Positions 1 to 64,000 of a stretch of 64,000 nucleotides of DNA are shown here, piece by piece (position 1 is the stretch's first letter; the number at the start of each line of letters is the position of its first letter). The DNA comes from Bilabrum cf. latius (Eukaryota). The DNA lies in NCBI GenBank assembly GCA_965178125.1, contig OZ237765.1:496001-560000 (forward strand). The letters are read 5' to 3'. The translations under genes were made by a program, and so were the position numbers. The notes beneath the pieces were generated by a model. The model worked only from the letters and a program-made list of their open reading frames with translations, did no database searches and had not been told where the DNA came from.

Positions 1-398
1 AGCCTCACAGAGGTGCAGGTGGGCAGCATCCGTACTACGCGGGCGGGGTGCAGCCCTCGGCTGGCTTGCACGGCGTGCGGCCAGGGCTGCACGGGGGGAC
101 CGCTGCGCAGCGAGCGGGGTACATGGCGTGATTTGACACCACTTTGACTTGTGATCTCGTGTCTGTCGCTGCATTGAAATAATAGCACAAATTGTATCTT
201 ATGTTAGCTGTACCAGGCAATACGGCGGGACCCGCAGTTCGATCGGCGGTGCGGGCGGGTCAGAGGGGGTCGCTTGTGGATCAAACGTGGCGGTGGGGTC
301 GTGTTAAGAAGTCAAGATCGTTTGCACGAAAGACTATATTCGGGTCATTCGTGCACAAATGCGATGAAACGCCACGAGCCCAGCTCGCTATGAGCACT

Positions 399-954
399 TC
401 ACTTGCCGCCCTTGGCCAGGTGCTCGTTGAGGGCGGTCAGGTGCATGGACGCCTCGCCGAAGTCGGTCACCACGGCCACGGAGGTCTTGACGACCTTGCG
501 GACCTTGCGCTCCTGGACCTCACCCTCCTCCTCGCCCTCCTCGGGGGCGGCGAACTTGACGAGCCCGCACCACATGCCGAGCTGCTCGCGCTTGGGCACG
601 GCCATGAGGGGGATGTTGTTCTGCTTGCACAGAGCCTTCACCAAGGCCACGATCTGGCCCTCCTGGCAGTCATCGGCGAGGCAGCAGAGACGAGCGGTCT
701 TCCGGTCGAGCTCCTTGACGCACTCGTGCAGTCCGCGGCGCAGGCCATCGGCGATGGCGGCGCGCTGCAGCACGCCCTGAAGGGCCTCCTCGGGGCTCAG
801 CTTCACGGGCGCGGCGGGGGCAGCCTCGGCCTCGATGCCGCCGGCAGCGGCGGTCTCGGGCGTCTCAGCGGGGGGAGCGGTGGTAGCAGGACTGCGATCG
901 CAGGATTTGGTGGAAGCAAGCAATCGACGATGGTTCCACGGTGCGCGATACATG
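399..954 (-). CDS. RPS12: 40S ribosomal protein eS12 (5' end/first exon uncertain)
   Basis: LRRGLHECVKELD..LCCLADDC..LVKALC..IPL..LGMWCGL..RKVVKTSVAVVTDFGE is typical of eS12 (L7Ae family); ends in TGA at 399-401. Confidence 0.92.
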
Positions 955-1635
955 ACAACACGCCCACGGCGCAAGTGGAAAAGTACAAAATGGCAACCAC
1001 ATGAACCTGCCCAAGCAAGTATGAACTCTGATAGTCCATTTCAGTGAAAATTATGTGCGGCCTGCAACAGTAATCGCAACAGCCTGCTGATCCTATGCAG
1101 CGACAGCGCTCATGGTTCTAGCCAGAAGTGGAGAAATTAATAAGCAAACGCCTCACGCATCCTCAGCCATCTTGAAATTCGGCTTCCTCAGATCTCCTAG
1201 GAAAAAATATGCTTCACCGGCTTCGTGGTTCGTCGACCGGATCAGTATACCAGACTTTAACACGTTACAGAAAACCAGCCTACAAAAAACCGCTTCCACG
1301 GCATTCCTCTACACTAGGTGAGACGATTGCTATCATAATGTATCTTGAATGTTACTACAACTATATCGGACTTGTTGTGGATGGTTGGGGACTGAACACG
1401 GGCTGGTTGCTTGATCGGTGGTTCTTTCGTCCGATCCAAGCGGCCGTTCCAATGATCCACCCCACCCAAATTGCGATGATTTTGTGCACCTTAGCATTGC
1501 GCTGGGATTATATGCAATCATGCTGTGGATTTTGGATATCCAACGCTTGTCTACCCGCGCTACGATGCATCACACGGGGGTGCAGCAGTGTTTCTGAGTC
1601 CACAACGGTTCTTTACCTCCCATCGCAGCCCAGCC

Positions 1636-3323
1636 ATGCTCACAGCCCTGGTAGCTGTTTCGGCACTAGCCGCCGTAGGAAGCTGCAGCCCCCTCTGGGA
1701 CTACGTCAACGATCCGGCGTCCAAGGCGAACTACTCGTACTTCGATACGGGCTACAAGCTGAACGGCACCGCCCTCAACGGCGTGAACTGGACGGGGAAC
1801 CTGCTCAACATGACGAGCGGGAACTGGATCACCCCCGAGTACTCGGACAAGTACACGTGGACCCACCAGGCCTTCGTCGTGGTGCCCGAGCACATCCAGT
1901 CCACGGAGCACGCCGCCATCTACGTGACGGGAGGCGGCAACGGGGACGGCCCCCCAACGGAGGACTCCGAGGACGTCCTTTTCTGCGTGGCGATCGCCAC
2001 CATCGTGGGCACCCCCTGCACCACCCTATGGCAGATCCCCAACCAGCCAATCCACTTCGCGGGAGACCCCTCGAGGGGGCGCGGCGAGGACGCTGCAGTG
2101 GCCTACACCTGGGCCGACGTCCTCAACCGCACCAAGGCCGGGCTGCCCTACGAGCCGGAGAGGATCATCTACATGCCGATGACCCGCGCGGTGTCTAGGG
2201 CCATGGACGCCACCACGGACTATCTGAACAAGAAGAGGGGCTTGGCACCCTCCAAGTACCTGATCAGCGGTGCTTCTAAGAGAGGCTGGATCACATGGCT
2301 GACCGGGGCCACGGACAGCCGCGTGGTCGCAATCGCGCCCATCGTGATGGACTTGATGCACTTCAAGGAGACCATCAACCACATGCACGGCAACTACGGC
2401 GGGTTCACCTTTGCCTTCAAGGACGTGAGAGAGAGCGAGCCAGCGAGCACCAGTTGCCGCTCGCTGCTCCTGATGGTGCAACACCCATGCCGCGCCGCCC
2501 CTCGTTTTCAAAGCACCTTCCCGTCAGCGCATTTAATTCCTTTTGTCTCTCTATTTCCATTATTTTCTTCCTCCCGCAGTACTGTGAGGAGGGCGTGACC
2601 TCGTACCTGAACCAGCCCGAGCTGCCATCCCTCACCGACGTGATCGACGTGATCAACTACATCGACAACATCACCATGCCCGCCCTGGTGATCGATGCCA
2701 CGGGTGACGAGTTCTTCCAGGACGATGACGACTACACGTGGTGGTCCGAGATCGCGTCCAGGGGCAACTTCTACCGCCTCATGGTATCCAACGCGGAGCA
2801 CTCCTTCGCCACCGGAGTCATCGCCCTCATCAACGGACTCACTCCCTTCTGGCAGTCGGTGGTGGCCGACACGCCCCGCCCCGAGATCTCATGGACCATC
2901 GAGAAGGACACGGGTGCCATCGAGATCCTGTCCAAGCAGAAGCCCGACAAGGTCGTCATCCGGACCGCCGACACCCTCGACGACAAGCGCAGGGACTTCC
3001 GACTCGTCCGAGGGAACACGCCCGCGGACCCCTGCGAGCCCCAGGGTATCCCCATCAACCTCTTCGGCGACGCCTGCGTGGTGCCCATCTTCTGGCTGGG
3101 CCAGGACGTCGGGGCCTACAAGGTGGACAGCGAGGGGTACCACTACAGGCTGACGGCCGACCTGCCCGCCGACGGGAAGTGGAGGGGCTTCTTGGGTGAG
3201 CTGTACTTCCCTACTCCCAAGGAGGGTGTGCACAGCTTCGCGCTGACGACGCAGATCAGCATCATCCCCCAGACGAGGCCGTTCGGGGACTGCACGGGCA
3301 ACTGCTCGTGCATCCTCGTGTGA
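1636..3323 (+). CDS. Secreted PqaA/AprA-family alpha/beta hydrolase, 2 exons (intron 2425-2579)
   Basis: Signal peptide MLTALVAVSALAAV; motifs QIPNQPI, EDAAVAYTW, PMTRAVSRAMD, GASKRGWITW, DEFF, NAEH; a GT..CAG intron joins FKD|YCEEG; TGA stop. Confidence 0.88.
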
Positions 3324-5822
3324 GCGAGCGGCGATTGTAGGGGCCTAGCTGTTTGGCGCGGGGGGGGCACTTTCATGGTCTCGGATATGTCGCAATGGCA
3401 TATGGCCGAGGCGTGATAGTGGTCGTATTATCTTGCGTTGAGAATTGAGGAATGGTAAAGCGGGCCTGTTGGGCGTGCTGCCACTGGTACCCGCACAGCC
3501 TTAGGGGAGGGAGGTCCAGCAGACGCCTATCGCAAACCAGCTCCCATCCGTGGCTTGGCGGTCAGGGCGCAGACGAATCGCGTGGCAGACGTTGTAGCGC
3601 TGTCATTTGGTCTGCGCTAGCCTGTTTTAGGATTGGAGACTGTTGCGAATCAAGACATAGACTTCTGCTGCATGCACGCCTTGCAACTTACGCTTCAGCC
3701 ACCATCCTTTAGCCTTGGCAATTGATGCGATTCCCACAGGAACGCGAGATCTTGCGGAGCAAGCAAAGCACGACCGTCGGCTTGGACTTGTCACCAATTC
3801 GCCTAACAAGTGTGTCATCATCTTCTTCCGCCTCCGATTTGTTGTACGTGTATGGACACGAAAAATAGAAGCAGATTAAAACCGCCGGCGGAAAACGGAA
3901 TTGCCCGGGCCGACGACCATGACGGGCAGCGAAGGGTGAGGCCCTCGGGATCGAAGATGAGGCCAGAGGTGGAAGCTCCTGAGCTCGCTATTTTTTTCAA
4001 GCAACTAGAAGCATAATTTGAACCTTTGTTTTATCACAATCATGCGGTTTTCTTTGCCTATACCTAATTTTCCCGAGAGTAAATCGACAAGTTGCAGTTC
4101 GGCACAGCGGTCCGAATCGTGGCCGGACTCGCCATTCCGCGATGATATCCGTTCTTAGCATGCCAGCCATCGAAAGATTTTAACCACACCATACAGCTAA
4201 CACTTCAGCAATAGCATGTGCGCGGCGGCAAAATACCGAACTCATTGCTCGTGGTGTAGTTGCAGCGTTCCGGATTGATGAGCCACCGATTTTTGGGGTG
4301 CACAGAGAAGTAACTTCAAAGCAAGGCTACTAGTTACATACTCAAATATTTCAGAAACAAGATGCACTTTTTAGAACTTCACTCGGTGTAAAATTCATCT
4401 AGAAAAACGGAAACATATGACATGGTGTTCTCGGCCAGATTTCCCGCTCTAGGTTCGGCGGCTCCAGTCCGGATTGACGAGCCTTCACCCTAGTGGCCGT
4501 GCTCTAACCTTCCTTAACAGTCATATTCGTACACCATTGGACTAGTTGGGTCTTGTGAAGCATATAGAGGAAGTCGCATGTTGGAGTGCTGCCGAATGCG
4601 TCTCACAGACAACGATAGCGAACCATACCTGCTAGCCCGTGCATGAGAGAGCCATGTTGCACGAAATTCTTAGACTTGGCGCAACGCATAAGTACAATGC
4701 TCAGAATAGATACGTGCCCGCTGATCAAACACCATACGAAAGCAACTGGTGCGACTATTGCCAACGGCAACTACCTGACACGCCAGCTAGACTCTGTACT
4801 GGGGTGACTACGATGATTTCTCCTCGTCTGAATCTGCAGTGCCTTGGCGTTTTTTGCCACTTGCAGTCTTTCGCTTGATGCTCGACTTGGTGTGCCGTTG
4901 CTGGGGAGCGTCGCCTACGTGACGGCGCAAAACGCCGGCTGCACGTACTCCAGTGCAAGCATAGAACAAAGGGATAGAGCTGCACCATCCACTGGCTGGT
5001 ATCACAACGGGCGATTTCATCGAAGAGCTCAACACGGAGGCGGCGGTGGGAGAAGACTTTGCCATCGTAGCGGTGGGGTGACTTCGCAGCGCCAAGAGCG
5101 TCTTGGGGCAGTACGTCATCGCCAAGGTGCACCACAAGTGACCAGGCCGTATCTTCGTGATCAGCAACTGCGCAAACGGCTAGCTAGACATCGCCCCGCA
5201 CCGCCGCGAGAGTCTTCCTGCACCGTCAGGAGGAGCCCATCACTGGTAGGCGGAACCACTGGCAGGGCCTGCTCCTGCATTCGCGCGAGCGCCGCCTCGA
5301 GCCTATCCTGCCCATCCTTGACGACGCAGTCGTGTTGTCGCTAGCCCTACCGTACCGGCTCCAGTTGCTGTTGCGACCGTCCGGTTCCGTAACCTGCGCG
5401 GCGCCAGGAAAACATGTAACTGCCAGAATCTTCTGCATCATTACTGCCATAAGGAGCTCCCATCATATCCAGTGTCTTCTGTTTTACTTCTGATAAAGCA
5501 TGCTTTTTTCGATTACCGCGCTTGTACTGTCAGTGGCCGTGCTTTGCCTGGCAAGGCGGCGCCCGGACGGCATCGGATCCCAACAGGTATTGGCTCCCAA
5601 CCACTCCGATTCGGGCTATCCAAGCAGTGAGTAGTACGATCCGTATGTATTCCCAATGCCTATCTGGTCACTTGTCGCAATTCCCTTCTTTGCCGCAAAT
5701 TGTCATCAATTCTACGGAATGCAGGCAAATCATCAAGTCTCGCTAGCGAATCCCATGGTAATGCAGGAGAGGGAGAGTCAAAAACGTCTGCTGGGGGTGC
5801 CAAGGTCCACACCTGTACCCCA

Positions 5823-8800
5823 ATGATGTACTATCTCGAGCCGGAGACGACCGCGGTGCTGTCTATTGCTCGCGCAGCCCGGCAGCAAGAGCCACGACGG
5901 GTGGCTGCGTGCATCGCAGCAGAGGCCACGCACCTGCTGGGCTAGGTCCGCTCCATCATTAAAGAGAACAAGGGGCAGGACGAACAAGAGGACACACGAG
6001 ACAATTCAAACGGCACTGGACACGGCTCAGCTCCCGTTATCCCTGGCACGCCCGACCTCAACGACAGTCCATCCACCAGCCAGCTCCCAACCACTGCCGC
6101 TACCCCCAGCATCGATGCCCTGGTTGGAGCATTGCTTGATCGTGAGTTCAATCGCTCCATGCAGGCTCCATCCCCGGGGACGCTCGTAGTGGTAGAAGCC
6201 ATCCGTGCGCTTGCCATAGCAAGGGGGATCGCAGCCTCGGGCAAGCCAGTGGCAGTAAGCGTCGCCACAGGCAACGCAGGAGAGAGAGACGATGGTATGG
6301 AATTCGATCCCGAGTAGCTGTTCCATTTCGGTCTTGTCATTGGGGGCTATGGCCCGAGACCATCCGCCGGAACAGGCGGGTATGCCGCCCAGCTTGACTT
6401 CAGCCAGACTGCCCTTGACCGTTTCGCCGTGGAGACCCACAAGGCCGCCCCCTCGCATGCGGTAGCCCCCGTGATCACCGTCCTCGAGAACATTCGGTCA
6501 CTCGCAAGGCGCAGCGCCAAGACAGGCTCGTACCGGATCCCCCAGCCTGCCACGATTGCATTCAGTGCCTGCGTGGGCAAGGCAGCCGATGCTATGCTGC
6601 AATCCAACAAGCGCATCAGGCTATTTCACCGGGACCGCCCGGTCAAACTGGCGGGGCGGTCAATTAGGGGGCGCACAAGGAAACAAGGCAGGCGGTCGAC
6701 TGCTGCTGCTGAGACCATGTTGCCTAGTAGTGGTGGCTCCGGCGGCTCTCTGTTGCAGTCGAACTCCACGTCTGCGTTCATGCAGGCAGGCGCTGCATCC
6801 ATGGTCAGAGCCAGGCTGGATGGAGTACACCGCATGAGTGCTTTGTCGGAAGGAGATCACCGCATGGGGGCATCATCAGCTGGGGCCAGTGGGGGTGCTG
6901 CTACTGCTGCAGCAGGCGAGTCCGACGGTGAAATTGGCGGTGATCCGGTCCATTCAAAGTCATCGGGTGGAGGCAGCAAGGGTGAAGTATTCCCTGCAGT
7001 GCCAGGTGCAATGGCTGGGGCTGCGCGGGGCGAGACCGAAGAGGACGAGACCAGGACAGCTGCTGCATCAGAAGCTGGCCTGGGTGCTGGTGCTGGTGCT
7101 GGTGCTGGTTCTGGTGCTGGTGCTGGTGCTGGTGCTGGTGCTGGTGCTGGTGCTGGTGCTGGTGCTGGTGCTGGTGCTGGTGCTGGTGCTGGTGCTGGTG
7201 CTGGTGCTGGTGCTGGTGCTGGTGCTGGTGCTGGTGCTGGTGCTGGTGCTGGTGCTGGTGCTGGTGCTGGTGCTGGTGCTGGTACTGGTGCTGGTGCTGG
7301 TGCTGTTGCTGGTGCTGGTGCTGGTGCTGGTGCTGGTGCTGGTACTGGTGCTGGTGCTGGTGCTGGTGCTGGTGCTGGTGCTGGTGCTGGTGCTGGTGCT
7401 GGTGCTGGTGCGGGCGCTGATGACCATACGCCTGCCCTAGATTTCACAGGCCGGCACATAGTGATGATTGTGCTCGACACCGGGGTGCATCACGCGTTTG
7501 CAGGCTTTCAATCGCAGCGGGCGTTTGGCACCTACGAAGAAGCTCTGTTTCAAGTGACTGGGGGCCATCCTGCGCTTGGGTCCAGGAGTAGGGTGACCAA
7601 GGGATTCACGATCCCAAAGCCACTCTAGACCACGCTGAGGCCAACGATGACTGATGATGAAAGGCGCGTAGCGCATGCAGCCCTGTCCAACCCCAGTGTT
7701 GCATTCGAGACCAGCTTTGATAAGGACCTTCACGGAACCACCGTTGCCATGTATGCCGCCGAGGATCTCGAGAGCATCATCGTCCCGATCAAGGTGATCA
7801 GCTACGAATGGGGGGAAGATCTTGCCAGGCATCCGTACTGGGAACACAAGAGGAGGGGGAAGAAAGCTCAGGGAGAGGCTGCGTCGGAAGGTGAAGAAAT
7901 AGTCGCTGCTGCTGGAGGCTCCGGTGCTGCTGGGTCTGGCACTGCTGGTGTCGCTGACGTGGTGTCCGATGCAAGTGCGGTGACTTCCAGTGAATCTAGA
8001 TCCCGCGGCGCCGAGGGCGCTGGTCAATCTCGTGAACGAGCTGAGTATAGTAAAATGACAGCATTCCAGTCCTTCGTGGGGTGGGGCATGGCTAAAGCCC
8101 ACAGGGTGGCACAGGAGGTAAACGAAGCAGCAGAAGCACGGTGGGGCTCTGCTTTCCGGAAAGGTGCAGTCCTCGGCATTCTGCAGATGTCGTTGGCAGA
8201 CTACTGTGCAGATGGAACGCCCAGAGACAGGTGCAATGAGATCAAGAGAGAAATTAAGGTTTTAGTCCAAGATCTCCTTGGCCTAGGCATAGTCTCAGTG
8301 GCAGCAGCTGGCAACGACAATAGTAAAGCATCAGACTACTACCCGTGCGCGATCGAAGATGTTATCTGCGTCGGATCTCATGACACGCCGAATCCAGCCA
8401 GTGGTGGCACACATATGTCCTACCACTCTAACTACGGGGGCAGCATCGACCTTCTTGCTCTCGGTAACGACCTCTAGGGGACGTATCTGCTTCGAGGTGT
8501 GCCTACTCGACGCAGTGCCCGAAGTGATTTTGGAACATCCTTTGCTGCGCCGATCGTCTCAAAGACAATCGCAATATTGGCTCAACGAATGAGAATTCTA
8601 CGAGTGACCAATGTGCTGCAGGTGCTCTTTGCTAATGCCAAGGATGAAACGGTTCTCCCGATAATTGACCAAGGTGGTGGCACAGATGTTCAAGCACTTG
8701 CTGAGAAGTATCGAGATGAAACTATCGCCGGGAAAGAAGGAGGAAAGGTAATACTTCGCGACATCGGAACGCCATTGGCACCCCCAACGCCGCCGTGGGT

Positions 8801-9770
8801 AGTTGAACAAGACTATCTCCTTGAAGAGGACTGTTCGAAGTGCAATCCTTCTGCGTGCCATGAGAACCTGAGAGTGTGTACCTGCGGGTGCTTCCAAGAT
8901 CTTGTAGAAGGTGAGTGTGAGGACGTATGGGAGAGTCCAAGGTCCCATGCGCCTCTTGTTCGATACAGCATCAGTACATCTGCGAGCACATCATCCCCTG
9001 CTGGCTGCGTATTGGCTGTGCTTGGCAGCGTTAAACACGAAGCTGGCTCCGTGTCCATGGAGGCCACTGAGGATCTTAGCATTAGTACGGCTAGTATAAA
9101 TCTAGAAGCTGCACACCTTATGGTCTAGAACGGCCTTCTGGTAGAGACCAGAATCAATGAAGAAGTGCTGCAGCACTTCCTGTCGGATTGCTTAGCCCAA
9201 GATCAGTCGGCACACACTGGTGATAGTCCAGGACTGGACGGCGCCCGGGATGAGCTCTTATCTGAGGACGGATCTAGAGTAGAATGCGGATGCGCCGTCA
9301 CAATTCGCATGTCTCTGTGTGGCAAAGGTGATGCAGAAGGGCCAATGGGGGACCAGCCTACACTTCACGCATCAGTTTTTAACGGATGTCCATGGAAGTT
9401 TCGCGAGGCTCAGATGGGAGAGGTGGATACAGTAGGCGTGATGGTTCCGCCGTGCGACGAGCCAGAAAGTGACGGTACAGGCCACATGTCGCTGTGCCTG
9501 GGACCTTCCGCTGGTTGCACTTCTAAACAGCTTGCGCGTGACGGGTATACAGCAATCGATCCTAGCACCCTAGTAGAAAGCCAACGTGGATCAGGACCCG
9601 CCAAGATGTACGTAGAGGTGAAGAAACTGGAGCGACTTCGCAGTTCTGACTTTCGAAGTTTGAAAGTCACTACGAATGTTGAAATGGGTAGATCTATGGG
9701 TGTGGACTCCCCCACAGAGGCTGAATCACCCGGATGCGGATGCTCCGGTTGTTGTTGCGTGGTGTCGTGA
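5823..9770 (+). CDS. Peptidase S8 (subtilase) with (GA)n tract and C-terminal CaaX; ~1315 aa with TAG read as Gln
   Basis: One frame broken only by TAG (5943, 6315, 7626, 8475, 9126); catalytic motifs VLDTG, HGTTVA, AAAGND, GTSFAAP; ends CCCVVS-TGA; start uncertain. Confidence 0.8.
7082..7410 (+). repeat. (GGTGCT)n coding microsatellite encoding poly(Gly-Ala)
   Basis: About 55 tandem hexamers. Confidence 0.95.
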
Positions 9771-9968
9771 CGTGCCAATGGCGTGCTATAGCCCGGGAGA
9801 TCCAAATCAAATTGCTTGGTTGCTTCTACCCTCCGTGTCAGTCTAATAACTAAAGCTCCCCCATCAGGCAGGTTTTGGTAACTATCCCACAGAAAAGGCT
9901 CTATACTATTCACAGGCACTGAAGTAACCGTCCGACGATTGGAGGGACGGTGGGATGGCGCACTCGCT

Positions 9969-11561
9969 TCAACCGAAGCACCCACAACAAGCAGCTCGAT
10001 CAAGATCTGTGCCATCGGATTTCGGAACCCGCTTCACAGTCCCGGAGCCGGAGAAGTAAATCGCACGCCTATTCGATTCCCTCGCCTTTGCTTCCCTTAG
10101 AATCTCCACACAGACAGCATGCCCCCCAGACTCAGCTGCAGACTCCGCGTCCAACCAAATCCCATCCACTTCCATGACTCGGTCCGCGCCCCCAGCCATG
10201 ACCCCTACTCGCAGTCGCTTGGCAAGCTCCAATGGTCGCCCTTCGGCTGCTGCCCGCCACACCAGCGCAGCATCGCGTGCAGCTGTTGCCGCGGCCCGGT
10301 GCTATAGGATTGACCTGATTCGAGATTGCCGAGCCTGGTACGCTTGATACCGTGGGAGCAGCGCGGGCAGGGAGCGCCTCCAGACCCACAGGGGATGCAC
10401 GGTTTTCCAGTCAAAGTACGCAATGTATGGATGGCTTTTCACAGCTGCAAGTACCTTCATGTACTGCCGGGAAGCCTCCGCCTCCCTACCACGGTATTCC
10501 GGCCCGTACAGAATCTCGAAGCTCCGCAGAGTCTTGTTCTAGGCGATTCCTTCACACAGCAGGTCAATGGGACATCGCTTTGGCTCAATAAGGACTTGGT
10601 CTATCGGGTATCCCAACCGCAGCCTCCGGATACTTTGAATATGGGCAATCATTCGAGACACTTGATACACAACCTGCTGCTTCGCCTCCTTCGTGTAAGG
10701 TCTGAAAATGATGGTGACCTGCACCAACGTCTTGCTGCTGATCAATGCATCGCACCAAGCAACGATCTGGGGGGCATCCACATCGCATCGACCGACATCG
10801 AACTGCCTTAAGCTTGTATTCTTGCGGATTGCATCGACCATTGCCGCGTTCCGTTGAAACCGCGTTTCCATCGTCACTGCTTCACGCGGATAGCGAGTCA
10901 GAGGCTCTCGGAGTACTAGAGTTGACAGGCTGCAATCTGGACTGGCCAGCACATCACAAAGGGATTGCACGCACTGCGTGGTCATGCTACCAGCAGCTGT
11001 ATGGGTGATGAGTAGCGAGCTCAAGGAGGTTGCTCTGCCAGCATGAAGCATGCACTGTGAAAGGGTTTTCATGCAGTCTGCTGCAAACGTACAATAACAA
11101 CAATGCAAGGTCTCAATATGAGGACGATCGCTGGTATGTGACACTAATCCCTTGAGGAGAGTGCAGGCTGAGCTGCTGATCGGTCCGTCAATGAGCCGAA
11201 GCGACTTGAGTCTGCAGCCGGCATCACGAACAAGGAGTGACAATTCCTTCAGTGCGTCCGTATCTTTAGCTGAGTTCAAAGAAATGCTCACAATGGAAAC
11301 GCCACGTCTGACATGCCCAAGAGCCGTCTGCAACGATATGTGCCAGGCACCTCGCGTGTGGTCCTTGCGATGATCAAAAAAAGCGCCGACAGAGTTCGAC
11401 TGCGGGGACCGAGCTGGTGCAATGGTAAAGATAGCATACACATGGCACAACATGCGACTCAAGAAGACATGCCAAATCGACAAGAAAGAAACAATGGCTC
11501 TGACCTCAGCTAGCAGGTTCCTAAGAAGGGGTTTGTAGTTATTTGAGTCGAATGATGCCAT
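9969..11561 (-). CDS. RNI-like leucine-rich repeat protein with ankyrin-like C-terminus (copy A)
   Basis: LxxLxL repeats (LKSLRL, LSTLVL, NTSLRQFDV, NKTLRSF); in-frame TAG at 10539 and 10302 only; likely 99-nt first intron; ends CCGCFG-TGA. Confidence 0.7.
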
Positions 11562-11762
11562 AGTAGCTTCCTGCTGCAATCAATTTACTACCACATGCGT
11601 GCCGTTATTGGTAGAATGCACACAGGAGTAATAGACAAGTTTGCACAAGCTTTAGAACATGTTCCGCTTCGTTTGACGCCGCGCATTGCATTCGGAGCAA
11701 AAATTAGAAACACAAATCGCCCAAGTCGTGAATTGCATCTTAAACCAGAATTCTTTTCCTTT

Positions 11763-12060
11763 CCAGGAGAGGATGGGATGGAGGGCGCTGTGTGGGGCAG
11801 GCCTCCAGGAGAGGACGGGATGGAGGGCGCTGTGTGGGGCAGGCCTCCTGGAGAGGACGGGACGGGGGGCGCTGTGTAGGGCCAGCATCCAGGAGAGGAC
11901 GGGACGGAGGGCGCTGTGTGGGGCAGGCCTCCTGGAGAGGACGGGACGGAGGGCGCTGTGTGGGGCAAGCCTCCAGGAGAGGACGGGATGGAGGGCGCTG
12001 TGTGGGGCAGGCCTCCAGGAGAGGACGGGATGGAGGGCGCTGTGTGCGGCAAGCCTCCGG
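11763..12060 (+). repeat. 42-bp minisatellite, ~7 units
   Basis: CCAGGAGAGGACGGGATGGAGGGCGCTGTGTGGGGCAGGCCT in tandem with no spacers. Confidence 0.93.
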
Positions 12061-12600
12061 ACGACCCCGGAGATGGATGGCCCGAGGAGAGGGGCGAGAA
12101 GAGCACGAGCGGTTTCTATTAGCATGCGGAGCGGACCCTCATGAAGATCGTGCAGGAGGCAACAGGGAGAGATTCATCCAGGGAGATCAGCACTGTGGAA
12201 ACCGAGGACAGGAACGACTCGGTTGACATCATTATCGCGAGGGACGGCGAGAAATCCATCCATGTGGACGTCACCACGTTAGACCCGGCAGCTAGGGAGA
12301 GGCAGTCCGGGAACAAGAGGAGGAAGGAGAAAGGCGACCGGTCGGCCCACAAGTTCAGGTCGATCGCGAAGAGGACCCAGGCCGTCTTCCAGGACTTTGT
12401 TGTTCTACCGACAGGGGGCCTGGGAAGTGGGGCGCGTGGGCTGCTGCGCCTGTTGGCCCGCATCCGTCGGAAGCGGGTGGGAAGGGCCCGTAGTTTGCCA
12501 GAGGAGGCCTAGATCAGGATCAGGATCTGGGCGCGAGAGATCGCCAAAGGAGTTTCCATGCTGAGCGCATGCCGCACGATTCATTTCAACCTTACGGTGC
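12060..12600 (+). mobile_element. Relic of a non-LTR retrotransposon (CRE/R2-type restriction-like endonuclease domain)
   Basis: VDIII..HVDVTTLDP..K..KF..FQDFVVLPTGGLGSGARGLLRLLA matches the PD-(D/E)xK RLE pattern; no reverse transcriptase seen. Confidence 0.55.
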
Positions 12601-13566
12601 GGAACATGTCGGGGCTTCAGGGAACGAGAGTGGCGCAGGAAACGGGTTCAGCAGGAGCTGGGACCCCCGAGGCGGCGCAAGCGGCAGCACGAGCGGAGGT
12701 AGTGTGGGCTGCGATCCCGGCAGGAGCACAACCAGGTGGTGGATCTGGGAGCGCTTGGGACGGCAGGCGGCCTTTACCCTGACCTTGCTGGTCTCTTGCA
12801 TCCCCTAGCACTCGCAGTGGGAGCTCCAGATGTGCAGAACCTCCACGGAGATTCGGCACAGCTGGCAGCTGCTGAGCTTGAGCTGGTCAGTGAGATGTTT
12901 CCTCCCGGTCGAAGTAGCCTTCGGGTGACCAAGCCGATGCAATTTGGGGACCGTCTCCAAATGATCCCCAAATAAGCTTTTGGGGACAGTGACATGTATA
13001 CACGTTACATTTATATATGTCGAAAATCCGTTGCCGCCTAGCACCAGCACGTGCGCGGGGAACAGCGTGTGTACCACACTATGTACTCACGGGTCATGCA
13101 GGACCACTCAAGGATCCTCGATTTTGTCTCGAAGGGATCGAGGAGGGCTGCAGCGAAGGCCAAACGGGCGCTCGCAAGGGCGGTCCGGGAGGACTTTGCC
13201 AGCCTGGCTGTAGGGGCAGCCGAAAACAACAACCTCGCCGTGGCGATCGCCAACGTCAAGGCAGGGTTGGCTCAGAACGGGCAGCAGGACGGGGTGCCGG
13301 CAGCGGGCGCCGGAGGGAACGTGAATGCTGACGCTCCCCAGGGGAACTGGGTCCCCAGGGTGGAGCTTAGGTGGTTCAGGCCATTGCAGCTGAAGCGTGA
13401 AGCCTGGTAGGTCCCGGGTCCTCGTTCCAGATGTTTCTTCGTGATAGCGTGCGCTTTTGAGTTGAGTCCACAAAATATCAGATCCCCCTCGAAAATTGAA
13501 GAAGAACAAAACAGCGGAAAACTGAATTGCCGACGATCATGACGGGCATTTCAGATAGCGGTAACT

Positions 13567-15120
13567 ATGGCAGCTGTTGCCGGTGCTGATCCGGCAGGGC
13601 CCAGCAACTGTACAGTTAGTGCTGTGTCGTCCATGATCACGGATTCCAAGACGAGCGTTGTCCTTGCAGAGCAGCGGCTCGAGGATGGCGGGAAGCTGGG
13701 CGCGTTCTCGGTTGCCTGGGAGGACACGTCCCGTATTGCTGATAGTGTTTGGGGGCACAACATTACCGATATAACACTGAAAGTGAGAGTATACCCGCAC
13801 AATTCCACTGGGTTGGTGCCATTCTGGCTGTGTAGGCAATTTGCGGTCGAAGCTAGCAGATGCATGACCGCCTTCAAAGGGCAGAAGAATTGACCACGAT
13901 CCCCATAGCTGCCTCCTCTTTTTTACTTCTTCTATTTGCAGACCGTTGATTCTGATATTCGCCTGCCGATCATCCGGCGCAAAAACTACACGGACGTGAC
14001 AGCGGACCGCTCAATCGACAACTTCATGGTCAAAACAGGCCTTGAGAAGCTAGTTCCTGGAAGCACACACGACAAAATCGATGCCAGTAAAATCAAACTT
14101 GAAGAAACCGGTCTCTCCGATTTCCTGAACGATCTATCCGGTACATACGCCAAGGGCATCCCCGTGGAAGGCGACGGAGAGCTGGCCAAGACAGATGACC
14201 ATCCTGTGCTCCTCACAAGCATGTGTCCTTCCGGTTAAGGCAGGCGGGCACACGGACTTTGATATCAACGCCTTCAACTACCAGTCTCAGAGTCGTGATG
14301 CTGGCCCCGCATGCCTCGTCATCATCGCCGGTTCCAACGGCACCAGCGTGCACCTGACGCAACCAGGAGAAAGCCAACTGCACTTTCGGATCGGTGAGTC
14401 GCGCATGTTCAACTTTAGGGCAACGCGTCTGTCTGATGACAGAGCAGCGAAGGGTGAGGCCTCTGGTGCCCCGGCTACCACTGACGAGAAGGCGGACAGC
14501 TGCCTCTTTGTCTACCAGGTGCCGCTCAAGAACACTTTCGAGACCTGTGCTGGAGCAATGGAAATCTACGTCAAAACTCTGACCGGAACAATCATTGCGC
14601 TGTAGGTATCGTCGTCGGACACGATCGAGGATGTGAAGCAGCAGATCTGGTGCAAGGCGGGCACGTCTCCGGACCAGCAGCGCCTGATCTTCGCCGGGAG
14701 GACCCTGGAGGACGACCGTACGCTGGCGGACTACAACATCGAGAAGTGGAGCACTTTGCACCTTGTGCTGCGGCTGCGTGGAGGAGGAATGCCTGCTGAA
14801 ACGGAGATGGCGTAGCTCAAGATGCCAAGTGGCTGGACCGACCTCCTGCGCGTTGGAGAGGATTCGAGAGGGACTGGAGCATGCCCATCAGGTGCACTGT
14901 TTAGTACTACTACGCTGCCGACTCCGCCGATGTCACCCCCGAGCTCGGCAAGGAGATCGCGGATCGCCTGTCGCTGATCTACAACAACGCCAAGGCGGTG
15001 GGCTCGCTGGTGACAGGTGGAAAGGCGTCCCTGAGCCGCGACACGGCGACGTTAGACACTATGGCGGGTGTGATAGAAAAGGAAGCGGCCGAAAAGTCCA
15101 CCATAAAGGGGTTCTTCTGA
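13567..15120 (+). pseudogene. Conserved uncharacterised protein with an internal ubiquitin-like domain; two apparent frameshifts
   Basis: Exon 1 WEDTSR..WGHNITDITL; intron 13783-13941; Ub domain 14558-14785 ([26 protein letters not shown]); C-terminal ERD..PIRCTVxYY..VGSLVT ending TGA at 15118; frame changes near 14200 and 14795. Confidence 0.6.
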
Positions 15121-15379
15121 TTTGGACCGGTTTAGGGCTTGGTTCTGTAGTTCCACAAGGTGTACTAAACCCAGACAGACAAATGTAAACATCTTCTGCT
15201 ATATAGACGCGACGAATGTGAAATTCAAAATTTAATGTGTCGCAGCTTCAATTTCTTCATATTCTAGTGAAGTCGCACGCAGTTGCACTTGACTCGATCC
15301 GGATCTTCCAGCGCGTCACCGATGCTGGTTCAAGCTCTGAGAAGGTACTTTTTCGTCGACTTTGCGTGGGTCCCACCTG

Positions 15380-18300
15380 ATGTGGCCATTGCGTTCGGCC
15401 GGTGCAGTCGCAGCGCTTACTGCAGGTATTGCTTTGTCGGTAAGAAGCCACAGCGAAGAGCCCTCTACAAAAAGAGCCGAAGCATGTCCAGCACACAGCG
15501 AGCCAATTGTGCTTTCCGAGAGTTTCCATATTCAATTTATCTAATTTTGCAGGCAGAGCTGACGGTGCACTGGGTGCCACATTCTCACGACGATGTCGGG
15601 TGGCTCCAAACGACGACCTCCCTGCATCGACAGAACGTGTCACACATCATTGATGGAGTGCTTGGACAGCTTACGGATGAGGCCGATCCGGGTGGAATCC
15701 GGCGGTTCTCTTGGGAAGAAGTTGCTTGGCTGCGATTCTGGTGGATGACGGCGACTGAGTCCCAGAAGCAAGCCATGCGAGCTGCGCAAAGGAGTGGCAG
15801 GCTCGGATTCTACGACTCTGGAATAACGCAGCACGACAACGCGTGCCCTGACATGGATTCTATGATTTCAAACTGGGAGGCGGGCTGGCGCGTGCTTAAC
15901 TTCACGGTCGGCAGAAGCGCTCTCCCTCGCACAGCCGCGTCGCTCGACCCGTTCGGGCTGTCTGCAAGCAACGGCGCCTTGCTTCGGTAGGCGGGCATGC
16001 AGGACTGGGTGTTTTGGAGGATGCCCCGGCAGGATAGGGAGAGGCTGGGGAACATGAGCGCCCTCGATTTCGAGTGGAGGCCCAGCTCAAGCGTGCCAGC
16101 CGTTGGGGGAGTGCTGGTGCATGAGACCTGGCTCAGCTACTGCATCCCTCACGACTTTGAGTTCGGGCAACCTGGGGTGAGCATCCCTTCCTCTCCTGCA
16201 GACTTTCAAAAGCTAGCGACTGAGCTAAAAGGCATGATCGCCGAGCGAGCGCCGACCTATCCCACCGACAACCTGATGTTCCTGGACGGCTGCGACTACC
16301 ACTTCCAGCACGCACAAGCCAACTACGACTCGGGACAGAAAGTGCTGGAGCTGCTCAATGGCACCAGCGTCACCATTCCGGGCCGGGGCGACGTCACGCT
16401 CGTCACACGGTTCTCGACCGCGGAGGAGTACTTTTCCGCGGTGCGGCGAGACTCCACCGGTGGGTCGGCGGCCGTTCCGTCCTCCAGCTCGGCTGTGGCA
16501 GCAACCGGTTCAAGTGATACCGCCACCGATGAAGCCGCTGTGCAGCTGCACGTGAAGCAGGACGGGGGAGACTTTTTCACCTACAGTTAGAACTACGGCG
16601 ATCCATGGTGGGCTGGGTACTTTGTGTCCAGGCCGCTGCTCAAGCAGAGGGAGCGGCGTGTGACGAGTGCTGTTCGGGCCGCCGGGATCGCGCGTGCGAC
16701 CGTTGGGCTGGCGCGCGGCGCCGCAGCGGAACCGGAAGACTGGGAGGACGCCCAGGCTGCTGCCGCCATCCTTACCCACCACGATGCCATCACAGGCACG
16801 GCATGTGCGGCAGAGGAAGGGTGCACAGGCAAGCAGGAGATGTCCGGCGCGCACGACGTGGTGTCGGACTACCACAGGATCCTGGATGCTGCGGGTGCCA
16901 CGGCCTCTTCCCAGCTTGCCGCCGCTCTGGGCGCCGGGCCAACCGCAGCCGAGTCGCTGCAGGAGGTGGCGAAAGCCGCGGCGGCGGGTGACGTCAACGC
17001 GGCAACTCTGGCAGCGGGTCACCTTGCAAGGTCGCGGGCAGCGTGGTCGTACTGGTCGCAAGCCATGAACGATAGAGGGTACGCTGGATCTCCCGCCACG
17101 GACCCCAGGCAGCTTGCAGCGGTGCTCGAGGCCGGTCTGCCGGGCTACCTGACCGTTTTCAACCCGTCAGGCGGGGCTAGAACGGACGCGCTGTACGTGC
17201 CCATGTCCGTATGTGACGCGGACGTGGAGCTCGTCGGGGGCTCCATGATCGGATCAAAGATCGGATCAGTGCCCGTGTTCGAGATCAAGGCCCAGACGTG
17301 GATCAACGACCTCAGCCCGTATTCGTTCATCCTGACCCTGCACGTGCAGCACATCCCGCCGCTGGGCACCGCCGTTTACAAGATCACGCCGCACGTTGAA
17401 CGCTGCACCGCCGCGCAGCTGGACCTCGACCAGCACGAGGTTCTGCAGGGGGCGAACGGGCTCTAGGTCAGGGCAGGGACACCTGAGCCTCCTCCCATTC
17501 CCAAGCGTACCATTGAGAGGATCGAGAACGGCTGGATCGCGGTGGACATCGATACGTGGACAGGACCCGCGTCCTGGATCGACAAGACCACGGGTAGGAA
17601 GACCAGCTTCACGCATGGACTCGTCTGCAGGCCCGCACACGGTGACGCGTACGCTATCAACCGGACGCACGGAGGTGATGAGTCGTGCGACGGTCACGCG
17701 GCGGGACAGGCTCCGTACCAGGTGAGCGTGCACCGGGGAACAGCCACACAGGAGGTCAGGATCCGTTACACCGATTCATTCGCGGTGTTCTACAGGCTAC
17801 ACGTGGGACCGACTGCCAATGCGTCGGCGGGACTCGGTGCCATGCTGCACGTCGAGGGCAGGCTCGGGGTGCTGCCCCCTGGAAGCGACGTGTCGTCAAG
17901 GTTTGACGTCGGCATCGACAACAGCCTGCCGCCAAGGATGTCCGGCCAGCACTGCATCGGATGCGGCGACCGTGCGGCAGATGGTACTAGCTACGACTGG
18001 GCGCAAGAGAGCTCGGCACTCCGCGGATCCGGAATCGAATCCCATGGCGCCACGAGTGCCCCTTGGATGTACGGGGCCCAGAACGGGTATGAGGTGGTGG
18101 GCCGGCGCTGGAACGGCTCCCTAGTCATGCCTGGGGACGGCAACATGTTCCCCGTACAGGCTGACGTGTTCCTCAGGGGCAACTGGGCCGGAGAACAATT
18201 GAAGTGTGACGAGTGCGGCCGGGCCCAGGCAGGCGCACCGCCCCCGTTCCCGGTGCCGTGGCTGGACGGCTCCCAGGCCCAGCTGACGGTGGTCGTGGAC

Positions 18301-18963
18301 AGATCGCACGCCGCGGGGATGACCAACACTCTCGGGAGGCTTGAACTGCTGCACCACCGCCGCACCCAGGACCACGCCATCAACCCTGCCATCGTGTTGG
18401 ACGACACCTCGCGGGTCATGGCACGTCTCATGGTGGCGTTGGGTGAGGCCGGGGCGGCCAACCGCCAGAGACACGCACTATGGGAGAGGAGCCGGGACCC
18501 ACTTTCCATCGTGTACAGCAATGCAGCGCCCGAGGGACTCGGATTAGGTGCAGTGCGTGGTGGTGCAGTTGAACTCCCCGAGCAAGTTCGGCTGTAGGCC
18601 ATGCACGTGATGTCAGACGGCCAGCGGTGGTCCTCGCCGGACTAGAAAGATACAGGCAGCGGTTCTATGAGGACTGCAATGGCCGGCCCAGCTAGGCTAC
18701 TTATCCGGCTGCAGCACAGGTACGCTGCCTAGGAGGACGCTGATTTGAGCAAGCCGGTTCAGGTGGACCTGTCGCAGTTCGTGGAGGCTGCCACGGGGGG
18801 AGCGGTGGGTGGAATTGCATGCGAGCAGACAACCCTGACGGGTCACTTGCCCGCGATTGGTCTTGGGGAGGGTAGGCGTGTGGTGCGCCCGTCGGCAGCG
18901 GCGTGTAACGTGACGCTCGGTCCGCTGTCCATCGCAACTGTCGTGGCGCATCCGCTCCCGTGA
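15380..18963 (+). CDS. GH38 lysosomal-type alpha-mannosidase, 2 exons (intron 15440-15552)
   Basis: Signal peptide; VPHSHDDVGW, DPFG, DFFTY..WAGYFVSRP, HHDAITGT, LELLHHRR, LIRLQH; six in-frame TAGs (15988, 16588, 17464, 18595, 18643, 18730); TGA stop. Confidence 0.9.
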
Positions 18964-19423
18964 TCTCTGAAAAAATGGAGTGTTATGGGACTATGGTTGT
19001 ATGGATCGCTCGCACTACTTTCAATAGGCCTGGACTAACCCCTAACGGCGCTCGTTGCCATCGCCAGCGGGTTCGTTGTGATCCTGCTGCTGTGGTCCAC
19101 CGGTCGACGCACAGCAACCAGATAGAATAGCGTCAATCTCGGCAATGCCGCGCATCTCATAAAGCAAATCACAATTACCATCAAGCCTTTACAGATTGCG
19201 ACCCTGCCACGTACCCTATCTGGTTGAGTTGGAGGGAAATTGGCACTCATCACCGAATTCGCCGCTCCTGCTCCTCAGAATGCACAAAGATTTGCGGTCG
19301 AAATAGTGGGAGATAGCAACAATCATCAATTGCAACGATTTTGGTAGGTATATGGGCATAAAGCTGACGTGAAGGCTCGCCAAACAGCGAGATAGGCGAA
19401 CCTTGATGTGGAGGGGCCGACCC

Positions 19424-22400
19424 ATGAACCCTGGTCATTTTGTTGCGCTTGCAGGTCTTCTTGCTGCGGAAACGTTATCCGTCAACATTGGAGAAGCAAT
19501 CCTAAATGCGGGACCTCAGGTAACAGTGGCGTTGGGGGTTTCAGCCTTCCAAAATATGACGGTGTGCAACGGTGAGCGGTTGAACTCGATCGCCCTGCAT
19601 CGACACTCCACTGTATCACGTTAGACACGGAATCAGCTAGATCGTTCTCCGCAGGTTCTTGAGTAGCCACATCTGACCCATCAGCTATCGGCATCGGGCT
19701 GTCGGCATCGCGCCAGCGCCGGATCCTGCGTTGGGATGAACCAGTCGATCGAGAACGCGATGATGTAGCGTCGACATCATGCCGGCTCGCGCAGCTTCCG
19801 TTCCAGCCCATATTTTTGCGGCCCTCGTATAATCCAACGGCCCACTGGCGGTGGCCTATTGGGCCTGGAGGCCTACCCCCCTCAAGCATGGTACCACTGG
19901 CAAGCGAGCACCGTTTTGAAGGGGGTACGTACACGGAGAGCCCTTTGCCCCGACGCACCGTCCCGGCCCTGCGATCTGCATCAGGAGGAAACGTACCAGC
20001 GGCCATGTCTCCGCAAGAGCCTGCGTACGGCTCTGGACAACCCGGCTCTCGGTCGGCTCTCCTCCCGCCCACTCGTTCGATCGAGCCGTGGACCACAGAG
20101 GAATGGATCATTGGCTATAACAACCCGACGAGCAGCGTCCAAGACACGGTAGGATCCCTCCTCATGGGATCCTACGGCAGGTACTGGGGGGACGCTCGCT
20201 TCGGCGAGGAAGGCCAGCCGTGGATGCCGATCCCCTTTGACAGTAACCAGGGCTGGCCTTTTGACACGACAGGACACGGTACGCAGGCCCACAACGCGCG
20301 CAACCTGGTCAACGTCTGGGACATGTCGGCAACATCTCTCACACCAATGATCCGGTGCCCCAGGCCGGTGCTCAGCGAGGCATGCACCCCCATGGACGTG
20401 CCCATCGCACCCAACGACACGTGCAGGCAGGCCATGGCCTGGCGAGAGCCGATCAATGTGACGAGTGCGGAAGAGTGCTTGCTGCGACCCGCACAGCCCC
20501 ATCTGTCCAATTTAAGTGCCTTCCGTGCCGACTTGAAGTCGATCGAGGACCAGCAGGTGGTTGGCATTAGCCTGGCATTGCCCACCCCGCCAGGTACAAC
20601 CACGTTTCCCTACAGCATCGGCGGTGGTGGAATATACAACCGATGGCACCAGCTCCTCACCATCACATACCCTCCCGGCACTGTGGCTGAGATGCCGTTG
20701 ACCCCAAGCGCGACCCACGACACGGGCCACAGCACAGAGGAGTACCCATGGAGGGTGAACAGGCGGCACGTGGTGCAGACCATCTGGGACGTTCCTTCCA
20801 TTCTGCGAGACATCCGTGACTTGCAGCAGCAGCAGCTGTCAAATGAAGGCACCGGTCATGGCATCGACATGTCCACCGGATCGATGAGCTGTGCCACATG
20901 GCAAGCGGGAGAGGGTTCTTCCCAACGATTCACGCCGGAGGGGTACCCCTATGTCCAGGCGGCCGGCGTGTTGCTGGACGATCCATCATGCGTGCAAGCT
21001 CGGAATTGCTCCCCCACGATTCCTTCCAATGTATCAATCGGTTCCAAGGAACAGTTTGGCGAGATCCTCAGATGGATTCGGACGACCTCCCAGGCTCTGC
21101 CGGTGGGTGCCCAGATGCCCCGCTTTGGCTGCTCGCTGGGATACTACGTAAACGTAACGATGAACGGGCCCGTATTGAGCCCAAGAGTGGATTGGGACGT
21201 TGATCTGCTGCATATGGATTACCCAGCCGCAGCATCAACGCGTGCCGCTGCCGTCGGTGGACAGCTGAACACAGCAATCATGGGCCGTTCTCATGCCGCG
21301 TAGCCGAACGCAACAGTCCAAGGCCTAGTTCTGCACGACTCGAGTCAGGGCCGTTCTGGTCCAGCTGTTCCAGCCCCTAATCCGAGCAAACCCTGGCCCC
21401 CTCTCTTGAGCCCCATCCCAATCCAGGGACCCAAAGCTAGGTACAGGGGTGCTGCCCTGTGGAGGTTAGTGGCAGATTCACCGTCGAGATCTCTGCCGCC
21501 AATTAAGGGAGGTAGGTGGACGTGCGGCAGCACCACCTCGATCGGGTCTTTCTTCATGCGACCCGTGTGTCGCGCCACCTGCAGCGATCCATCGCTGCTT
21601 GCAGTGGACATTGACCTGGAAAAAGCGAAATCGGTAGAGCCCTCAAGGCGAGGATACGCAGGTTTGGCGTCGCTCGCCAGGCCCTGGCTTTCGCGCTGGG
21701 GAGGGCATCCAGCTCTGGCACAGAGCCAGAGCGTGGTGCCGCGGGCTGACAGACAGCCAGCGGGACTGCAGGCATCGTTTGGCGGCTGGAAGACGCAGGC
21801 AGGCTGGCACATGCCTCGGTACAGCGTTGGTGGCAAGCCTGTCGGCGCTGCAATGCAATGCATTCGCGACGTTGGGACTGATTTCGGCTGGACTAAATCC
21901 CGATGGGTGCAGCGCGAGCCCACCAGTCACGCCACGGTCTAGTTCACGCTTTGGTTCGATCGAAATCAGTGGCCTGCCAGCTACTTAGCCCACCAGGACT
22001 AGACCACTGGCCCGGGTTTGACATACCCCGTCCCTTCTCCGCAGCAAGTACAGCGTTTGCGGGCCGAAGTGCGGGCTGATGTCATGGACGTGCTAGGGGA
22101 ATGGAATCCTAGCCTTCGCGGTGTTTTAGCCGGCGAAAAGGGGAGGCTGTTGCCTGATTGGGAGGCCTGGGAGCTCGGCAATGCACCATCCAACGCGAGA
22201 CGGGCGCACTGCAACAACGCAACGTTGCTTGATAATCGCTTGATTCAAGTAGAGGTGCTGCAGGTGCGAGCGCCAGATGTCGAACGCACTGCAATTGACC
22301 CGTCCAGGCAGCAGCATATTTTGCCAGTGCCACCCCAGGATGCCCCCTACATCCCAATGGAGATCGACGTGCGAGTGGTATTCTAGCAATTGCCTTCGGT

Positions 22401-24522
22401 GCTGTACCACATGAACGGTTCTGACAGCACCTAGCGGGGCAGATCTGCGGGCACGCTGGCCCAGCAGCTGGGAGCGATCCTGAGGGGGGAGAGGCCGGGG
22501 GCGGAGGGAGGCGCCTGGCTGCCTGCTGCCGCGCCTGATAGCGTCAATGTAGCCGTTGAGCTGCCGTGCCTGAGCGGTGGGATCGGCTCCAGTGCGACAG
22601 CATGCGGGTATTCGGCGGGGCGTGCACTGCATGCGCCGCTCGCGGTGGTACAATGGGTCCTGCTTGCCGGCTGTGCGGCTGCCGCTGCCGGAACGTTTGT
22701 AGCACGCTCTCGGCTGTGCAGCGATGGGGATTTGACTGATCAGGACGACTTTCAGAGAGACGCTGTCCGTCACCTGCTATCGACCGGGGATGAATGCGGC
22801 ATGGATGATTCAGCAAGCGCCCTCTTGCTGTCGGATCCTGGTGACGAGCTGCCTGTCGCGCTCGTGCCTGTCCCAGTCTCGCCTGTCAGCACGCAGCGCC
22901 GCTTCTTACGCGGCAATGGCTCGCTAGACGAAGTCAGCAGAGTCGATTCGCAACAATCATCGTCCGGCTCAAACAGCCTTTCTTAGCCTTCAAAGCACCC
23001 GCAAGTGCAACCTCAAACTGGTATGCATGCTGATCCCGCTGCAGCTCTCACGGGGGTTCGTGTAGATGCATCAACTGGCAGGTCGATGGAGCGCGGGCAC
23101 GACTTGGACCTGAGCTTGCCTACCTCATCGTCATCAAATGCGGATGAACTTCGCCTCCAGACCTTGACGCACATGAGTACCGCTGGGGGGAGCCAACCAG
23201 ATGGCTCCGATAGACATGGTGCGCGCGGTCAACTGTCCTCCAGTTCTGGCATGGTTGGTGTGGTTTCGCAAGGGTTCACTTGTTGTTGCCTTTCAAATGA
23301 GTCTGTTGACATTCTGATTAGCATTGGTAGCTTGTGGAGGATGTTTCAGTACTGGGTCTTGGCTGCTGCGTTGTCTACAGCGCGGCTGGACCTGCCTGCC
23401 ACTTTGCTGTTCACGGCACTCTCTGCTGCACTGATTGCAAGGGCACTGGTCATGGTGGCTGGCGAATGGATACTACCTTGTGGGCACGTAACAATCGGCG
23501 CGTTCTGTGGGGATGCACTTGTAGACAACCGAAACAGCAGGACGTGCTGCAGAACGGTGCGAAAGTCAGCTGTGTCGACTAGTCGTGGAGCACATGCTGA
23601 CCTTGTGACCCTCCCGAGCGAGCATTGCAACTCTATCCAGGAGGGTGCCGGGGCAGAAAACGTCCACAGCGAGGGATACGCTTCTGGTCCATACTTAAAT
23701 GGGGTGAAAGAGAGCGGAGGCAGCGTCGTGCCGGCTGCGGACATCGGTGGTACATCTGGTTCTGCGAAGACGCCGGCAAGCCTGCATCGTTTGCGGCGAC
23801 AGAGTGATGGGAGCGGAGCCCTCTGCGAAGACATTAAAGCAAGTAATCGTTGGCCAGGACATACTGGCATACCGCAAAGCATCAATGGCGACGCATCTGC
23901 GGCAGCTGGTGTCCTGCGTTCCAGCACGTGCGACAACCACCGTGGAACATTCGATACAAGTCAAATAACCCGGTCTGGACACCATGATGCACTACAGTCG
24001 AGGGTTGAGTCCACCGTGGACGATAGAACTATGATTGCAAAGCGAACGATCCATGTCTCTGGCCTGGTTGACTCGCTGACGCCAGGATACATTGTTCTGC
24101 TTCGAGCCTTGCAGACGCTGCAATGGGACACGCAGAGGTTGGCGCTGGTTGGCCTTGGGTCATGGTCTGCGCCGATTCACTCTGCGCTCCAAGGCAAAAT
24201 CATCGATGGGCTGAGGAGCCGTGTTGCTCTGGTGGGGGCCTACCACCGCGTGTGGGAGGATAGCTTTGTGCTTGCGTGCGTGGCGTGGGGACTGGCATGC
24301 ACCATCGGAGCCTGTAAAGCAGGAGCCTGCCTTGGTACGTTAGATCGGTTGTCGGTGAGAGGACATGAGATGTCATTCCGACGAACGAATTAGGCGCTGT
24401 ACTTCTAGCAAAGGCTTGTAGTGGCAGGGCTGCCGGCCGTCCTGTCGCTGGCTGGAGCTGTCATATCAGGATCTCTTGCCGTGTGGACGATGTGCAAAGT
24501 CCGATTGCAAAGGGCCGGCTAA
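19424..24522 (+). CDS. Large uncharacterised membrane protein (signal peptide, long ectodomain, C-terminal hydrophobic segments); 5' structure uncertain
   Basis: Frame 19663-24522 is interrupted only by 8 TAGs and closes at TAA 24520-24522. Confidence 0.6.
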
Positions 24523-24613
24523 TCTCCGCAAATCGTGATAGAGCAATTTAGGGGCTACGTTGTTGGTTTGGACTGCGCAGCCTTCGGTCAAAAAATATAG
24601 ATAGTCGATACTT

Positions 24614-27600
24614 TCAGTGCGCACCTGCCTGTAGTAGAACGCTGACACACTCCTGGTGATCGCCGTCCCTAGCAGCATCCAACGGGGTCTTTTCTACTCC
24701 GTCCACCATTCGTACGCGATCAATACCGCCTGCCAATCTTCCGAGTCGCAGTCGTTTGGCCAGCTCGAGCGGCCGACCCTCGCGTGCCGCCTTAAATACT
24801 AGGGCAGCGTCCCTGTGCGCGTCGCGTGCCCGTCGCCACAGCAGCACCCGAGCAAAGCAGTGCGACCCTTTCGCTTGATGCAGCCGCGTGATTCTTTCTT
24901 GAAGACCGGGTGTGCTTGCGTCAACCACCCCCGGCTAGTTTGCCTTTTCGAAAGCGAGTGTGATAAGCCGCATCGCCAGTTGCCTTGGTAGGCAACCGAG
25001 CCCGTCGTGTGACCCGAAACCACGTTTCTTCCTTGCCCATACTTCTGCCTCCGCGTACGGCGTACCGGTTTCAACCACACTAGTATAGGACTCGGCATTA
25101 GGGATAGCCGACCAGCGGCTGCCCATCTCGGACGTGTAGAGAAGCAGTTGTCTTGCACCTCGATCATCCACGAGAGCTTGCACCAGCAGATCGATTTCAT
25201 GTCGTCCAGGTGGCCGTGAAGCTGACTCGAACGCTCTCTACGTGTAAGATGCAACCCGATCGGCAGGTAGGCGCTCGCCTTGTTGGATGAGGCGAAGCAT
25301 GCATGCAGCCCGAGCTGGGCTTGGCAAGCTTAAAGCTGAGCTGAGACACATGCCCCTCTGCTTCATCACTGACTGGCCTGCTTCAGCAGCGCAGTGTCGC
25401 TCATGGGTGACATCGGCTTCATCCAGCCAGCCTATAGCCTTTTCCAGACGAGAGTATTGACAGCCAGACCCGGATACTTCGCATCGTTCGGATTGCCAAG
25501 GCAAACCCAAGCAGAGCATTGACGGGTGCTTTCTCCACACGCTAGTCTCCAAAGATTGCCTGTCGTCCAGAGATTGCCTGCGGTGTGGCGACCAAACAGA
25601 ACTCATTCTACCAATCGTGAAACTCAAAAGTGAGCAGTTCTTTGGTATCGCACGCTACCACGATAAGGTAGGGTAGTCCACTCGCATGCCTGTGCTGATG
25701 TCAAGGTGCCGAATTGCTTGGTTTGTTTCAACCACTTGAGCAAATTGCGCATGTCCTGCCGCCGACAGGCCGCAATTGGCGAGATTCAGGCGGGTCAGAG
25801 AGGCGTTGCAGCGCGCAGTCACTTTCCCGGCTTGTTCGGGGGGATTTGGCGGTGGCCACATGAGTGCACGTGCGATAGCAACACCACCTGCATCGTGCAG
25901 ATTCTGCGAGTCCTACAGATCTAGCTCTTCGATGACATCACTGCGCCGAAGCAGGCCCGCGATGATCCTACCTTCCGACTCTGCTACCCCTTTCATGCGC
26001 AGCACTCGCAGCTGCTTTGGGAGCATGTCCTCGATTGCAGCATCAAATACGCCCAAAGACCAGCCCATGAGGTTGAAAGAGAGGGAGAGAGCCTGCAGCT
26101 GGCTGTCCAGCTGGAACACCAATGGTATGCTATTGCCAGGGTTCGATACGCCGTCTCCCACCCATCCCACGACTGCAAGCTTTTCCAGTGACTGGCACTA
26201 CCACAGCCGGGTACAAATATACTCGTTAGTGCTAGTGTCGCGAATTGCCCTGCAAAAGGCAGTGTCCACGACCAACTCTCTCAAGCCAGTGACCTGCTGG
26301 CTGTCTGATGGCCTACCTGACGAAACGCCTGTGGCAACACACTTCTCACTAGTCTTGGTCACAGTAGCCTAGCTTGGACTGCCTGCATACACCTCTGGTG
26401 GGCCGACCAGGTCTAGCACGGCTCGAGTGGTCTTTTCGCCTAATTCGCAGCGTATGAAGTTGATGCGCCGCAGCTGCCTTCGTCGATCCAGATGTGTCGA
26501 GTTTGCGCCCGCGAGCGCCTGGATCACAGCACCAAAGTATGCATCCTCTGCAGAGATGTACAGACACTCAACAGCAGACAGATTCGTGAAAGCTCCTTCT
26601 CTCCCAGCCTGCACCACGCATCTGACCAGACCTTCGCCGAGCTTGACCGCTTGAAGGTGCAGTGACTAGAACGAGAATGGGGGCGGTTGATGGGGCGTTT
26701 CTGCCTGGACCATGGACCAGTCGTCTTTACCTGTGGCTGCACCTGCATGCGAATGTTTTGAGTACCCATCACTGCTGCTGGCTCCAGGTTGGGGGCCACT
26801 GCCCCCCTTGGCACAGCCGGCTTGTGCTTCCGCAAGTGACCATGGAGGCTTGGCGTGACTCACGAAAAACGCAGCCAGAATGTCAGACTGAGATATTTTC
26901 GGTTGATCATCCTATCGAACTAAAGCAAACATGCTATCAAGATCCCCGGTGGACTCATACGGCCATATAGTAGTGTCTTGCTCGCTCAGACGAGCTGGTT
27001 CTGGCTCTCGGTAGCACCCGATGTCGTTCAGACACAAGTCTTTCAGCTAACTACAACTACGTACCGCAAGCCCTACTCGGTGCATGGCGTACTACACATC
27101 GTAGTCATCTGATTGTACATAAAGCTGGACGAGCGCTAGCTCCCGAAGGCCTTGCGAATGCCTGCGAACCATATCAGCGAGGAGCTGCAACGCTCCGACG
27201 TCCAGAGATAGCCCACTGAGGTGCAGCCCTCGTAAAGATTCTTCATCGAAGGATCGCACTTTAGCGATTGATTTGATGAGGTCGTGTGATGCTTCAAGCG
27301 ATGCTAGATCATGGGACATGTAATGTAGGCTTCTGAGGCCGGAGATCCTCGCGAGCAGCCTAGCAAAGGACTTGGCGTATGCACTCGAGTTCGCACTTAT
27401 ACATATAGAAATCGATGCAATTCTGTATAGCTAGCGCTGTTCTGCATTCGCTACGGCTTCTAAGAGCGCCTGGCCTCTTTCTCCGTCTTCGGACGTATCA
27501 ACGATCCGCAGGCTTCGAATAGCATGCGCCCCAGAGGCCAGCTGAGCAATGTGCACAGGTGATGCATCAAGCAAAGTCATCCGTGTCACGGCGTCATTGA

Positions 27601-27667
27601 TATGAATCTCAACGAGGTCGACATCTGTGACCGAGTATCTGTGTTTCACAGCCTCAAGCTCCACCAT
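24614..27667 (-). CDS. 1017-aa RNI-like LRR protein with ankyrin-like C-terminus; divergent paralogue of the cassette LRR gene
   Basis: Single frame with 11 TAG and no TAA/TGA; LRR motifs; C-terminal AAREGRPLELAKRLR..TPLDAARDGDHQECVSVLLQAGA. Confidence 0.8.
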
Positions 27668-28009
27668 GTGGTGGTATCAAGGTTTCCAGCTGTGCGTCTT
27701 TGGCAGTCGTATATATGAAAATGAATCGAATTCAAGATCAAAAAGGGCTGTGTGTGAGGTCCACCGATCCTATAAATGCGTTCCTGGTAACTATCGTGCG
27801 GTGCAGTTGCTTCGCGGAGTGTGTATCTGGATGGAAAGAACCAACCATCCATCCGGATCATGACCTTACACGAATGTACTACACCCATCTACACACTACA
27901 CTATCATAAATGTATGAGTATACCCTGCTTTGATTCAGGGGTGGCCTATGACAAACACGCAAATATGGGCATTCATTTCATCAAAAAGCCACAAACCAAA
28001 ATAAATCCA

Positions 28010-30040
28010 TCATTGCAGAGGCCCGGCGGGGGATCTCCTCTTCTTGGAGCGAGCACCAGTGCACCGAAGCTTCACCAGGCGGTCGTGCGCCTCCAGCTCG
28101 ACCACTTGCCCGTCATCACCGTGCTCATCCACTCCCTTGGCCCTGATGCCTCTGTACACCGGAACTCGCCCCGCCTCCACCTCGTCAAGCTGGTACAGGA
28201 TGTCAGCCGCCCAAGCGACCACCGCAGGCATCCCCCTCGCCCTATTCGAAGCGATGAAACCCACGAACTCGTCGTAGTCAAGAACGTGGGAGCTGTCCTG
28301 ATCGATGTCCTGGAACAGATGCACCCGCTCGAAATCCGAAAGCAGCATCCTGGCACCGGGTATGCTGGCCCTGCCTTCACCTGCTGCTGCCCCACCCGTG
28401 GCACTCCCTTCACTCGTCACACGCGTATCCCGCTCCACTGCCGCGTCCACGGCAGAGCTGACCGTCTTGCCCTTCGAACCACTCGTCACACTCGTGAACT
28501 CCAGCACCGAGATCACCCCGTCGCTGTCCGCATCGATCCACCCGAACAGCCTGCCCGCGTTCTCCTCGCTCAGCACCTCCCACGGTCGCACTGGCCTCTC
28601 CATCCAGTGAAGGTTCGGACCCTCGACAGGGAGCAGCTCCGGAAGTGCAGCCGGTGTAGACGCGCCTTCCTCGTCTTCCTCTTGTTCTTCTTCTTCTTCT
28701 TCAATCGATGCGGTGCCCTCGCCCTCGCCCTCGCCCTCGGCATCGGGTTGGGGTTGGGGGGGAGCTGCCACCGGCGTGGGAGCCGCTGCTGGCTGCTCAT
28801 CCGGTTTCTCATCTTCATGTTCCTATTGCATGGGTTGGCCGGCGGCGATTTCACCTCCGGCAGCACTGGGCTGTCCAGACCCCTGCGACTCAATCGCCGC
28901 CCCGTCCTTCTCTTCATCTTCATCTTCGTTGCCCTGCTTGTATTCCTGCTCGCCGCCTGCACCGGATGATGGAGCAGAGGGGGCAGCGCCTGCTTGCGCG
29001 TCCGGTGGACCTGGGGGACCTGGGGGACCTGGGGGACCTGGGGCTGCGCTCATCACACTGCTTTCGAGCACTGTTGCGGTTGCGTTGAGGTCCGTCTTGG
29101 ACTCGGAGCCCTACATCGACTTGGACTCGGGGGCCCCGCGGTGGCCCACGGCCGGACTGGGCAGCACCGGCATCGATTCATCGCCTAATGGTGCCCCACC
29201 AGCTGCTGCTGCTGCCCTGTCCTCATGCCCCTGGCCCTGGCCATCTATCTCGGGCTCGGATTCGGACCCGTCCAAACTGCACGCTACTGATCCCAGCTCC
29301 CTGGACTTGCTCGCTGCGATCCGTAATCCCCCCGGCCCCGCGACCCCCGCACTCCTCACACTCCTGACCTCTTCCAGCAGCGACTGCGGAGCCTGTAGAC
29401 CTGCAGCCACGAGGAGAAGGGACACGCCGGCGCACTTGGCCCCGTGGAGCTCCAGCGCCTGCATCCACAGGGCTTGTCTCTTGTCGCCGTCTGCTCTGAG
29501 GAACAAGGGCCGGTCGAAGGCCCAGACCGTCCGCGGTGGGTCCGAGGCTGGCGCTCCCACCAGGCTGCTGGTGTCTTGCTCGCTGTCTTGCTGTTCTGTT
29601 CCCGCGGAGGCAGAGGAGGCTCCTAGAAGCGGCGATACACCTTCATGCCCGCCCTACTTCGAATCTAGTTGGGATCCGCTTGCTGCAGCAGCGCGCGCGG
29701 TGGGGGATCCTGCCAGGGACGGCGCTCGTCCAGCAGAGCTGCCACGCACGCGGAGCATAAATTCCATCGGCTCGGAGATTCCGGCCCACGACGTAGCATC
29801 CGAAGAATCTCCACTAGAGTGTGTTTGGGCTAGAGCAAGGGCCCGCTTTCCATCTGCGGCAACTTCTGGCTTTAAAGTTCTCTTTCCACCGCTCTTCGCT
29901 GCTACCTGCTCCGCGGACTGCAAGGCGCTGGAAATCGCTTCCGCGCCTCCCTCACCGCACGGGAATGCTTCAAATTCAGATAATTGCAAGAATTTATTCT
30001 TCTAGGGCAGCAGTCCTGATAGCCACGAATTTTCATCCAT
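28010..30040 (-). CDS. EF-hand-containing protein (~676 aa)
   Basis: EF loops DADSDGVISVLEF and DQDSSHVLDYDEF; four in-frame TAGs (30002, 29654, 29111, 28823); TGA stop. Confidence 0.7.
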
Positions 30041-32268
30041 GTAAAAAGAGACCTAACCGTCGTCAACTACCGCCCATCTTTGTTTCCAAGAGCTACCTCG
30101 TAAAATTGAGCCCCCTGGTCCTCTCTTGCAAATTTCGCCTGCATTCAGCATGAAAGCGTGGTGGATTAGCACTACAAGACTGGCTAATGGGCCTGCATCC
30201 GATTGTGCACGCGCCACCAGACTCACCACAGAAGGCTTCAGTGTTCATGAGGAAATTTAATACGATTTAATCAATAGACTTGTTTATACTTGTGGTCGAA
30301 GTTGCAGTCGCTACTATTAAATTTGGCGGTTCAGTTGCGGTGCGGTGCGGTGCGGTGTGTAAGTTGATTTTTGGTGAGGTCCATCGCACTGCACGATGGT
30401 GCTGGTGCCACCACAGCAGCACCAGCAGCAGCAGCAGGAGGAGCAGGAGTTTCAATTGGCTCGCGATCGGGACCATCAATGGGTGGGGCGGCTGCAGGAG
30501 GCCGAGGCAAGGCCAAGGGGCGCGGTCGAGGCCGGCGCAGGCGCAGGGGCAGGGGCAGGGGCAAGAGCGGAGGGATCAAGGTGAAGCTGGGGGCTGCCGG
30601 TGCGGCATCAGCTTGAGCTGGCGGCAGCCGGTCTTGACCGGAGTATCGAAGCAGGCGTTACAGTGTCTAGCTGTGACGAATGCGCAAGCAGAGTGAAGTG
30701 GGCAGGATGTGGTGGTGGAACGAGGCCCCGTTCGCTTGTGGATCAAGTGCAAGTGGGGTGCTCACGGCGATTATGATGCATCTGGCATATAGCAGCATGT
30801 TTGCGTGCCCGCGGTGCCGGCCGCCCCGGCGACAAGCCGCTGGCACGACCCGGACCCGGAGGGGGTGTGACACTGCCACCTGCCGCCAGGACCAGGGGGC
30901 CGGTATTTGAGTGGCGAGGCAGCTCGAGCGAGATGGTAGACGAACGCAAGCAGTTCCTTAAAAGATTGTCCGTATAGTTGTCATTTGTATCTTGGGGTCT
31001 TCAGGTGCGGGGAACTTACAGTTGTGGCTGGCCTGGGATGCACGGGCATGAGGCCGATGGGAGCACTGAGTAGCATCCAAGGCCTGAGGCCTTCGCTCCA
31101 GAGCGTGCTCTCGGATGATGTGCGCATTAGTATTGCCGCACATGGTAATTATATGAATATGGCAAGCTACTCGTCGCACATTACCTTGTTTCTAGACCCT
31201 TGCCTCCGTGTGAGCCGCGCCTTCGGGGATTGCTGAGGTAGAGGCGCCGCGCGCACGTTTGGTTCCGTAGAGGTTTACCGCAGTACACACGACATACCGT
31301 CAGTGCACACAGCAAGAGTAACTCAAGCTTAGCGATCATTTTTTTCGCAAGAACCTGATTCCCAAGTTTAATAGACACGAAAGGGTTCACCGTGCAATCT
31401 ATTTCGGTTGCTTCAGCAGGCATTGCCCAGAGCGGCTCCAGCGTCGGCGTCACGACTTCGAAGCGTGCCTCTCGAGGACCCTCTGGCCGCGTGCACCTTT
31501 CAGTGCAACCTGGTGAGGCGCATATTATCCAATTCAAGATTGCGTTGCTTATTTGTGTGAAGGCTGCACTGGTTCACTATTTCGCAACTTGCGACCATAG
31601 TCGTGGTCGCTGCGGTGTGGGTGCGCCTGCCTCAGATTTGCAGGCTTGGCGGCGATTGAGTGAACTAGCCTTGTCACAAACTCATCTTTTAATATTTTGT
31701 AAAACAGATTTTGACCTTATCTGTTCACGTATGCAGGTGGAACCGTATCAGCAGGTTAGCAAGCCCCAGATAGCAATCTCGATCCCATGAACAGGCAGAT
31801 GGTCAGGAATATTCACATCGGAGAGCCTAGTACAAGGCATGAAAAGCCTTCTAAAGCTGGTGAGCTCAGTTCGTCTGCTCGTTGGGCAATAATGGCCGTA
31901 CTAGTCGCTGAACTGAATGAGACCCAATCGGCGGAAGTTGCAAGCGAAGTTCATTGGTTTGTCGCACGTGCGTTTTAGGGACTGTCTTGCAATTACGCAC
32001 CCAGAACCTGGCTACAATTATAATAGATAACTACTGCTGATGGCCTGTGCTAACATTCTTGCTCTCATTTGGCACGGGGATGCATGCAACGGCAGACAGC
32101 CATGTGCGGTCGCTCACTGGAACCGTGCGATACCGTGCGATGTTAACGTCATGTGGGACACAGCTAGATTTTATTATTGTATGACTATACGGATTTGCTA
32201 GTTGAATCGTATTGCTGGACGCAGACAGGAGTGCCGGCCATGTCGGTGTTGCGAACTCAAGTATCGCC

Positions 32269-34729
32269 ATGCAGGGAATGCCCCAAAGCGGGGCAGATGT
32301 AGGCACAAAGAGCATCCCTCAAGGTAAGAAAACAAGCTCGTGCATATGATTATCGCAAGTGTTGCACGATAGGGTGCAGTCGAACGTCTTTTGTACCGAT
32401 TTCGCGAGAATGTACGTCATGTGCCGAACTTTTCATCAGCGCAGGAGGTTCGAAGATTGGCGCAAAACGTCAACGCGAAGACACATCTACATTTGATGCT
32501 TTAGCAACTGGCACCCCTCACGTCTCGCTGTTGGACACCCTGGCGAGCATCGCAACCAGCATTCCCATGACCAACGTGGAGCCGCGGATCGCACAGCAAC
32601 CGCCGGCGAAATCTCGCAGAGTTGGCAGCAGTGGTGCCATGAGCTTTCTATCGTTAGATCAGCCGTCTGGCGTGCAAAGCGTGGCTCCTCTTGACTTCGA
32701 ATGGCCGCAGGCGGCATCTCGAGTTGCCCCAACCCGGCTGGCTGGGCCTCATTCGGACACATTTTCGACGCAGCTGCCCGGTACAGGATAGCTAGGCAGC
32801 TCATACTCTGCTCACTGGTCCTTCATCACCAATGGCACGCCGGGGGTATATCCTTACGACGCTGAATCTCGCGCAGCACGTCCCCGAGCAGATACCCACG
32901 AGCGAGCACAGCGCGCCGGCCGCGTGATGCAGACTGTGGCGAGCTCTGTTGGGGCCGGATTCGCAGCTGGGCTCGTGCTCCCCGCCCAGGCAGGCATGAA
33001 ATCCGTAGACATAGCCTCTACCACCGGGAGCGTGCATGGAGACGGAAGCGAATCCGCCCGGTCGGGATTCGCAACGGCTGCAGGAGAAGGAGACGGAGCG
33101 TCCTATGCCAAGCGATCCGGACCTCCCGGCGTGGAAGGACCCTCCCAGTCCTCGGCCTCGGACAGCGTCCGGAACTCGCCCGGGAATGCGAGCGGAAACG
33201 GGGTCGAAGCGACGGCGCCGCACAGCCCAGCCATGGCTGCAAGCTTTGGTGTGACGAGTGAACTTGCTGGTGTGACGAGTGCGGTGCTGCCTGCCCCACA
33301 GGTCGCAGGTCGCGCGAGGGAACAAACGAGCGATGCCTCGATGCGCCAGCAGTACCAACGGCGGCACCAACCGCGAATGGGACATGAACAGGGACAGCAC
33401 TGCCAGCATGCCCGCTGGTATGACCAGCATGCGCATATGCTTCAGCTGCAACACATGCAGAGACTGCAGCAAAGGCGGCAATACCAGTTGCAGCTGCAGA
33501 AACAGCTGCATGAGTTGCAGCAGCAGCGGCAGCAGCTATACCAAAGCCGCCTATTGGGCATGGGACCAGCTGCCACGGGCGTGAACATGAATACAGGCAT
33601 GGGCATGGGCATGGGCATGGCTGTGGGTGCGGGTGCGGAGGTCCGCACGAGCAGCAGCGCGGGCCGTATCCCAGGTGCAATGCACGGTGGCGCTGCCACG
33701 ACGACAACGGCATGGCGCGGATCTGGCATGCAGGCTGGTGCGGTGGGCGCTGTCCCCAACTAGCACCCAAACCCCCACCTTGGGGTCCTAGGTGCCTGGG
33801 GGGGGTTCCATCCGGGATCGATGGGGACCCACGGTGCAGCACATTGGGCATATCTGCCGGCGTCCACCGGCGGCATGGGGTATGGAGGCACGGGTGGTCG
33901 CCCGGTTGCATCGTCCTCCTCGTCCTCGTCCTCCTCCTCCTTCACCTCTGCCGCGATCCGGATCGGCTGGGATCGAGGTGTGACGAGTGCGCCCATCGAC
34001 GACGGGTACGCCGTGGCGCAGCAGCTGTCCGCGCTATCATCATCCTCCATGCCTTCAGATGCCGTGCACGAGACACGAGGTGCCAGCAATGGCGGCGGCA
34101 TGACAGGGGGCGGCGACGCTGGAATCTCTACCTCTCTCGGCATCTCTGTGTCTGGAAAACCGACGAGCATCGCCAAGCCGGTGATTGGGACCCCTGCGCC
34201 CCGCTCGGTGTTCGGCCCCGTGAGCGCCATGGGCCAGCAGGAGCTCTCCAGTGGCCGCACGATCGACTCGTACATCCTCACGGCCCAGGACGGGTACAAA
34301 TGCGCCGTGTGCAGCCGGCATTTCAGGGAGAAAGCCAAGCTGAGACGGCACGTCAAACGGGTGCACGAGGGCAGGCGAGACCACAAGTGTCCCCAGTGCG
34401 GGAAGGGGTTCAAGGGCTCGGACGATCTCAGGAGGCACATCCGGGGCGTGCATCAGGGCGTAAGGCGCTACACGTGCCCGACGTGCAAGTGGAAATTCGG
34501 GCAGAGGTCTAACCTGAGGAGGCACCTGGAGGCGGGCGGGTGCAAGGAGGGGATGGGGGCACCACCCGGAGCCGAAATGGATGAGCCAGAGGCGTCGGTG
34601 GAGTCCTCGTCCCGCGGCAGCGATGCCTCGTCTAGACCGGGGAATGAGGGACTCGTGGGCATCCGTCAGGCAGGCCTTGTAGGGCCGGTGGACCCCCTCA
34701 TTGGGAATGGGAGCTCCACTGCGATCTGA
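32269..34729 (+). CDS. C2H2 zinc-finger transcription factor with Q-rich region (intron 32324-32444)
   Basis: Three C2H2-type fingers near 34295-34545; phase-compatible GT-AG intron; TAG at 32789 and 33761; TGA stop. Confidence 0.78.
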
Positions 34730-35042
34730 TTCGTTCGGTACGATGCAGTGCGATGTGCTACTAGCGATGCTGCAGCCCGAGGGTTGCATCTGTGCCCAAC
34801 CGCTTGCGATGATGTTCGTGCGGATTGAGGCCAGGGCGGCGCCATCGAAAGCAGCGTGTGTCATTTGTTTAGTCCTCCAGTGGTAGCCCGTCCATGGCCC
34901 CTTTGCCAGTTCAGTTTGTTCACCCACTCTGGCCACTCGTCACATTGAGAACTGCTGCCCGTGATCGTCCGGGCAAGAACGGGAAGTTTGCAAGTCGCAC
35001 TAGACTTCGAAAATCATCTCTTTCGAAAACACCCGTCCAACT

Positions 35043-35598
35043 ATGGCATCAACTCCGATGTGGTCGTACATGGATAGATCTTGGCGCCCGTATTCGAACA
35101 GGGATACGGCCGGACTGGAAGCTGCGCGAGTGGCTGGTCAAGCTACATATGCCTTCACCATTCCGTCGGGTGTGCAGTACAAGGTTGACCTTACAAATAT
35201 GACGCAGATAAACACTAGAACGGGGTTCTAGCGCCGAGTGCGCAGGACGATTTCAACTAGTGCGCGCCCTGCGCCGGGCGCGCCCCCGGCAGCCAGTGGA
35301 GGTCCTGGATCGTGGCAGTACAAGGATAACTCATGGCACCCGTACATCACAGCTCAGCAGATGGGACTCAGTGCGGCAGTTACTGCTGGCAAGAACACCT
35401 ATTCGTTCCAGTTGATGAACGGAGTATGGTACGACGTTGATTTATCCACCATGCAGCAGACGAACAGGTCGACGGGATTCAAGAGGCCAGTTCGATTTGT
35501 ACCTGGCGTTTCGATGACAGGATCATATGGAGCACCTGCTGCGGCACCCGCTGCAGCCATGGGTGGCGCAAGACGTACCCAAGCACCTGCACCTGCAC

Positions 35599-35632
<34 letters not shown>

Positions 35633-37124
35633 ACCTGCACCTGCACCTGCTCCTGCATCTGCACCCGCACCTGCACCTGCACCTGCACCTGCACCTGCAC
35701 CTGCACCTGCACCTGCACCTGCACCTGCACCTGCACCTGCACCTGCACCTGCACCTGCACCGGCGGCAAGGACCCGGCGCACAGCCAGAGGTGCGGGTTC
35801 CGGCACGGGAGCAGCTGCACCACCGTTCCCTGCATCCCAGCGGTTCACCTGCACGGGCAGGGAACACGCCGAGGCACCTCAGGGGGCGAGGGGCTGGGCC
35901 CCCCTCGCCAAGTGGCGGGTGCTCGACGCCCTCGATACAGAGCTATCGACGCACAGATGCTGCGTGTGCAGGTGCACCTTCGACGAGGACAAAGACCCGG
36001 GGCAGCCCTTCTACGACGATGGCATGGATGAGGATGACCCGGAATCGGAATCCGAGGGGGCGGAACAGGACCCGCCCAGCGCGCCCCCATCGAGCACCGA
36101 GGCGGGGGCTCCCACCGCGCCCGCCTCGAGCGGGGCCGGGGCGGGCGACTCGACTGCAGGCGGCGGAACCGGAGATGCGCGGCGCCGTAAGCGCCGCACG
36201 GACCCCCGCACCCTAGTTCCCTACCCCACGGAGGAGTACACCCCTCCCCACCGCGCGGCCTTCGCGTACACCCCGGAGACCGCCGTGAAGCTCCGGTGCT
36301 GCGGGCTGCTCATCCACGCGGAGTGCTTTGCTCAGTGCCTCAAATCCAGGAAGCAGTGCCCCGTGTGCATGGCCCCCTATGGAGTGGTCACAGGAACACA
36401 GCCTGCTGGCACCATGACCATCCAGCACCAGCCGGGCGGGAGTGTGCCTGGGTATCCCCCGGGATGCGGGGTTATCACCGTCGGGTACAACTTCCCCTCG
36501 GGGGTCCAGGGGCCGGAGCACCCCCACCCCGGGGTCGCGTACAGCGGAACATCGCGCGGCGCCTATCTGCCGGGAACCCGCGAGGGCATGGAGGTTGCTG
36601 AGCTCCTTAGGATCGCTTTCTAGAGGAGACTGACCTTTACCGTGGGAAAGAGCGTGACTACCGGCAGAGAAAACGTCGTGGTGTGGGCGGGCATCCACCA
36701 CAAGACGGGCATGTCTGGAGGCGCGGCACGGTTTGCATACCCCGACCCCACCTACCTCCAGAGGGTCAAGGATGAGCTGGCGGGCAAGTGTGTGACGAGT
36801 GCTGACCTAGTGGACGACGAGGACGAGGACGAGGACGGCAGCGGCACTGCTGCTGGGGCCGGGCCAGGGGTGGCCGGCGGCGCCTCGACCCCTGCTACCG
36901 GCAGCAGCGGCGCGGGTGCGGGTGCGGGTGCGGGTGGACCTGCCGTGCTGCGCAGGGAAGCGTCGGGGCCGGTGGCCAAACGGACGAGGTACGTGTGGCC
37001 GTTCCCTCCAGGGTTTGACGAGGGCAGGGAGCTGGGGATCGCCACGGCGCGGGCCAAGGAGGTCGATGCCAAGAAGGCGGAGGAGGACGAGGGCGAGGGT
37101 GAAGTGGCGAAGGGTGGGTCGTGA
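35043..37124 (+). CDS. Deltex-family E3 ubiquitin ligase (WWE-WWE-(AP)n-RING-DTC)
   Basis: Two WWE domains; RING ending [59 protein letters not shown] at 35229 and 36621; TGA stop. Confidence 0.9.
35583..35760 (+). repeat. (GCACCT)n coding repeat, poly(Ala-Pro) linker
   Basis: Tandem hexamers. Confidence 0.92.
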
Positions 37125-37322
37125 TCGTAAGGTTGGGTGTGACGCTGTAGCGTCGCCCTGTTGAGAAAGGACCTGGCAGCGAGACCTCTGCAGTTCTATA
37201 TGTACCGTTGCATGCCGTGCGCCTTTTGAGTGACGATACTTGTTTGGTCTACAGATACTATTGCCTAGATGCCCTGGAAATAAGCTCCGTCAACAAACCG
37301 CACTGCGCACTAAGCGCACTCG

Positions 37323-39022
<1,700 letters not shown>

Positions 39023-39264
39023 CGCACTACAGGTAGCTGCGGCAGTCAGAGTTGAAAAGTTCATGTGAGACGATACCAGCACATGGGCAATAGCAGCATG
39101 TAGAACTACGTATCCTTCTGGTTTGCCCTTACATACTATCAAAAAATCTATAGATTGATGTTGATTGATAAACAAAGGGGTTGCAAATTTCGATTCCGAT
39201 CCACTGCTTGACTTGATTGTAATGATGCAGTTAAATAGACATAGTTATGGTATGCTATGGATGA

Positions 39265-39600
39265 TCAGGACACAATGCATTTCGAGGACTTCTTCTCCTC
39301 AGCTTCCTTCCCGCTGCAGTCGGCAGCTGCTGTATCCGCCGTCATTTCCTCGCTGAACTCTCCGACCTTGCCATCCACAACAGCAGCAATTTTGAACTAA
39401 TACGTACTCGTTGGAAATAAGCCAGTAACGGTGTAACTCCCGTCCTCGATTTCAGCGGCGGACACGGTGTGCGTCTTCGCCTCCTCCCAAGGATTGGGAA
39501 ACTCTCTAACTTTTATAACGTAGGACTCTGCGCCCTCGACAGGCTTCCATGATGTTCTAATAGACGTATTCTTATGATCGGATGTCTTGACCGGCTCCAT
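39265..39600 (-). CDS. Small single fibronectin type III domain protein with CaaX box
   Basis: SIRTSWKPV..SYVIKVRE..YTVTGLFPTSTY(TAG)FKIAAV..; ends KCIVS-TGA. Confidence 0.8.
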
Positions 39601-40424
39601 ATTAGGTACAAATGAGTGCACACGCTGCAAGTCTTCGCGACGGTTCGTCATCACGATCAATTGCGATTCCGGCTTCAATGTGATACGATAAACTGGTGGC
39701 GGCGTCGTGCCATGTACCTCAGAGCCGCACTCCAAGTTCCTGCTCACCGTCCGAACAGGCCCTTGAGACCCTCTATCAGCTTCAGTGGTTGGAATGCTAC
39801 CTCGGAGGCGCCACTGAATGTCGATTCCCTCCGATCCACAACGAAGCAGTCCGCTATCTGACATGGTGCGCCTTGCCCAGTCAAGCACAAACTGCATCAA
39901 GCAAAGGGCTGCAAGCGGAAATGGACACACTTCCAGCGCAGATGCACACCTGGTCGAACGATCCTAGTGGCCGCAGAGCAGAGTCTGTCTACGTTGCGTG
40001 TCAGGTCCTTCGCAAGGTTGCCCACCGTGATACTTGACTGGCAATGATACATCCAATTAGTGCAAATTACTTGGTATGCCGTTTATTGTAGCTCTAGCGG
40101 ACAGGCAAGGGAGTTTCGTTCGCAGTCGTCTTCTATGGCACGTGTTCCGTACCCCTTTCGGATACACACGGCATTTTATATTGCCTCTATATACCCTCAG
40201 ACTTATCTTTCAAGATACGAAGGGAATTTCCGTTTTCATGATGCTATGGCCACTACTTGGGCGATTTGTTAAGTTTCTAATTGTTGCTCCGAATGCAATG
40301 CGCGGCGTCCAATCGAAACGGAACATGTTCTAAATCTTCAAGTTCTGCAATTGTCCATTACTGTGTGCATCCTACCAATGACGGCACGCATGTGGTAGTA
40401 AATTGATTGCAGCAGGAAGCTGCT

Positions 40425-42011
40425 ATGGCATCATTCGACTCAAATAACTACAAACCCCTTCTTAGGAACCTGCTAGCTGAGGTCAGAGCCATTGTTTCTT
40501 TCTAGTCGATTTGGCATGTCTCCTTGAGCCGCATGCTGTGCCATGTGTATGCCATCTTTACCATTGCACCAACTCGGTCCCCGCAGTCGAACTCTGTCGG
40601 TGCTTTTTTTGATCATCGCAAGGACCACACCCGAGGTGCCATATCGTTGCAGACGGCTCTTGGGCATGTCAGACGTGGAGTTTCCATTGTAAGCATTTCT
40701 TTGAACTCAGCTAAAGATACGGACGCACTGAAGGCATTGTCACTCCTTGTTTGTGATGCCGGCTGCAGACTCAAGTCGCTTCGGCTCATTGACGGACCGA
40801 TCAGCAGCTCAGCCTGCACTCTCCTCAAGGGATTAGTGTCACATACCAGCGATCGTCCTCATATTGAGACCTTGCATTGTTGTGAATGTACGTTTGCAGC
40901 AGACTGCATGAAAACCCTTTCACAGTGCATGCTTCATGCTGGCAGAGCAACCTCCTTAAGCTCGCTACTCATCACCCGTACAGCTGCTGGTAGCATGACC
41001 ACGTAGTGCGTGCAATCCCTTTGTGATGTGCTGGCCAGTCCAGATTGCAGCTTGTCAACTCTAGTACTCAGGTAGCCTCTCACTCGCAATCCGCGTGAAG
41101 CAGTGACGATGGAAACGCGGTTTCAACGGAACGCGGCAATGGTCAATGCAATCCGCAGGAATACAAGCTTAAGGCAGTTCGATGTAGGTCGGTGCGATGT
41201 GGATGCCCCCCAGATCGTTGCTTGGTGCGATGCATTGATCAGCAGCAAGACGTTGGTGCAGGTCACCATCAATTTCAGACCTTACACCAAGGAGGCGAAG
41301 CAGCAGGTTGTTTATCAAGTGTCTCGAATGATTGCCCATATTCAAAGCATCCGGAGGCTGCGGTTGGGATACCCGATAGACCAAGTCCTTACTGAGCCAA
41401 AACGATGTCCCATTGACCTGCTGTGTGAAGGAATCGCCTAGAACAAGACTCTGCGGAGCTTCGAGATTCTGTACGGGCCGGAATACCGTGGTAGGGAGGC
41501 GGAGGCTTCCCGGCAGTACATGAAGGTGCTTGCAGCTGTGAAAAGCCATCCATACATTGCGTACTTTGACTGGAAAACCGTGCATCCCCTGTGGGTCTGG
41601 AGGCGCTCCCTGCCCGCGCTGCTCCCACGGTATCAAGCGTACCAGGCTCGGCAATCTCGAATCAGGTCAATCCTATAGCACCGGGCCGCGGCAACAGCTG
41701 CACGCGATGCTGCGCTGGTGTGGCGGGCAGCAGCCGAAGGGCGACCATTGGAGCTTGCCAAGCGACTGCGAGTAGGGGTCATGGCTGGGGGCGCGGACCG
41801 AGTCGTGGAAGTAGATGGGATTTGGTTGGACGCGGAGTCTGCAGCTGAGTCTGGGGGGCATGCTGTCTGTGTGGAGCTTCTAAGGAAAGCAAAAGCGAGG
41901 GAATCGAATAGGCGTGCGATTTACTTCTCCGGCTCCGGGACTGTGACGCGGGTTCCGAAATCCGATGGCACAGATCTTGATCGAGCTGCTTGTTGTGGGT
42001 GCTTCGGTTGA
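40425..42011 (+). CDS. RNI-like LRR protein (copy B)
   Basis: Paralogue of 9969-11561; TAG at 41004, 41073, 41439 and one further site; TGA stop. Confidence 0.7.
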
Positions 42012-42218
42012 AGCGAGTGCGCCATCCCACCGTCCCACCAATCGTTGGACGGGCATGTGAGTGCCTGTGAATACGGGTATAGGCTTTTCTGTGGGATAAG
42101 TACGAAAACCTGCCTGATGGGGGAGCTTTACTTATAACTCAACTTATTTGACTGACACGAAGGGTACGCAACCAAGCAATTCGATTTGGATCTACCTGTA
42201 TAGCACGCCATTGGCATG

Positions 42219-44611
42219 TCACGACACCACGCAACCACAACCGGAGCATCCGCATCCGGGTGATCCAGCCTCTGTTGGGGACTCCACACCCATACTTTCA
42301 ACATTCGTAGTGACTTTCAAACTTCGAAAGCCAGAACTGCGAAGTCGCTCCAGTTCCTTCACCTCTACATACATCTTGGCGGGTCCCGATCCAGGTTGGC
42401 TTTCTACTAGGGTGCTTGGATCGATTGCTGTATACCCGTCACGCGCAAGCTGTCCAGCAGTGCAACCAGCGGAAGGTCCCAGGCACAGTGACATGTGGCC
42501 TGTACCGCCACTTTCTTGCTCGTTGCACGGCGGTACCTTTACGCGTACTGCACCCACCTCTCCCATCTGAGCCTCGCGAAACTTCCATGGACATCCGCTA
42601 AAAACTGATGCGTGAAGTGTAGGCCGGTCCCCCATTGGCCCTTCTGCATCACCTTTGCCACACAGAGACATGCGAATTGTGACGGCGCATCCGCATTCTA
42701 CTCTAGATCCGTCCTCAGATAAGAGCTCATCCCGGGCGCCATCCAGTCTTGGACTATCACCAGTGTGTGCCGACTGATCTTGGGCTAAGCAATCCGACAG
42801 AAAGTGCTGCAGCACTTCTTCACTGATTCTGGTCTCTAAAACAAGGCCGTTCTAGATGATTTGGTGTGCATCTTCTAGATTTATGCTAGCCGTACTAATG
42901 CTAAGATCCTCAGTGTCCTCAATGGACGCGCTGCCATCCTCATCATCCTCGAGGTTTACGGTGCCAAGCACAGCCAATACGAAGTCAGGAGAGGATGCTG
43001 TGCTCGCAGATGTACTGACGCTGTATCGAACAAGAGGTGCGTGGGACATAGGACTCTCCCATACGTCCTCACACTTACCTTCTACAAGATCTTGGAAGCA
43101 CCCGCAGGTACACACTCTCAGGTTCTCATGGCACGCAGAAGGATCGCACTTCGAACAGTCCTCTTCAAGGAGAAAGTCTTGTTCAACTACCCACGGCGGC
43201 GTTGGGGGTGCCAATGACGTTCCAATGTCACGAAGTATTACCTTTCCTCCTTCTTTCCCGGCGATGGTTTCATCCCGATACTTCTCAGCAAGTGCTTGAA
43301 CATCCGTGCCACCACACTCGACAATCATCGGGAGAACCGTTTCATCCTTGGCATTTGCAAAGAGCACCTGCAGCACATTGATCCCTCGTAGAATTCTCAT
43401 TCGCTGAGCCAATATTGCGATTGTCTTTGAGACGATCGGCGCAGCAAAGGATGTCCCAAAATCCTTTCGTGCACTGCGTCGAGTAGGCACACCTCGAAGC
43501 AGATACGTCCCCTAGAGGTCGTTACCGAGAGCAAGAAGGTCGATGCTGCCCCCGTAGTTAGAGTGGTAGGACATATGTGTGCCACCACTGGCTGGATTCG
43601 GCGTGTCATGGGATCCCACGCAGATAACATCTTCGATCACGCACGGGTAGTAGTCTGATGCTTTACTATTGTCATTGCCAGCTGCTGCCACTGAGACTAT
43701 GCCTAGGCCAAGGAGATCTTGGACTATGACCTTGATTTCTCTCTTGATCTCATTGCACCTGTCCCTGGGCGTTCCATCTGCACAGTAGTCTGCCAACGAC
43801 ATCTGCAGAATGCCGAGGACTGCACCTTTCCGGAAAGCAGAGCCCCACCGTGCTTCTGCTGCTTCGTTTACCTCCTGTGCCACCCTGTGGGCTTTAGCCA
43901 TGCCCCACCCTACGAAGGACTGGAATGCTGTCATTTTACTATACTCATCTCGTTCACGAGATGGATCAGCGCCCTCGGCGCCACGGGATCTAGATTCACT
44001 GGAAGTCACCGCACTTGTATCGGACACCACGGCAGCGACACCAGCAGTGCCAGACCCAGCAGCACCGGAGCCTCCAGCAGCAGCGACTATTCCTTCACCT
44101 TCCGACGCAACCTCTCCCTGAGATTTCTCCCTCTTGATGTGTTCCCAGTACGGATGCCTGGCAAGATCTTCCCCCCATTCGTAGCTGATCACCTTGATCG
44201 GGACGATGATGCTCTCGAGATCCTCGGCGGCATACATGGCAACGGTGGTTCCGTGAAGGTCCTTATCAAAGCTGGTCTCGAATGCAACACTGGGGTTGGA
44301 AAGGGCTGCATGCGCTACGCGCCTTTCATCATCAGTCATCGTTGGCCTCAGCGTGGTCTAGAGTGGCTTTGGGATCGTGAATCCCTTGGTCACCCTACTC
44401 CTGGACCCAAGCGCAGGATGGCCCCCAGCCACTTGAAACAGAGCCTCTTCGTAGGTGTCAAACGCCCGCTGCGATTGAAAGCCTGCAAACGCGTGATGCA
44501 CCCCGGTGTCGAGCACAATCATCACTATGTGCCGGCCTGTGAAATCTAGGGCAGGTGTATGGTCATCAGCGCCCGCACCAGAAGCAGCACCAGCACCAGC
44601 ACCAGCACCAG

Positions 44612-44648
<37 letters not shown>

Positions 44649-46136
44649 ACCAGCACCAGCACCAGCACCAGCACCCAGGTCAGCTTCTGTTGCAGCAGCA
44701 GTCCTGGTCTCGTCCCCTTCGGTCTTGCCCCTCGCAGCAGCAGCATCACCAGCACCAGCACCAGCACCAGCACCAGCACCAGCACCAGCACCAGCACCAG
44801 CTCCAGCACCAGCACCAGCACCAGCACCAGCACCAGCACCAGCACCAGCACCAGCACCAGCACCAGCACCAGCACCCAGGTCAGCTTCTGATGCAGCAGC
44901 AGTCCTGGTCTCGTCCCCTTCGGTCTCGCCCCTCGCAGCCCCAGCCATTGCGCCTGACACTGCAGGGAATACTTCACCCTTGCTGCCTCCACCCGATGAT
45001 TTTAAGTGGACCGGATCACCGCCAATTTCACCGTCGGACTCGCCTGCTGCAGCAGTAGCAGCACCCCCACTGGCCCCAGCTGATGATGCCCCCATGCGGT
45101 GATCTCCTCCCGACAAAGCACTCATGCGGTGCACTCCATCCAGCCTGGCTCGGACCATGGATGCAGCGCCTGCCTGCATGAACGCAGACGTGGAGTTCGA
45201 CTGCAACAGAGAGCCGCCGGAGCCACCACTACTAGGCAAGATGGCCTCAGCAGCAGCACTCGACCGCCCGCCTTGTTTCCTCGCCCGCCCCCTAATTGAC
45301 CGCCCCGCCAGTTTGACCGGGCGGTCCCGGTGAAATAGCCTGATGCGCTTGTTGGATTGCAGCATAGCATCGGCTGCCTTGCCCACGCAGGCACTGAATG
45401 CAATCGTGGCAGGCTGGGGGATCCGGTACGAGCCTGTCTTGGCGCTGCGCCTTGCGAGTGACCGAATGTTCTCGAGGACGGTGATCACGGGGGCTACCGC
45501 ATGCGAGGGGGCGGCCTTGTAGGTCTCCACGGCGAAACGGTCAAGGGCAGTCTGGCTGAAGTCGAGCTGGGCGGCATACCCGCCTGTTCCGGCGGATGGT
45601 CTCGGGCCATAGCCCCCAATGACAAGACCGAAAAGGAACAGCTACTCGGGATCGAATTCCATACCGTCGTCTCTCTCTCCTGCGTTGCCAGTGGCGACGC
45701 TTACTGCTGCTGGCTTGCCCGAGGCTGCGATCCCCCTTGCTATGGCAAGCGCACGGATGGCTTCTACCACTACGAGCGTCTCCGGGGATGGAGCCTGCAT
45801 GGAGCGATCGAACTCACGATCAAGCAACGCTCCAACCAGGGCATCAATGCTGGGGGTAGCGGCAGTGGTTGGGAGCTAGCTGGTGGATGGACTGTCGTTG
45901 AGGTCGGGCGTGCCAGGGATAACGGGAGCTGAACCGTGTCCAGTGCCGTTTGAATTGTCTCGTGTTTCCTCTTGTTCGTCCTGTTCCTTGTTCTCTTTAA
46001 TGATGGAGCGGACCTAGTCCAGCAGGTGCGTGGCCTCTGCTGCGATGCACGCAGCCACCCGTCGTGGCTCTTGCTGCCGGGCTGCGCGAGCAATAGACAG
46101 CACTGCGGTCGTCTCCGGCTCGAGGTAGTACATCAT
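42219..46136 (-). CDS. Peptidase S8 subtilase (copy B)
   Basis: Paralogue of 5823-9770 with an intact catalytic triad, the same TAG positions plus TAG at 45876; ends CGCVVS-TGA. Confidence 0.8.
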
Positions 46137-47481
46137 TGGGGTACAGGTGTGGACCTTGGCACCCCCAGCAGACGTTTTTGACTCTCCCTCTCCTGCATTA
46201 CCATGGGATTCGCTAGCGAGACTTGATGCTTTGCCTGCATTCCGTAGAATTGATGACAATTTGCGGCAAAGAAGGGAAATGCGACAAGTGACCAGATAGA
46301 CATTGGGAATACATATGGATCGTACTACTCACTGCTTGGATAGCCCGAATCGGAGTGGTTGGGAGCCAATACCTGTTGGGATCCGATGCCGTCCGGGCGC
46401 CGCCTTGCCAGGCAAAGCACGGCCACTGACAGTACAAGCGCGGTAATCGAAAAAAGCATGCTTTATCAGAAGTAAAACAGAAGACACTGGATATGATGGG
46501 AGCTCCTTATGGCAGTAATGATGCAGAAGATTCTGGCAGTTACATGTTTTCCCGGCGCCGCGCAGGTTACGGAACCAAGACGGTCGCAACAGCAACTGGA
46601 GCCGGTACGGTAGGGCTAGCGACAACACGATTGGACCCGACTGCGTCGTCAAGGATCGGCAGGATAGGCTCGAGGCGGCGCTCGCGCGAATGCAGGAGCA
46701 GGCCCTGCCAGTGGTTCCGCCTACTAGAGATGGGCTCCTCCTGACGGTGCAAGAAGACTCTCGCGGCGGTGCGGGGCGATGTCTAGCTAGCCGTTTGCGC
46801 AGTTGCTGAACACGAAGATACGGCCTGGTCACTTGTGGTGCACCTTGGCGATATGACGTACTGCACCAAGACGCTCTTGGCGCTGCGAAGTCACCCCACC
46901 GCTACGATGGCGAAGTCTTCTCCCACCGCCGCCTCCGTGTTGAGCTCTTCGACGAAATCGCCCGTTGTGACACCAGCCAGTGGATGGTGCAGCTCCATCC
47001 CTTTGTTCTATGCTTGCACTGGAGTACGTGCAGCCGGCGTTTTGCGCCGTCACGTAGGCGACGCTCCCCAGCAACGGCACACCAAGTCGAGCATCAAGCG
47101 AAAGACTGCAAGTGGCAAAAACCGTCAAGGCACTGCAGATTCAGACGAGGAGAAAGCATCGTAGTCACCCCAGTACAGAGTCTAGCTGGCGTGTCAGGTA
47201 GTTGCCGTTGGCAATAGTCGCAACAGTTGCTTTCGTATGGTGTTTTATCAGCGGACACGTATCCATTCTGAGCATTGTACTTATGCGTTGCGCCAAGTCT
47301 AAGAATTTCGTGCAACATGGCTCTCCCATGCACGGACTAGCAGGTATGGTTCGCTATCGTTGTCTGTGAGACACATTCGGCAGTACTCCAACATGCGACT
47401 TCCTCTATATGTTTTACAAGACCCAACTAGTCCAATGGTGTATGAATATGACTGTTAAGGAAGGTCAGAGCACGGCCACTA

Positions 47482-49274
47482 CTTGGGCGATTTGTTCGAA
47501 ATTGTGTTTCTAATTTTTGCTCCGAATGCAATGCGCGGCGTCCAAACGAAGCGGAACATGTTCTAAAGCTGATGCAAACTTGTCTATTACTCCTGTATGC
47601 ATTCTACCAAGAACGGCACGCATGGGGTAGTAAATTGATTGCAGCAGGAAGCTACTATGGCATCATTCGACTCAAATAACTACAAACCCCTTCTTAGGAA
47701 CCTGCTAGCTGAGGTCAGAGCCATTGTTTCTTTCTTGTCGATTTGGCATGTCTCCTTGAGTCGCATGTTGTGCCATGTGTATGCTATCTTTACCATTGCA
47801 CCAGCTCGGTCCCCGCAGTCGAATTCTGACGGCGCTTTTTTTGATCATCGCAAGGACCACATGGGACACCACACGCGAGGTGCCATATCGTTGCAGACGG
47901 CTCTTGGGCATGTCAGACGTGGAGTTTCCATTGTAAGCATTTCTTTGAACTCAGCTAAAGATACGGACGCACTGAAGGAATTGTCACTCCTTGTTCGTGA
48001 TGCCGGCTGCAGACTCAAGTCGCTTCGGCTCATCGACGGACCGATCAGCAGCTCAGCCTGCACTCTCCTCAAGGGATTAGTGTCACATACCAGCGATCGT
48101 CCTCATATTGAGACCTTGCATTGTTGTTATTGTACGTTTGCAGCAGACTGCATGAAAGCCCTTTCACAGTGCATGCTTCATGCTGGCAGAGCAACCTCCT
48201 TGAGCTCGCTACTCATCACCCATACAGCTGCTGGTAGCATGACCACGTAGTGCGTGCAATCCCTTTGTGATGTGCTGGCCAGTCCAGATTGCAGTTTGTC
48301 AACTCTAGTACTCAGGTAGCCTCTGACTCGCTATCCGCGTGAAGCAGCGCCGACGGAAATGCTGATTCAACGGAACACGGCAATAGTCGATGCAATCCGC
48401 AGGAATACAAGCTTAAGGCAGTTCGATGTAGGTCGGTGCGATGTGGATGCCCCCCAGATCGTTGCTTGGTGCGATGCATTGATCAGCAGCAAGACGTTGG
48501 TGCAGGTCACCATCATTTTCAAACCTTACACGAAGGAGGCGAAGCAGCAGGTTGTGTATCAAGTGTCTCGAATGATTGCCCATATTCAAAGTATCCGGAG
48601 GCTGCGGTTGGGATACCCGATAGACCAAGTCCTTACTGAGCCAAAGCGATGTCCCATTGACCTGCTGTGTGAAGGAATCGCCTAGAACAAGACTCTGCGG
48701 AGCTTCGAGATTCTGTACGGGCCGGAATACCGTGGTAGGGAGGCGGAGGCTTCCCGGCAGTACATGAAGGTGCTTGCAGCTGTAAAAAGCCATCCATATA
48801 TTGCGTACTTTGACTGGAATACCGTGCATCCCCTGTGGGTCTGGAGACGCTCCCTGCCCGCGCTGCTCCCACGGTATCAAGCGTACCAGGCTCGGCAATC
48901 TCGAATCAGGTCAATCCTATAGCACCGGGCCGCGGCAACAGCTGCACGCGATGCTGCGCTGGTGTGGCGGGCAGCAGCCGAAGGGCGACCATTGGAGCTT
49001 GCCAAGCGACTGCGAGTAGGGGTCATGGCTGGGGGCGCGGACCGAGTCATGGAAGTGGATGGGATTTGGTTGGACGCGGAGTCTGCAGCTGAGTCTGGGG
49101 GGCATGCTGTCTGTGTGGAGCTTCTAAGGAAAGCAAAAGCGAGGGAATCGAACAGGCGTGCGATTTACTTCTCCGGCTCAGGGACTGTGAAGCGGGTTCC
49201 GAAATCCGATGGCACGGATCTTGATCGAGCTGCTTGTTGTGGGTGCTTCGGTTGAAGCGAGTGCGCCATCCCAC
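47482..49274. repeat. Partial copy C of the cassette, head-to-tail after copy B
   Basis: Direct repeat of ~40256-42030; similarity stops after GCCATCCCAC at 49274. Confidence 0.9.
47657..49255 (+). CDS. RNI-like LRR protein (copy C)
   Basis: Paralogue; TAG at 48248, 48317, 48683 and one further site; TGA stop. Confidence 0.7.
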
Positions 49275-49995
49275 TGTGTACAGCCTTTTCAGTTTCTTTC
49301 AGAGCGCCATGGCCACTTGGCCTAGATCTACACTCACCCGCAGGCGACTTGATTTGATTTGAGCTCCGAATTCTTGCGCGGCGTTTCCGAAATTTGCGGA
49401 ACCAATTCAATCTCTGGTCCTTGTCTGGCCAATGAGCAAAATTCCAACGCACATAAGCGATAATGAGCTCCATTAGAAGAGGTGGTAAGTCAAAGTTGCT
49501 TATATCTGACATGTGCACTGCCATAGCTCTTGATATGCGTTATGCGTTGCAAGCGCTGACTCAACCACCCCATCGCTAGCAGTTCAAGCCCTGTCACGAA
49601 CCGCCGGATGTATGGGCGTCCGTCGTCCCGGTAAGAACCTTAGCATCAAAATGTAAAGTATACTGCCCAGGGCGAAATATCCGATCTCCAGCTCACATTG
49701 ACAGTAAATCTGCCGCACTCTTCATCCAAGCGCAGCTGGATTTCTGACAGTCCCTCGTCGCGTGACCGCTGGGCGCGGCGCGGCGTATGGAAAACGACGA
49801 TCCCATTTGGCGGTAGCTAAAGGCACTGCGGTTGCTGCGTTTGTGGCCGCAAGGGCAGTTTCGCGTGAGAGGCAAGCGTGCGCCGCCGTTCTCGAGACGT
49901 GTCGCGAGCACCCGCACACCCGCCACCCACGGGAGCTAATTGAAACGAATGCACGCATTTCAAGCCTAACACGTACCACCCTTGCCCCTGCCTTC

Positions 49996-50502
49996 ATGTA
50001 CGCAGCTCCGGACAAGGATGAGGAGGAAGCGAGCGGCACTCCCTCAACGGAGGGGTATGCCGCGGGGTTTGGGTCCGGAAGCGGCGGACCGGAATCGGAC
50101 AATGACACCGAGATTCCCGGCCTTGATTTGCAAGGTCTCTTGCAGGTGGGAAAGCAGCTGGCGACTCCCGAGTTTATGGCTCAGCTCGGATTCGGCGGCG
50201 CCATGGGGTTCTGCGCCGGGTACGCCCTCAAGAAGGTGGGCAGGACGGCGGTCCTCGCGGTGGGCATCACTTTCGTGGCAGTGCAGGCAGCCATCCACTA
50301 CAAGGTACTGAAGGCCGACGCCGTCAACTGGGACGAGATCAAGGGCTGGGCCACCAGTGCGCTGGACACGGACGGGGACGGGGAGGTGTCCGCTGCTGAC
50401 CTCAAGGCTCACTGGAAGAGCGTGGTTAAGATGCTCGGATTCAACATGGGCTCGGCGGGGGCGTTTGCCGGGGCCATGCTGCTGGGCTTGCACTCCGGAT
50501 GA
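49996..50502 (+). CDS. FUN14/FUNDC-family mitochondrial outer-membrane protein with EF-hand-like insert
   Basis: QLGFGGAMGFCAGYALKKVG..VNW..LDTDGDGEV..GAFAGAMLLG; TGA stop. Confidence 0.85.
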   Translation: MYAAPDKDEEEASGTPSTEGYAAGFGSGSGGPESDNDTEIPGLDLQGLLQVGKQLATPEFMAQLGFGGAMGFCAGYALKKVGRTAVLAVGITFVAVQAAIHYKVLKADAVNWDEIKGWATSALDTDGDGEVSAADLKAHWKSVVKMLGFNMGSAGAFAGAMLLGLHSG

Positions 50503-50671
50503 GTGCAGCGCATTGCAGTTGTGCAGCGAGTTCTACACGCAGGGCTTGCAATGGTACTTTGACTGCTTGCACAGAGACTTCAACCGAGACAAGCGGCGCT
50601 CCGTTTTGCAAACATGGTCACCGCCCGCAATTCGTTGTGTTTTGCGTGACGACTGACATGTGTTCCCTGGC

Positions 50672-52682
50672 TCAGAATCCAGACCCGAGCGCCCCGGATG
50701 CACCGAACCCGCCGAGCGTGCTTCCCATCCGTCCCGACCGCAAGCTCGAGGCGCCGCCGCCGGCACCATCGTTCGATGCACCCACCGCTCCACTACCACC
50801 TCTGCGGCTGCTCGAGCTGTCCAATCCACCCCCACCTCTGCCCCCACCGGCCCCAATGAACACCCTGAACTCGTTCGGAGCATCGCGCCTGGCCTGCTAC
50901 TGCATCGCTCGACGGGCCCGGCCCGCAGCCGACTGCCCTAGACCCAGGCTGCTCGTGCTAACAGACCCGCCGCCTCCGCTCAGCGATGATCCGATCCTGC
51001 TCCGGCTGCCCATCCGCCTCAGCCCGCCCCCTGCCTCATCTCCTGCCCTGCCCCTGGACCGCCTCCCCGCCTCGTCCTCGTCTATACCGCCCCTGCTCCT
51101 GCCGCCGTCAGTCGAGTCCGAGGCCCGCGAGGAGTTCATGCCGGCCCTCCGACCATGACGAATGTGGCTGCCTGCGGTTCCCGACGCGCCGGGGCTGGAT
51201 AGCTGGGACTGTCCCGAGGCAGCCAGCCTGCTTGACCCGTGGGGGGACGCGCCATCGTGCGCTGCACCCCCGAGCCTGCCGCCCCTCCCGCCCGTCCTGA
51301 CCCCCCTCTTGAGCCCTGCCATCTTGATGTCGTTCTGCTTTTCCTCCCGTTTCTACCTCTTGTAGGCGGCCTCGTCTCTCTTCCACCTGTCAGCCACCTC
51401 CCTCAGGTCAAGCACCCTCCTCCTCACACTCTCCAAACACGCAATCAGGTAGTCCGCATGCCTGTCCACCGAGGCCATTTCCGCCTGTGTCATGCCGTTC
51501 TCGCCAGAAGCCTAGGGCTGGGACTATGATGCTGCTGCTGATGATGGCTCGCCGGCTCGCCCGCTGCGTCCCCTGATTCCCTTCCCACCGCCACGCCCAC
51601 CACCACCACCACCTCCGCTGCTGCTGGACGACTTCTTCGCGTTGGGAGGCGGCACCACGAGGTGCTGAATGTGCCTCGAATCCGTGTCCATGATCCGCCT
51701 GTATAGATTAGTGACCGAAGTTGCCGCCAGCCCGCTCTCCACCAGCACGTGCTGCGCCTGCTGCTGGGAGCTGGCGGCCACCCTCATCGCCCTCGATGCC
51801 TCCTGCTGCAACTGCTCTAATTTCGAGGCGTGTGCCTGCAGCTGGCTGCTCATCTGCATCTGCCTAGACTCAAAGTCGGACCGCAGTGCGGCGATTTGTT
51901 CCCTGAGCGTGCTCGCCTCCTGCTGCCCCTCGGTCGCGACTTTGGATTCCCCGTCCCGGTTCCGCTGGAGCACCGCGAAGCGAGCAACGATCTCGTCCGG
52001 TTCTTTAAAATCCCCACCGCTGCTCTCCGAAGCCCACTGCAGGAATTCCTGGTACCGCCGCAGCCGGCTCAGCTGCGCCTCCTCCTTGGCCTTGTCGGAC
52101 TGCAGCTGCTCGAGGTTGGTGCGGAGCAGCTCCTCCTGCTGCTGCAGCTTGGCGAGCTCGGCTTTTTCCTGGGCCGCTTTCGCAAGGCCTCTGTTTCTCT
52201 TCGCATCGTTGTCGCTGATAAAGTCCCTGAACCGCTCCACGAGCTCCTCAAGCTTGGACTTGTCCTTACGGAGCCTGCCTTCCTTTCTAGAAACCTCTTC
52301 CATGCGGGCCTTGTACTCGCGCTTCATGTACTCGAGAGCATCATCAACAACCCTAAGCTTCTGCTGCTGCTTGAGCATTTGCGTGTCCTGGTGCTCGTCC
52401 TGGCCGGCTAGAGGATCCTCATAATCCGGGAACCCCTCGGCAGTTTCCCCTTCTTTGGGCGAAACGCGCCCACTTGGCCTGCGGTGTCATTGTGACTAGC
52501 CACGCTTTGAATCGTATTCGGCTCTGGTCCGTTGAAAGCATGGGAATAGAGAGCAAAGCCAGCACTTACCCTTGCCCATCCGTTGCAGTTAGGAAAGTTT
52601 TATGCATACCGACGTTTTCAGCGCTTCCTCCATCAGCTGCAGCAATTGCTGCAGAATCAATCTTAGCTTCATCGGCATCCAT
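50672..52682 (-). CDS. CCDC42/CFAP73-like (DUF4200) coiled-coil flagellar protein, intron 52479-52569
   Basis: VDDALEYMKREYKARME..F..FISDNDAKRNR..YQEFL..EIVARF; four in-frame TAGs (51524, 51512, 51353, 50897); TGA stop. Confidence 0.75.
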
Positions 52683-52853
52683 CGTTTTAAATTGTATTTG
52701 GTTACTTAGGGGAGCTTGGACCCGATTCTTTGGATCGGTTGCAACTTCGCAACGGATCATCCCAAACTACACCTTACAGTTCATGCACTATGTAACGTGC
52801 ACGTACGAAATGGTTTTTGATCGGGCGGGGAGCAGGGGACGTATTGTATCGAC

Positions 52854-54445
52854 ATGCTGGCCCGTGTAGCTCGCCAGGTCGCTCGTGCCAGCTCTGGCAC
52901 TTTGCGAATTGCCCCTCGCGTTCGCGCGTTTGCTTCTGGTGAGTGTTTTGTCTCTTGGGATTGGTCAGCGTATGGATTTGTGAATGGCTCGATCGGCTCC
53001 GTTGGAACGTCCTCGAATACAGGATGGCATGAGGCCAATATGGGCCCAGTATTTCCTCGATGTATGTACTTATTAGAACATATTTCGTTATAGTCGCTCT
53101 CCATCAAGGGTTTCGACCTTGTGCGGCCTAGTCGGTGCGAGGTGCCGGCGAGCGCGGCACCTGTACCGAGCTGTGGCTGGCCCGTACGAATCGTTGCGCC
53201 CGCACTTTATCGCATTGTTGAGGACTGGTGAATGATGTTGAAGGCTCACCTGAGGCCAGAGTGCTGCCATTGAGTGGCCACACGTACCGAACTATCTGTC
53301 ACCGCTCGAGCCATCTTCACGAACACGCAGTGTCGCGGCCGTCCCTTCAGGCGGCAGCCGCTTCTTCGGATGATTCTGAGAAGGATGGTTACAAGCCCGG
53401 CCCACACAGCGATATGACTGATTACGGCATCGATAGGAGCAACCCCGAGAACGCCCCCTCGACGTTCACCAAGTGGCACGAGTATGGCACCACCGGGCGC
53501 ATCGCCCCCGATGGCTGGAAGGAATGGAGCGATTTGCCCGCCCCGTACAAGTACTACCAGGTTAAGGTCAACCCCAAGGATGTGGAGAAGTCCAACTTTT
53601 TCCTGGATCTCCTCGGCAACTACAAGACGGCCGTCCCCCTGTCTCTCGTGGTGGCCTTCCCCTTCCTCCTCAACGGCACCATCGTCATGGACGAGCACTT
53701 CGAGCTCGGTGCCATCTTCTTCACTGTGGTGTACATGCTCTCCGGTGCCGTCGGGGACAGCGTCAGGGAGGCCGTACTCGCCCCCGGCCTGCAGGCCCGG
53801 GACCAGCTCCTCAGCAAGGAGAAGGCATACAGGGAAGCACTGAGCGCCGCGCTGAGCGCCCACGAAGCGGCGCAGAACCTCCCCGAGGCAGCCGCTGAGT
53901 TCAACAAGGGCGTGCGCGCCCTCAGGCACGAGCAGGCCGCGGCTGACACCCGCCGCGCCCGCGCCGCCGTCCGCGCCAGGTACGTGGACATGCTCGAGTA
54001 CATGGTGACGGCGCAGAAGGCCGCGGGGGAGAGCGATCCCTCGGAGATCGTCGCGGCGGCGGCCGTGGAGGACGTGAGCGCCCAGCTGAGCGACGCCAAG
54101 GGTGCCCTCGCCAAGTCGGTGCTCAAGGACGCCATCGGCGCCCTCAAGACGGGCAAGGACGGCGACAAGAGCCTGCGGGCCGCGGCCAAGAGCGCCTTCT
54201 TCAAGGCGCATGCCAATCCCCCCAAGCTGGACGACGCCGCCGAGAGGCAGGAGCGCCGCGCGAAGCAGATCGAGACGTTCAAGCAGAGGTTCGGTTTCAC
54301 CGGGACTGTCTCGGGCAAGGACATTGATGCCGTGGTCGAGGACCCGGTGCAGCAGGCCGTGCTGCGGGCTAGGCTCGGCGGGGACGCGCCCGCGCCGGGG
54401 GCTGCCTTCCAGGAGAAGGTGCCCATCGAGATGCTGAGGCAGTGA
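52854..54445 (+). CDS. Mitochondrial ATP synthase subunit b, presequence exon plus intron from 52939
   Basis: Arg/Ala/Ser-rich presequence; AVPLSLVVAFPFL..MDEHFELGAIFF..GDSV followed by a long helical stalk; acceptor at 53330 or 53357; TGA stop. Confidence 0.7.
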
Positions 54446-55278
54446 TTTGATTGGTGTGGATTCGTTTGCGCAGGGCGGGGCAGGGTTTGCGTGGAGTGGC
54501 GCTTCGTACGGGCACGGGGTTGCGCTTTGGCGCACGCATGCATTGGACATTGAATCGGAGTGGCCGAAACCTTGAGCAATCTTTTTGTTTCGCCATTGCG
54601 CAGAGGCAATGCATTCTTCCTTCTATTTACTTCGCACGGCGCCACCAAACTGTCGCGAACAGGCTCATGCAATTTGGGGACCGTCCAGAGGAGCACAGGC
54701 ACCTGGCTGCGCAGGGAAGTCTGATGCTCGTACTGAACTGAACTAGCAGCGGCAATACTAACTTATGCGATGCTATGAGAACGCAGTGCATCGCGGAGAG
54801 TAACCCCTGGGTGGGAAAAGCGTGCCTAAACCCTTGGGCGATCTCATCGAGCGAGGATCCGTCCTGACGCTACCGCTTCTTGTGAACAAGAACAGGTTCT
54901 AGCTCATCATGATACGAGAGCATTCGAGGCCGCCAGGGAGAGGGTGGTACCAGTAGCGGAGGCAAGGAGGCAGCTCGCAATGGGGCTGGAGGCGGTGGCT
55001 GCGGGTTGCATGGCGGCTTCGGACGCGTGGTACCGCACGCACAAACTCGGAGTGACGATAGCGGGGTGGCTGGCTTGCGCGGCAGCGCTGCAGGCGACGG
55101 GGGCAGGGTATTATAATTCCGAGTTTGCTCGGTGCGTTTGCTGGCAGCTGGATCCGTCGTGTCTGCAATGTGTTTTTGTATTGATATGACCGCTTTTCAC
55201 AGTAATCGGCCAACTCACTCCACACATGTTCACTTGCCGAACGCGCGAGGTAGCTCATCACTCCCGGGCCGTCTACGC

Positions 55279-56043
55279 TCACTCGCCGCACGAGGCTGGG
55301 CGGCCGATGTACCTGTCGGGCGTTATGAAGGGCTACACCCCCTCCTTCATCCCTGGGAGGGCACGCTCGTCGGTGGACTCATCCTCATAAGTCCCAATGA
55401 CTCTCGGGTCGTTGGAGTCGCCGCACGCCGAAAGCTCGAGAGAGATGAGGCCGGCCTGCTTGCTTCCTGAGGACCAGAGGACTGCGCCCTGCCCGTCCAC
55501 AACGTACAGCAACTGCTCCGATGATTCATCGGCGGCAGGCAGCACCAGCTGACAGTCGCTTCCTTGCCCATTCGTGTCACTCGACCACACGACACGCTCC
55601 AGGTAGCGGTCCTTAACCTCCGGCTGTTCGGATAGGGGCAGCACCTCTCTATTGGCATCCCTCTTTAGGACAATCGGGTGCTTGTCCCTAGCTTGCGCCG
55701 AGTACTCGTAGAGTACTGCATTACAGTCTTCTTGCATTACGAGCTCATATCTCGTGAAATACACCATCGGGTCCTTCTTTTTGTCCCAAGAGTAGACACC
55801 GGCTATATCCTTGTAGATGCTCTCACCGGGCCCCAAGCGCTGGCTAGTCTTCATACCGGCAGTTCCATTTGCACTTGTGTAAGTGCTGATGTCATCCGTG
55901 AACGATGGGCCTTCTTTACTGGCAGGTTGGAGCACTTGCTGCTCATGGAGATGCTTGTGCCTGATGCCACCACGACGAAGCCCTTGCAGGCCCACGACTG
56001 AATGCATCATTAAAACACTGGACGCAATGGAAAATAGAACCAT
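55279..56043 (-). CDS. Secreted bulb-type (B) lectin domain protein; 3' end uncertain
   Basis: Signal peptide; LVMQEDCNAVLY..VVWSSDT..LYVVDGQGAVLWSS; TAG at 55333. Confidence 0.65.
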
Positions 56044-56439
56044 TATGCTTTAGCGGCTTGAGTTGTGAAGGCTGCGATAGCAACAGGTATTCCCTACGGA
56101 TAAAGATGTAGTACTAGTCAGACACTCTAGAGTAGGGTCAACAAACCAAACAAAGTACTACTGCAAATCCCACCACGGGTAGGGTGTATAGTTGAATGTA
56201 AAATACCCCGCCTTACATCTCACTTATGTTGAGTCCGGTGCAAACTATTTCGGAGTTGAGCCGGGCTGATGGGCTCTTATCGCCAAATCGCACCAAAGAA
56301 TCGCAAATGCGATATTCGGTTAGGATTCGGTCCCGAAACCCAAAATTATGTCGCATCCACATGTCGTCCTACTACTACTAGTCACTGAGCTCGTCAGATG
56401 CCCAGGCTGAGGGGTGCGCTCTGCCCGCATTGGCTCCGA

Positions 56440-56700
56440 CTTGCAGCGCTGCCGGCCAGGAGAAGGTACGCATGGAGATACGTATGCATTGATTTGATTA
56501 GTGTGGATATGTTTGCGGGGAGTGGCGCTTCGTGATTGCTCGAAAATCAAGATTCGTTCGTTCTTTCGTCCGCTTCGTGCAACGAGAGGTTCGCGCTTGG
56601 GCGCACGCATACGTAAGAAATTGAATCTGAATGGTCAAACTTAGAGCAAATTTTCTTGTTCCAGTGTGCATAGGTAATGCATTCGTCCTCTTTTTCGTTT
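56440..56700 (+). pseudogene. Decayed duplicate of the ATP synthase b 3' end and 3' UTR
   Basis: Collinear with ~54400-54620 (CCAGGAGAAGGT..TGATTTGATT.GTGTGGAT..GAGTGGCGCTTCGT..GGCGCACGCAT..AATGCATTC). Confidence 0.7.
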
Positions 56701-56893
56701 TCGAACGGCCTAGGAGACTCTCAACTCGAGACTCTTTTTCGTTCAACAAGTTGTAGCGTGCTGAACTTCATTGAATGTTCGGGATAAAAATCCAGATAGC
56801 GTGCACCGCAGTTCTCGAGAATCCAGTTGGTTGCTGGGGGTTCTCCTAGCGGTTCTGAGCCTTCGCATCGCTGGATTTGGAGGTTTGTATATA

Positions 56894-59800
56894 ATGGCAG
56901 CTGTAGCTGCAAGCGGAGCCGGAAGTGCTTCCCCCCCTGAGCCATCCAGCACCGATGGAGTTGCGATCTTGCCGACGGTGCTGAGACGGCACAAACTCCT
57001 GGAAGACCGCCGAGTGTCGAGCTTGAAGAAAGCCTCACTTGCCGTAACTAGTCAGCTTCTGAAGTCTATTGCCGAGAGCAAGCAGAAGCTCGATTTGGCG
57101 AAACCAGTGACTGCTCTGCAGGCACAGCTCGCAAAGCAGAAACCTCGTGCTTTGTTCGAAGACTGGTCTCCGCCAAGGCGACCAGGAATCATCAGGGTAC
57201 CTCTTGACAAGAAGATGCTATCCGTGAGCTCCAAGGACAAGTCGTCTACGGGCCCCGCCTCGCTCCTCGAAGAGGGATCCGACAAGAGCTGGGAGAGCAA
57301 GGCGAACCCGAAGGGAGGCCGCTCGAAAATAGTCATCGATCCCGGCTTTACCTTCAACGCAACCCACGTCAGGGTCGCATTTCCCGACGACGAATCTCGC
57401 TGCGAGACGCTGACGGTGTACGCCGCGGATTCCAAGCGAAAGGGCTGCTACAAGCTCCTCTCAGTCCCTGGGAAACAGATCGCAGACGCGGACGCAGGGG
57501 AGGAACTGACGTACCTCGACCTCGGCGGTGCCCGCTGCAGGGAAATCCAGATCGTGCTGGAGGGATTCGACCGCAAGAACACGGAGAAGCAGCACTGCCT
57601 CAACGGCATCCAGCTGTACAGGCTTCGCGAAGACCAGGAGGTTGCTGAACTCCAGGGCGTGCTGGGCTCGCTCGAATCGTTCCTCGCCGAATCGGCGCAG
57701 CCGGGCCGCGCCTCCGACGAGGACGTGCGGCGGTCGGCCCTGGCTGCCCTCCAGAACCTGTGCCTGTCGTCGGCTAGCCTGTCCTCGATGACGAGTGTGC
57801 TGAGGGTGAGGGTGCAGTGCATTGCATTGATATGCAGTGCCTGTCGGTTGCTGTTAGCTTGTTCCTCCGTGTGTGTGGATATGGCATGTGCTGTCCGCCG
57901 TGTGTGTGTTCGTTGCTGCTCGTTTGGCTCCCTGCCGGTTATTGACCGATAGGACCAAGCACCCCGCCTGTCTGACGCCTTGTACCAGGTACCTCCGTTT
58001 GTGTTTTCCTCCAACCACTTTTGCAGGCGCTGCTGGGCCACAGCGGACCGCTAGGCACCGAGCTTTCTCGGAGAACGTTCGCTTTCCTGCAGGGTTTGGA
58101 CCGCCAGTACGACGACCTGTGCACGCAGCTCTTCGCGACGTCCGGCCCTTCAGCCATGTCCTTGTCGTGTGAGTGTGACGAGTGCGACTGAGTGTGTGAC
58201 GACTACGGAGTGGCGTGCTTCACTGGCTGCCATCCTGTCTTTGTCTTCTGGATGCCTTGCCTTGCACACCCAATCGACTGAACCCATTGCACCCCATCGA
58301 CTGAACCCATTGCACCCCATCGACTGAACCCATTGCACCCCATCGACTGAACCCATTGCACCCCATCGTCAGAACCGAACTCTTGCTACTGCCTGCCTGC
58401 ATGTCGCCGCCATCCCTTTGTCTTCATTCCGGAACTCTAGCGCAGTCAGCCTCGAGGCCGGACCCGGGTGCACTGTGAACGGGATGGAGGTGACCGGCAA
58501 CACGTCCAGCGGCGCGTACGCTGCACTCAACTACGGGATCGACAGCGGCAAGATGGAGTGGCAGTGCACGAACGTGCAGGACGAGGAATACGACGAGGCC
58601 TCTCTGTACGGTATCTGCACCAAGCCGATCACCAACAACAACTATGAGTACAACCCGAGCTTCTGGACCATCCGCGCGTACAACGGGCAGGTGATGCAGC
58701 AGTCTAGCTACGGCACGTCACTGGGCCGCATGCGGCAGGGCTCCAAGATCAAGTTCGTGCTTGACATGGACAAGGGCGAGTGCCAGATGTGGCACAACGG
58801 GGCGCCCAAAGGCCCCATCTTTACCAACCTCAAGTCGCACGGCAAGAAGTTTTACCCGCTGGTCTGCTTCTACTCGAGCAACCGCAAGGTCAAGTTCGAC
58901 TACATCAAGATCCTGTCGGGCAGCAAGTCCTCAGGCGACTCGGCGGGCGGGGGTGGCACCAGCGTGGCATACCTCGGCAGCATGGAGCCATCCGCCGTGC
59001 AGGGAACAGAGACCAAGCAGATCGGCGCGGGGGCCATGCGGTCGGAGGACTCTACGAGCCCCATCGTCATCAGCAGCGCGTCGAGGGGAGAGCTCACCAC
59101 GGAGCACGGGCTGTCTGTGCCGCTGCCCGAGGGCGCCGAGGGCGACTCGTTGTCCAAGGTGACGTACGAGCTGGACAAGTCCGCTGGACTCGACGTGTTC
59201 CAGGCAACGGTCGGGCTGTGCGACCCCTAGAAGAGGAGGAAGAAGAGGTCAAACCGGCGCGGTGCTGCGGACGAGGACGAGGAGGAGGGTGGGGATGCAG
59301 GTGAGAGCAAGGAGGCGGAGGAGGGCGCGTCGGGCGCTCTCGAGTCCAAGGAGGCAGAGGTGGACGGGACCGGAGCTCTAGAGTCCAAGGAAGCAGAGGT
59401 CGGCGACGATGCTGCTGGTGGAGGGGCAGCGACCGCCGCATCGTCCGGAGCAGGTGCCGGCGCCGGCAAGGGCAAGGCCAAGAAGGAAGACGAAGCGCTC
59501 GCAACGATTCAATTCGTGCTGGAGGGCGACGGGAAGCGCCTGTGGCGGAGTAAAGAGTTCGTCGTGCCTGTCGCGGGGCAGGACCTGCCCGAGGCATCGC
59601 CCGAGCTGGACGTGCAGGATGTGATGGTGCGCGTGAGCGGTGTCCGCAAGCTCGCCCTCAAAGTGACACAGTCTGTTGGTACCAAGGACATTTTGCCCGT
59701 GTGGATGGACGCCCGCGTCAGGCGGGCCCCCTGGCTGCTGGAGCGGCTGGAGGCATAGACCAAGCGAGCCCAGGAGAAGAAGAGCGACGAGAAGAAGAAG

Positions 59801-61987
59801 GCAGCCGCCGAAGATCGTCCGTCAGCAAGTGGCACGGCGCGGGCAGCCTTCGGTGCCGGCGGAGAAGGCGATCAAGAAGAAGGAGCCGAAGGTTCGGCCG
59901 ACGGAGGTGTGTCACCGGTGGTGGCAAGCCCCGTGGTGGCAAGCCCCGTGGTGGCCAGCCCCGTGGCGGGTGCCGGCGAGGACGAGGAAGATGAGGAGCT
60001 GACCGGTGAGCAGGCCGCTGGCAGGCTACTGGACGTTCTGGGTCTCTTCGGGCGTCAGGCGGTCAGGGCGATGCGGGGCAGCAGGCCGGTGAGGGAGCCA
60101 GGGCAGCCTAGTCCTGCGCTTGAGGTGCCGTACGTGGTGCAGAGCGACGCCGAATCCATGGGCCGCGTGGCGTCTCTCCTTGACATGCTCCGCTCTGCGT
60201 ATGACGAGTGCGGGGAGGATGAGAGTGGCAAGAAACGCGTGTGCGGGATGATCGAGACTGTGCTGAGCCTGCTCAGCCTCAACTTTAGGAGGCTGGGGTA
60301 TGCCGGCGTTCATCCCAGTGAGGCCGGGTTTGATGTGGCCGCCCCGCCGCCCACATTCCCCTACGTGTCGTTGAAGAAAGACAAGAAGAAGAAGGGGAAG
60401 AAGAAGAGGAAGGGGGGTGACAGCGGCAGCGAAGATGAGGACGGTGGCGCGGGTGCCGGCATGACCGACGCCGAGCTCGCCATGCAGCTGTAGGAGCAGG
60501 AGGAGCGGGCCATGCTCGAGGCATCCGGTGCTCTGGATGGGGCGAGCGGGGACGGCGACAACGACTCGGATGATGATGACGAGGAGGAGGACGGTGACGG
60601 TGACGGCGACGGTGACGGTGACGGTGACGGTGACGGTGAGGACGGTGGGTCTGATGGAGCGGGCGGGGCCGGAAAGAAGGCCGACAGAAAGGCAGCCAAG
60701 GCCTCGCTGGCCAAGCTCCAGTCCGTGCTAGAGGGGATCTACGCGGCCGAGCAGCTACCCGGTGAGATCCGCGCCGAGGCCGCCTCTGTTGTGGACCACT
60801 CGCTGCCTCTGTTCTATCCCTCTACAGAGGAGAGAGCAGCCCTGCTCAGGCGATGCACGGCGGATGGCACGGACGGTGTGGTGGAGCTGCAGCTGGCCTG
60901 GCCGGTGGAGGTGGCCGGTGGTGCTGCAGGGGGCAACGACGGCGATGAGGAGGAGGAGGGGGGGTCCGCTGCGACGGGCGGGGCAGCAGGTGGGGGAGAC
61001 TCAACGGATAGCCGGTTCGAGCGTGCGGTGCTGCTGGTGCAGTCGGCGTGCCGCAGGTCTGGCTGGAGGTGCGAGATCCTGTCGCTGTGGAAGCAGTCGA
61101 TCCACCTCGTGCTATCGCCCCCCCGGAGGACGTCAGCCGCATCCGCCGGCCCCCGGGGCGCTGCTTCAGGGAACAACGACGGGTCCGTGGGACCCGTTGC
61201 GGAGCTGCTCACCAAGACGCTGGCCGAGGAGCTTGACCGGGCAGGCATCGCCGGGTTTGTGTTCCCCGAGGGCTGCCAGCTGGACGACCTCGGGTTCTGC
61301 CTGGAACGTTCGCTGAATTTTGACCGCCAGAAGAGGGTGGACACGGGCCCGTCCATCGGGCTGGTGCGGCTGTATCCCGCGGGGAGCACCTCTGCAGACG
61401 CGGTGGTCGAGCATATTCAGGCGTACTTGGACAACGCCCACTAGAAGCAGCAGGAGAAGAAGAGGAAAGCAGAGGAGGAGGTCAGCGGGGTCCACGTGGA
61501 CCGTGATGATGATGACGACAACAGCAGCACCGCGCCCTCGGAGGCAGGTGAGGAGGGGGACGGGCCGCCAGTGCCACTGCCTGGCGCGTTCGGGTTCGCG
61601 ATGGGGGGGGTACCGAGGGCCGGTACTTTCGGGGGAGGGTTTGGAGGACCAGCTCCCTCCGCTCCATCGGGTGGGGGCTTTTCCTTCGGAGCCAGCGCGG
61701 GAAGTAGGTGGGGAGGCGGAGCGCCCACCATGGCTGCGTCCAGCTCGGGGGGGGGTGGCTTCAGCTTTGGGGGGGGTGGTATGGCAGCGCCCACCATGCA
61801 TTGGGGGGCCGCCGGTGGGACTCCGCCCGTCCCTCCTGCATTCCTTGTTGGGAGAGGGGGAAGGGGAGGAAGGGGCGGAAGGGGCGGTGGAAGGTCTGCG
61901 GGAGGGGCGGCGAGGCGGACTGTGAGGCGATCTGCCAGAGCTGAGAGGCGCGGTGTATTTGACCTGGGCGATGAAATGGACTTCTGA
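56894..61987 (+). CDS. Large multi-exon protein with DOC/galactose-binding-like, SPRY, NPCBM-like and MIU-like parts; resembles the N-terminal half of giant E3 ligases
   Basis: SPRY motif (KIKFVLDMDKGECQMWHNG..FYPLVCFY); frame 58418-61987 broken only by TAG (59228, 59756, 60491, 61442); TGA stop. Confidence 0.62.
58273..58368 (+). repeat. 23-bp tandem repeat x4 (intronic)
   Basis: ATCGACTGAACCCATTGCACCCC. Confidence 0.9.
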
Positions 61988-62227
61988 TTTTTCTTCTGTG
62001 TTGCTGCTCGCGATGAGCATATGAGAAAAAGGCTAAAAGTAGTACAGGCCCATCATATGACGCAACCTTCTGGACTCGGTCAACTTGAGGACCCAGATTG
62101 CTTTTTTGCCCGTAGTGATGGTTGCAACCAATAGTTCCGCGGTTTGTGCGCGGCGCCGAGAGCCAGCCGCAGCCACGCGTAGGCTCAGAACACGGTCCGC
62201 CAGTGCGATCCACATTCAGTCGACAGC

Positions 62228-64000
62228 ATGCGGTCCATTATATCTCTAATTGCATGTTCTGTATCAATTCTCGGTATTGGTACCGAGTGCGTGCGCCACG
62301 GCACTGGGACAGGCCGATTAAGATTCAATGCAAAGCGCATGGGCGCTCTCGAGACTCGCGTGCTATCCGAGGCTACATCTGGCGATGTTGGGGACGCAAA
62401 AACGCTTGATATAACGACAAGAAAAGGCGGAGATGAGCTCGATGCCATCAAAGGGATGGATTACCTGGGTAAGTGCTATTAATGTCGAATGTCTACAATG
62501 CGGCTCACTTGTAGCCCCACTTCTTAAAGCTAGCATTCCTTGTAACCCATCGAATGCAGGCATGGGGATGAACATGATTTTAGGGAGCCCAGGTAGCGGT
62601 GCAAACGGGGCCAAAAACGACTTTTGGCACGAAGCCATCATGAGCCTGGTCTTCGGGCAGTCCTCACAAACCAGAAGCGGCATGGCGCTCTAGCCTGTCG
62701 GGGGGCAAGCAGTGCCACTAACGAGATGTTTCAGATCATCATCCTCTTCGAAGTTCTCGACTACCGAGGAGCTGCAGGAGAGCTACAAGCAAGACTTTTC
62801 CGCCGGTTCGGAAGGCGGTGTGCCAGGGCTGCCTGCCGGCTTGGAGTTTAGCTTTTCGCAAGAGATGCAGGACTTCAACGAGCGCGTCGCGAAGTCGGAC
62901 ATTTCAGAGTATCGCACATCGGTGACTTGCACGTATTACCTGGTGCGCATCGACGACGGGGAGGCCGGACGAACTGTGAAGACCACGCCCCGATTCAAGC
63001 AGGCCGTGGCAAAGGTGGCAGTGGACAAACCCGAAGTCGAGGATGTCGTCAGGTTCATTGACGAGTTTGGCACTCATTTCGCGCGCGAGATCACCCTGGG
63101 AGCCTCTCTCACCCACGTGATGACCATCGCGTCAGACGAGGTGGAGAAGATCGAGAGCAAGGGGCAATCCGTCAGCGCGGCGATCGACGCTGCCATGATC
63201 AAGACCTCGACTTCGGGCGACTCAGAGATCAAGAAGATCGCCAAGCACCTGCAGGAGCACATGCAGACGCGCACGGAAACGATCGGGTCCGCACCGCCCA
63301 GTGCGGACCCGATGGATCCGGAGGCACCATCGCAGCTGGCCGAAGCAATGGCCGACAACCCCGCACCCGTGCGGGCAATACCTGCTCCGTTTTACGAAAT
63401 CCGCAAGGAAGACGGCGACGGCTTCGTCATGACCCGGGATTAGTACAGCACCATGATCGACATGTACATCAAGTACCTCAAGGGGAACCAGGAGGCCGAG
63501 CTTCTCAGGAAGCCGAGGACTTCGATCCGGATCGGCGACGAGCTGCGGTCGGACGAGGAGGATGCCAAGAAGCGCGCCGTGTTCGCCCCGGGCAAGTCCA
63601 CCATCCTCCAGCTGGAGACCAACGGCGAGCTGGTGCTCAAGAGCGCGGCGGGCCACACGCTCTGGAAGGTGACCCCGCCCGCCAAGATGCACGGCAAGGA
63701 GCTCAAGGGACCATTCGCGCTGAAATGGCAGGAGGACGGCCACATCGTGCTGAAGGGCAACCTCAAGTCGCCCTACTGGTCCATCGACGTGAGCCCCGAC
63801 GGCTGCACGGGTGTGATTCCCTTCGATCTCACCGTGCGCAAGTCGGGCGAGTTTGTCGTGCAGTCGGCTGACAGCCGCGTGATGTGGAAGTCCGACAGCA
63901 AGCTCGGGCAGGAGTCCACGAGCAACGACGGCCAGCGTGGTGCCATGTGCCAGCACGGAGAATTCAAGGGCATGCTGGAGCGGGGTGACTTCATCCGAGC
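62228..64000 (+). CDS. Secreted MACPF (perforin-like) protein fused to a bulb-type lectin domain; runs off the window; intron 62469-62559
   Basis: Signal peptide; DYLGMGMNMILGSP; FIDEFGTHFAREITLGA signature; C-terminal LQLETNGELVL..LW, WQEDGHIVL..W; TAG at 62691 and 63441. Confidence 0.8.

Follow-up and report, generated by a model that had tools for sequence, protein, structure and literature searches.

Is UAG still a stop codon in Bilabrum cf. latius, and if it is not, which amino acid does it encode? The question is raised by a 64-kb stretch of DNA from this organism (hereafter the window), in which genes of many families carry TAG triplets in their reading frames (Table 1). The initial annotation had proposed that UAG is a sense codon, most likely for glutamine, while UAA and UGA remain stops.

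Reading frames and gene ends

We found ∼74 in-frame TAGs spread over 19 of the 22 recognisable genes (69 in 16 ATG-anchored gene models, one in purB exon 2, two in the MACPF-domain gene and two in exon 3 of the zinc-finger gene), which agrees with the ∼70 TAGs in ∼18 genes previously counted by hand. The density was ∼4.8 TAGs per 1000 codons (73 in 15,223 codons, a count in which the zinc-finger frame is off); the PhoPQ-related, FUN14 and 53222-54445 genes contained no in-frame TAG. The standard code gave a single stop-to-stop ORF of ≥500 aa; reading TAG as sense raised this number to 16, and reading TAA as sense left it at one. The longest ORF measured 546 aa both under the standard code and with TAA as sense; ORFs of >1000 codons (n = 6) appeared solely when TAG was sense (1619, 1379, 1369, 1230, 1219 and 1020 aa). 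Likewise, at least 150 open codons on each side were present at 20 of 1032 TAGs, at 1 of 1794 TGAs and at none of 508 TAAs; in-frame TAA or TGA as frequent as TAG, which had been named as evidence against the proposal, was not seen in the window. With at least 100 open codons on each side the counts were 31 TAG, 14 TGA and 3 TAA, whereas 50 local shuffles averaged 2.9, 3.2 and 2.1. The open-frame signal is specific to TAG and far above chance.

Many ciliates, hexamitin diplomonads, some ulvophytes, Amoeboaphelidium and oxymonads read UAR as glutamine (NCBI table 6). These codes share TAG = Gln with the window, but their TAA is glutamine as well, whereas in the window TAA as sense lengthened no ORF. 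Moreover, CAA and CAG occurred in a ratio of 172:377 alongside 73 TAGs; if TAA were also glutamine, ∼33 in-frame TAAs would be expected, and none above background was found in the window. TAA is not used as a sense codon, as the ORF lengths, the open-flank counts and the CAA:CAG ratio show. The claim that UAA and UGA still act as stops stands.

All 21 complete ORFs run to TGA (20 genes) or TAA (one gene). Genes had been said to end in TGA or TAA and never in TAG. The first part stands; the absence of TAG ends is by construction, because the ORFs were delimited with TAG as sense, and TAGs 14813 and 55335 may terminate. As these two could be real terminators, UAG might be dual and context-dependent, sense within genes but a terminator close to certain 3′ ends; dual sense/stop codons are used by Condylostoma, karyorelictids and Blastocrithidia. 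TAG 14813 follows the RLRGG end of the ubiquitin-like domain by 10 codons, and the 53-codon tail beyond this TAG scores −0.7 for in-frame coding, while TAG 55335 stands just ahead of its TGA (Table 1). The coding score is weak evidence, however, as the tail 24617-24936, which is conserved between paralogues, also scores −1.8. Nor were TAGs depleted towards gene ends: every decile of gene length was occupied (4-11 per decile) and the last one held 5 of 69. In addition, those true C-termini that can be judged precede TGA (purB, level with its homologues; CaaX-like ends). Given these data and the 21 ORFs that reach TGA or TAA, we consider a dual UAG unlikely.

Table 1. Features of the window. Positions count from the first letter of the window; X5, X6 and X7 are the runs that supplied the transcript contigs.
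Feature	Position	Strand	In-frame TAG	End	Remarks
Subtilase-like gene A (1315 codons)	5823..9770	+	5943, 6315, 7626, 8475, 9126	TGA	S8 homologues extend over TAG 8475
LRR/ankyrin-like copy 1 (530 codons)	9969..11561	-	10541, 10304	TGA	
Repeat-containing ORF (395 codons)	11595..12782	+	11877, 12120, 12510	TGA	In-frame coding score +59
Ubiquitin-like domain gene	14195..14977	+	14603 (inside ubiquitin domain), 14813		Pfam ubiquitin 3.1e-24
GH38 alpha-mannosidase (1213 codons)	15322..18963	+	15988, 16588, 17464, 18595, 18643, 18730	TGA	Pfam Glyco_hydro_38N, Alpha-mann_mid; PDB alignments
Unknown gene (1544 codons)	19888..24522	+	21301, 21940, 22000, 22384, 22432, 22984, 24391, 24406	TAA (24520-24522)	Sole TAA ending in the window
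Large LRR gene (1017 codons)	24614..27667	-	11 (27433 to 24937)	TGA	All 11 TAGs in X5 (24499-27697) and X6 (24886-27731), no other letters
EF-hand gene	28010..30151	-	30055, 30004, 29656, 29113, 28825	TGA	3 of 5 TAGs within listed transcript pieces
Spliceosomal intron GT..AG, upstream in zinc-finger transcript	31859..32223	+			Joint 31858>32224
Second intron of zinc-finger transcript	about 32322-32442	+			Joint 32321>32443
C2H2 zinc-finger gene, last exon	32444..34729	+	32789, 33761	TGA	Pfam zf-C2H2; spliced X5 contig over 32443-34882, no other letters
Deltex-like gene (2 WWE + DTC)	35043..37124	+	35229 (WWE), 36621 (DTC)	TGA	Pfam DTC 7.9e-50, WWE 1.2e-26; both TAGs in transcript pieces
purB, adenylosuccinate lyase, bacterial type	37323..39244	-	37596-37598	TGA	Exons about 38323-39244 and 37323-38137; intron 38138-38322
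FN3-domain gene, CaaX-like end	39265..39897	-	39399 (inside fn3)	TGA	TAG within X5 and X7 pieces
LRR/ankyrin-like copy 2	40425..42011	+	40503, 41004, 41073, 41439, 41676	TGA	
Subtilase-like gene B	42219..46136	-	46016, 45878, 45644, 44360, 43514, 42854	TGA	
LRR/ankyrin-like copy 3	47657..49255	+	48248, 48317, 48683, 48920	TGA	
DUF4200 coiled-coil gene	50672..52378	-	51526, 51514, 51355, 50899	TGA	
Unknown gene (254 codons)	55279..56043	-	55335 (18 codons ahead of TGA; sense or stop)	TGA	
SPRY-domain gene (1167 codons)	58484..61987	+	59228, 59756, 60491, 61442	TGA	
MACPF-domain gene	62433..63998	+	62691, 63441		Runs past window edge

Transcripts, paralogues and domains across TAG

In-frame stops usually mean pseudogene lesions, assembly errors, or removal by splicing or RNA editing, and we therefore considered whether the TAGs are left untranslated for such a reason; nothing was found in favour. 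The frames are broken by TAG alone, not by TGA or TAA. We compared the window with contigs of spliced transcripts, taken from three runs (X5, X6 and X7) that belong to two studies, and with a DNA run (X1). The labelling of runs as RNA is a guess (X5 is labelled 'probably DNA'), and we infer the RNA nature of X5, X6 and X7 from their spliced joints: GT..AG joints 31858>32224, 32321>32443 and 38137>38323 (the purB intron, CT..AC on the forward strand) were present in all three and absent from X1. The region 20150-40100 contains 30 TAGs; listed transcript pieces covered 19 of them without any other letter, and no gaps or joints occurred at these 19 sites; the two variant places among the listed pieces (22542 and 29903) are not TAGs. 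As the DNA and transcript letters agree at the 19 TAGs, TAG is removed neither by editing nor by splicing, and its retention in mRNA, a check suggested in the initial annotation, is seen in spliced contigs.

The TAGs were also conserved between paralogues. In the subtilase pair (∼95% DNA identity) TAG was kept at 5 of 6 sites and in the LRR family (also ∼95%) at 2-4 sites, and dN/dS was <1 in all paralogue segments downstream of TAG (range 0.18-0.77), indicating purifying selection. Where TAG was swapped between paralogues, it was for CAG in two independent events, for GAG once and for TTG once. Furthermore, purB of an environmental relative contains an in-frame TAG of its own. We regard untranslated TAGs as hardly conceivable.

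Finally, Pfam matches span TAG in six families (Glyco_hydro_38N, DTC, WWE, ubiquitin, fn3 and ASL_C). This corroborates the homology across TAG that had been claimed for purB, GH38, Deltex DTC, ubiquitin and FN3; the same claim for the MACPF domain does not strictly hold, as both TAGs of that gene lie outside the matched residues 144-333.

The residue encoded by UAG

Can the protein families tell which amino acid UAG encodes? Summed over the six domains, the Pfam bit scores were 654.2 with TAG read as Q, 654.7 as E, 653.5 as K, 642.1 as L, 641.7 as Y and 635.4 as W. Thus Leu, Tyr and Trp were ruled out; Leu, 12 bits under Gln, was also without support in purB. Gln, Glu and Lys form a tie.

The purB gene bears on this tie. 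Its environmental orthologue L001 is 86% identical (232 of 270 residues), has the intron at the same position and ends in its own TGA. The two genes are reciprocal: L001 has CAG at the TAG of the window and TAG at a CAG of the window, and in another relative, P0001 (78% identical), both sites are Q. Among 120 purB homologues, the column of the window's TAG contained E78 Q16 D11 A5 L3 K3 S2 V2, and that of the L001 TAG contained W68 F25 Q12 H5 and others, with E and K absent; Q is the sole residue frequent in both. The glutamine call rests mainly on these two sites and assumes that the organism of L001 reads TAG alike.

UAG might instead be a sense codon for glutamate, or lysine. The Pfam sums allow either, the ubiquitin domain scores 87.6 as E against 86.0 as Q, E prevails in the column of the window's purB TAG, and the paralogues include the TAG/GAG pair. 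More distant relatives point the same way at three sites (E at two, K at one): TAG sites correspond to K, Y and E in the GH38 relative P0121 (63% identity; E in a poorly aligned stretch) and to R (next to a gap), S and E in the LRR relative P0128 (77% identity), which makes Q at 0 of 6 TAG sites in these two. Glutamine also lacks backing at TAG 8475, where 25 distant S8 homologues showed L8 V4 I3 Y2 and no Q, and solved subtilases T, L and L. Against glutamate, both reciprocal pairs with L001 are TAG/CAG, whereas none of the 30 conserved Glu-to-Glu codon pairs in the same exon involves TAG. The two closest purB relatives have Q at the window's TAG, and the lack of E and K in the L001 column argues against both residues. 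A glutamate or lysine meaning is accordingly quite improbable in our view, and glutamine is the best reading.

TAG is frequent, in frame and even along genes, conserved between paralogues, kept in spliced mRNA and swapped with CAG between close orthologues, and UAG is confirmed as a sense codon in this nuclear window, with UGA and UAA still stops. We put a probability of roughly 85% on the full reading: the window derives from the nucleus of a GC-rich eukaryote with few introns, and the cytoplasmic ribosomes of this eukaryote read UAG as sense, most probably as glutamine, with UGA as the usual and UAA as a rare terminator. If UAG is glutamine, it makes up ∼12% of the Gln codons. The initial proposal is thus supported by ORF statistics, domains across TAG, transcripts, paralogues and purB.

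Decoding of UAG and relation to known codes

How would UAG be decoded? The decoder would be a dedicated tRNA with the anticodon CUA, which would pair with UAG and not with UAA and lies one mutation from tRNA-Gln(CUG); eRF1 would have lost efficient recognition of UAG and kept that of UAA and UGA. According to two studies (McGowan 2024, PMC11687900; Panek 2017, PMC5304391), UAG is the sole codon read by a CUA anticodon. No tRNA genes were found within the 64-kb window. Alternatively, UAG could formally be a stop that near-cognate tRNA-Gln(CUG) reads through, with no dedicated suppressor tRNA; such readthrough occurs in canonical-code organisms (PMC13192750). However, TAG is present in 19 of 22 genes at ∼5 per 1000 codons, and one gene has 11. 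With such a load a full-length protein needs near-complete decoding at each site, for which leaky readthrough is insufficient, and we consider this explanation very unlikely.

UAG-only reassignment to glutamine resembles several known systems. The list of such lineages in the initial annotation lacked one case, the non-ciliate flagellate Dactylomonas venusta (Heterolobosea), which reportedly also has UAG = Gln. Dactylomonas has acristate mitochondria and lives as an anaerobe or microaerophile (PMC12328842). Iotanema spirale (Fornicata) is not a ciliate either, and its nuclear codon table is identical to that of the window (UAG = Gln, UAA and UGA stops), as is the predicted mechanism, tRNA-Gln(CUA) with an altered eRF1 (Panek et al. 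2017, PMC5304391). Its dominant terminator is UAA, in contrast to TGA in 20 of 21 genes here, and it is an anaerobe known from transcriptome data, whereas the genome of the window has a GC content of ∼58% and may encode mitochondrial ATP synthase subunit b. The latter is a lead from ESM features (score 0.91), without Pfam support.

The phyllopharyngean ciliates Hartmannula sinica and Trochilia petrani likewise have UAG alone as Gln, widely used as sense and decoupled from UAA, but prefer UAA as the stop (McGowan et al. 2024, PMC11687900), while the window uses TGA. The window also holds many genes in its 64 kb, is rich in GC and has spliceosomal introns, an architecture that in our judgement is unlike that of a ciliate. 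Two further lineages, the rhizarian exLh and an uncultivated clade of phyllopharyngeans, have likewise reassigned only UAG and kept UAA as a stop, but there UAG means leucine (PMC5304391 and PMC11687900), a poor fit for the window. The crAss-like and other phages with code 15 (PMC9523058) share both codon and residue (TAG = Gln), yet they use a phage-encoded suppressor tRNA, whereas the window belongs to the nuclear genome of a eukaryote that splices its mRNAs. Thus, UAG-only reassignment is a rare, already described type of code, and the lineage that carries it here is probably unreported. As the environmental relative L001 has both an in-frame TAG and a TGA terminator, the trait is that of a clade rather than of a single strain.

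In-frame TAG codons and their translation

With the standard stops, a single stop-to-stop ORF of at least 500 aa was present in the window; with TAG read as sense there were 16, the longest of 1619, 1379, 1369, 1230, 1219 and 1020 aa. Reading TAA as sense altered nothing in the ORF list, which still had a maximum of 546 aa and a single member of at least 500 aa, and removal of TGA, the commonest stop triplet in the window (901 occurrences, 496 for TAG and 242 for TAA), gave a longest ORF of at most 885 aa. As a stricter measure we counted stops with at least 150 stop-free codons on each side: 20 of 1032 TAGs bridged such open stretches, compared to one of 1794 TGAs and none of 508 TAAs. In-frame TAA and TGA, which the initial annotation had named among its critical comparisons, are thus not as frequent as TAG. 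When 100 codons were used, the counts were 31 for TAG, 14 for TGA and 3 for TAA, and the means of 50 local shuffles were 2.9, 3.2 and 2.1, respectively. Sixteen ATG-anchored gene models contain 69 TAGs, and further ones lie in purB exon 2 (one, at 37596-37598 of the minus strand, where it had been placed before), in the MACPF gene (two) and in the zinc-finger exon (two). The total of ∼74 in 19 of the 22 genes, or ∼4.8 per 1000 codons, agrees with the earlier hand count of about 70 in about 18 genes.

Four lines of evidence (Pfam matches, mRNA, paralogues and an even spread) indicate that these TAGs are translated. Pfam matches continue through TAG in six domains (Glyco_hydro_38N, DTC, WWE, ubiquitin, fn3 and ASL_C). 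The homology that had been proposed to run across TAG was therefore recovered in GH38, DTC, ubiquitin, fn3 and purB, but not in the MACPF gene, where both TAGs fall outside the Pfam-matched stretch. At the mRNA level, contigs of three sequencing runs (X5 and X7 from one study, X6 from another) contain the joints 31858>32224, 32321>32443 and 38137>38323, all GT..AG (CT..AC on the minus strand), while the DNA run X1 has none of the three joints and spans the purB intron. We took X5-X7 as cDNA because of these spliced joints; the RNA label is a guess, and no run listed in the search is recorded as RNA. Between 20150 and 40100, 19 of the 30 in-frame TAGs are covered by listed X5-X7 pieces with zero differing letters and zero gaps (large LRR gene 11/11 in two runs, EF-hand 3/5, zinc-finger exon 2/2 in a spliced contig, Deltex-like 2/2, FN3 1/1). 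As had been predicted, TAG is retained in these spliced-run contigs, neither spliced out nor edited. The other 11 (eight in the 1544-codon gene, two in the EF-hand gene, one in purB) lie outside the listed pieces and were counted neither way; differing letters were listed at just 22542 and 29903, neither of which is a TAG. Among paralogues, TAG is conserved at five of six sites in the subtilase-like pair and at two to four sites in the LRR family, and dN/dS is below 1 in every segment downstream of a TAG (0.18-0.77, from small counts). Finally, TAGs are spread along gene length with 4-11 per decile. One gene carries 11 of them, more than leaky readthrough of a UAG that is still a stop could sustain.

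Some 22 protein genes can be recognised in the window (GC ∼58%), distributed over both strands. The DNA is eukaryotic and nuclear, since three GT..AG introns are removed in the transcript contigs and ubiquitin, WWE/DTC and MACPF form a eukaryotic set of domains. The purB gene is of the E. coli-like type, 60-64% identical to gammaproteobacterial enzymes, yet it has a spliceosomal intron and an N-terminal extension. Named matches of the GH38 gene are from plants or nematodes and only 21-24% identical. The segment at 30140-30805 has a word depth of 300-540x in all four runs (5-70x nearby); at 30437 or 30560 it is joined in many contigs to positions elsewhere (33517, 36816, 20823), and CAG/CAA-like repeats are abundant in the loose ends. 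Tandem Repeats Finder reported no repeat there; a short element, of low complexity or present in several copies, probably misleads the assembly here. The two sequence variants in the table seem to reflect two alleles, or two strains, in what was sequenced.

Features of the window, with positions relative to its start
Feature	Position	Strand	Remarks
PhoPQ-related hydrolase gene			
Subtilase-like genes	5823-9770; 42219-46136	+; -	two paralogues
LRR/ankyrin-like gene			three copies
Ubiquitin-like domain gene			
GH38 alpha-mannosidase gene	15322-18963	+	
1544-codon gene	19888-24522	+	
Large LRR gene	24614-27667	-	
EF-hand protein gene	28010-30151	-	
C2H2 zinc-finger protein gene, last exon	32444-34729	+	
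Deltex-like gene	35043-37124	+	WWE-WWE-DTC
purB, adenylosuccinate lyase	37323-39244	-	bacterial type
FN3, FUN14 and DUF4200 coiled-coil protein genes			
ORF of 343 aa	53414-54442	+	GC3 0.85, zero TAG, no Pfam family
Long same-frame ORFs	56765-58327; 58328-61987	+	parted by a single TGA
SPRY protein gene	58484-61987	+	
MACPF protein gene	62433-63998	+	
Several ORFs without family			
Inverted segmental duplication	4491-11730 vs 40251-47481		7.3 kb, 94.9% identity; carries subtilase-like and LRR/ankyrin-like genes
Third LRR/ankyrin-like copy	40248-42030 vs 47474-49274		1.8 kb, direct, ∼95-97% identity
In-frame microsatellites, long	6900-7450; 44500-45100		Gly-Ala runs in subtilase-like genes
In-frame microsatellite, long	35600-35900		Ala-Pro runs in Deltex-like gene
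High-depth segment	30140-30805		
C>T variant	22542		38.9 of 88.2 depth in X1; also in X5
1-base deletion	38198		within purB intron; 46 of 76.5 depth in X1

Gene ends and the stop codons

Inside the window 21 ORFs come to an end, 20 of them at TGA and one at TAA; these counts exclude TAG by construction, because it was taken as a sense codon when the ORF limits were set. In genes whose real C-terminus can be assessed, TGA comes next: purB ends level with its homologues and is followed by TGA, and the FN3 and subtilase-like genes have CaaX-like ends. In this one 64-kb window, with one gene ending in TAA, UAA is a terminator and not a sense codon. The TAA recorded earlier as a gene end at 24520 is present, and beyond it the frame runs just 40 codons to a TGA with a coding score of -4.0 (non-coding). 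A code in which both UAA and UAG mean Gln (NCBI table 6) was rejected: with a CAA:CAG ratio of 172:377 and 73 TAGs, ∼33 in-frame TAAs would be expected, and none above background was seen in the window, nor did ORFs lengthen when TAA was read as sense.

The sole TGA that bridges at least 150 codons on each side separates the two long same-frame ORFs of the table. A 69-base repeat coding for 'STEPIAPHR' is duplicated on either side of it, and the part upstream (57800-58324) has a coding score of -9.9 (non-coding). Given the non-coding score and the duplicated motif, an intron in the SPRY gene is the most likely reading of this stretch, in preference to TGA readthrough.

A less likely alternative is that TAG is context-dependent and terminates some genes, as in Condylostoma, karyorelictids and Blastocrithidia. 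Codes of this type are expected to use the same codon for termination and to deplete it just upstream of true stops, and TAG shows no depletion towards gene ends. Two sites may be terminators. TAG 14813-14815 lies 10 codons past the RLRGG end of the ubiquitin-like domain and its tail looks non-coding by codon usage (score -0.7), which is a weak test, as a paralogue-conserved tail also scores -1.8; this TAG is a candidate terminator or part of a candidate unrecognised intron. The other, TAG 55335, lies 18 codons ahead of a TGA.

The amino acid assigned to UAG

Pfam scoring was repeated on one set of five gene pieces, with TAG rendered as each of six residues in turn; the bit score of a TAG-bearing domain measures how well the residue fits its column. 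The sums over six domains disfavour Leu, Tyr and Trp by 12-19 bits and leave Gln, Glu and Lys tied.

Pfam bit scores with TAG translated as six different residues
Domain	Q	E	K	L	Y	W
GH38N	121.4	120.7	120.9	119.5	118.5	117.8
DTC	170.0	170.2	170.1	167.6	168.2	167.5
WWE	94.5	93.5	94.6	92.9	92.1	91.1
Ubiquitin	86.0	87.6	86.3	83.6	83.5	82.9
fn3	34.5	34.7	34.0	32.5	33.0	30.7
ASL_C	147.8	148.0	147.6	146.0	146.4	145.4
Sum	654.2	654.7	653.5	642.1	641.7	635.4

Close relatives of purB break this tie. Its two nearest proteins in the database, P0002 (87% identical) and P0001 (78%), carry Q where this genome has TAG. The DNA behind P0002 is a 2591-base metagenome contig (L001) with the same purB intron position and a TGA stop, and in exon 2 it agrees with our purB at 232 of 270 residues. 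Here the genome's TAG faces CAG in L001, and the contig in turn has an in-frame TAG (…GGA GTC GAG TAG AAC CAG…) that faces CAG in the genome. In 120 homologues, the column at the genome's TAG contains E78 Q16 D11 A5 L3 K3 S2 V2 and that at the TAG of L001 contains W68 F25 Q12 H5 and others, so Gln is the sole residue frequent in both. Glu or Lys would fit the Pfam sums as well as Gln does, but of the 30 Glu positions (GAG/GAA) conserved between purB exon 2 and L001 none is paired with TAG, where the reciprocal TAG/CAG exchange is found instead; we therefore regard either residue as unlikely.

Leu, the meaning of UAG in the rhizarian exLh and in a phyllopharyngean clade, was rejected on the Pfam sum and on the purB columns (L in 3/120 and 0/120). 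In its favour, the S8 column at TAG 8475 is hydrophobic (L8 V4 I3 Y2, two gaps and six singletons), but only in distant homologues, 25 in number; solved subtilases have T, L and L at this position. A residue other than Gln, Glu or Lys has a very small chance of being correct.

Paralogue differences within the window arose twice as TAG/CAG, once as TAG/GAG and once as TAG/TTG. In more distant relatives (63-77% identical), Q was found at none of six TAG sites: P0121, a relative of the GH38 gene (63% identical), has K, Y and E (the E in a poorly aligned stretch), and in P0128, which is 77% identical to the large LRR gene, the facing residues are R (adjoining a gap), S and E. All of these except R are one point mutation away from TAG, as normal substitution at variable positions would produce whatever TAG means. 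Overall, the comparisons support the initial interpretation that UAG is a sense codon, most likely for Gln, and that UAA and UGA are stops. We put the probability that UAG means Gln at roughly 0.85, an assignment that leans on one gene (purB) and on the organism of L001 reading TAG alike.

Relatives, known codes and a proposed origin

A purB scan of metagenomes gave 80 loci with L001 as the sole close relative, and a scan with the GH38 gene found no relative. Viral-contig scans with the SPRY and Deltex-like genes returned low-complexity matches only. When representatives were searched with the subtilase-like gene, Gly-Ala repeats dominated the matches (∼25 distant S8 matches were usable), and the LRR gene with 11 TAGs had a single match, P0128. 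L001 shares an in-frame TAG, whereas P0121, which comes from a public assembly, lacks TAG over 787 codons; ∼3-4 would be expected there at 4.8 per 1000, and the genome has three (15862-18186). These counts hint at a change limited to a subclade, and the reassignment may not extend to the P0121 relative.

UAG as Gln with UAA and UGA as stops is the pattern of NCBI table 15. A heterolobosean with the same codon table, Dactylomonas venusta, was reportedly described by Panek et al. in 2025. Our literature search, in which subscription journals were thinly covered, found no GC-rich non-ciliate with UAG as Gln besides Iotanema, nor a description that fits this organism. According to two studies (PMC5304391, PMC11687900), Iotanema spirale and two ciliates, Hartmannula sinica and Trochilia petrani, also have this table, and UAA predominates or is preferred as a stop in Iotanema, exLh and the ciliates. 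Here, in contrast, the main terminator is TGA, and compared to the known UAG-only systems the GC content is high and many genes share a single 64-kb stretch. The 343-aa ORF groups with mitochondrial ATP synthase subunit b clusters by ESM Atlas features (score 0.91, 30/30 matches); Pfam at E up to 10 gave no support for this. The genome may thus encode this subunit, a lead that would misfit the anaerobes Iotanema and Dactylomonas, the latter having acristate mitochondria (PMC12328842). The code variant is of a type already known, and most likely occurs in a lineage where it had not been described.

The decoding tRNA would have the anticodon CUA, because UAA stays a stop and a UUA anticodon would read UAG as well, by wobble, dragging both codons along (PMC11687900, PMC5304391). 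Its simplest origin would be a duplicated tRNA-Gln(CUG) with one anticodon change, and eRF1 would be weakened for UAG; in Iotanema, eRF1 has T32G in the GTS motif (PMC5304391). ARAGORN and Rfam found no tRNA genes in the 64-kb window, and there was no other Rfam match; the eRF1 gene lies outside the window.

Almost every gene of the genome is fragmented by standard-code gene calling, and annotation must therefore be redone with TAG as Q. There is about an even chance that the code is a further independent origin of UAG-only reassignment to Gln, in an aerobic, GC-rich, non-ciliate lineage that terminates almost exclusively with UGA, common to at least one environmental relative. If so, no earlier non-ciliate lineage of this kind would have allowed the predicted tRNA-Gln(CUA), the changes in eRF1 and the adaptation of glutaminyl-tRNA synthetase to be read directly, as they can be here because a genome assembly and several transcriptomes exist, and the more distant P0121, TAG-free in 787 codons, would be an available contrast. 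For Iotanema and exLh the tRNA genes were not inspectable, as no genome existed (Panek et al. 2017, PMC5304391). UAA and UAG are nearly always reassigned together, and the few UAG-only cases show that the two are mechanically separable (PMC5304391, PMC11687900). A new case in which UGA rather than UAA is the chief terminator would add another path by which such codes evolve.

Follow-up and report, generated by a model that had tools for sequence, protein, structure and literature searches.

Nuclear genetic codes in which UAG and UAA differ in meaning are rare. The cases recounted in PMC11687900 and PMC5304391 are a fornicate, a rhizarian, a genus of green algae and a handful of ciliate lineages. 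Precedents exist for codes that assign UAG alone to glutamine (Gln) while UAA and UGA remain stops. One is the nuclear code of Iotanema spirale (Fornicata), an anaerobic flagellate known by its transcriptome, for which a tRNA-Gln(CUA) derived from tRNA-Gln(CUG) has been predicted as the mechanism (Panek et al. 2017, PMC5304391); according to its authors, a search for the tRNA(CUA) and the corresponding eRF1 was blocked by the lack of genomes (PMC5304391). UAG is likewise reported as Gln in the ciliates Hartmannula sinica, Trochilia petrani and Protocruzia tuzeti, whose code is NCBI table 15 and whose preferred stop is given as UAA (McGowan et al. 2024, PMC11687900). Elsewhere, UAG is described as leucine (Leu) in the rhizarian exLh and a phyllopharyngean clade and as serine (Ser) in Scotinosphaera (cited in PMC11687900 and PMC5304391), and UAR as a whole is Gln (table 6) in many ciliates, Hexamita, Streblomastix, Amoeboaphelidium and ulvophycean algae (PMC11687900). 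Among the UAG codes given in these two papers, none pairs UAG as glutamate (Glu) with UAA and UGA stops. Codes with a split meaning of UAG and UAA bear on the co-evolution of release-factor specificity and suppressor tRNAs.

Here we describe a 64,000-nt stretch of DNA (hereafter the window) in which, as in its relatives, UAG is a sense codon. That UAG is a sense codon throughout the genome, leaving the amino acid aside, we consider next to certain. The favored reading in full—nuclear DNA of a GC-rich microbial eukaryote, in which UAG is Gln in all genes and UGA is the usual stop—has in our estimate a probability of about 0.83. Throughout the gene set, UAG would then be a sense codon in cytoplasmic translation; on the model of the known cases, a tRNA bearing the anticodon CUA would most likely insert Gln there, and eRF1, the release factor, would have ceased to act on that codon; a tRNA scan of the 64,000 nt returned no tRNA genes, and no eRF1 was found among the window ORFs scanned. 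The proposed code is like that of I. spirale in that UAG alone appears to be reassigned, probably to Gln, with no in-frame UAA or UGA and in what is presumably a non-ciliate eukaryote, and differs in its terminator, the primary stop of I. spirale being UAA (PMC5304391) whereas 14 of the 15 window ORFs end in TGA. With Hartmannula, Trochilia and Protocruzia it would share the codon table and the wide use of UAG as a sense codon (PMC11687900), and here too the TGA of the window contrasts with a preferred UAA. The codes of exLh, the phyllopharyngeans and Scotinosphaera resemble it in reassigning only UAG and in keeping UAA as a stop, as is probable here; they differ in the residue, Leu and Ser faring more than 11 nats worse than Gln in the window alignments. 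The UAR codes share the change from stop to Gln, unlike which the window has zero in-frame TAA against 67 TAG. A literature search returned no report that could be tied to the genome of the window, and the code may be published all the same.

Translation of the minus strand bears out the central observation of the original prediction, a 1017-codon frame with eleven TAG and zero TAA or TGA: the internal stops of 24614-27667 number 11, every one of them a TAG lying exactly where it had been placed by its low coordinate (Table 1), and nothing else halts the frame ahead of the TGA at 24614. The three peptide contexts quoted earlier (SCSxLKDLCL, LWxCQSLEKL and ELDLxDSQNL) are likewise all present in the translation. 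The first in-frame stop 5' of the ATG is a TGA at 27679-27677. At the stop frequencies of the window (per codon over six frames, TAA 0.0040, TAG 0.0081 and TGA 0.0140), a random frame of 1017 codons is free of TAA and TGA with P ~1e-8, and all 11 of 11 stops are TAG by chance with P ~2.5e-6. The TAGs divide the frame into 12 segments, each 14 to 138 codons long, and in 11 of the 12 the best codon-usage score is that of the shared frame.

Contigs from three sequencing runs span the whole flagged frame unbroken and unaltered; the X5 contig (24499-27697) and the X6 contig (24886-27731) both run collinearly with the DNA and differ from it by 0 letters and 0 gaps. A joint at 30137>30226, which skips 88 nt bounded by GT..AG on the gene strand, occurs in contigs of the runs X5, X6 and X8 and is absent from X1, and it is from this splice joint that X5, X6 and X8 are taken as RNA, their library types not being on record. 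As all TAGs are kept in contigs of runs in which the neighboring gene is spliced, neither splicing nor editing removes them. The original prediction had named splicing-out of the TAGs as what would refute it, and this the collinear contigs, which retain all 11, contradict; the continuous RNA coverage that it had proposed as a check is matched by these transcript-like contigs, to the extent that the splice joint attests to their RNA nature.

The original prediction took the TAG pattern as confined to one gene; it extends instead to all long genes of the window and characterizes the genome. Under the standard code, no window ORF is longer than 547 aa. Reading through TAG opens six ORFs of 1021-1620 aa, each with 4-11 TAG and with 0 TAA and 0 TGA; reading through TAA alone brings hardly any change (25 ORFs vs 24), and reading through TGA gives a longest ORF of 886 aa. 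Over 14 ORFs the tally is 67 TAG among 12,475 codons (5.4 per 1000 codons), with no in-frame TAA. Eukaryote-typical Pfam families are found in 7 of 16 TAG-through ORFs (GH38N 3e-34, DTC 4e-50, WWE 5e-27, MACPF 1e-18, DUF4200 1e-17, zf-C2H2 4e-13 and SPRY 7e-9) and likewise in a further 4 of 16 (ASL_C 5e-43, Lyase_1, PhoPQ_related and fn3), and homology continues across the TAG sites in the GH38, Deltex and adenylosuccinate lyase (ASL) genes. A homologue search with the DUF4200 protein found no relative. The flagged gene's TAG "stops" are translated because the genome uses TAG as an amino-acid codon, and under the genome-wide sense reading the flagged frame is therefore an ordinary, intact and expressed gene. 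Annotation with the standard code would shatter most genes of this genome. The window DNA has a GC content of 52-67%, is intron-poor with introns of the GT..AG type, and carries many genes in series; long multi-gene DNA of this kind is presumably unlikely to come from a ciliate macronucleus. Gene orientation alternates, and the window shows none of the one-strand gene clusters typical of kinetoplastids.

Table 1. Features of the flagged gene and of other genes in the window, with UAG read as a sense codon
Feature	Positions	Strand	Remarks
Flagged CDS	24617..27667	minus	ATG 27667-27665; 1017 codons; 11 in-frame TAG as sense
Terminator TGA of flagged gene	24616-24614	minus	from translation of frame
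In-frame TAG, residue 79	27433-27431	minus	
In-frame TAG, residue 192	27094-27092	minus	
In-frame TAG, residue 207	27049-27047	minus	
In-frame TAG, residue 252	26914-26912	minus	
In-frame TAG, residue 334	26668-26666	minus	
In-frame TAG, residue 433	26371-26369	minus	adjoins gap in P0151 alignment; S or R opposite
In-frame TAG, residue 490	26200-26198	minus	Ser opposite in P0151 (77% identity)
In-frame TAG, residue 585	25915-25913	minus	Glu opposite in P0151
In-frame TAG, residue 671	25657-25655	minus	
In-frame TAG, residue 810	25240-25238	minus	
In-frame TAG, residue 911	24937-24935	minus	
Alternating strand/helix repeats, probably RNI-like LRR domain; residues ~14-170	27158..27628	minus	AlphaFold2 and Foldseek
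Sub-threshold LRR_6 match, residues 621-638	25754..25807	minus	E 0.13; 12.9 bits vs cut-off 23.4
Only stretch with a database relative (P0151), residues 351-587	25907..26617	minus	236 aa, 77% identity
C-terminal ankyrin-like module, residues 956-1016	24620..24802	minus	common to three window LRR paralogs and loci L001-L004
Subtilase-like ORF	5631..9770	plus	5 in-frame TAG; paralog of 42219-46328
LRR/ankyrin-like paralog B1	9969..11579	minus	2 in-frame TAG
GH38 alpha-mannosidase ORF	15271..18963	plus	6 in-frame TAG; TGA end
1620-codon ORF, no family assigned	19663..24522	plus	8 in-frame TAG; sole window ORF with TAA end
Neighbor gene (sub-threshold EF-hand matches)	28010..30248	minus	5 in-frame TAG; 88-nt GT..AG intron 30139-30226
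C2H2 zinc-finger ORF	32147..34729	plus	in-frame TAG
Deltex-like ORF (2 WWE, RING, DTC)	34965..37124	plus	in-frame TAG; TGA end
Adenylosuccinate lyase gene	37323..39244	minus	two exons; 185-nt GT..AG intron 38140-38324; one in-frame TAG; TGA at C-terminus of homologs
Paralog B2	40407..42011	plus	5 in-frame TAG
Subtilase-like paralog	42219..46328	minus	6 in-frame TAG, 5 common to 5631-9770
Paralog B3	47639..49255	plus	4 in-frame TAG
DUF4200 coiled-coil ORF	50672..52486	minus	4 in-frame TAG
SPRY-domain ORF	58328..61987	plus	4 in-frame TAG
MACPF-domain ORF, runs off window	62415..63998	plus	2 in-frame TAG

The flagged gene is one of a small family, of which the window contains three more copies. 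Two TAG sites are common to all three LRR paralogs, and five of six TAG sites are common to the two subtilase paralogs; dN/dS is 0.24-0.35 among the former and 0.54 for the latter pair. The earlier view that the TAGs do not reflect random decay thus holds, as TAG alone interrupts the long genes, is conserved between paralogs and accompanies dN/dS values of 0.24-0.54. A decaying pseudogene, removal of the TAGs by splicing or editing, and rare readthrough or recoding of the pyrrolysine type are, even taken together, scarcely credible: nothing specific favors them beyond the flagged protein being without a Pfam family and having one database relative only, and they are opposed by the lack of frameshifts in genes interrupted solely by TAG, by the purifying selection on paralogs that retain these codons and by the unaltered contigs. 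Recoding of UAG by pyrrolysine is known from archaea and bacteria (PMC5304391), whereas the present TAGs, at their frequency, fill every long gene, and these genes are eukaryotic with GT..AG introns. As to termination, UGA is almost always the terminator, and the TGA stops of the ASL and GH38 genes coincide with the ends of their homologs. UAA probably still terminates; it ends one window ORF and two ORFs in the lower-GC metagenome locus L001, with no homolog behind any of the three. A code of the table 6 type, with both UAA and UAG reassigned, UGA as the sole stop and UAA merely rare at high GC, is very unlikely, despite the prevalence of TGA ends and despite the sole TAA-ended ORF of the window (19663-24522) having a TGA only 41 codons further on. 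Codons ending in A make up 23-36% of comparable two-codon pairs, and hence ~29 in-frame TAA are expected in the 12,475 codons, where none is observed; further, the homology-supported genes are complete without TAA readthrough, and the two TAA-ended ORFs of L001 also speak against such a code, though their ends have no homolog confirmation.

The amino acid is probably Gln, with Glu as the main rival. A BLOSUM likelihood combined over the alignments ranks Gln first, with Glu 2.4 to 2.6 nats below it, lysine (Lys) 8 nats below and all others below by more than 11. The codons facing TAG in paralogs are CAG twice, GAG once and TTG once; the database relative P0004 (85% identity) has Q, Q and G, and P0014 has Q and T; and in the metagenome family one TAG is faced by CAG, CAG and CGA and a second by CAA. 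Given that CAG is a transition neighbor of TAG, some Gln excess is expected from mutation alone. The fragment ends that fall within alignments (2 of 2, from P0136 and P0151) each lie immediately ahead of a CAG codon in the window genes, that of P0151 being directly before the CAG of flagged residue 588. More distant families are mixed in their preferences: Q leads GH38 column 150 (48/144 sequences), with Leu second (20/144); D dominates column 350 (85/124, with one Q and no Leu) and G dominates column 1064 (24/37, with neither Q nor Leu); and Leu comes first (4/17) in column 1019. At the ASL site, 80 bacterial PurB proteins show E 56, D 12, Q 8, A 2, G 1 and L 1, and three solved Deltex proteins have K, E and D at the DTC site. 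Taken alone, the seven distant columns prefer D and E over Q by 1.8 and 1.2 nats. The sequence surroundings of 52 TAG sites are Gln-like: gene-matched samples of Glu, Asp, Lys or Ser sites match them in 0 of 2000 draws each and Leu in 19 of 2000. In a pairwise neighbor test TAG scores +15.8, held-out Glu codons score -13.2 and -6.1, and 0 of 600 GAA/GAG samples reach TAG; in the same test TAG is nearer to held-out Leu codons (+10) than to Gln codons (+1 to +3). Such pairwise tests were used instead of a first neighbor-composition ranking, which was poorly calibrated (the true residue held rank 1 in 17% of 285 trials). A per-gene Poisson test of TAG against amino-acid counts (L 0, Q -0.64, gene length -2.03 and E -4.96 nats) is not discriminating.

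Weighed against these data, a code with UAG as Glu genome-wide and UGA (and UAA) as stops is unlikely. It gains from the ASL site, where E occupies 56 of 80 bacterial homologs, from the D- and G-dominated GH38 columns 350 and 1064 and the DTC site, all of which fit E over Q, and from the three instances of E opposite TAG in close relatives (the paralogous GAG, P0001 and P0151). It loses on the relative with 85% identity, which never has E at its three TAG sites, on the fragment ends, none of which is at a Glu codon, on the alignment likelihood and on the TAG neighborhoods, which are unlike those of Glu codons in both the gene-matched and the held-out samples. We know of no code table that combines UAG as Glu with UGA and UAA stops; such a code would be close to the meaning of UAG in Blastocrithidia and Oligohymenophorea sp. 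PL0344. Quite unlikely, too, is some other residue (Leu, Ser, Lys, arginine (Arg) or tyrosine) or ambiguous decoding. The further non-Gln residues opposite TAG in close relatives are S (in P0151), K, Y, G, T, H, P, V and R, and TGG (Trp) once faces TAG in a tandem peptide repeat. Leu is backed by its standing in GH38 columns 150 and 1019, by the subtilase alignments, 4 of the 5 shown having it against TAG (three being of near-identical proteins), by the single TTG and by its nearness to TAG in the Q-versus-E neighborhood score; yet it is found just once in 80 at the ASL site and never in columns 350 and 1064, its random sites reach the Q-versus-L score of TAG in only the 19 of 2000 draws mentioned, and the TAGs of the LRR-like stretches lie, by eye, at variable polar positions rather than at the repeat Leu positions. 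Lys and Ser sites never reach that score, and Lys, Arg, Ser and the rest trail Gln in the alignment likelihood by the margins given above. Of the earlier proposal that TAG is Gln and table 15 applies, then, Gln as the best-supported residue stands; it is unproven, with an advantage of ~2.5 nats over Glu, and some family columns favor Asp or Glu.

Returning to UAG as a probable Gln codon, a GC-rich, intron-poor eukaryote with this trait would be a convenient system in which to study the changes in tRNA(CUA) and eRF1, the more so as apparently transcript-derived data are available in several runs and environmental relatives display the same trait. As a tentative reading, rather less likely than not, the organism of the window and its metagenome relatives L001-L004 may form an undescribed non-ciliate clade with a reassignment of UAG independent of the published cases and nearly UGA-only termination; within such a clade, Glu as the amino acid would be improbable. 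The database relatives of the GH38 and flagged proteins are short fragments (P0004, 150 aa, 85% identity; P0014, 134 aa, 68%; P0136, 74 aa, 70%; P0151, 236 aa, 77%), so that these relatives occur in the databases only in pieces of 74 to 236 residues, and for the flagged protein there is no full-length entry. An ESM Atlas search with P0001, a GH38 relative, matches generic GH38 clusters only.

We infer the flagged protein to be specific to its lineage, with RNI-like LRRs and, at its C-terminus, an ankyrin-like module. The LRR part of this assignment draws on a weak fold match together with visual inspection of the repeat patterns. The original prediction regarded its repeats as normal LRRs and proposed an LRR HMM as a check, by which they are not recognized: a Pfam search finds no family at E<=0.01, and at E<=10 yields only LRR_6 (E 0.13, below its cut-off) and Ank (residues 993-1016, E 0.13, 13.1 bits vs a cut-off of 21.1). 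In a single-sequence AlphaFold2 model, pLDDT is below 50 in 827 of 1017 residues, and a block with pLDDT 67-79 is confined to residues ~50-170. The top Foldseek matches of this model are leiomodin/tropomodulin and the LRR domains of NLRP1/NLRC4 (E 9e-4 to 2e-2, TM by target ~0.5), with which its N-terminal region would share the alternation of strand and helix; it differs from RNI-like LRR proteins of this kind in having no Pfam LRR over threshold and a lineage-specific C-terminal module. Neither a NACHT nor an actin-binding nor any other partner domain turned up in the protein, and a homologue search over the size range 559-1780 aa returned no relative. The C-terminal module, which differs from ankyrin-repeat proteins in lacking a significant Ank profile match, shares 35 of 61 identical residues with that of the paralog at 9969-11579 (E 2e-15). 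The metagenome loci L001-L004 also encode this module, in ORFs that are open only when TAG is read through; in L003, for example, positions 600-2453 form a frame of 618 codons with 6 TAG, where the longest standard ORF has 198.

The flagged gene occupies a single minus-strand frame of 1017 sense positions that contains 11 TAG codons and no TAA, with TGA present only as the terminal stop; the nearest upstream in-frame stop is a TGA four codons 5′ of the ATG. This is exactly the frame described in the original prediction. Given the stop frequencies of the six frames of the window, P is ~1e-8 for a random frame of this length to be free of TAA and TGA, and ~2.5e-6 for 11 of 11 stops to be TAG. 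By codon usage the shared frame scores best in 11 of the 12 pieces between TAGs, the exception being a piece of 14 codons.

The use of TAG as a sense codon extends across the entire window, beyond the flagged gene. The standard stops allow 24 ORFs of at least 300 aa, the longest of 547 aa; reading through TAG yields 48, and six such ORFs run for 1021 to 1620 codons with 4 to 11 TAGs apiece and neither TAA nor TGA. Reading through TAA brings nearly no change (25 ORFs), and reading through TGA, the most frequent stop in this GC-rich DNA, produces numerous overlapping ORFs, none of them above 886 aa. Of 16 long TAG-through ORFs, seven have Pfam matches to families characteristic of eukaryotes, namely a GH38 alpha-mannosidase, a Deltex with a DTC and two WWE domains, and C2H2-finger, SPRY, DUF4200 and MACPF proteins, along with sub-threshold EF-hands. 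Matches also occur in four of another 16 ORFs, to a PhoPQ-related domain, fn3 and an adenylosuccinate lyase split over two exons. Homology to solved structures continues unbroken through the TAG positions of the mannosidase, Deltex and the lyase. The density of TAG over 14 ORFs is 5.4 per 1000 (67 in 12,475 codons) and is highest in the flagged gene (10.8 per 1000).

Coordinates of the features discussed (window positions, or positions in the named metagenome locus)
Feature	Coordinates (strand)	Remarks
Flagged gene	27667-24614 (-)	ATG 27667, TGA 24616-24614; TAG at residues 79, 192, 207, 252, 334, 433, 490, 585, 671, 810, 911
Inverted segmental duplication	5631-11579; 40407-46328	
Subtilase-like genes	5631-9770; 42219-46328	...CVVS ends at 9770, 42219; Gly-Ala runs ~7000-7400, ~44600-44900
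LRR-like paralogs	9969-11579; 40407-42011; 47639-49255	...CCGCFG ends at 9969, 42011, 49255
Tandem-repeat ORF	11556-12782 (+)	putative coding
Convergent ORF	19663-24522	ends in TAA
Deltex-like gene, Ala-Pro run	~35550-35800	
Adenylosuccinate lyase	37323-39244 (-)	
fn3 protein, C-terminus	39265	...CIVS
Contig of run X1	22512-28664	continuous
Contig of run X5	24499-27697	0 differing letters, 0 gaps
Contig of run X6	24886-27731	0 differing letters, 0 gaps
88-nt skip in neighbor gene	30137>30226	X5, X6, X8; absent from X1
CAG/GC-rich stretch	30414-30563	
Locus L001, WW-domain ORF	1537-2124 (-)	in-frame TAG within WW domain
Locus L001, ankyrin-repeat ORF	200-655 (+)	
Locus L003, TAG-through ORF	600-2453	618 codons, 6 TAG

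Judging by its gene content and its canonical introns (GT..AG; 88 nt and 185 nt), the DNA is eukaryotic; it is intron-poor, has a GC content of 0.52-0.67 and carries genes on both strands, but no marker gene by which to place the lineage. The lyase, a PurB of the bacterial type, shares 55-64% identity with gammaproteobacterial enzymes over 269 residues; its 185-nt GT..AG intron has a long C-rich tract, and its Arg/Ala/Ser-rich N-terminal extension looks like an organelle-targeting peptide.

Part of the window is an inverted segmental duplication, whose two oppositely oriented copies (dS 0.05-0.08) each carry a subtilase-like and an LRR/ankyrin-like gene; the LRR-like gene has a third copy. The subtilase pair has five of six TAG sites in common, two sites are common to all three LRR-like paralogs and others to two of the three, with dN/dS of 0.54 and 0.24-0.35, respectively. 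The TAG sites kept in paralogs, the dN/dS below 1 and the codon usage of the inter-TAG pieces speak against a decaying pseudogene, in line with the original prediction that random decay does not account for the flagged frame.

Removal of the TAGs by splicing or editing was addressed by comparing contigs of four coded public sequencing runs (X1, X5, X6 and X8) with window positions 19000-31000. The 88-nt skip in the neighbor gene starts with GTGAGT and ends with CAG on that gene's strand, and from this splice joint we infer that X5, X6 and X8 are transcript-derived, the library types being guessed. If so, the message of the flagged gene keeps all eleven UAGs, and the gapless, letter-identical X5 and X6 contigs would rule out both splicing and editing. 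The X5 contig extends into the final codons of the convergent ORF (24499-24522), so the two genes appear to overlap at their 3′ ends. The short CAG/GC-rich stretch has a summed contig depth of ~500 in X5, X6 and X8 versus 97 in X1; with its many loose contig ends and alternative joints, it is probably a repeat dispersed in the genome or transcriptome.

The proposed LRR nature of the product did not emerge from profile searches: Pfam gives no match at E<=0.01, and at E<=10 only LRR_6 (residues 621-638) and Ank (residues 993-1016), both at E 0.13 and under the cut-off. A single-sequence AlphaFold2 model is poor overall (mean pLDDT 40, 827 of 1017 residues below 50), with blocks of pLDDT 67-79 at residues ~50-170 in which strands and helices alternate regularly. 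Foldseek aligns it best with LRR domains, those of leiomodin/tropomodulin, NLRP1 and NLRC4 (E 9e-4 to 2e-2). The last 61 residues share 57% identity with the C-terminus of the three LRR-like paralogs, and likewise recur in metagenome loci. On our reading, the predicted product is an RNI-like LRR protein specific to this lineage, with a C-terminus that forms an ankyrin-like module; from the fold type, it would presumably act as a protein-binding scaffold.

A full-library search with the mannosidase gives 1981 matches at E<=1e-3, and the best 150 of these include four close relatives: P0001 (787 aa, 64% identity), P0004 (150 aa, 85%), P0014 (134 aa, 68%) and P0136 (74 aa, 70%). A homolog search with the flagged protein over lengths of 559-1780 aa came back empty; the shorter P0151 (236 aa) is its one relative, 77% identical across residues 351-587. 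Such short pieces are the expected product of a standard-code gene caller on TAG-containing genes. Scanning metagenome contigs with the family's C-terminal module recovered four loci, L001-L004 (GC 0.49-0.54), with ORFs that are open only when TAG is read through. Locus L001 also bears a WW-domain ORF (E 0.0015, under the Pfam cut-off) and, directly upstream of the C-terminal module, an ankyrin-repeat ORF (Ank, E 1.9e-7).

The terminal stop is TGA in 14 of 15 ORFs and TAA in the other. The TGA of the lyase directly follows the residue aligned with the last residue of a solved bacterial enzyme, and that of the mannosidase falls at the same point as the end of P0004. Were TAA also a Gln codon, ~29 in-frame occurrences would be expected (comparable codon pairs use the A-ending member 23-36% of the time), and there is none; hence, judging by these few cases, UAA probably remains a stop, and its reassignment alongside UAG is very unlikely.

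Several alignments favor Gln at UAG. In the window's paralogs TAG faces CAG twice, GAG once and TTG once; P0004 has Q, Q and G at TAG sites and P0014 Q and T; within the metagenome family, CAG, CAG and CGA stand opposite one TAG and CAA opposite another; and in GH38 column 150 Q is present in 48 of 144. Moreover, P0136 and P0151 each stop one residue ahead of a CAG codon in the window's gene, as expected of an in-frame TAG in the relative; these ends, which may be stops or contig ends, are the only two falling inside an alignment, and two such coincidences by chance are unlikely with Gln at ~4% of codons. Against Gln, the lyase site shows E 56, D 12, Q 8, A 2, G 1 and L 1 among 80 bacterial homologs, GH38 columns 350 and 1064 have D in 85 of 124 and G in 24 of 37, and the DTC site faces K, E and D. 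P0001 has K, Y and E, P0151 S and E, with S or R beside a gap, and the alignment of L003 with L002 shows H, P and V. The WWE site faces M, M, R, R and R, the subtilase site L, L, L, T and L (three of the five being near-identical proteins), and in an ORF of tandem 14-residue units (GEDG.EGAVWGRPP-like) TAG in one unit stands against TGG in the others.

When 12 sites in close relatives and 7 family columns are scored by a BLOSUM-based likelihood, which excludes the gap-adjacent site of the flagged gene, the metagenome sites, the WWE and subtilase columns and the TGG repeat unit, Gln ranks first, followed by Glu (-2.4 to -2.6 nats), Lys (~-8) and the rest (below -11); the distant family columns alone put Asp and Glu slightly ahead of Gln. 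Independently of the alignments, the neighborhood of 52 TAG sites (residues up to three positions away; 11 ORFs, each paralog group represented once) gives a Q-versus-E log ratio of +15.8, with gene-matched random sites at 9.0 +/- 4.9 for Gln and -5.7 +/- 5.2 for Glu. This value is reached in 0 of 2000 samples each for Glu, Ser, Lys and Asp, and in 19 of 2000 for Leu; codons held out of training score -13.2 (GAA), -6.1 (GAG), +1.2 (CAA), +3.0 (CAG) and +10.5 (TTG). These scores are thus evidence against Glu, Asp and Lys, not positive evidence for Gln. A test of per-gene TAG counts did not discriminate between amino acids. Weighing all lines together with the frequency of stop-to-Gln change, described in PMC11687900 as the most frequent reassignment, we put the probability that UAG encodes Gln at about 0.85; Glu is improbable, and any residue other than these two slightly more so.

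Passages of PMC11687900 and PMC5304391 describe UAG-only reassignment to Gln in Iotanema spirale, Protocruzia tuzeti, Hartmannula sinica and Trochilia petrani, UAG as Leu in a rhizarian and a phyllopharyngean clade, as Ser in Scotinosphaera, and as Glu, with UAA as Lys, in Oligohymenophorea sp. PL0344. Going by these passages, the kind of code in the window is thus already known and, should the residue be Gln, equals NCBI table 15; where they name the main stop of the UAG cases it is UAA, whereas that of the window is TGA. Literature searches yielded no report that could be tied to this lineage.

The CVVS and CIVS ends of the subtilase-like and fn3 proteins, which we take to be CaaX-like, and the CCGCFG ends of the LRR-like paralogs suggest that these proteins may be lipid-anchored. 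Perfect long dipeptide runs also occur within genes, of Gly-Ala in both subtilase-like genes and of Ala-Pro in the Deltex-like gene.
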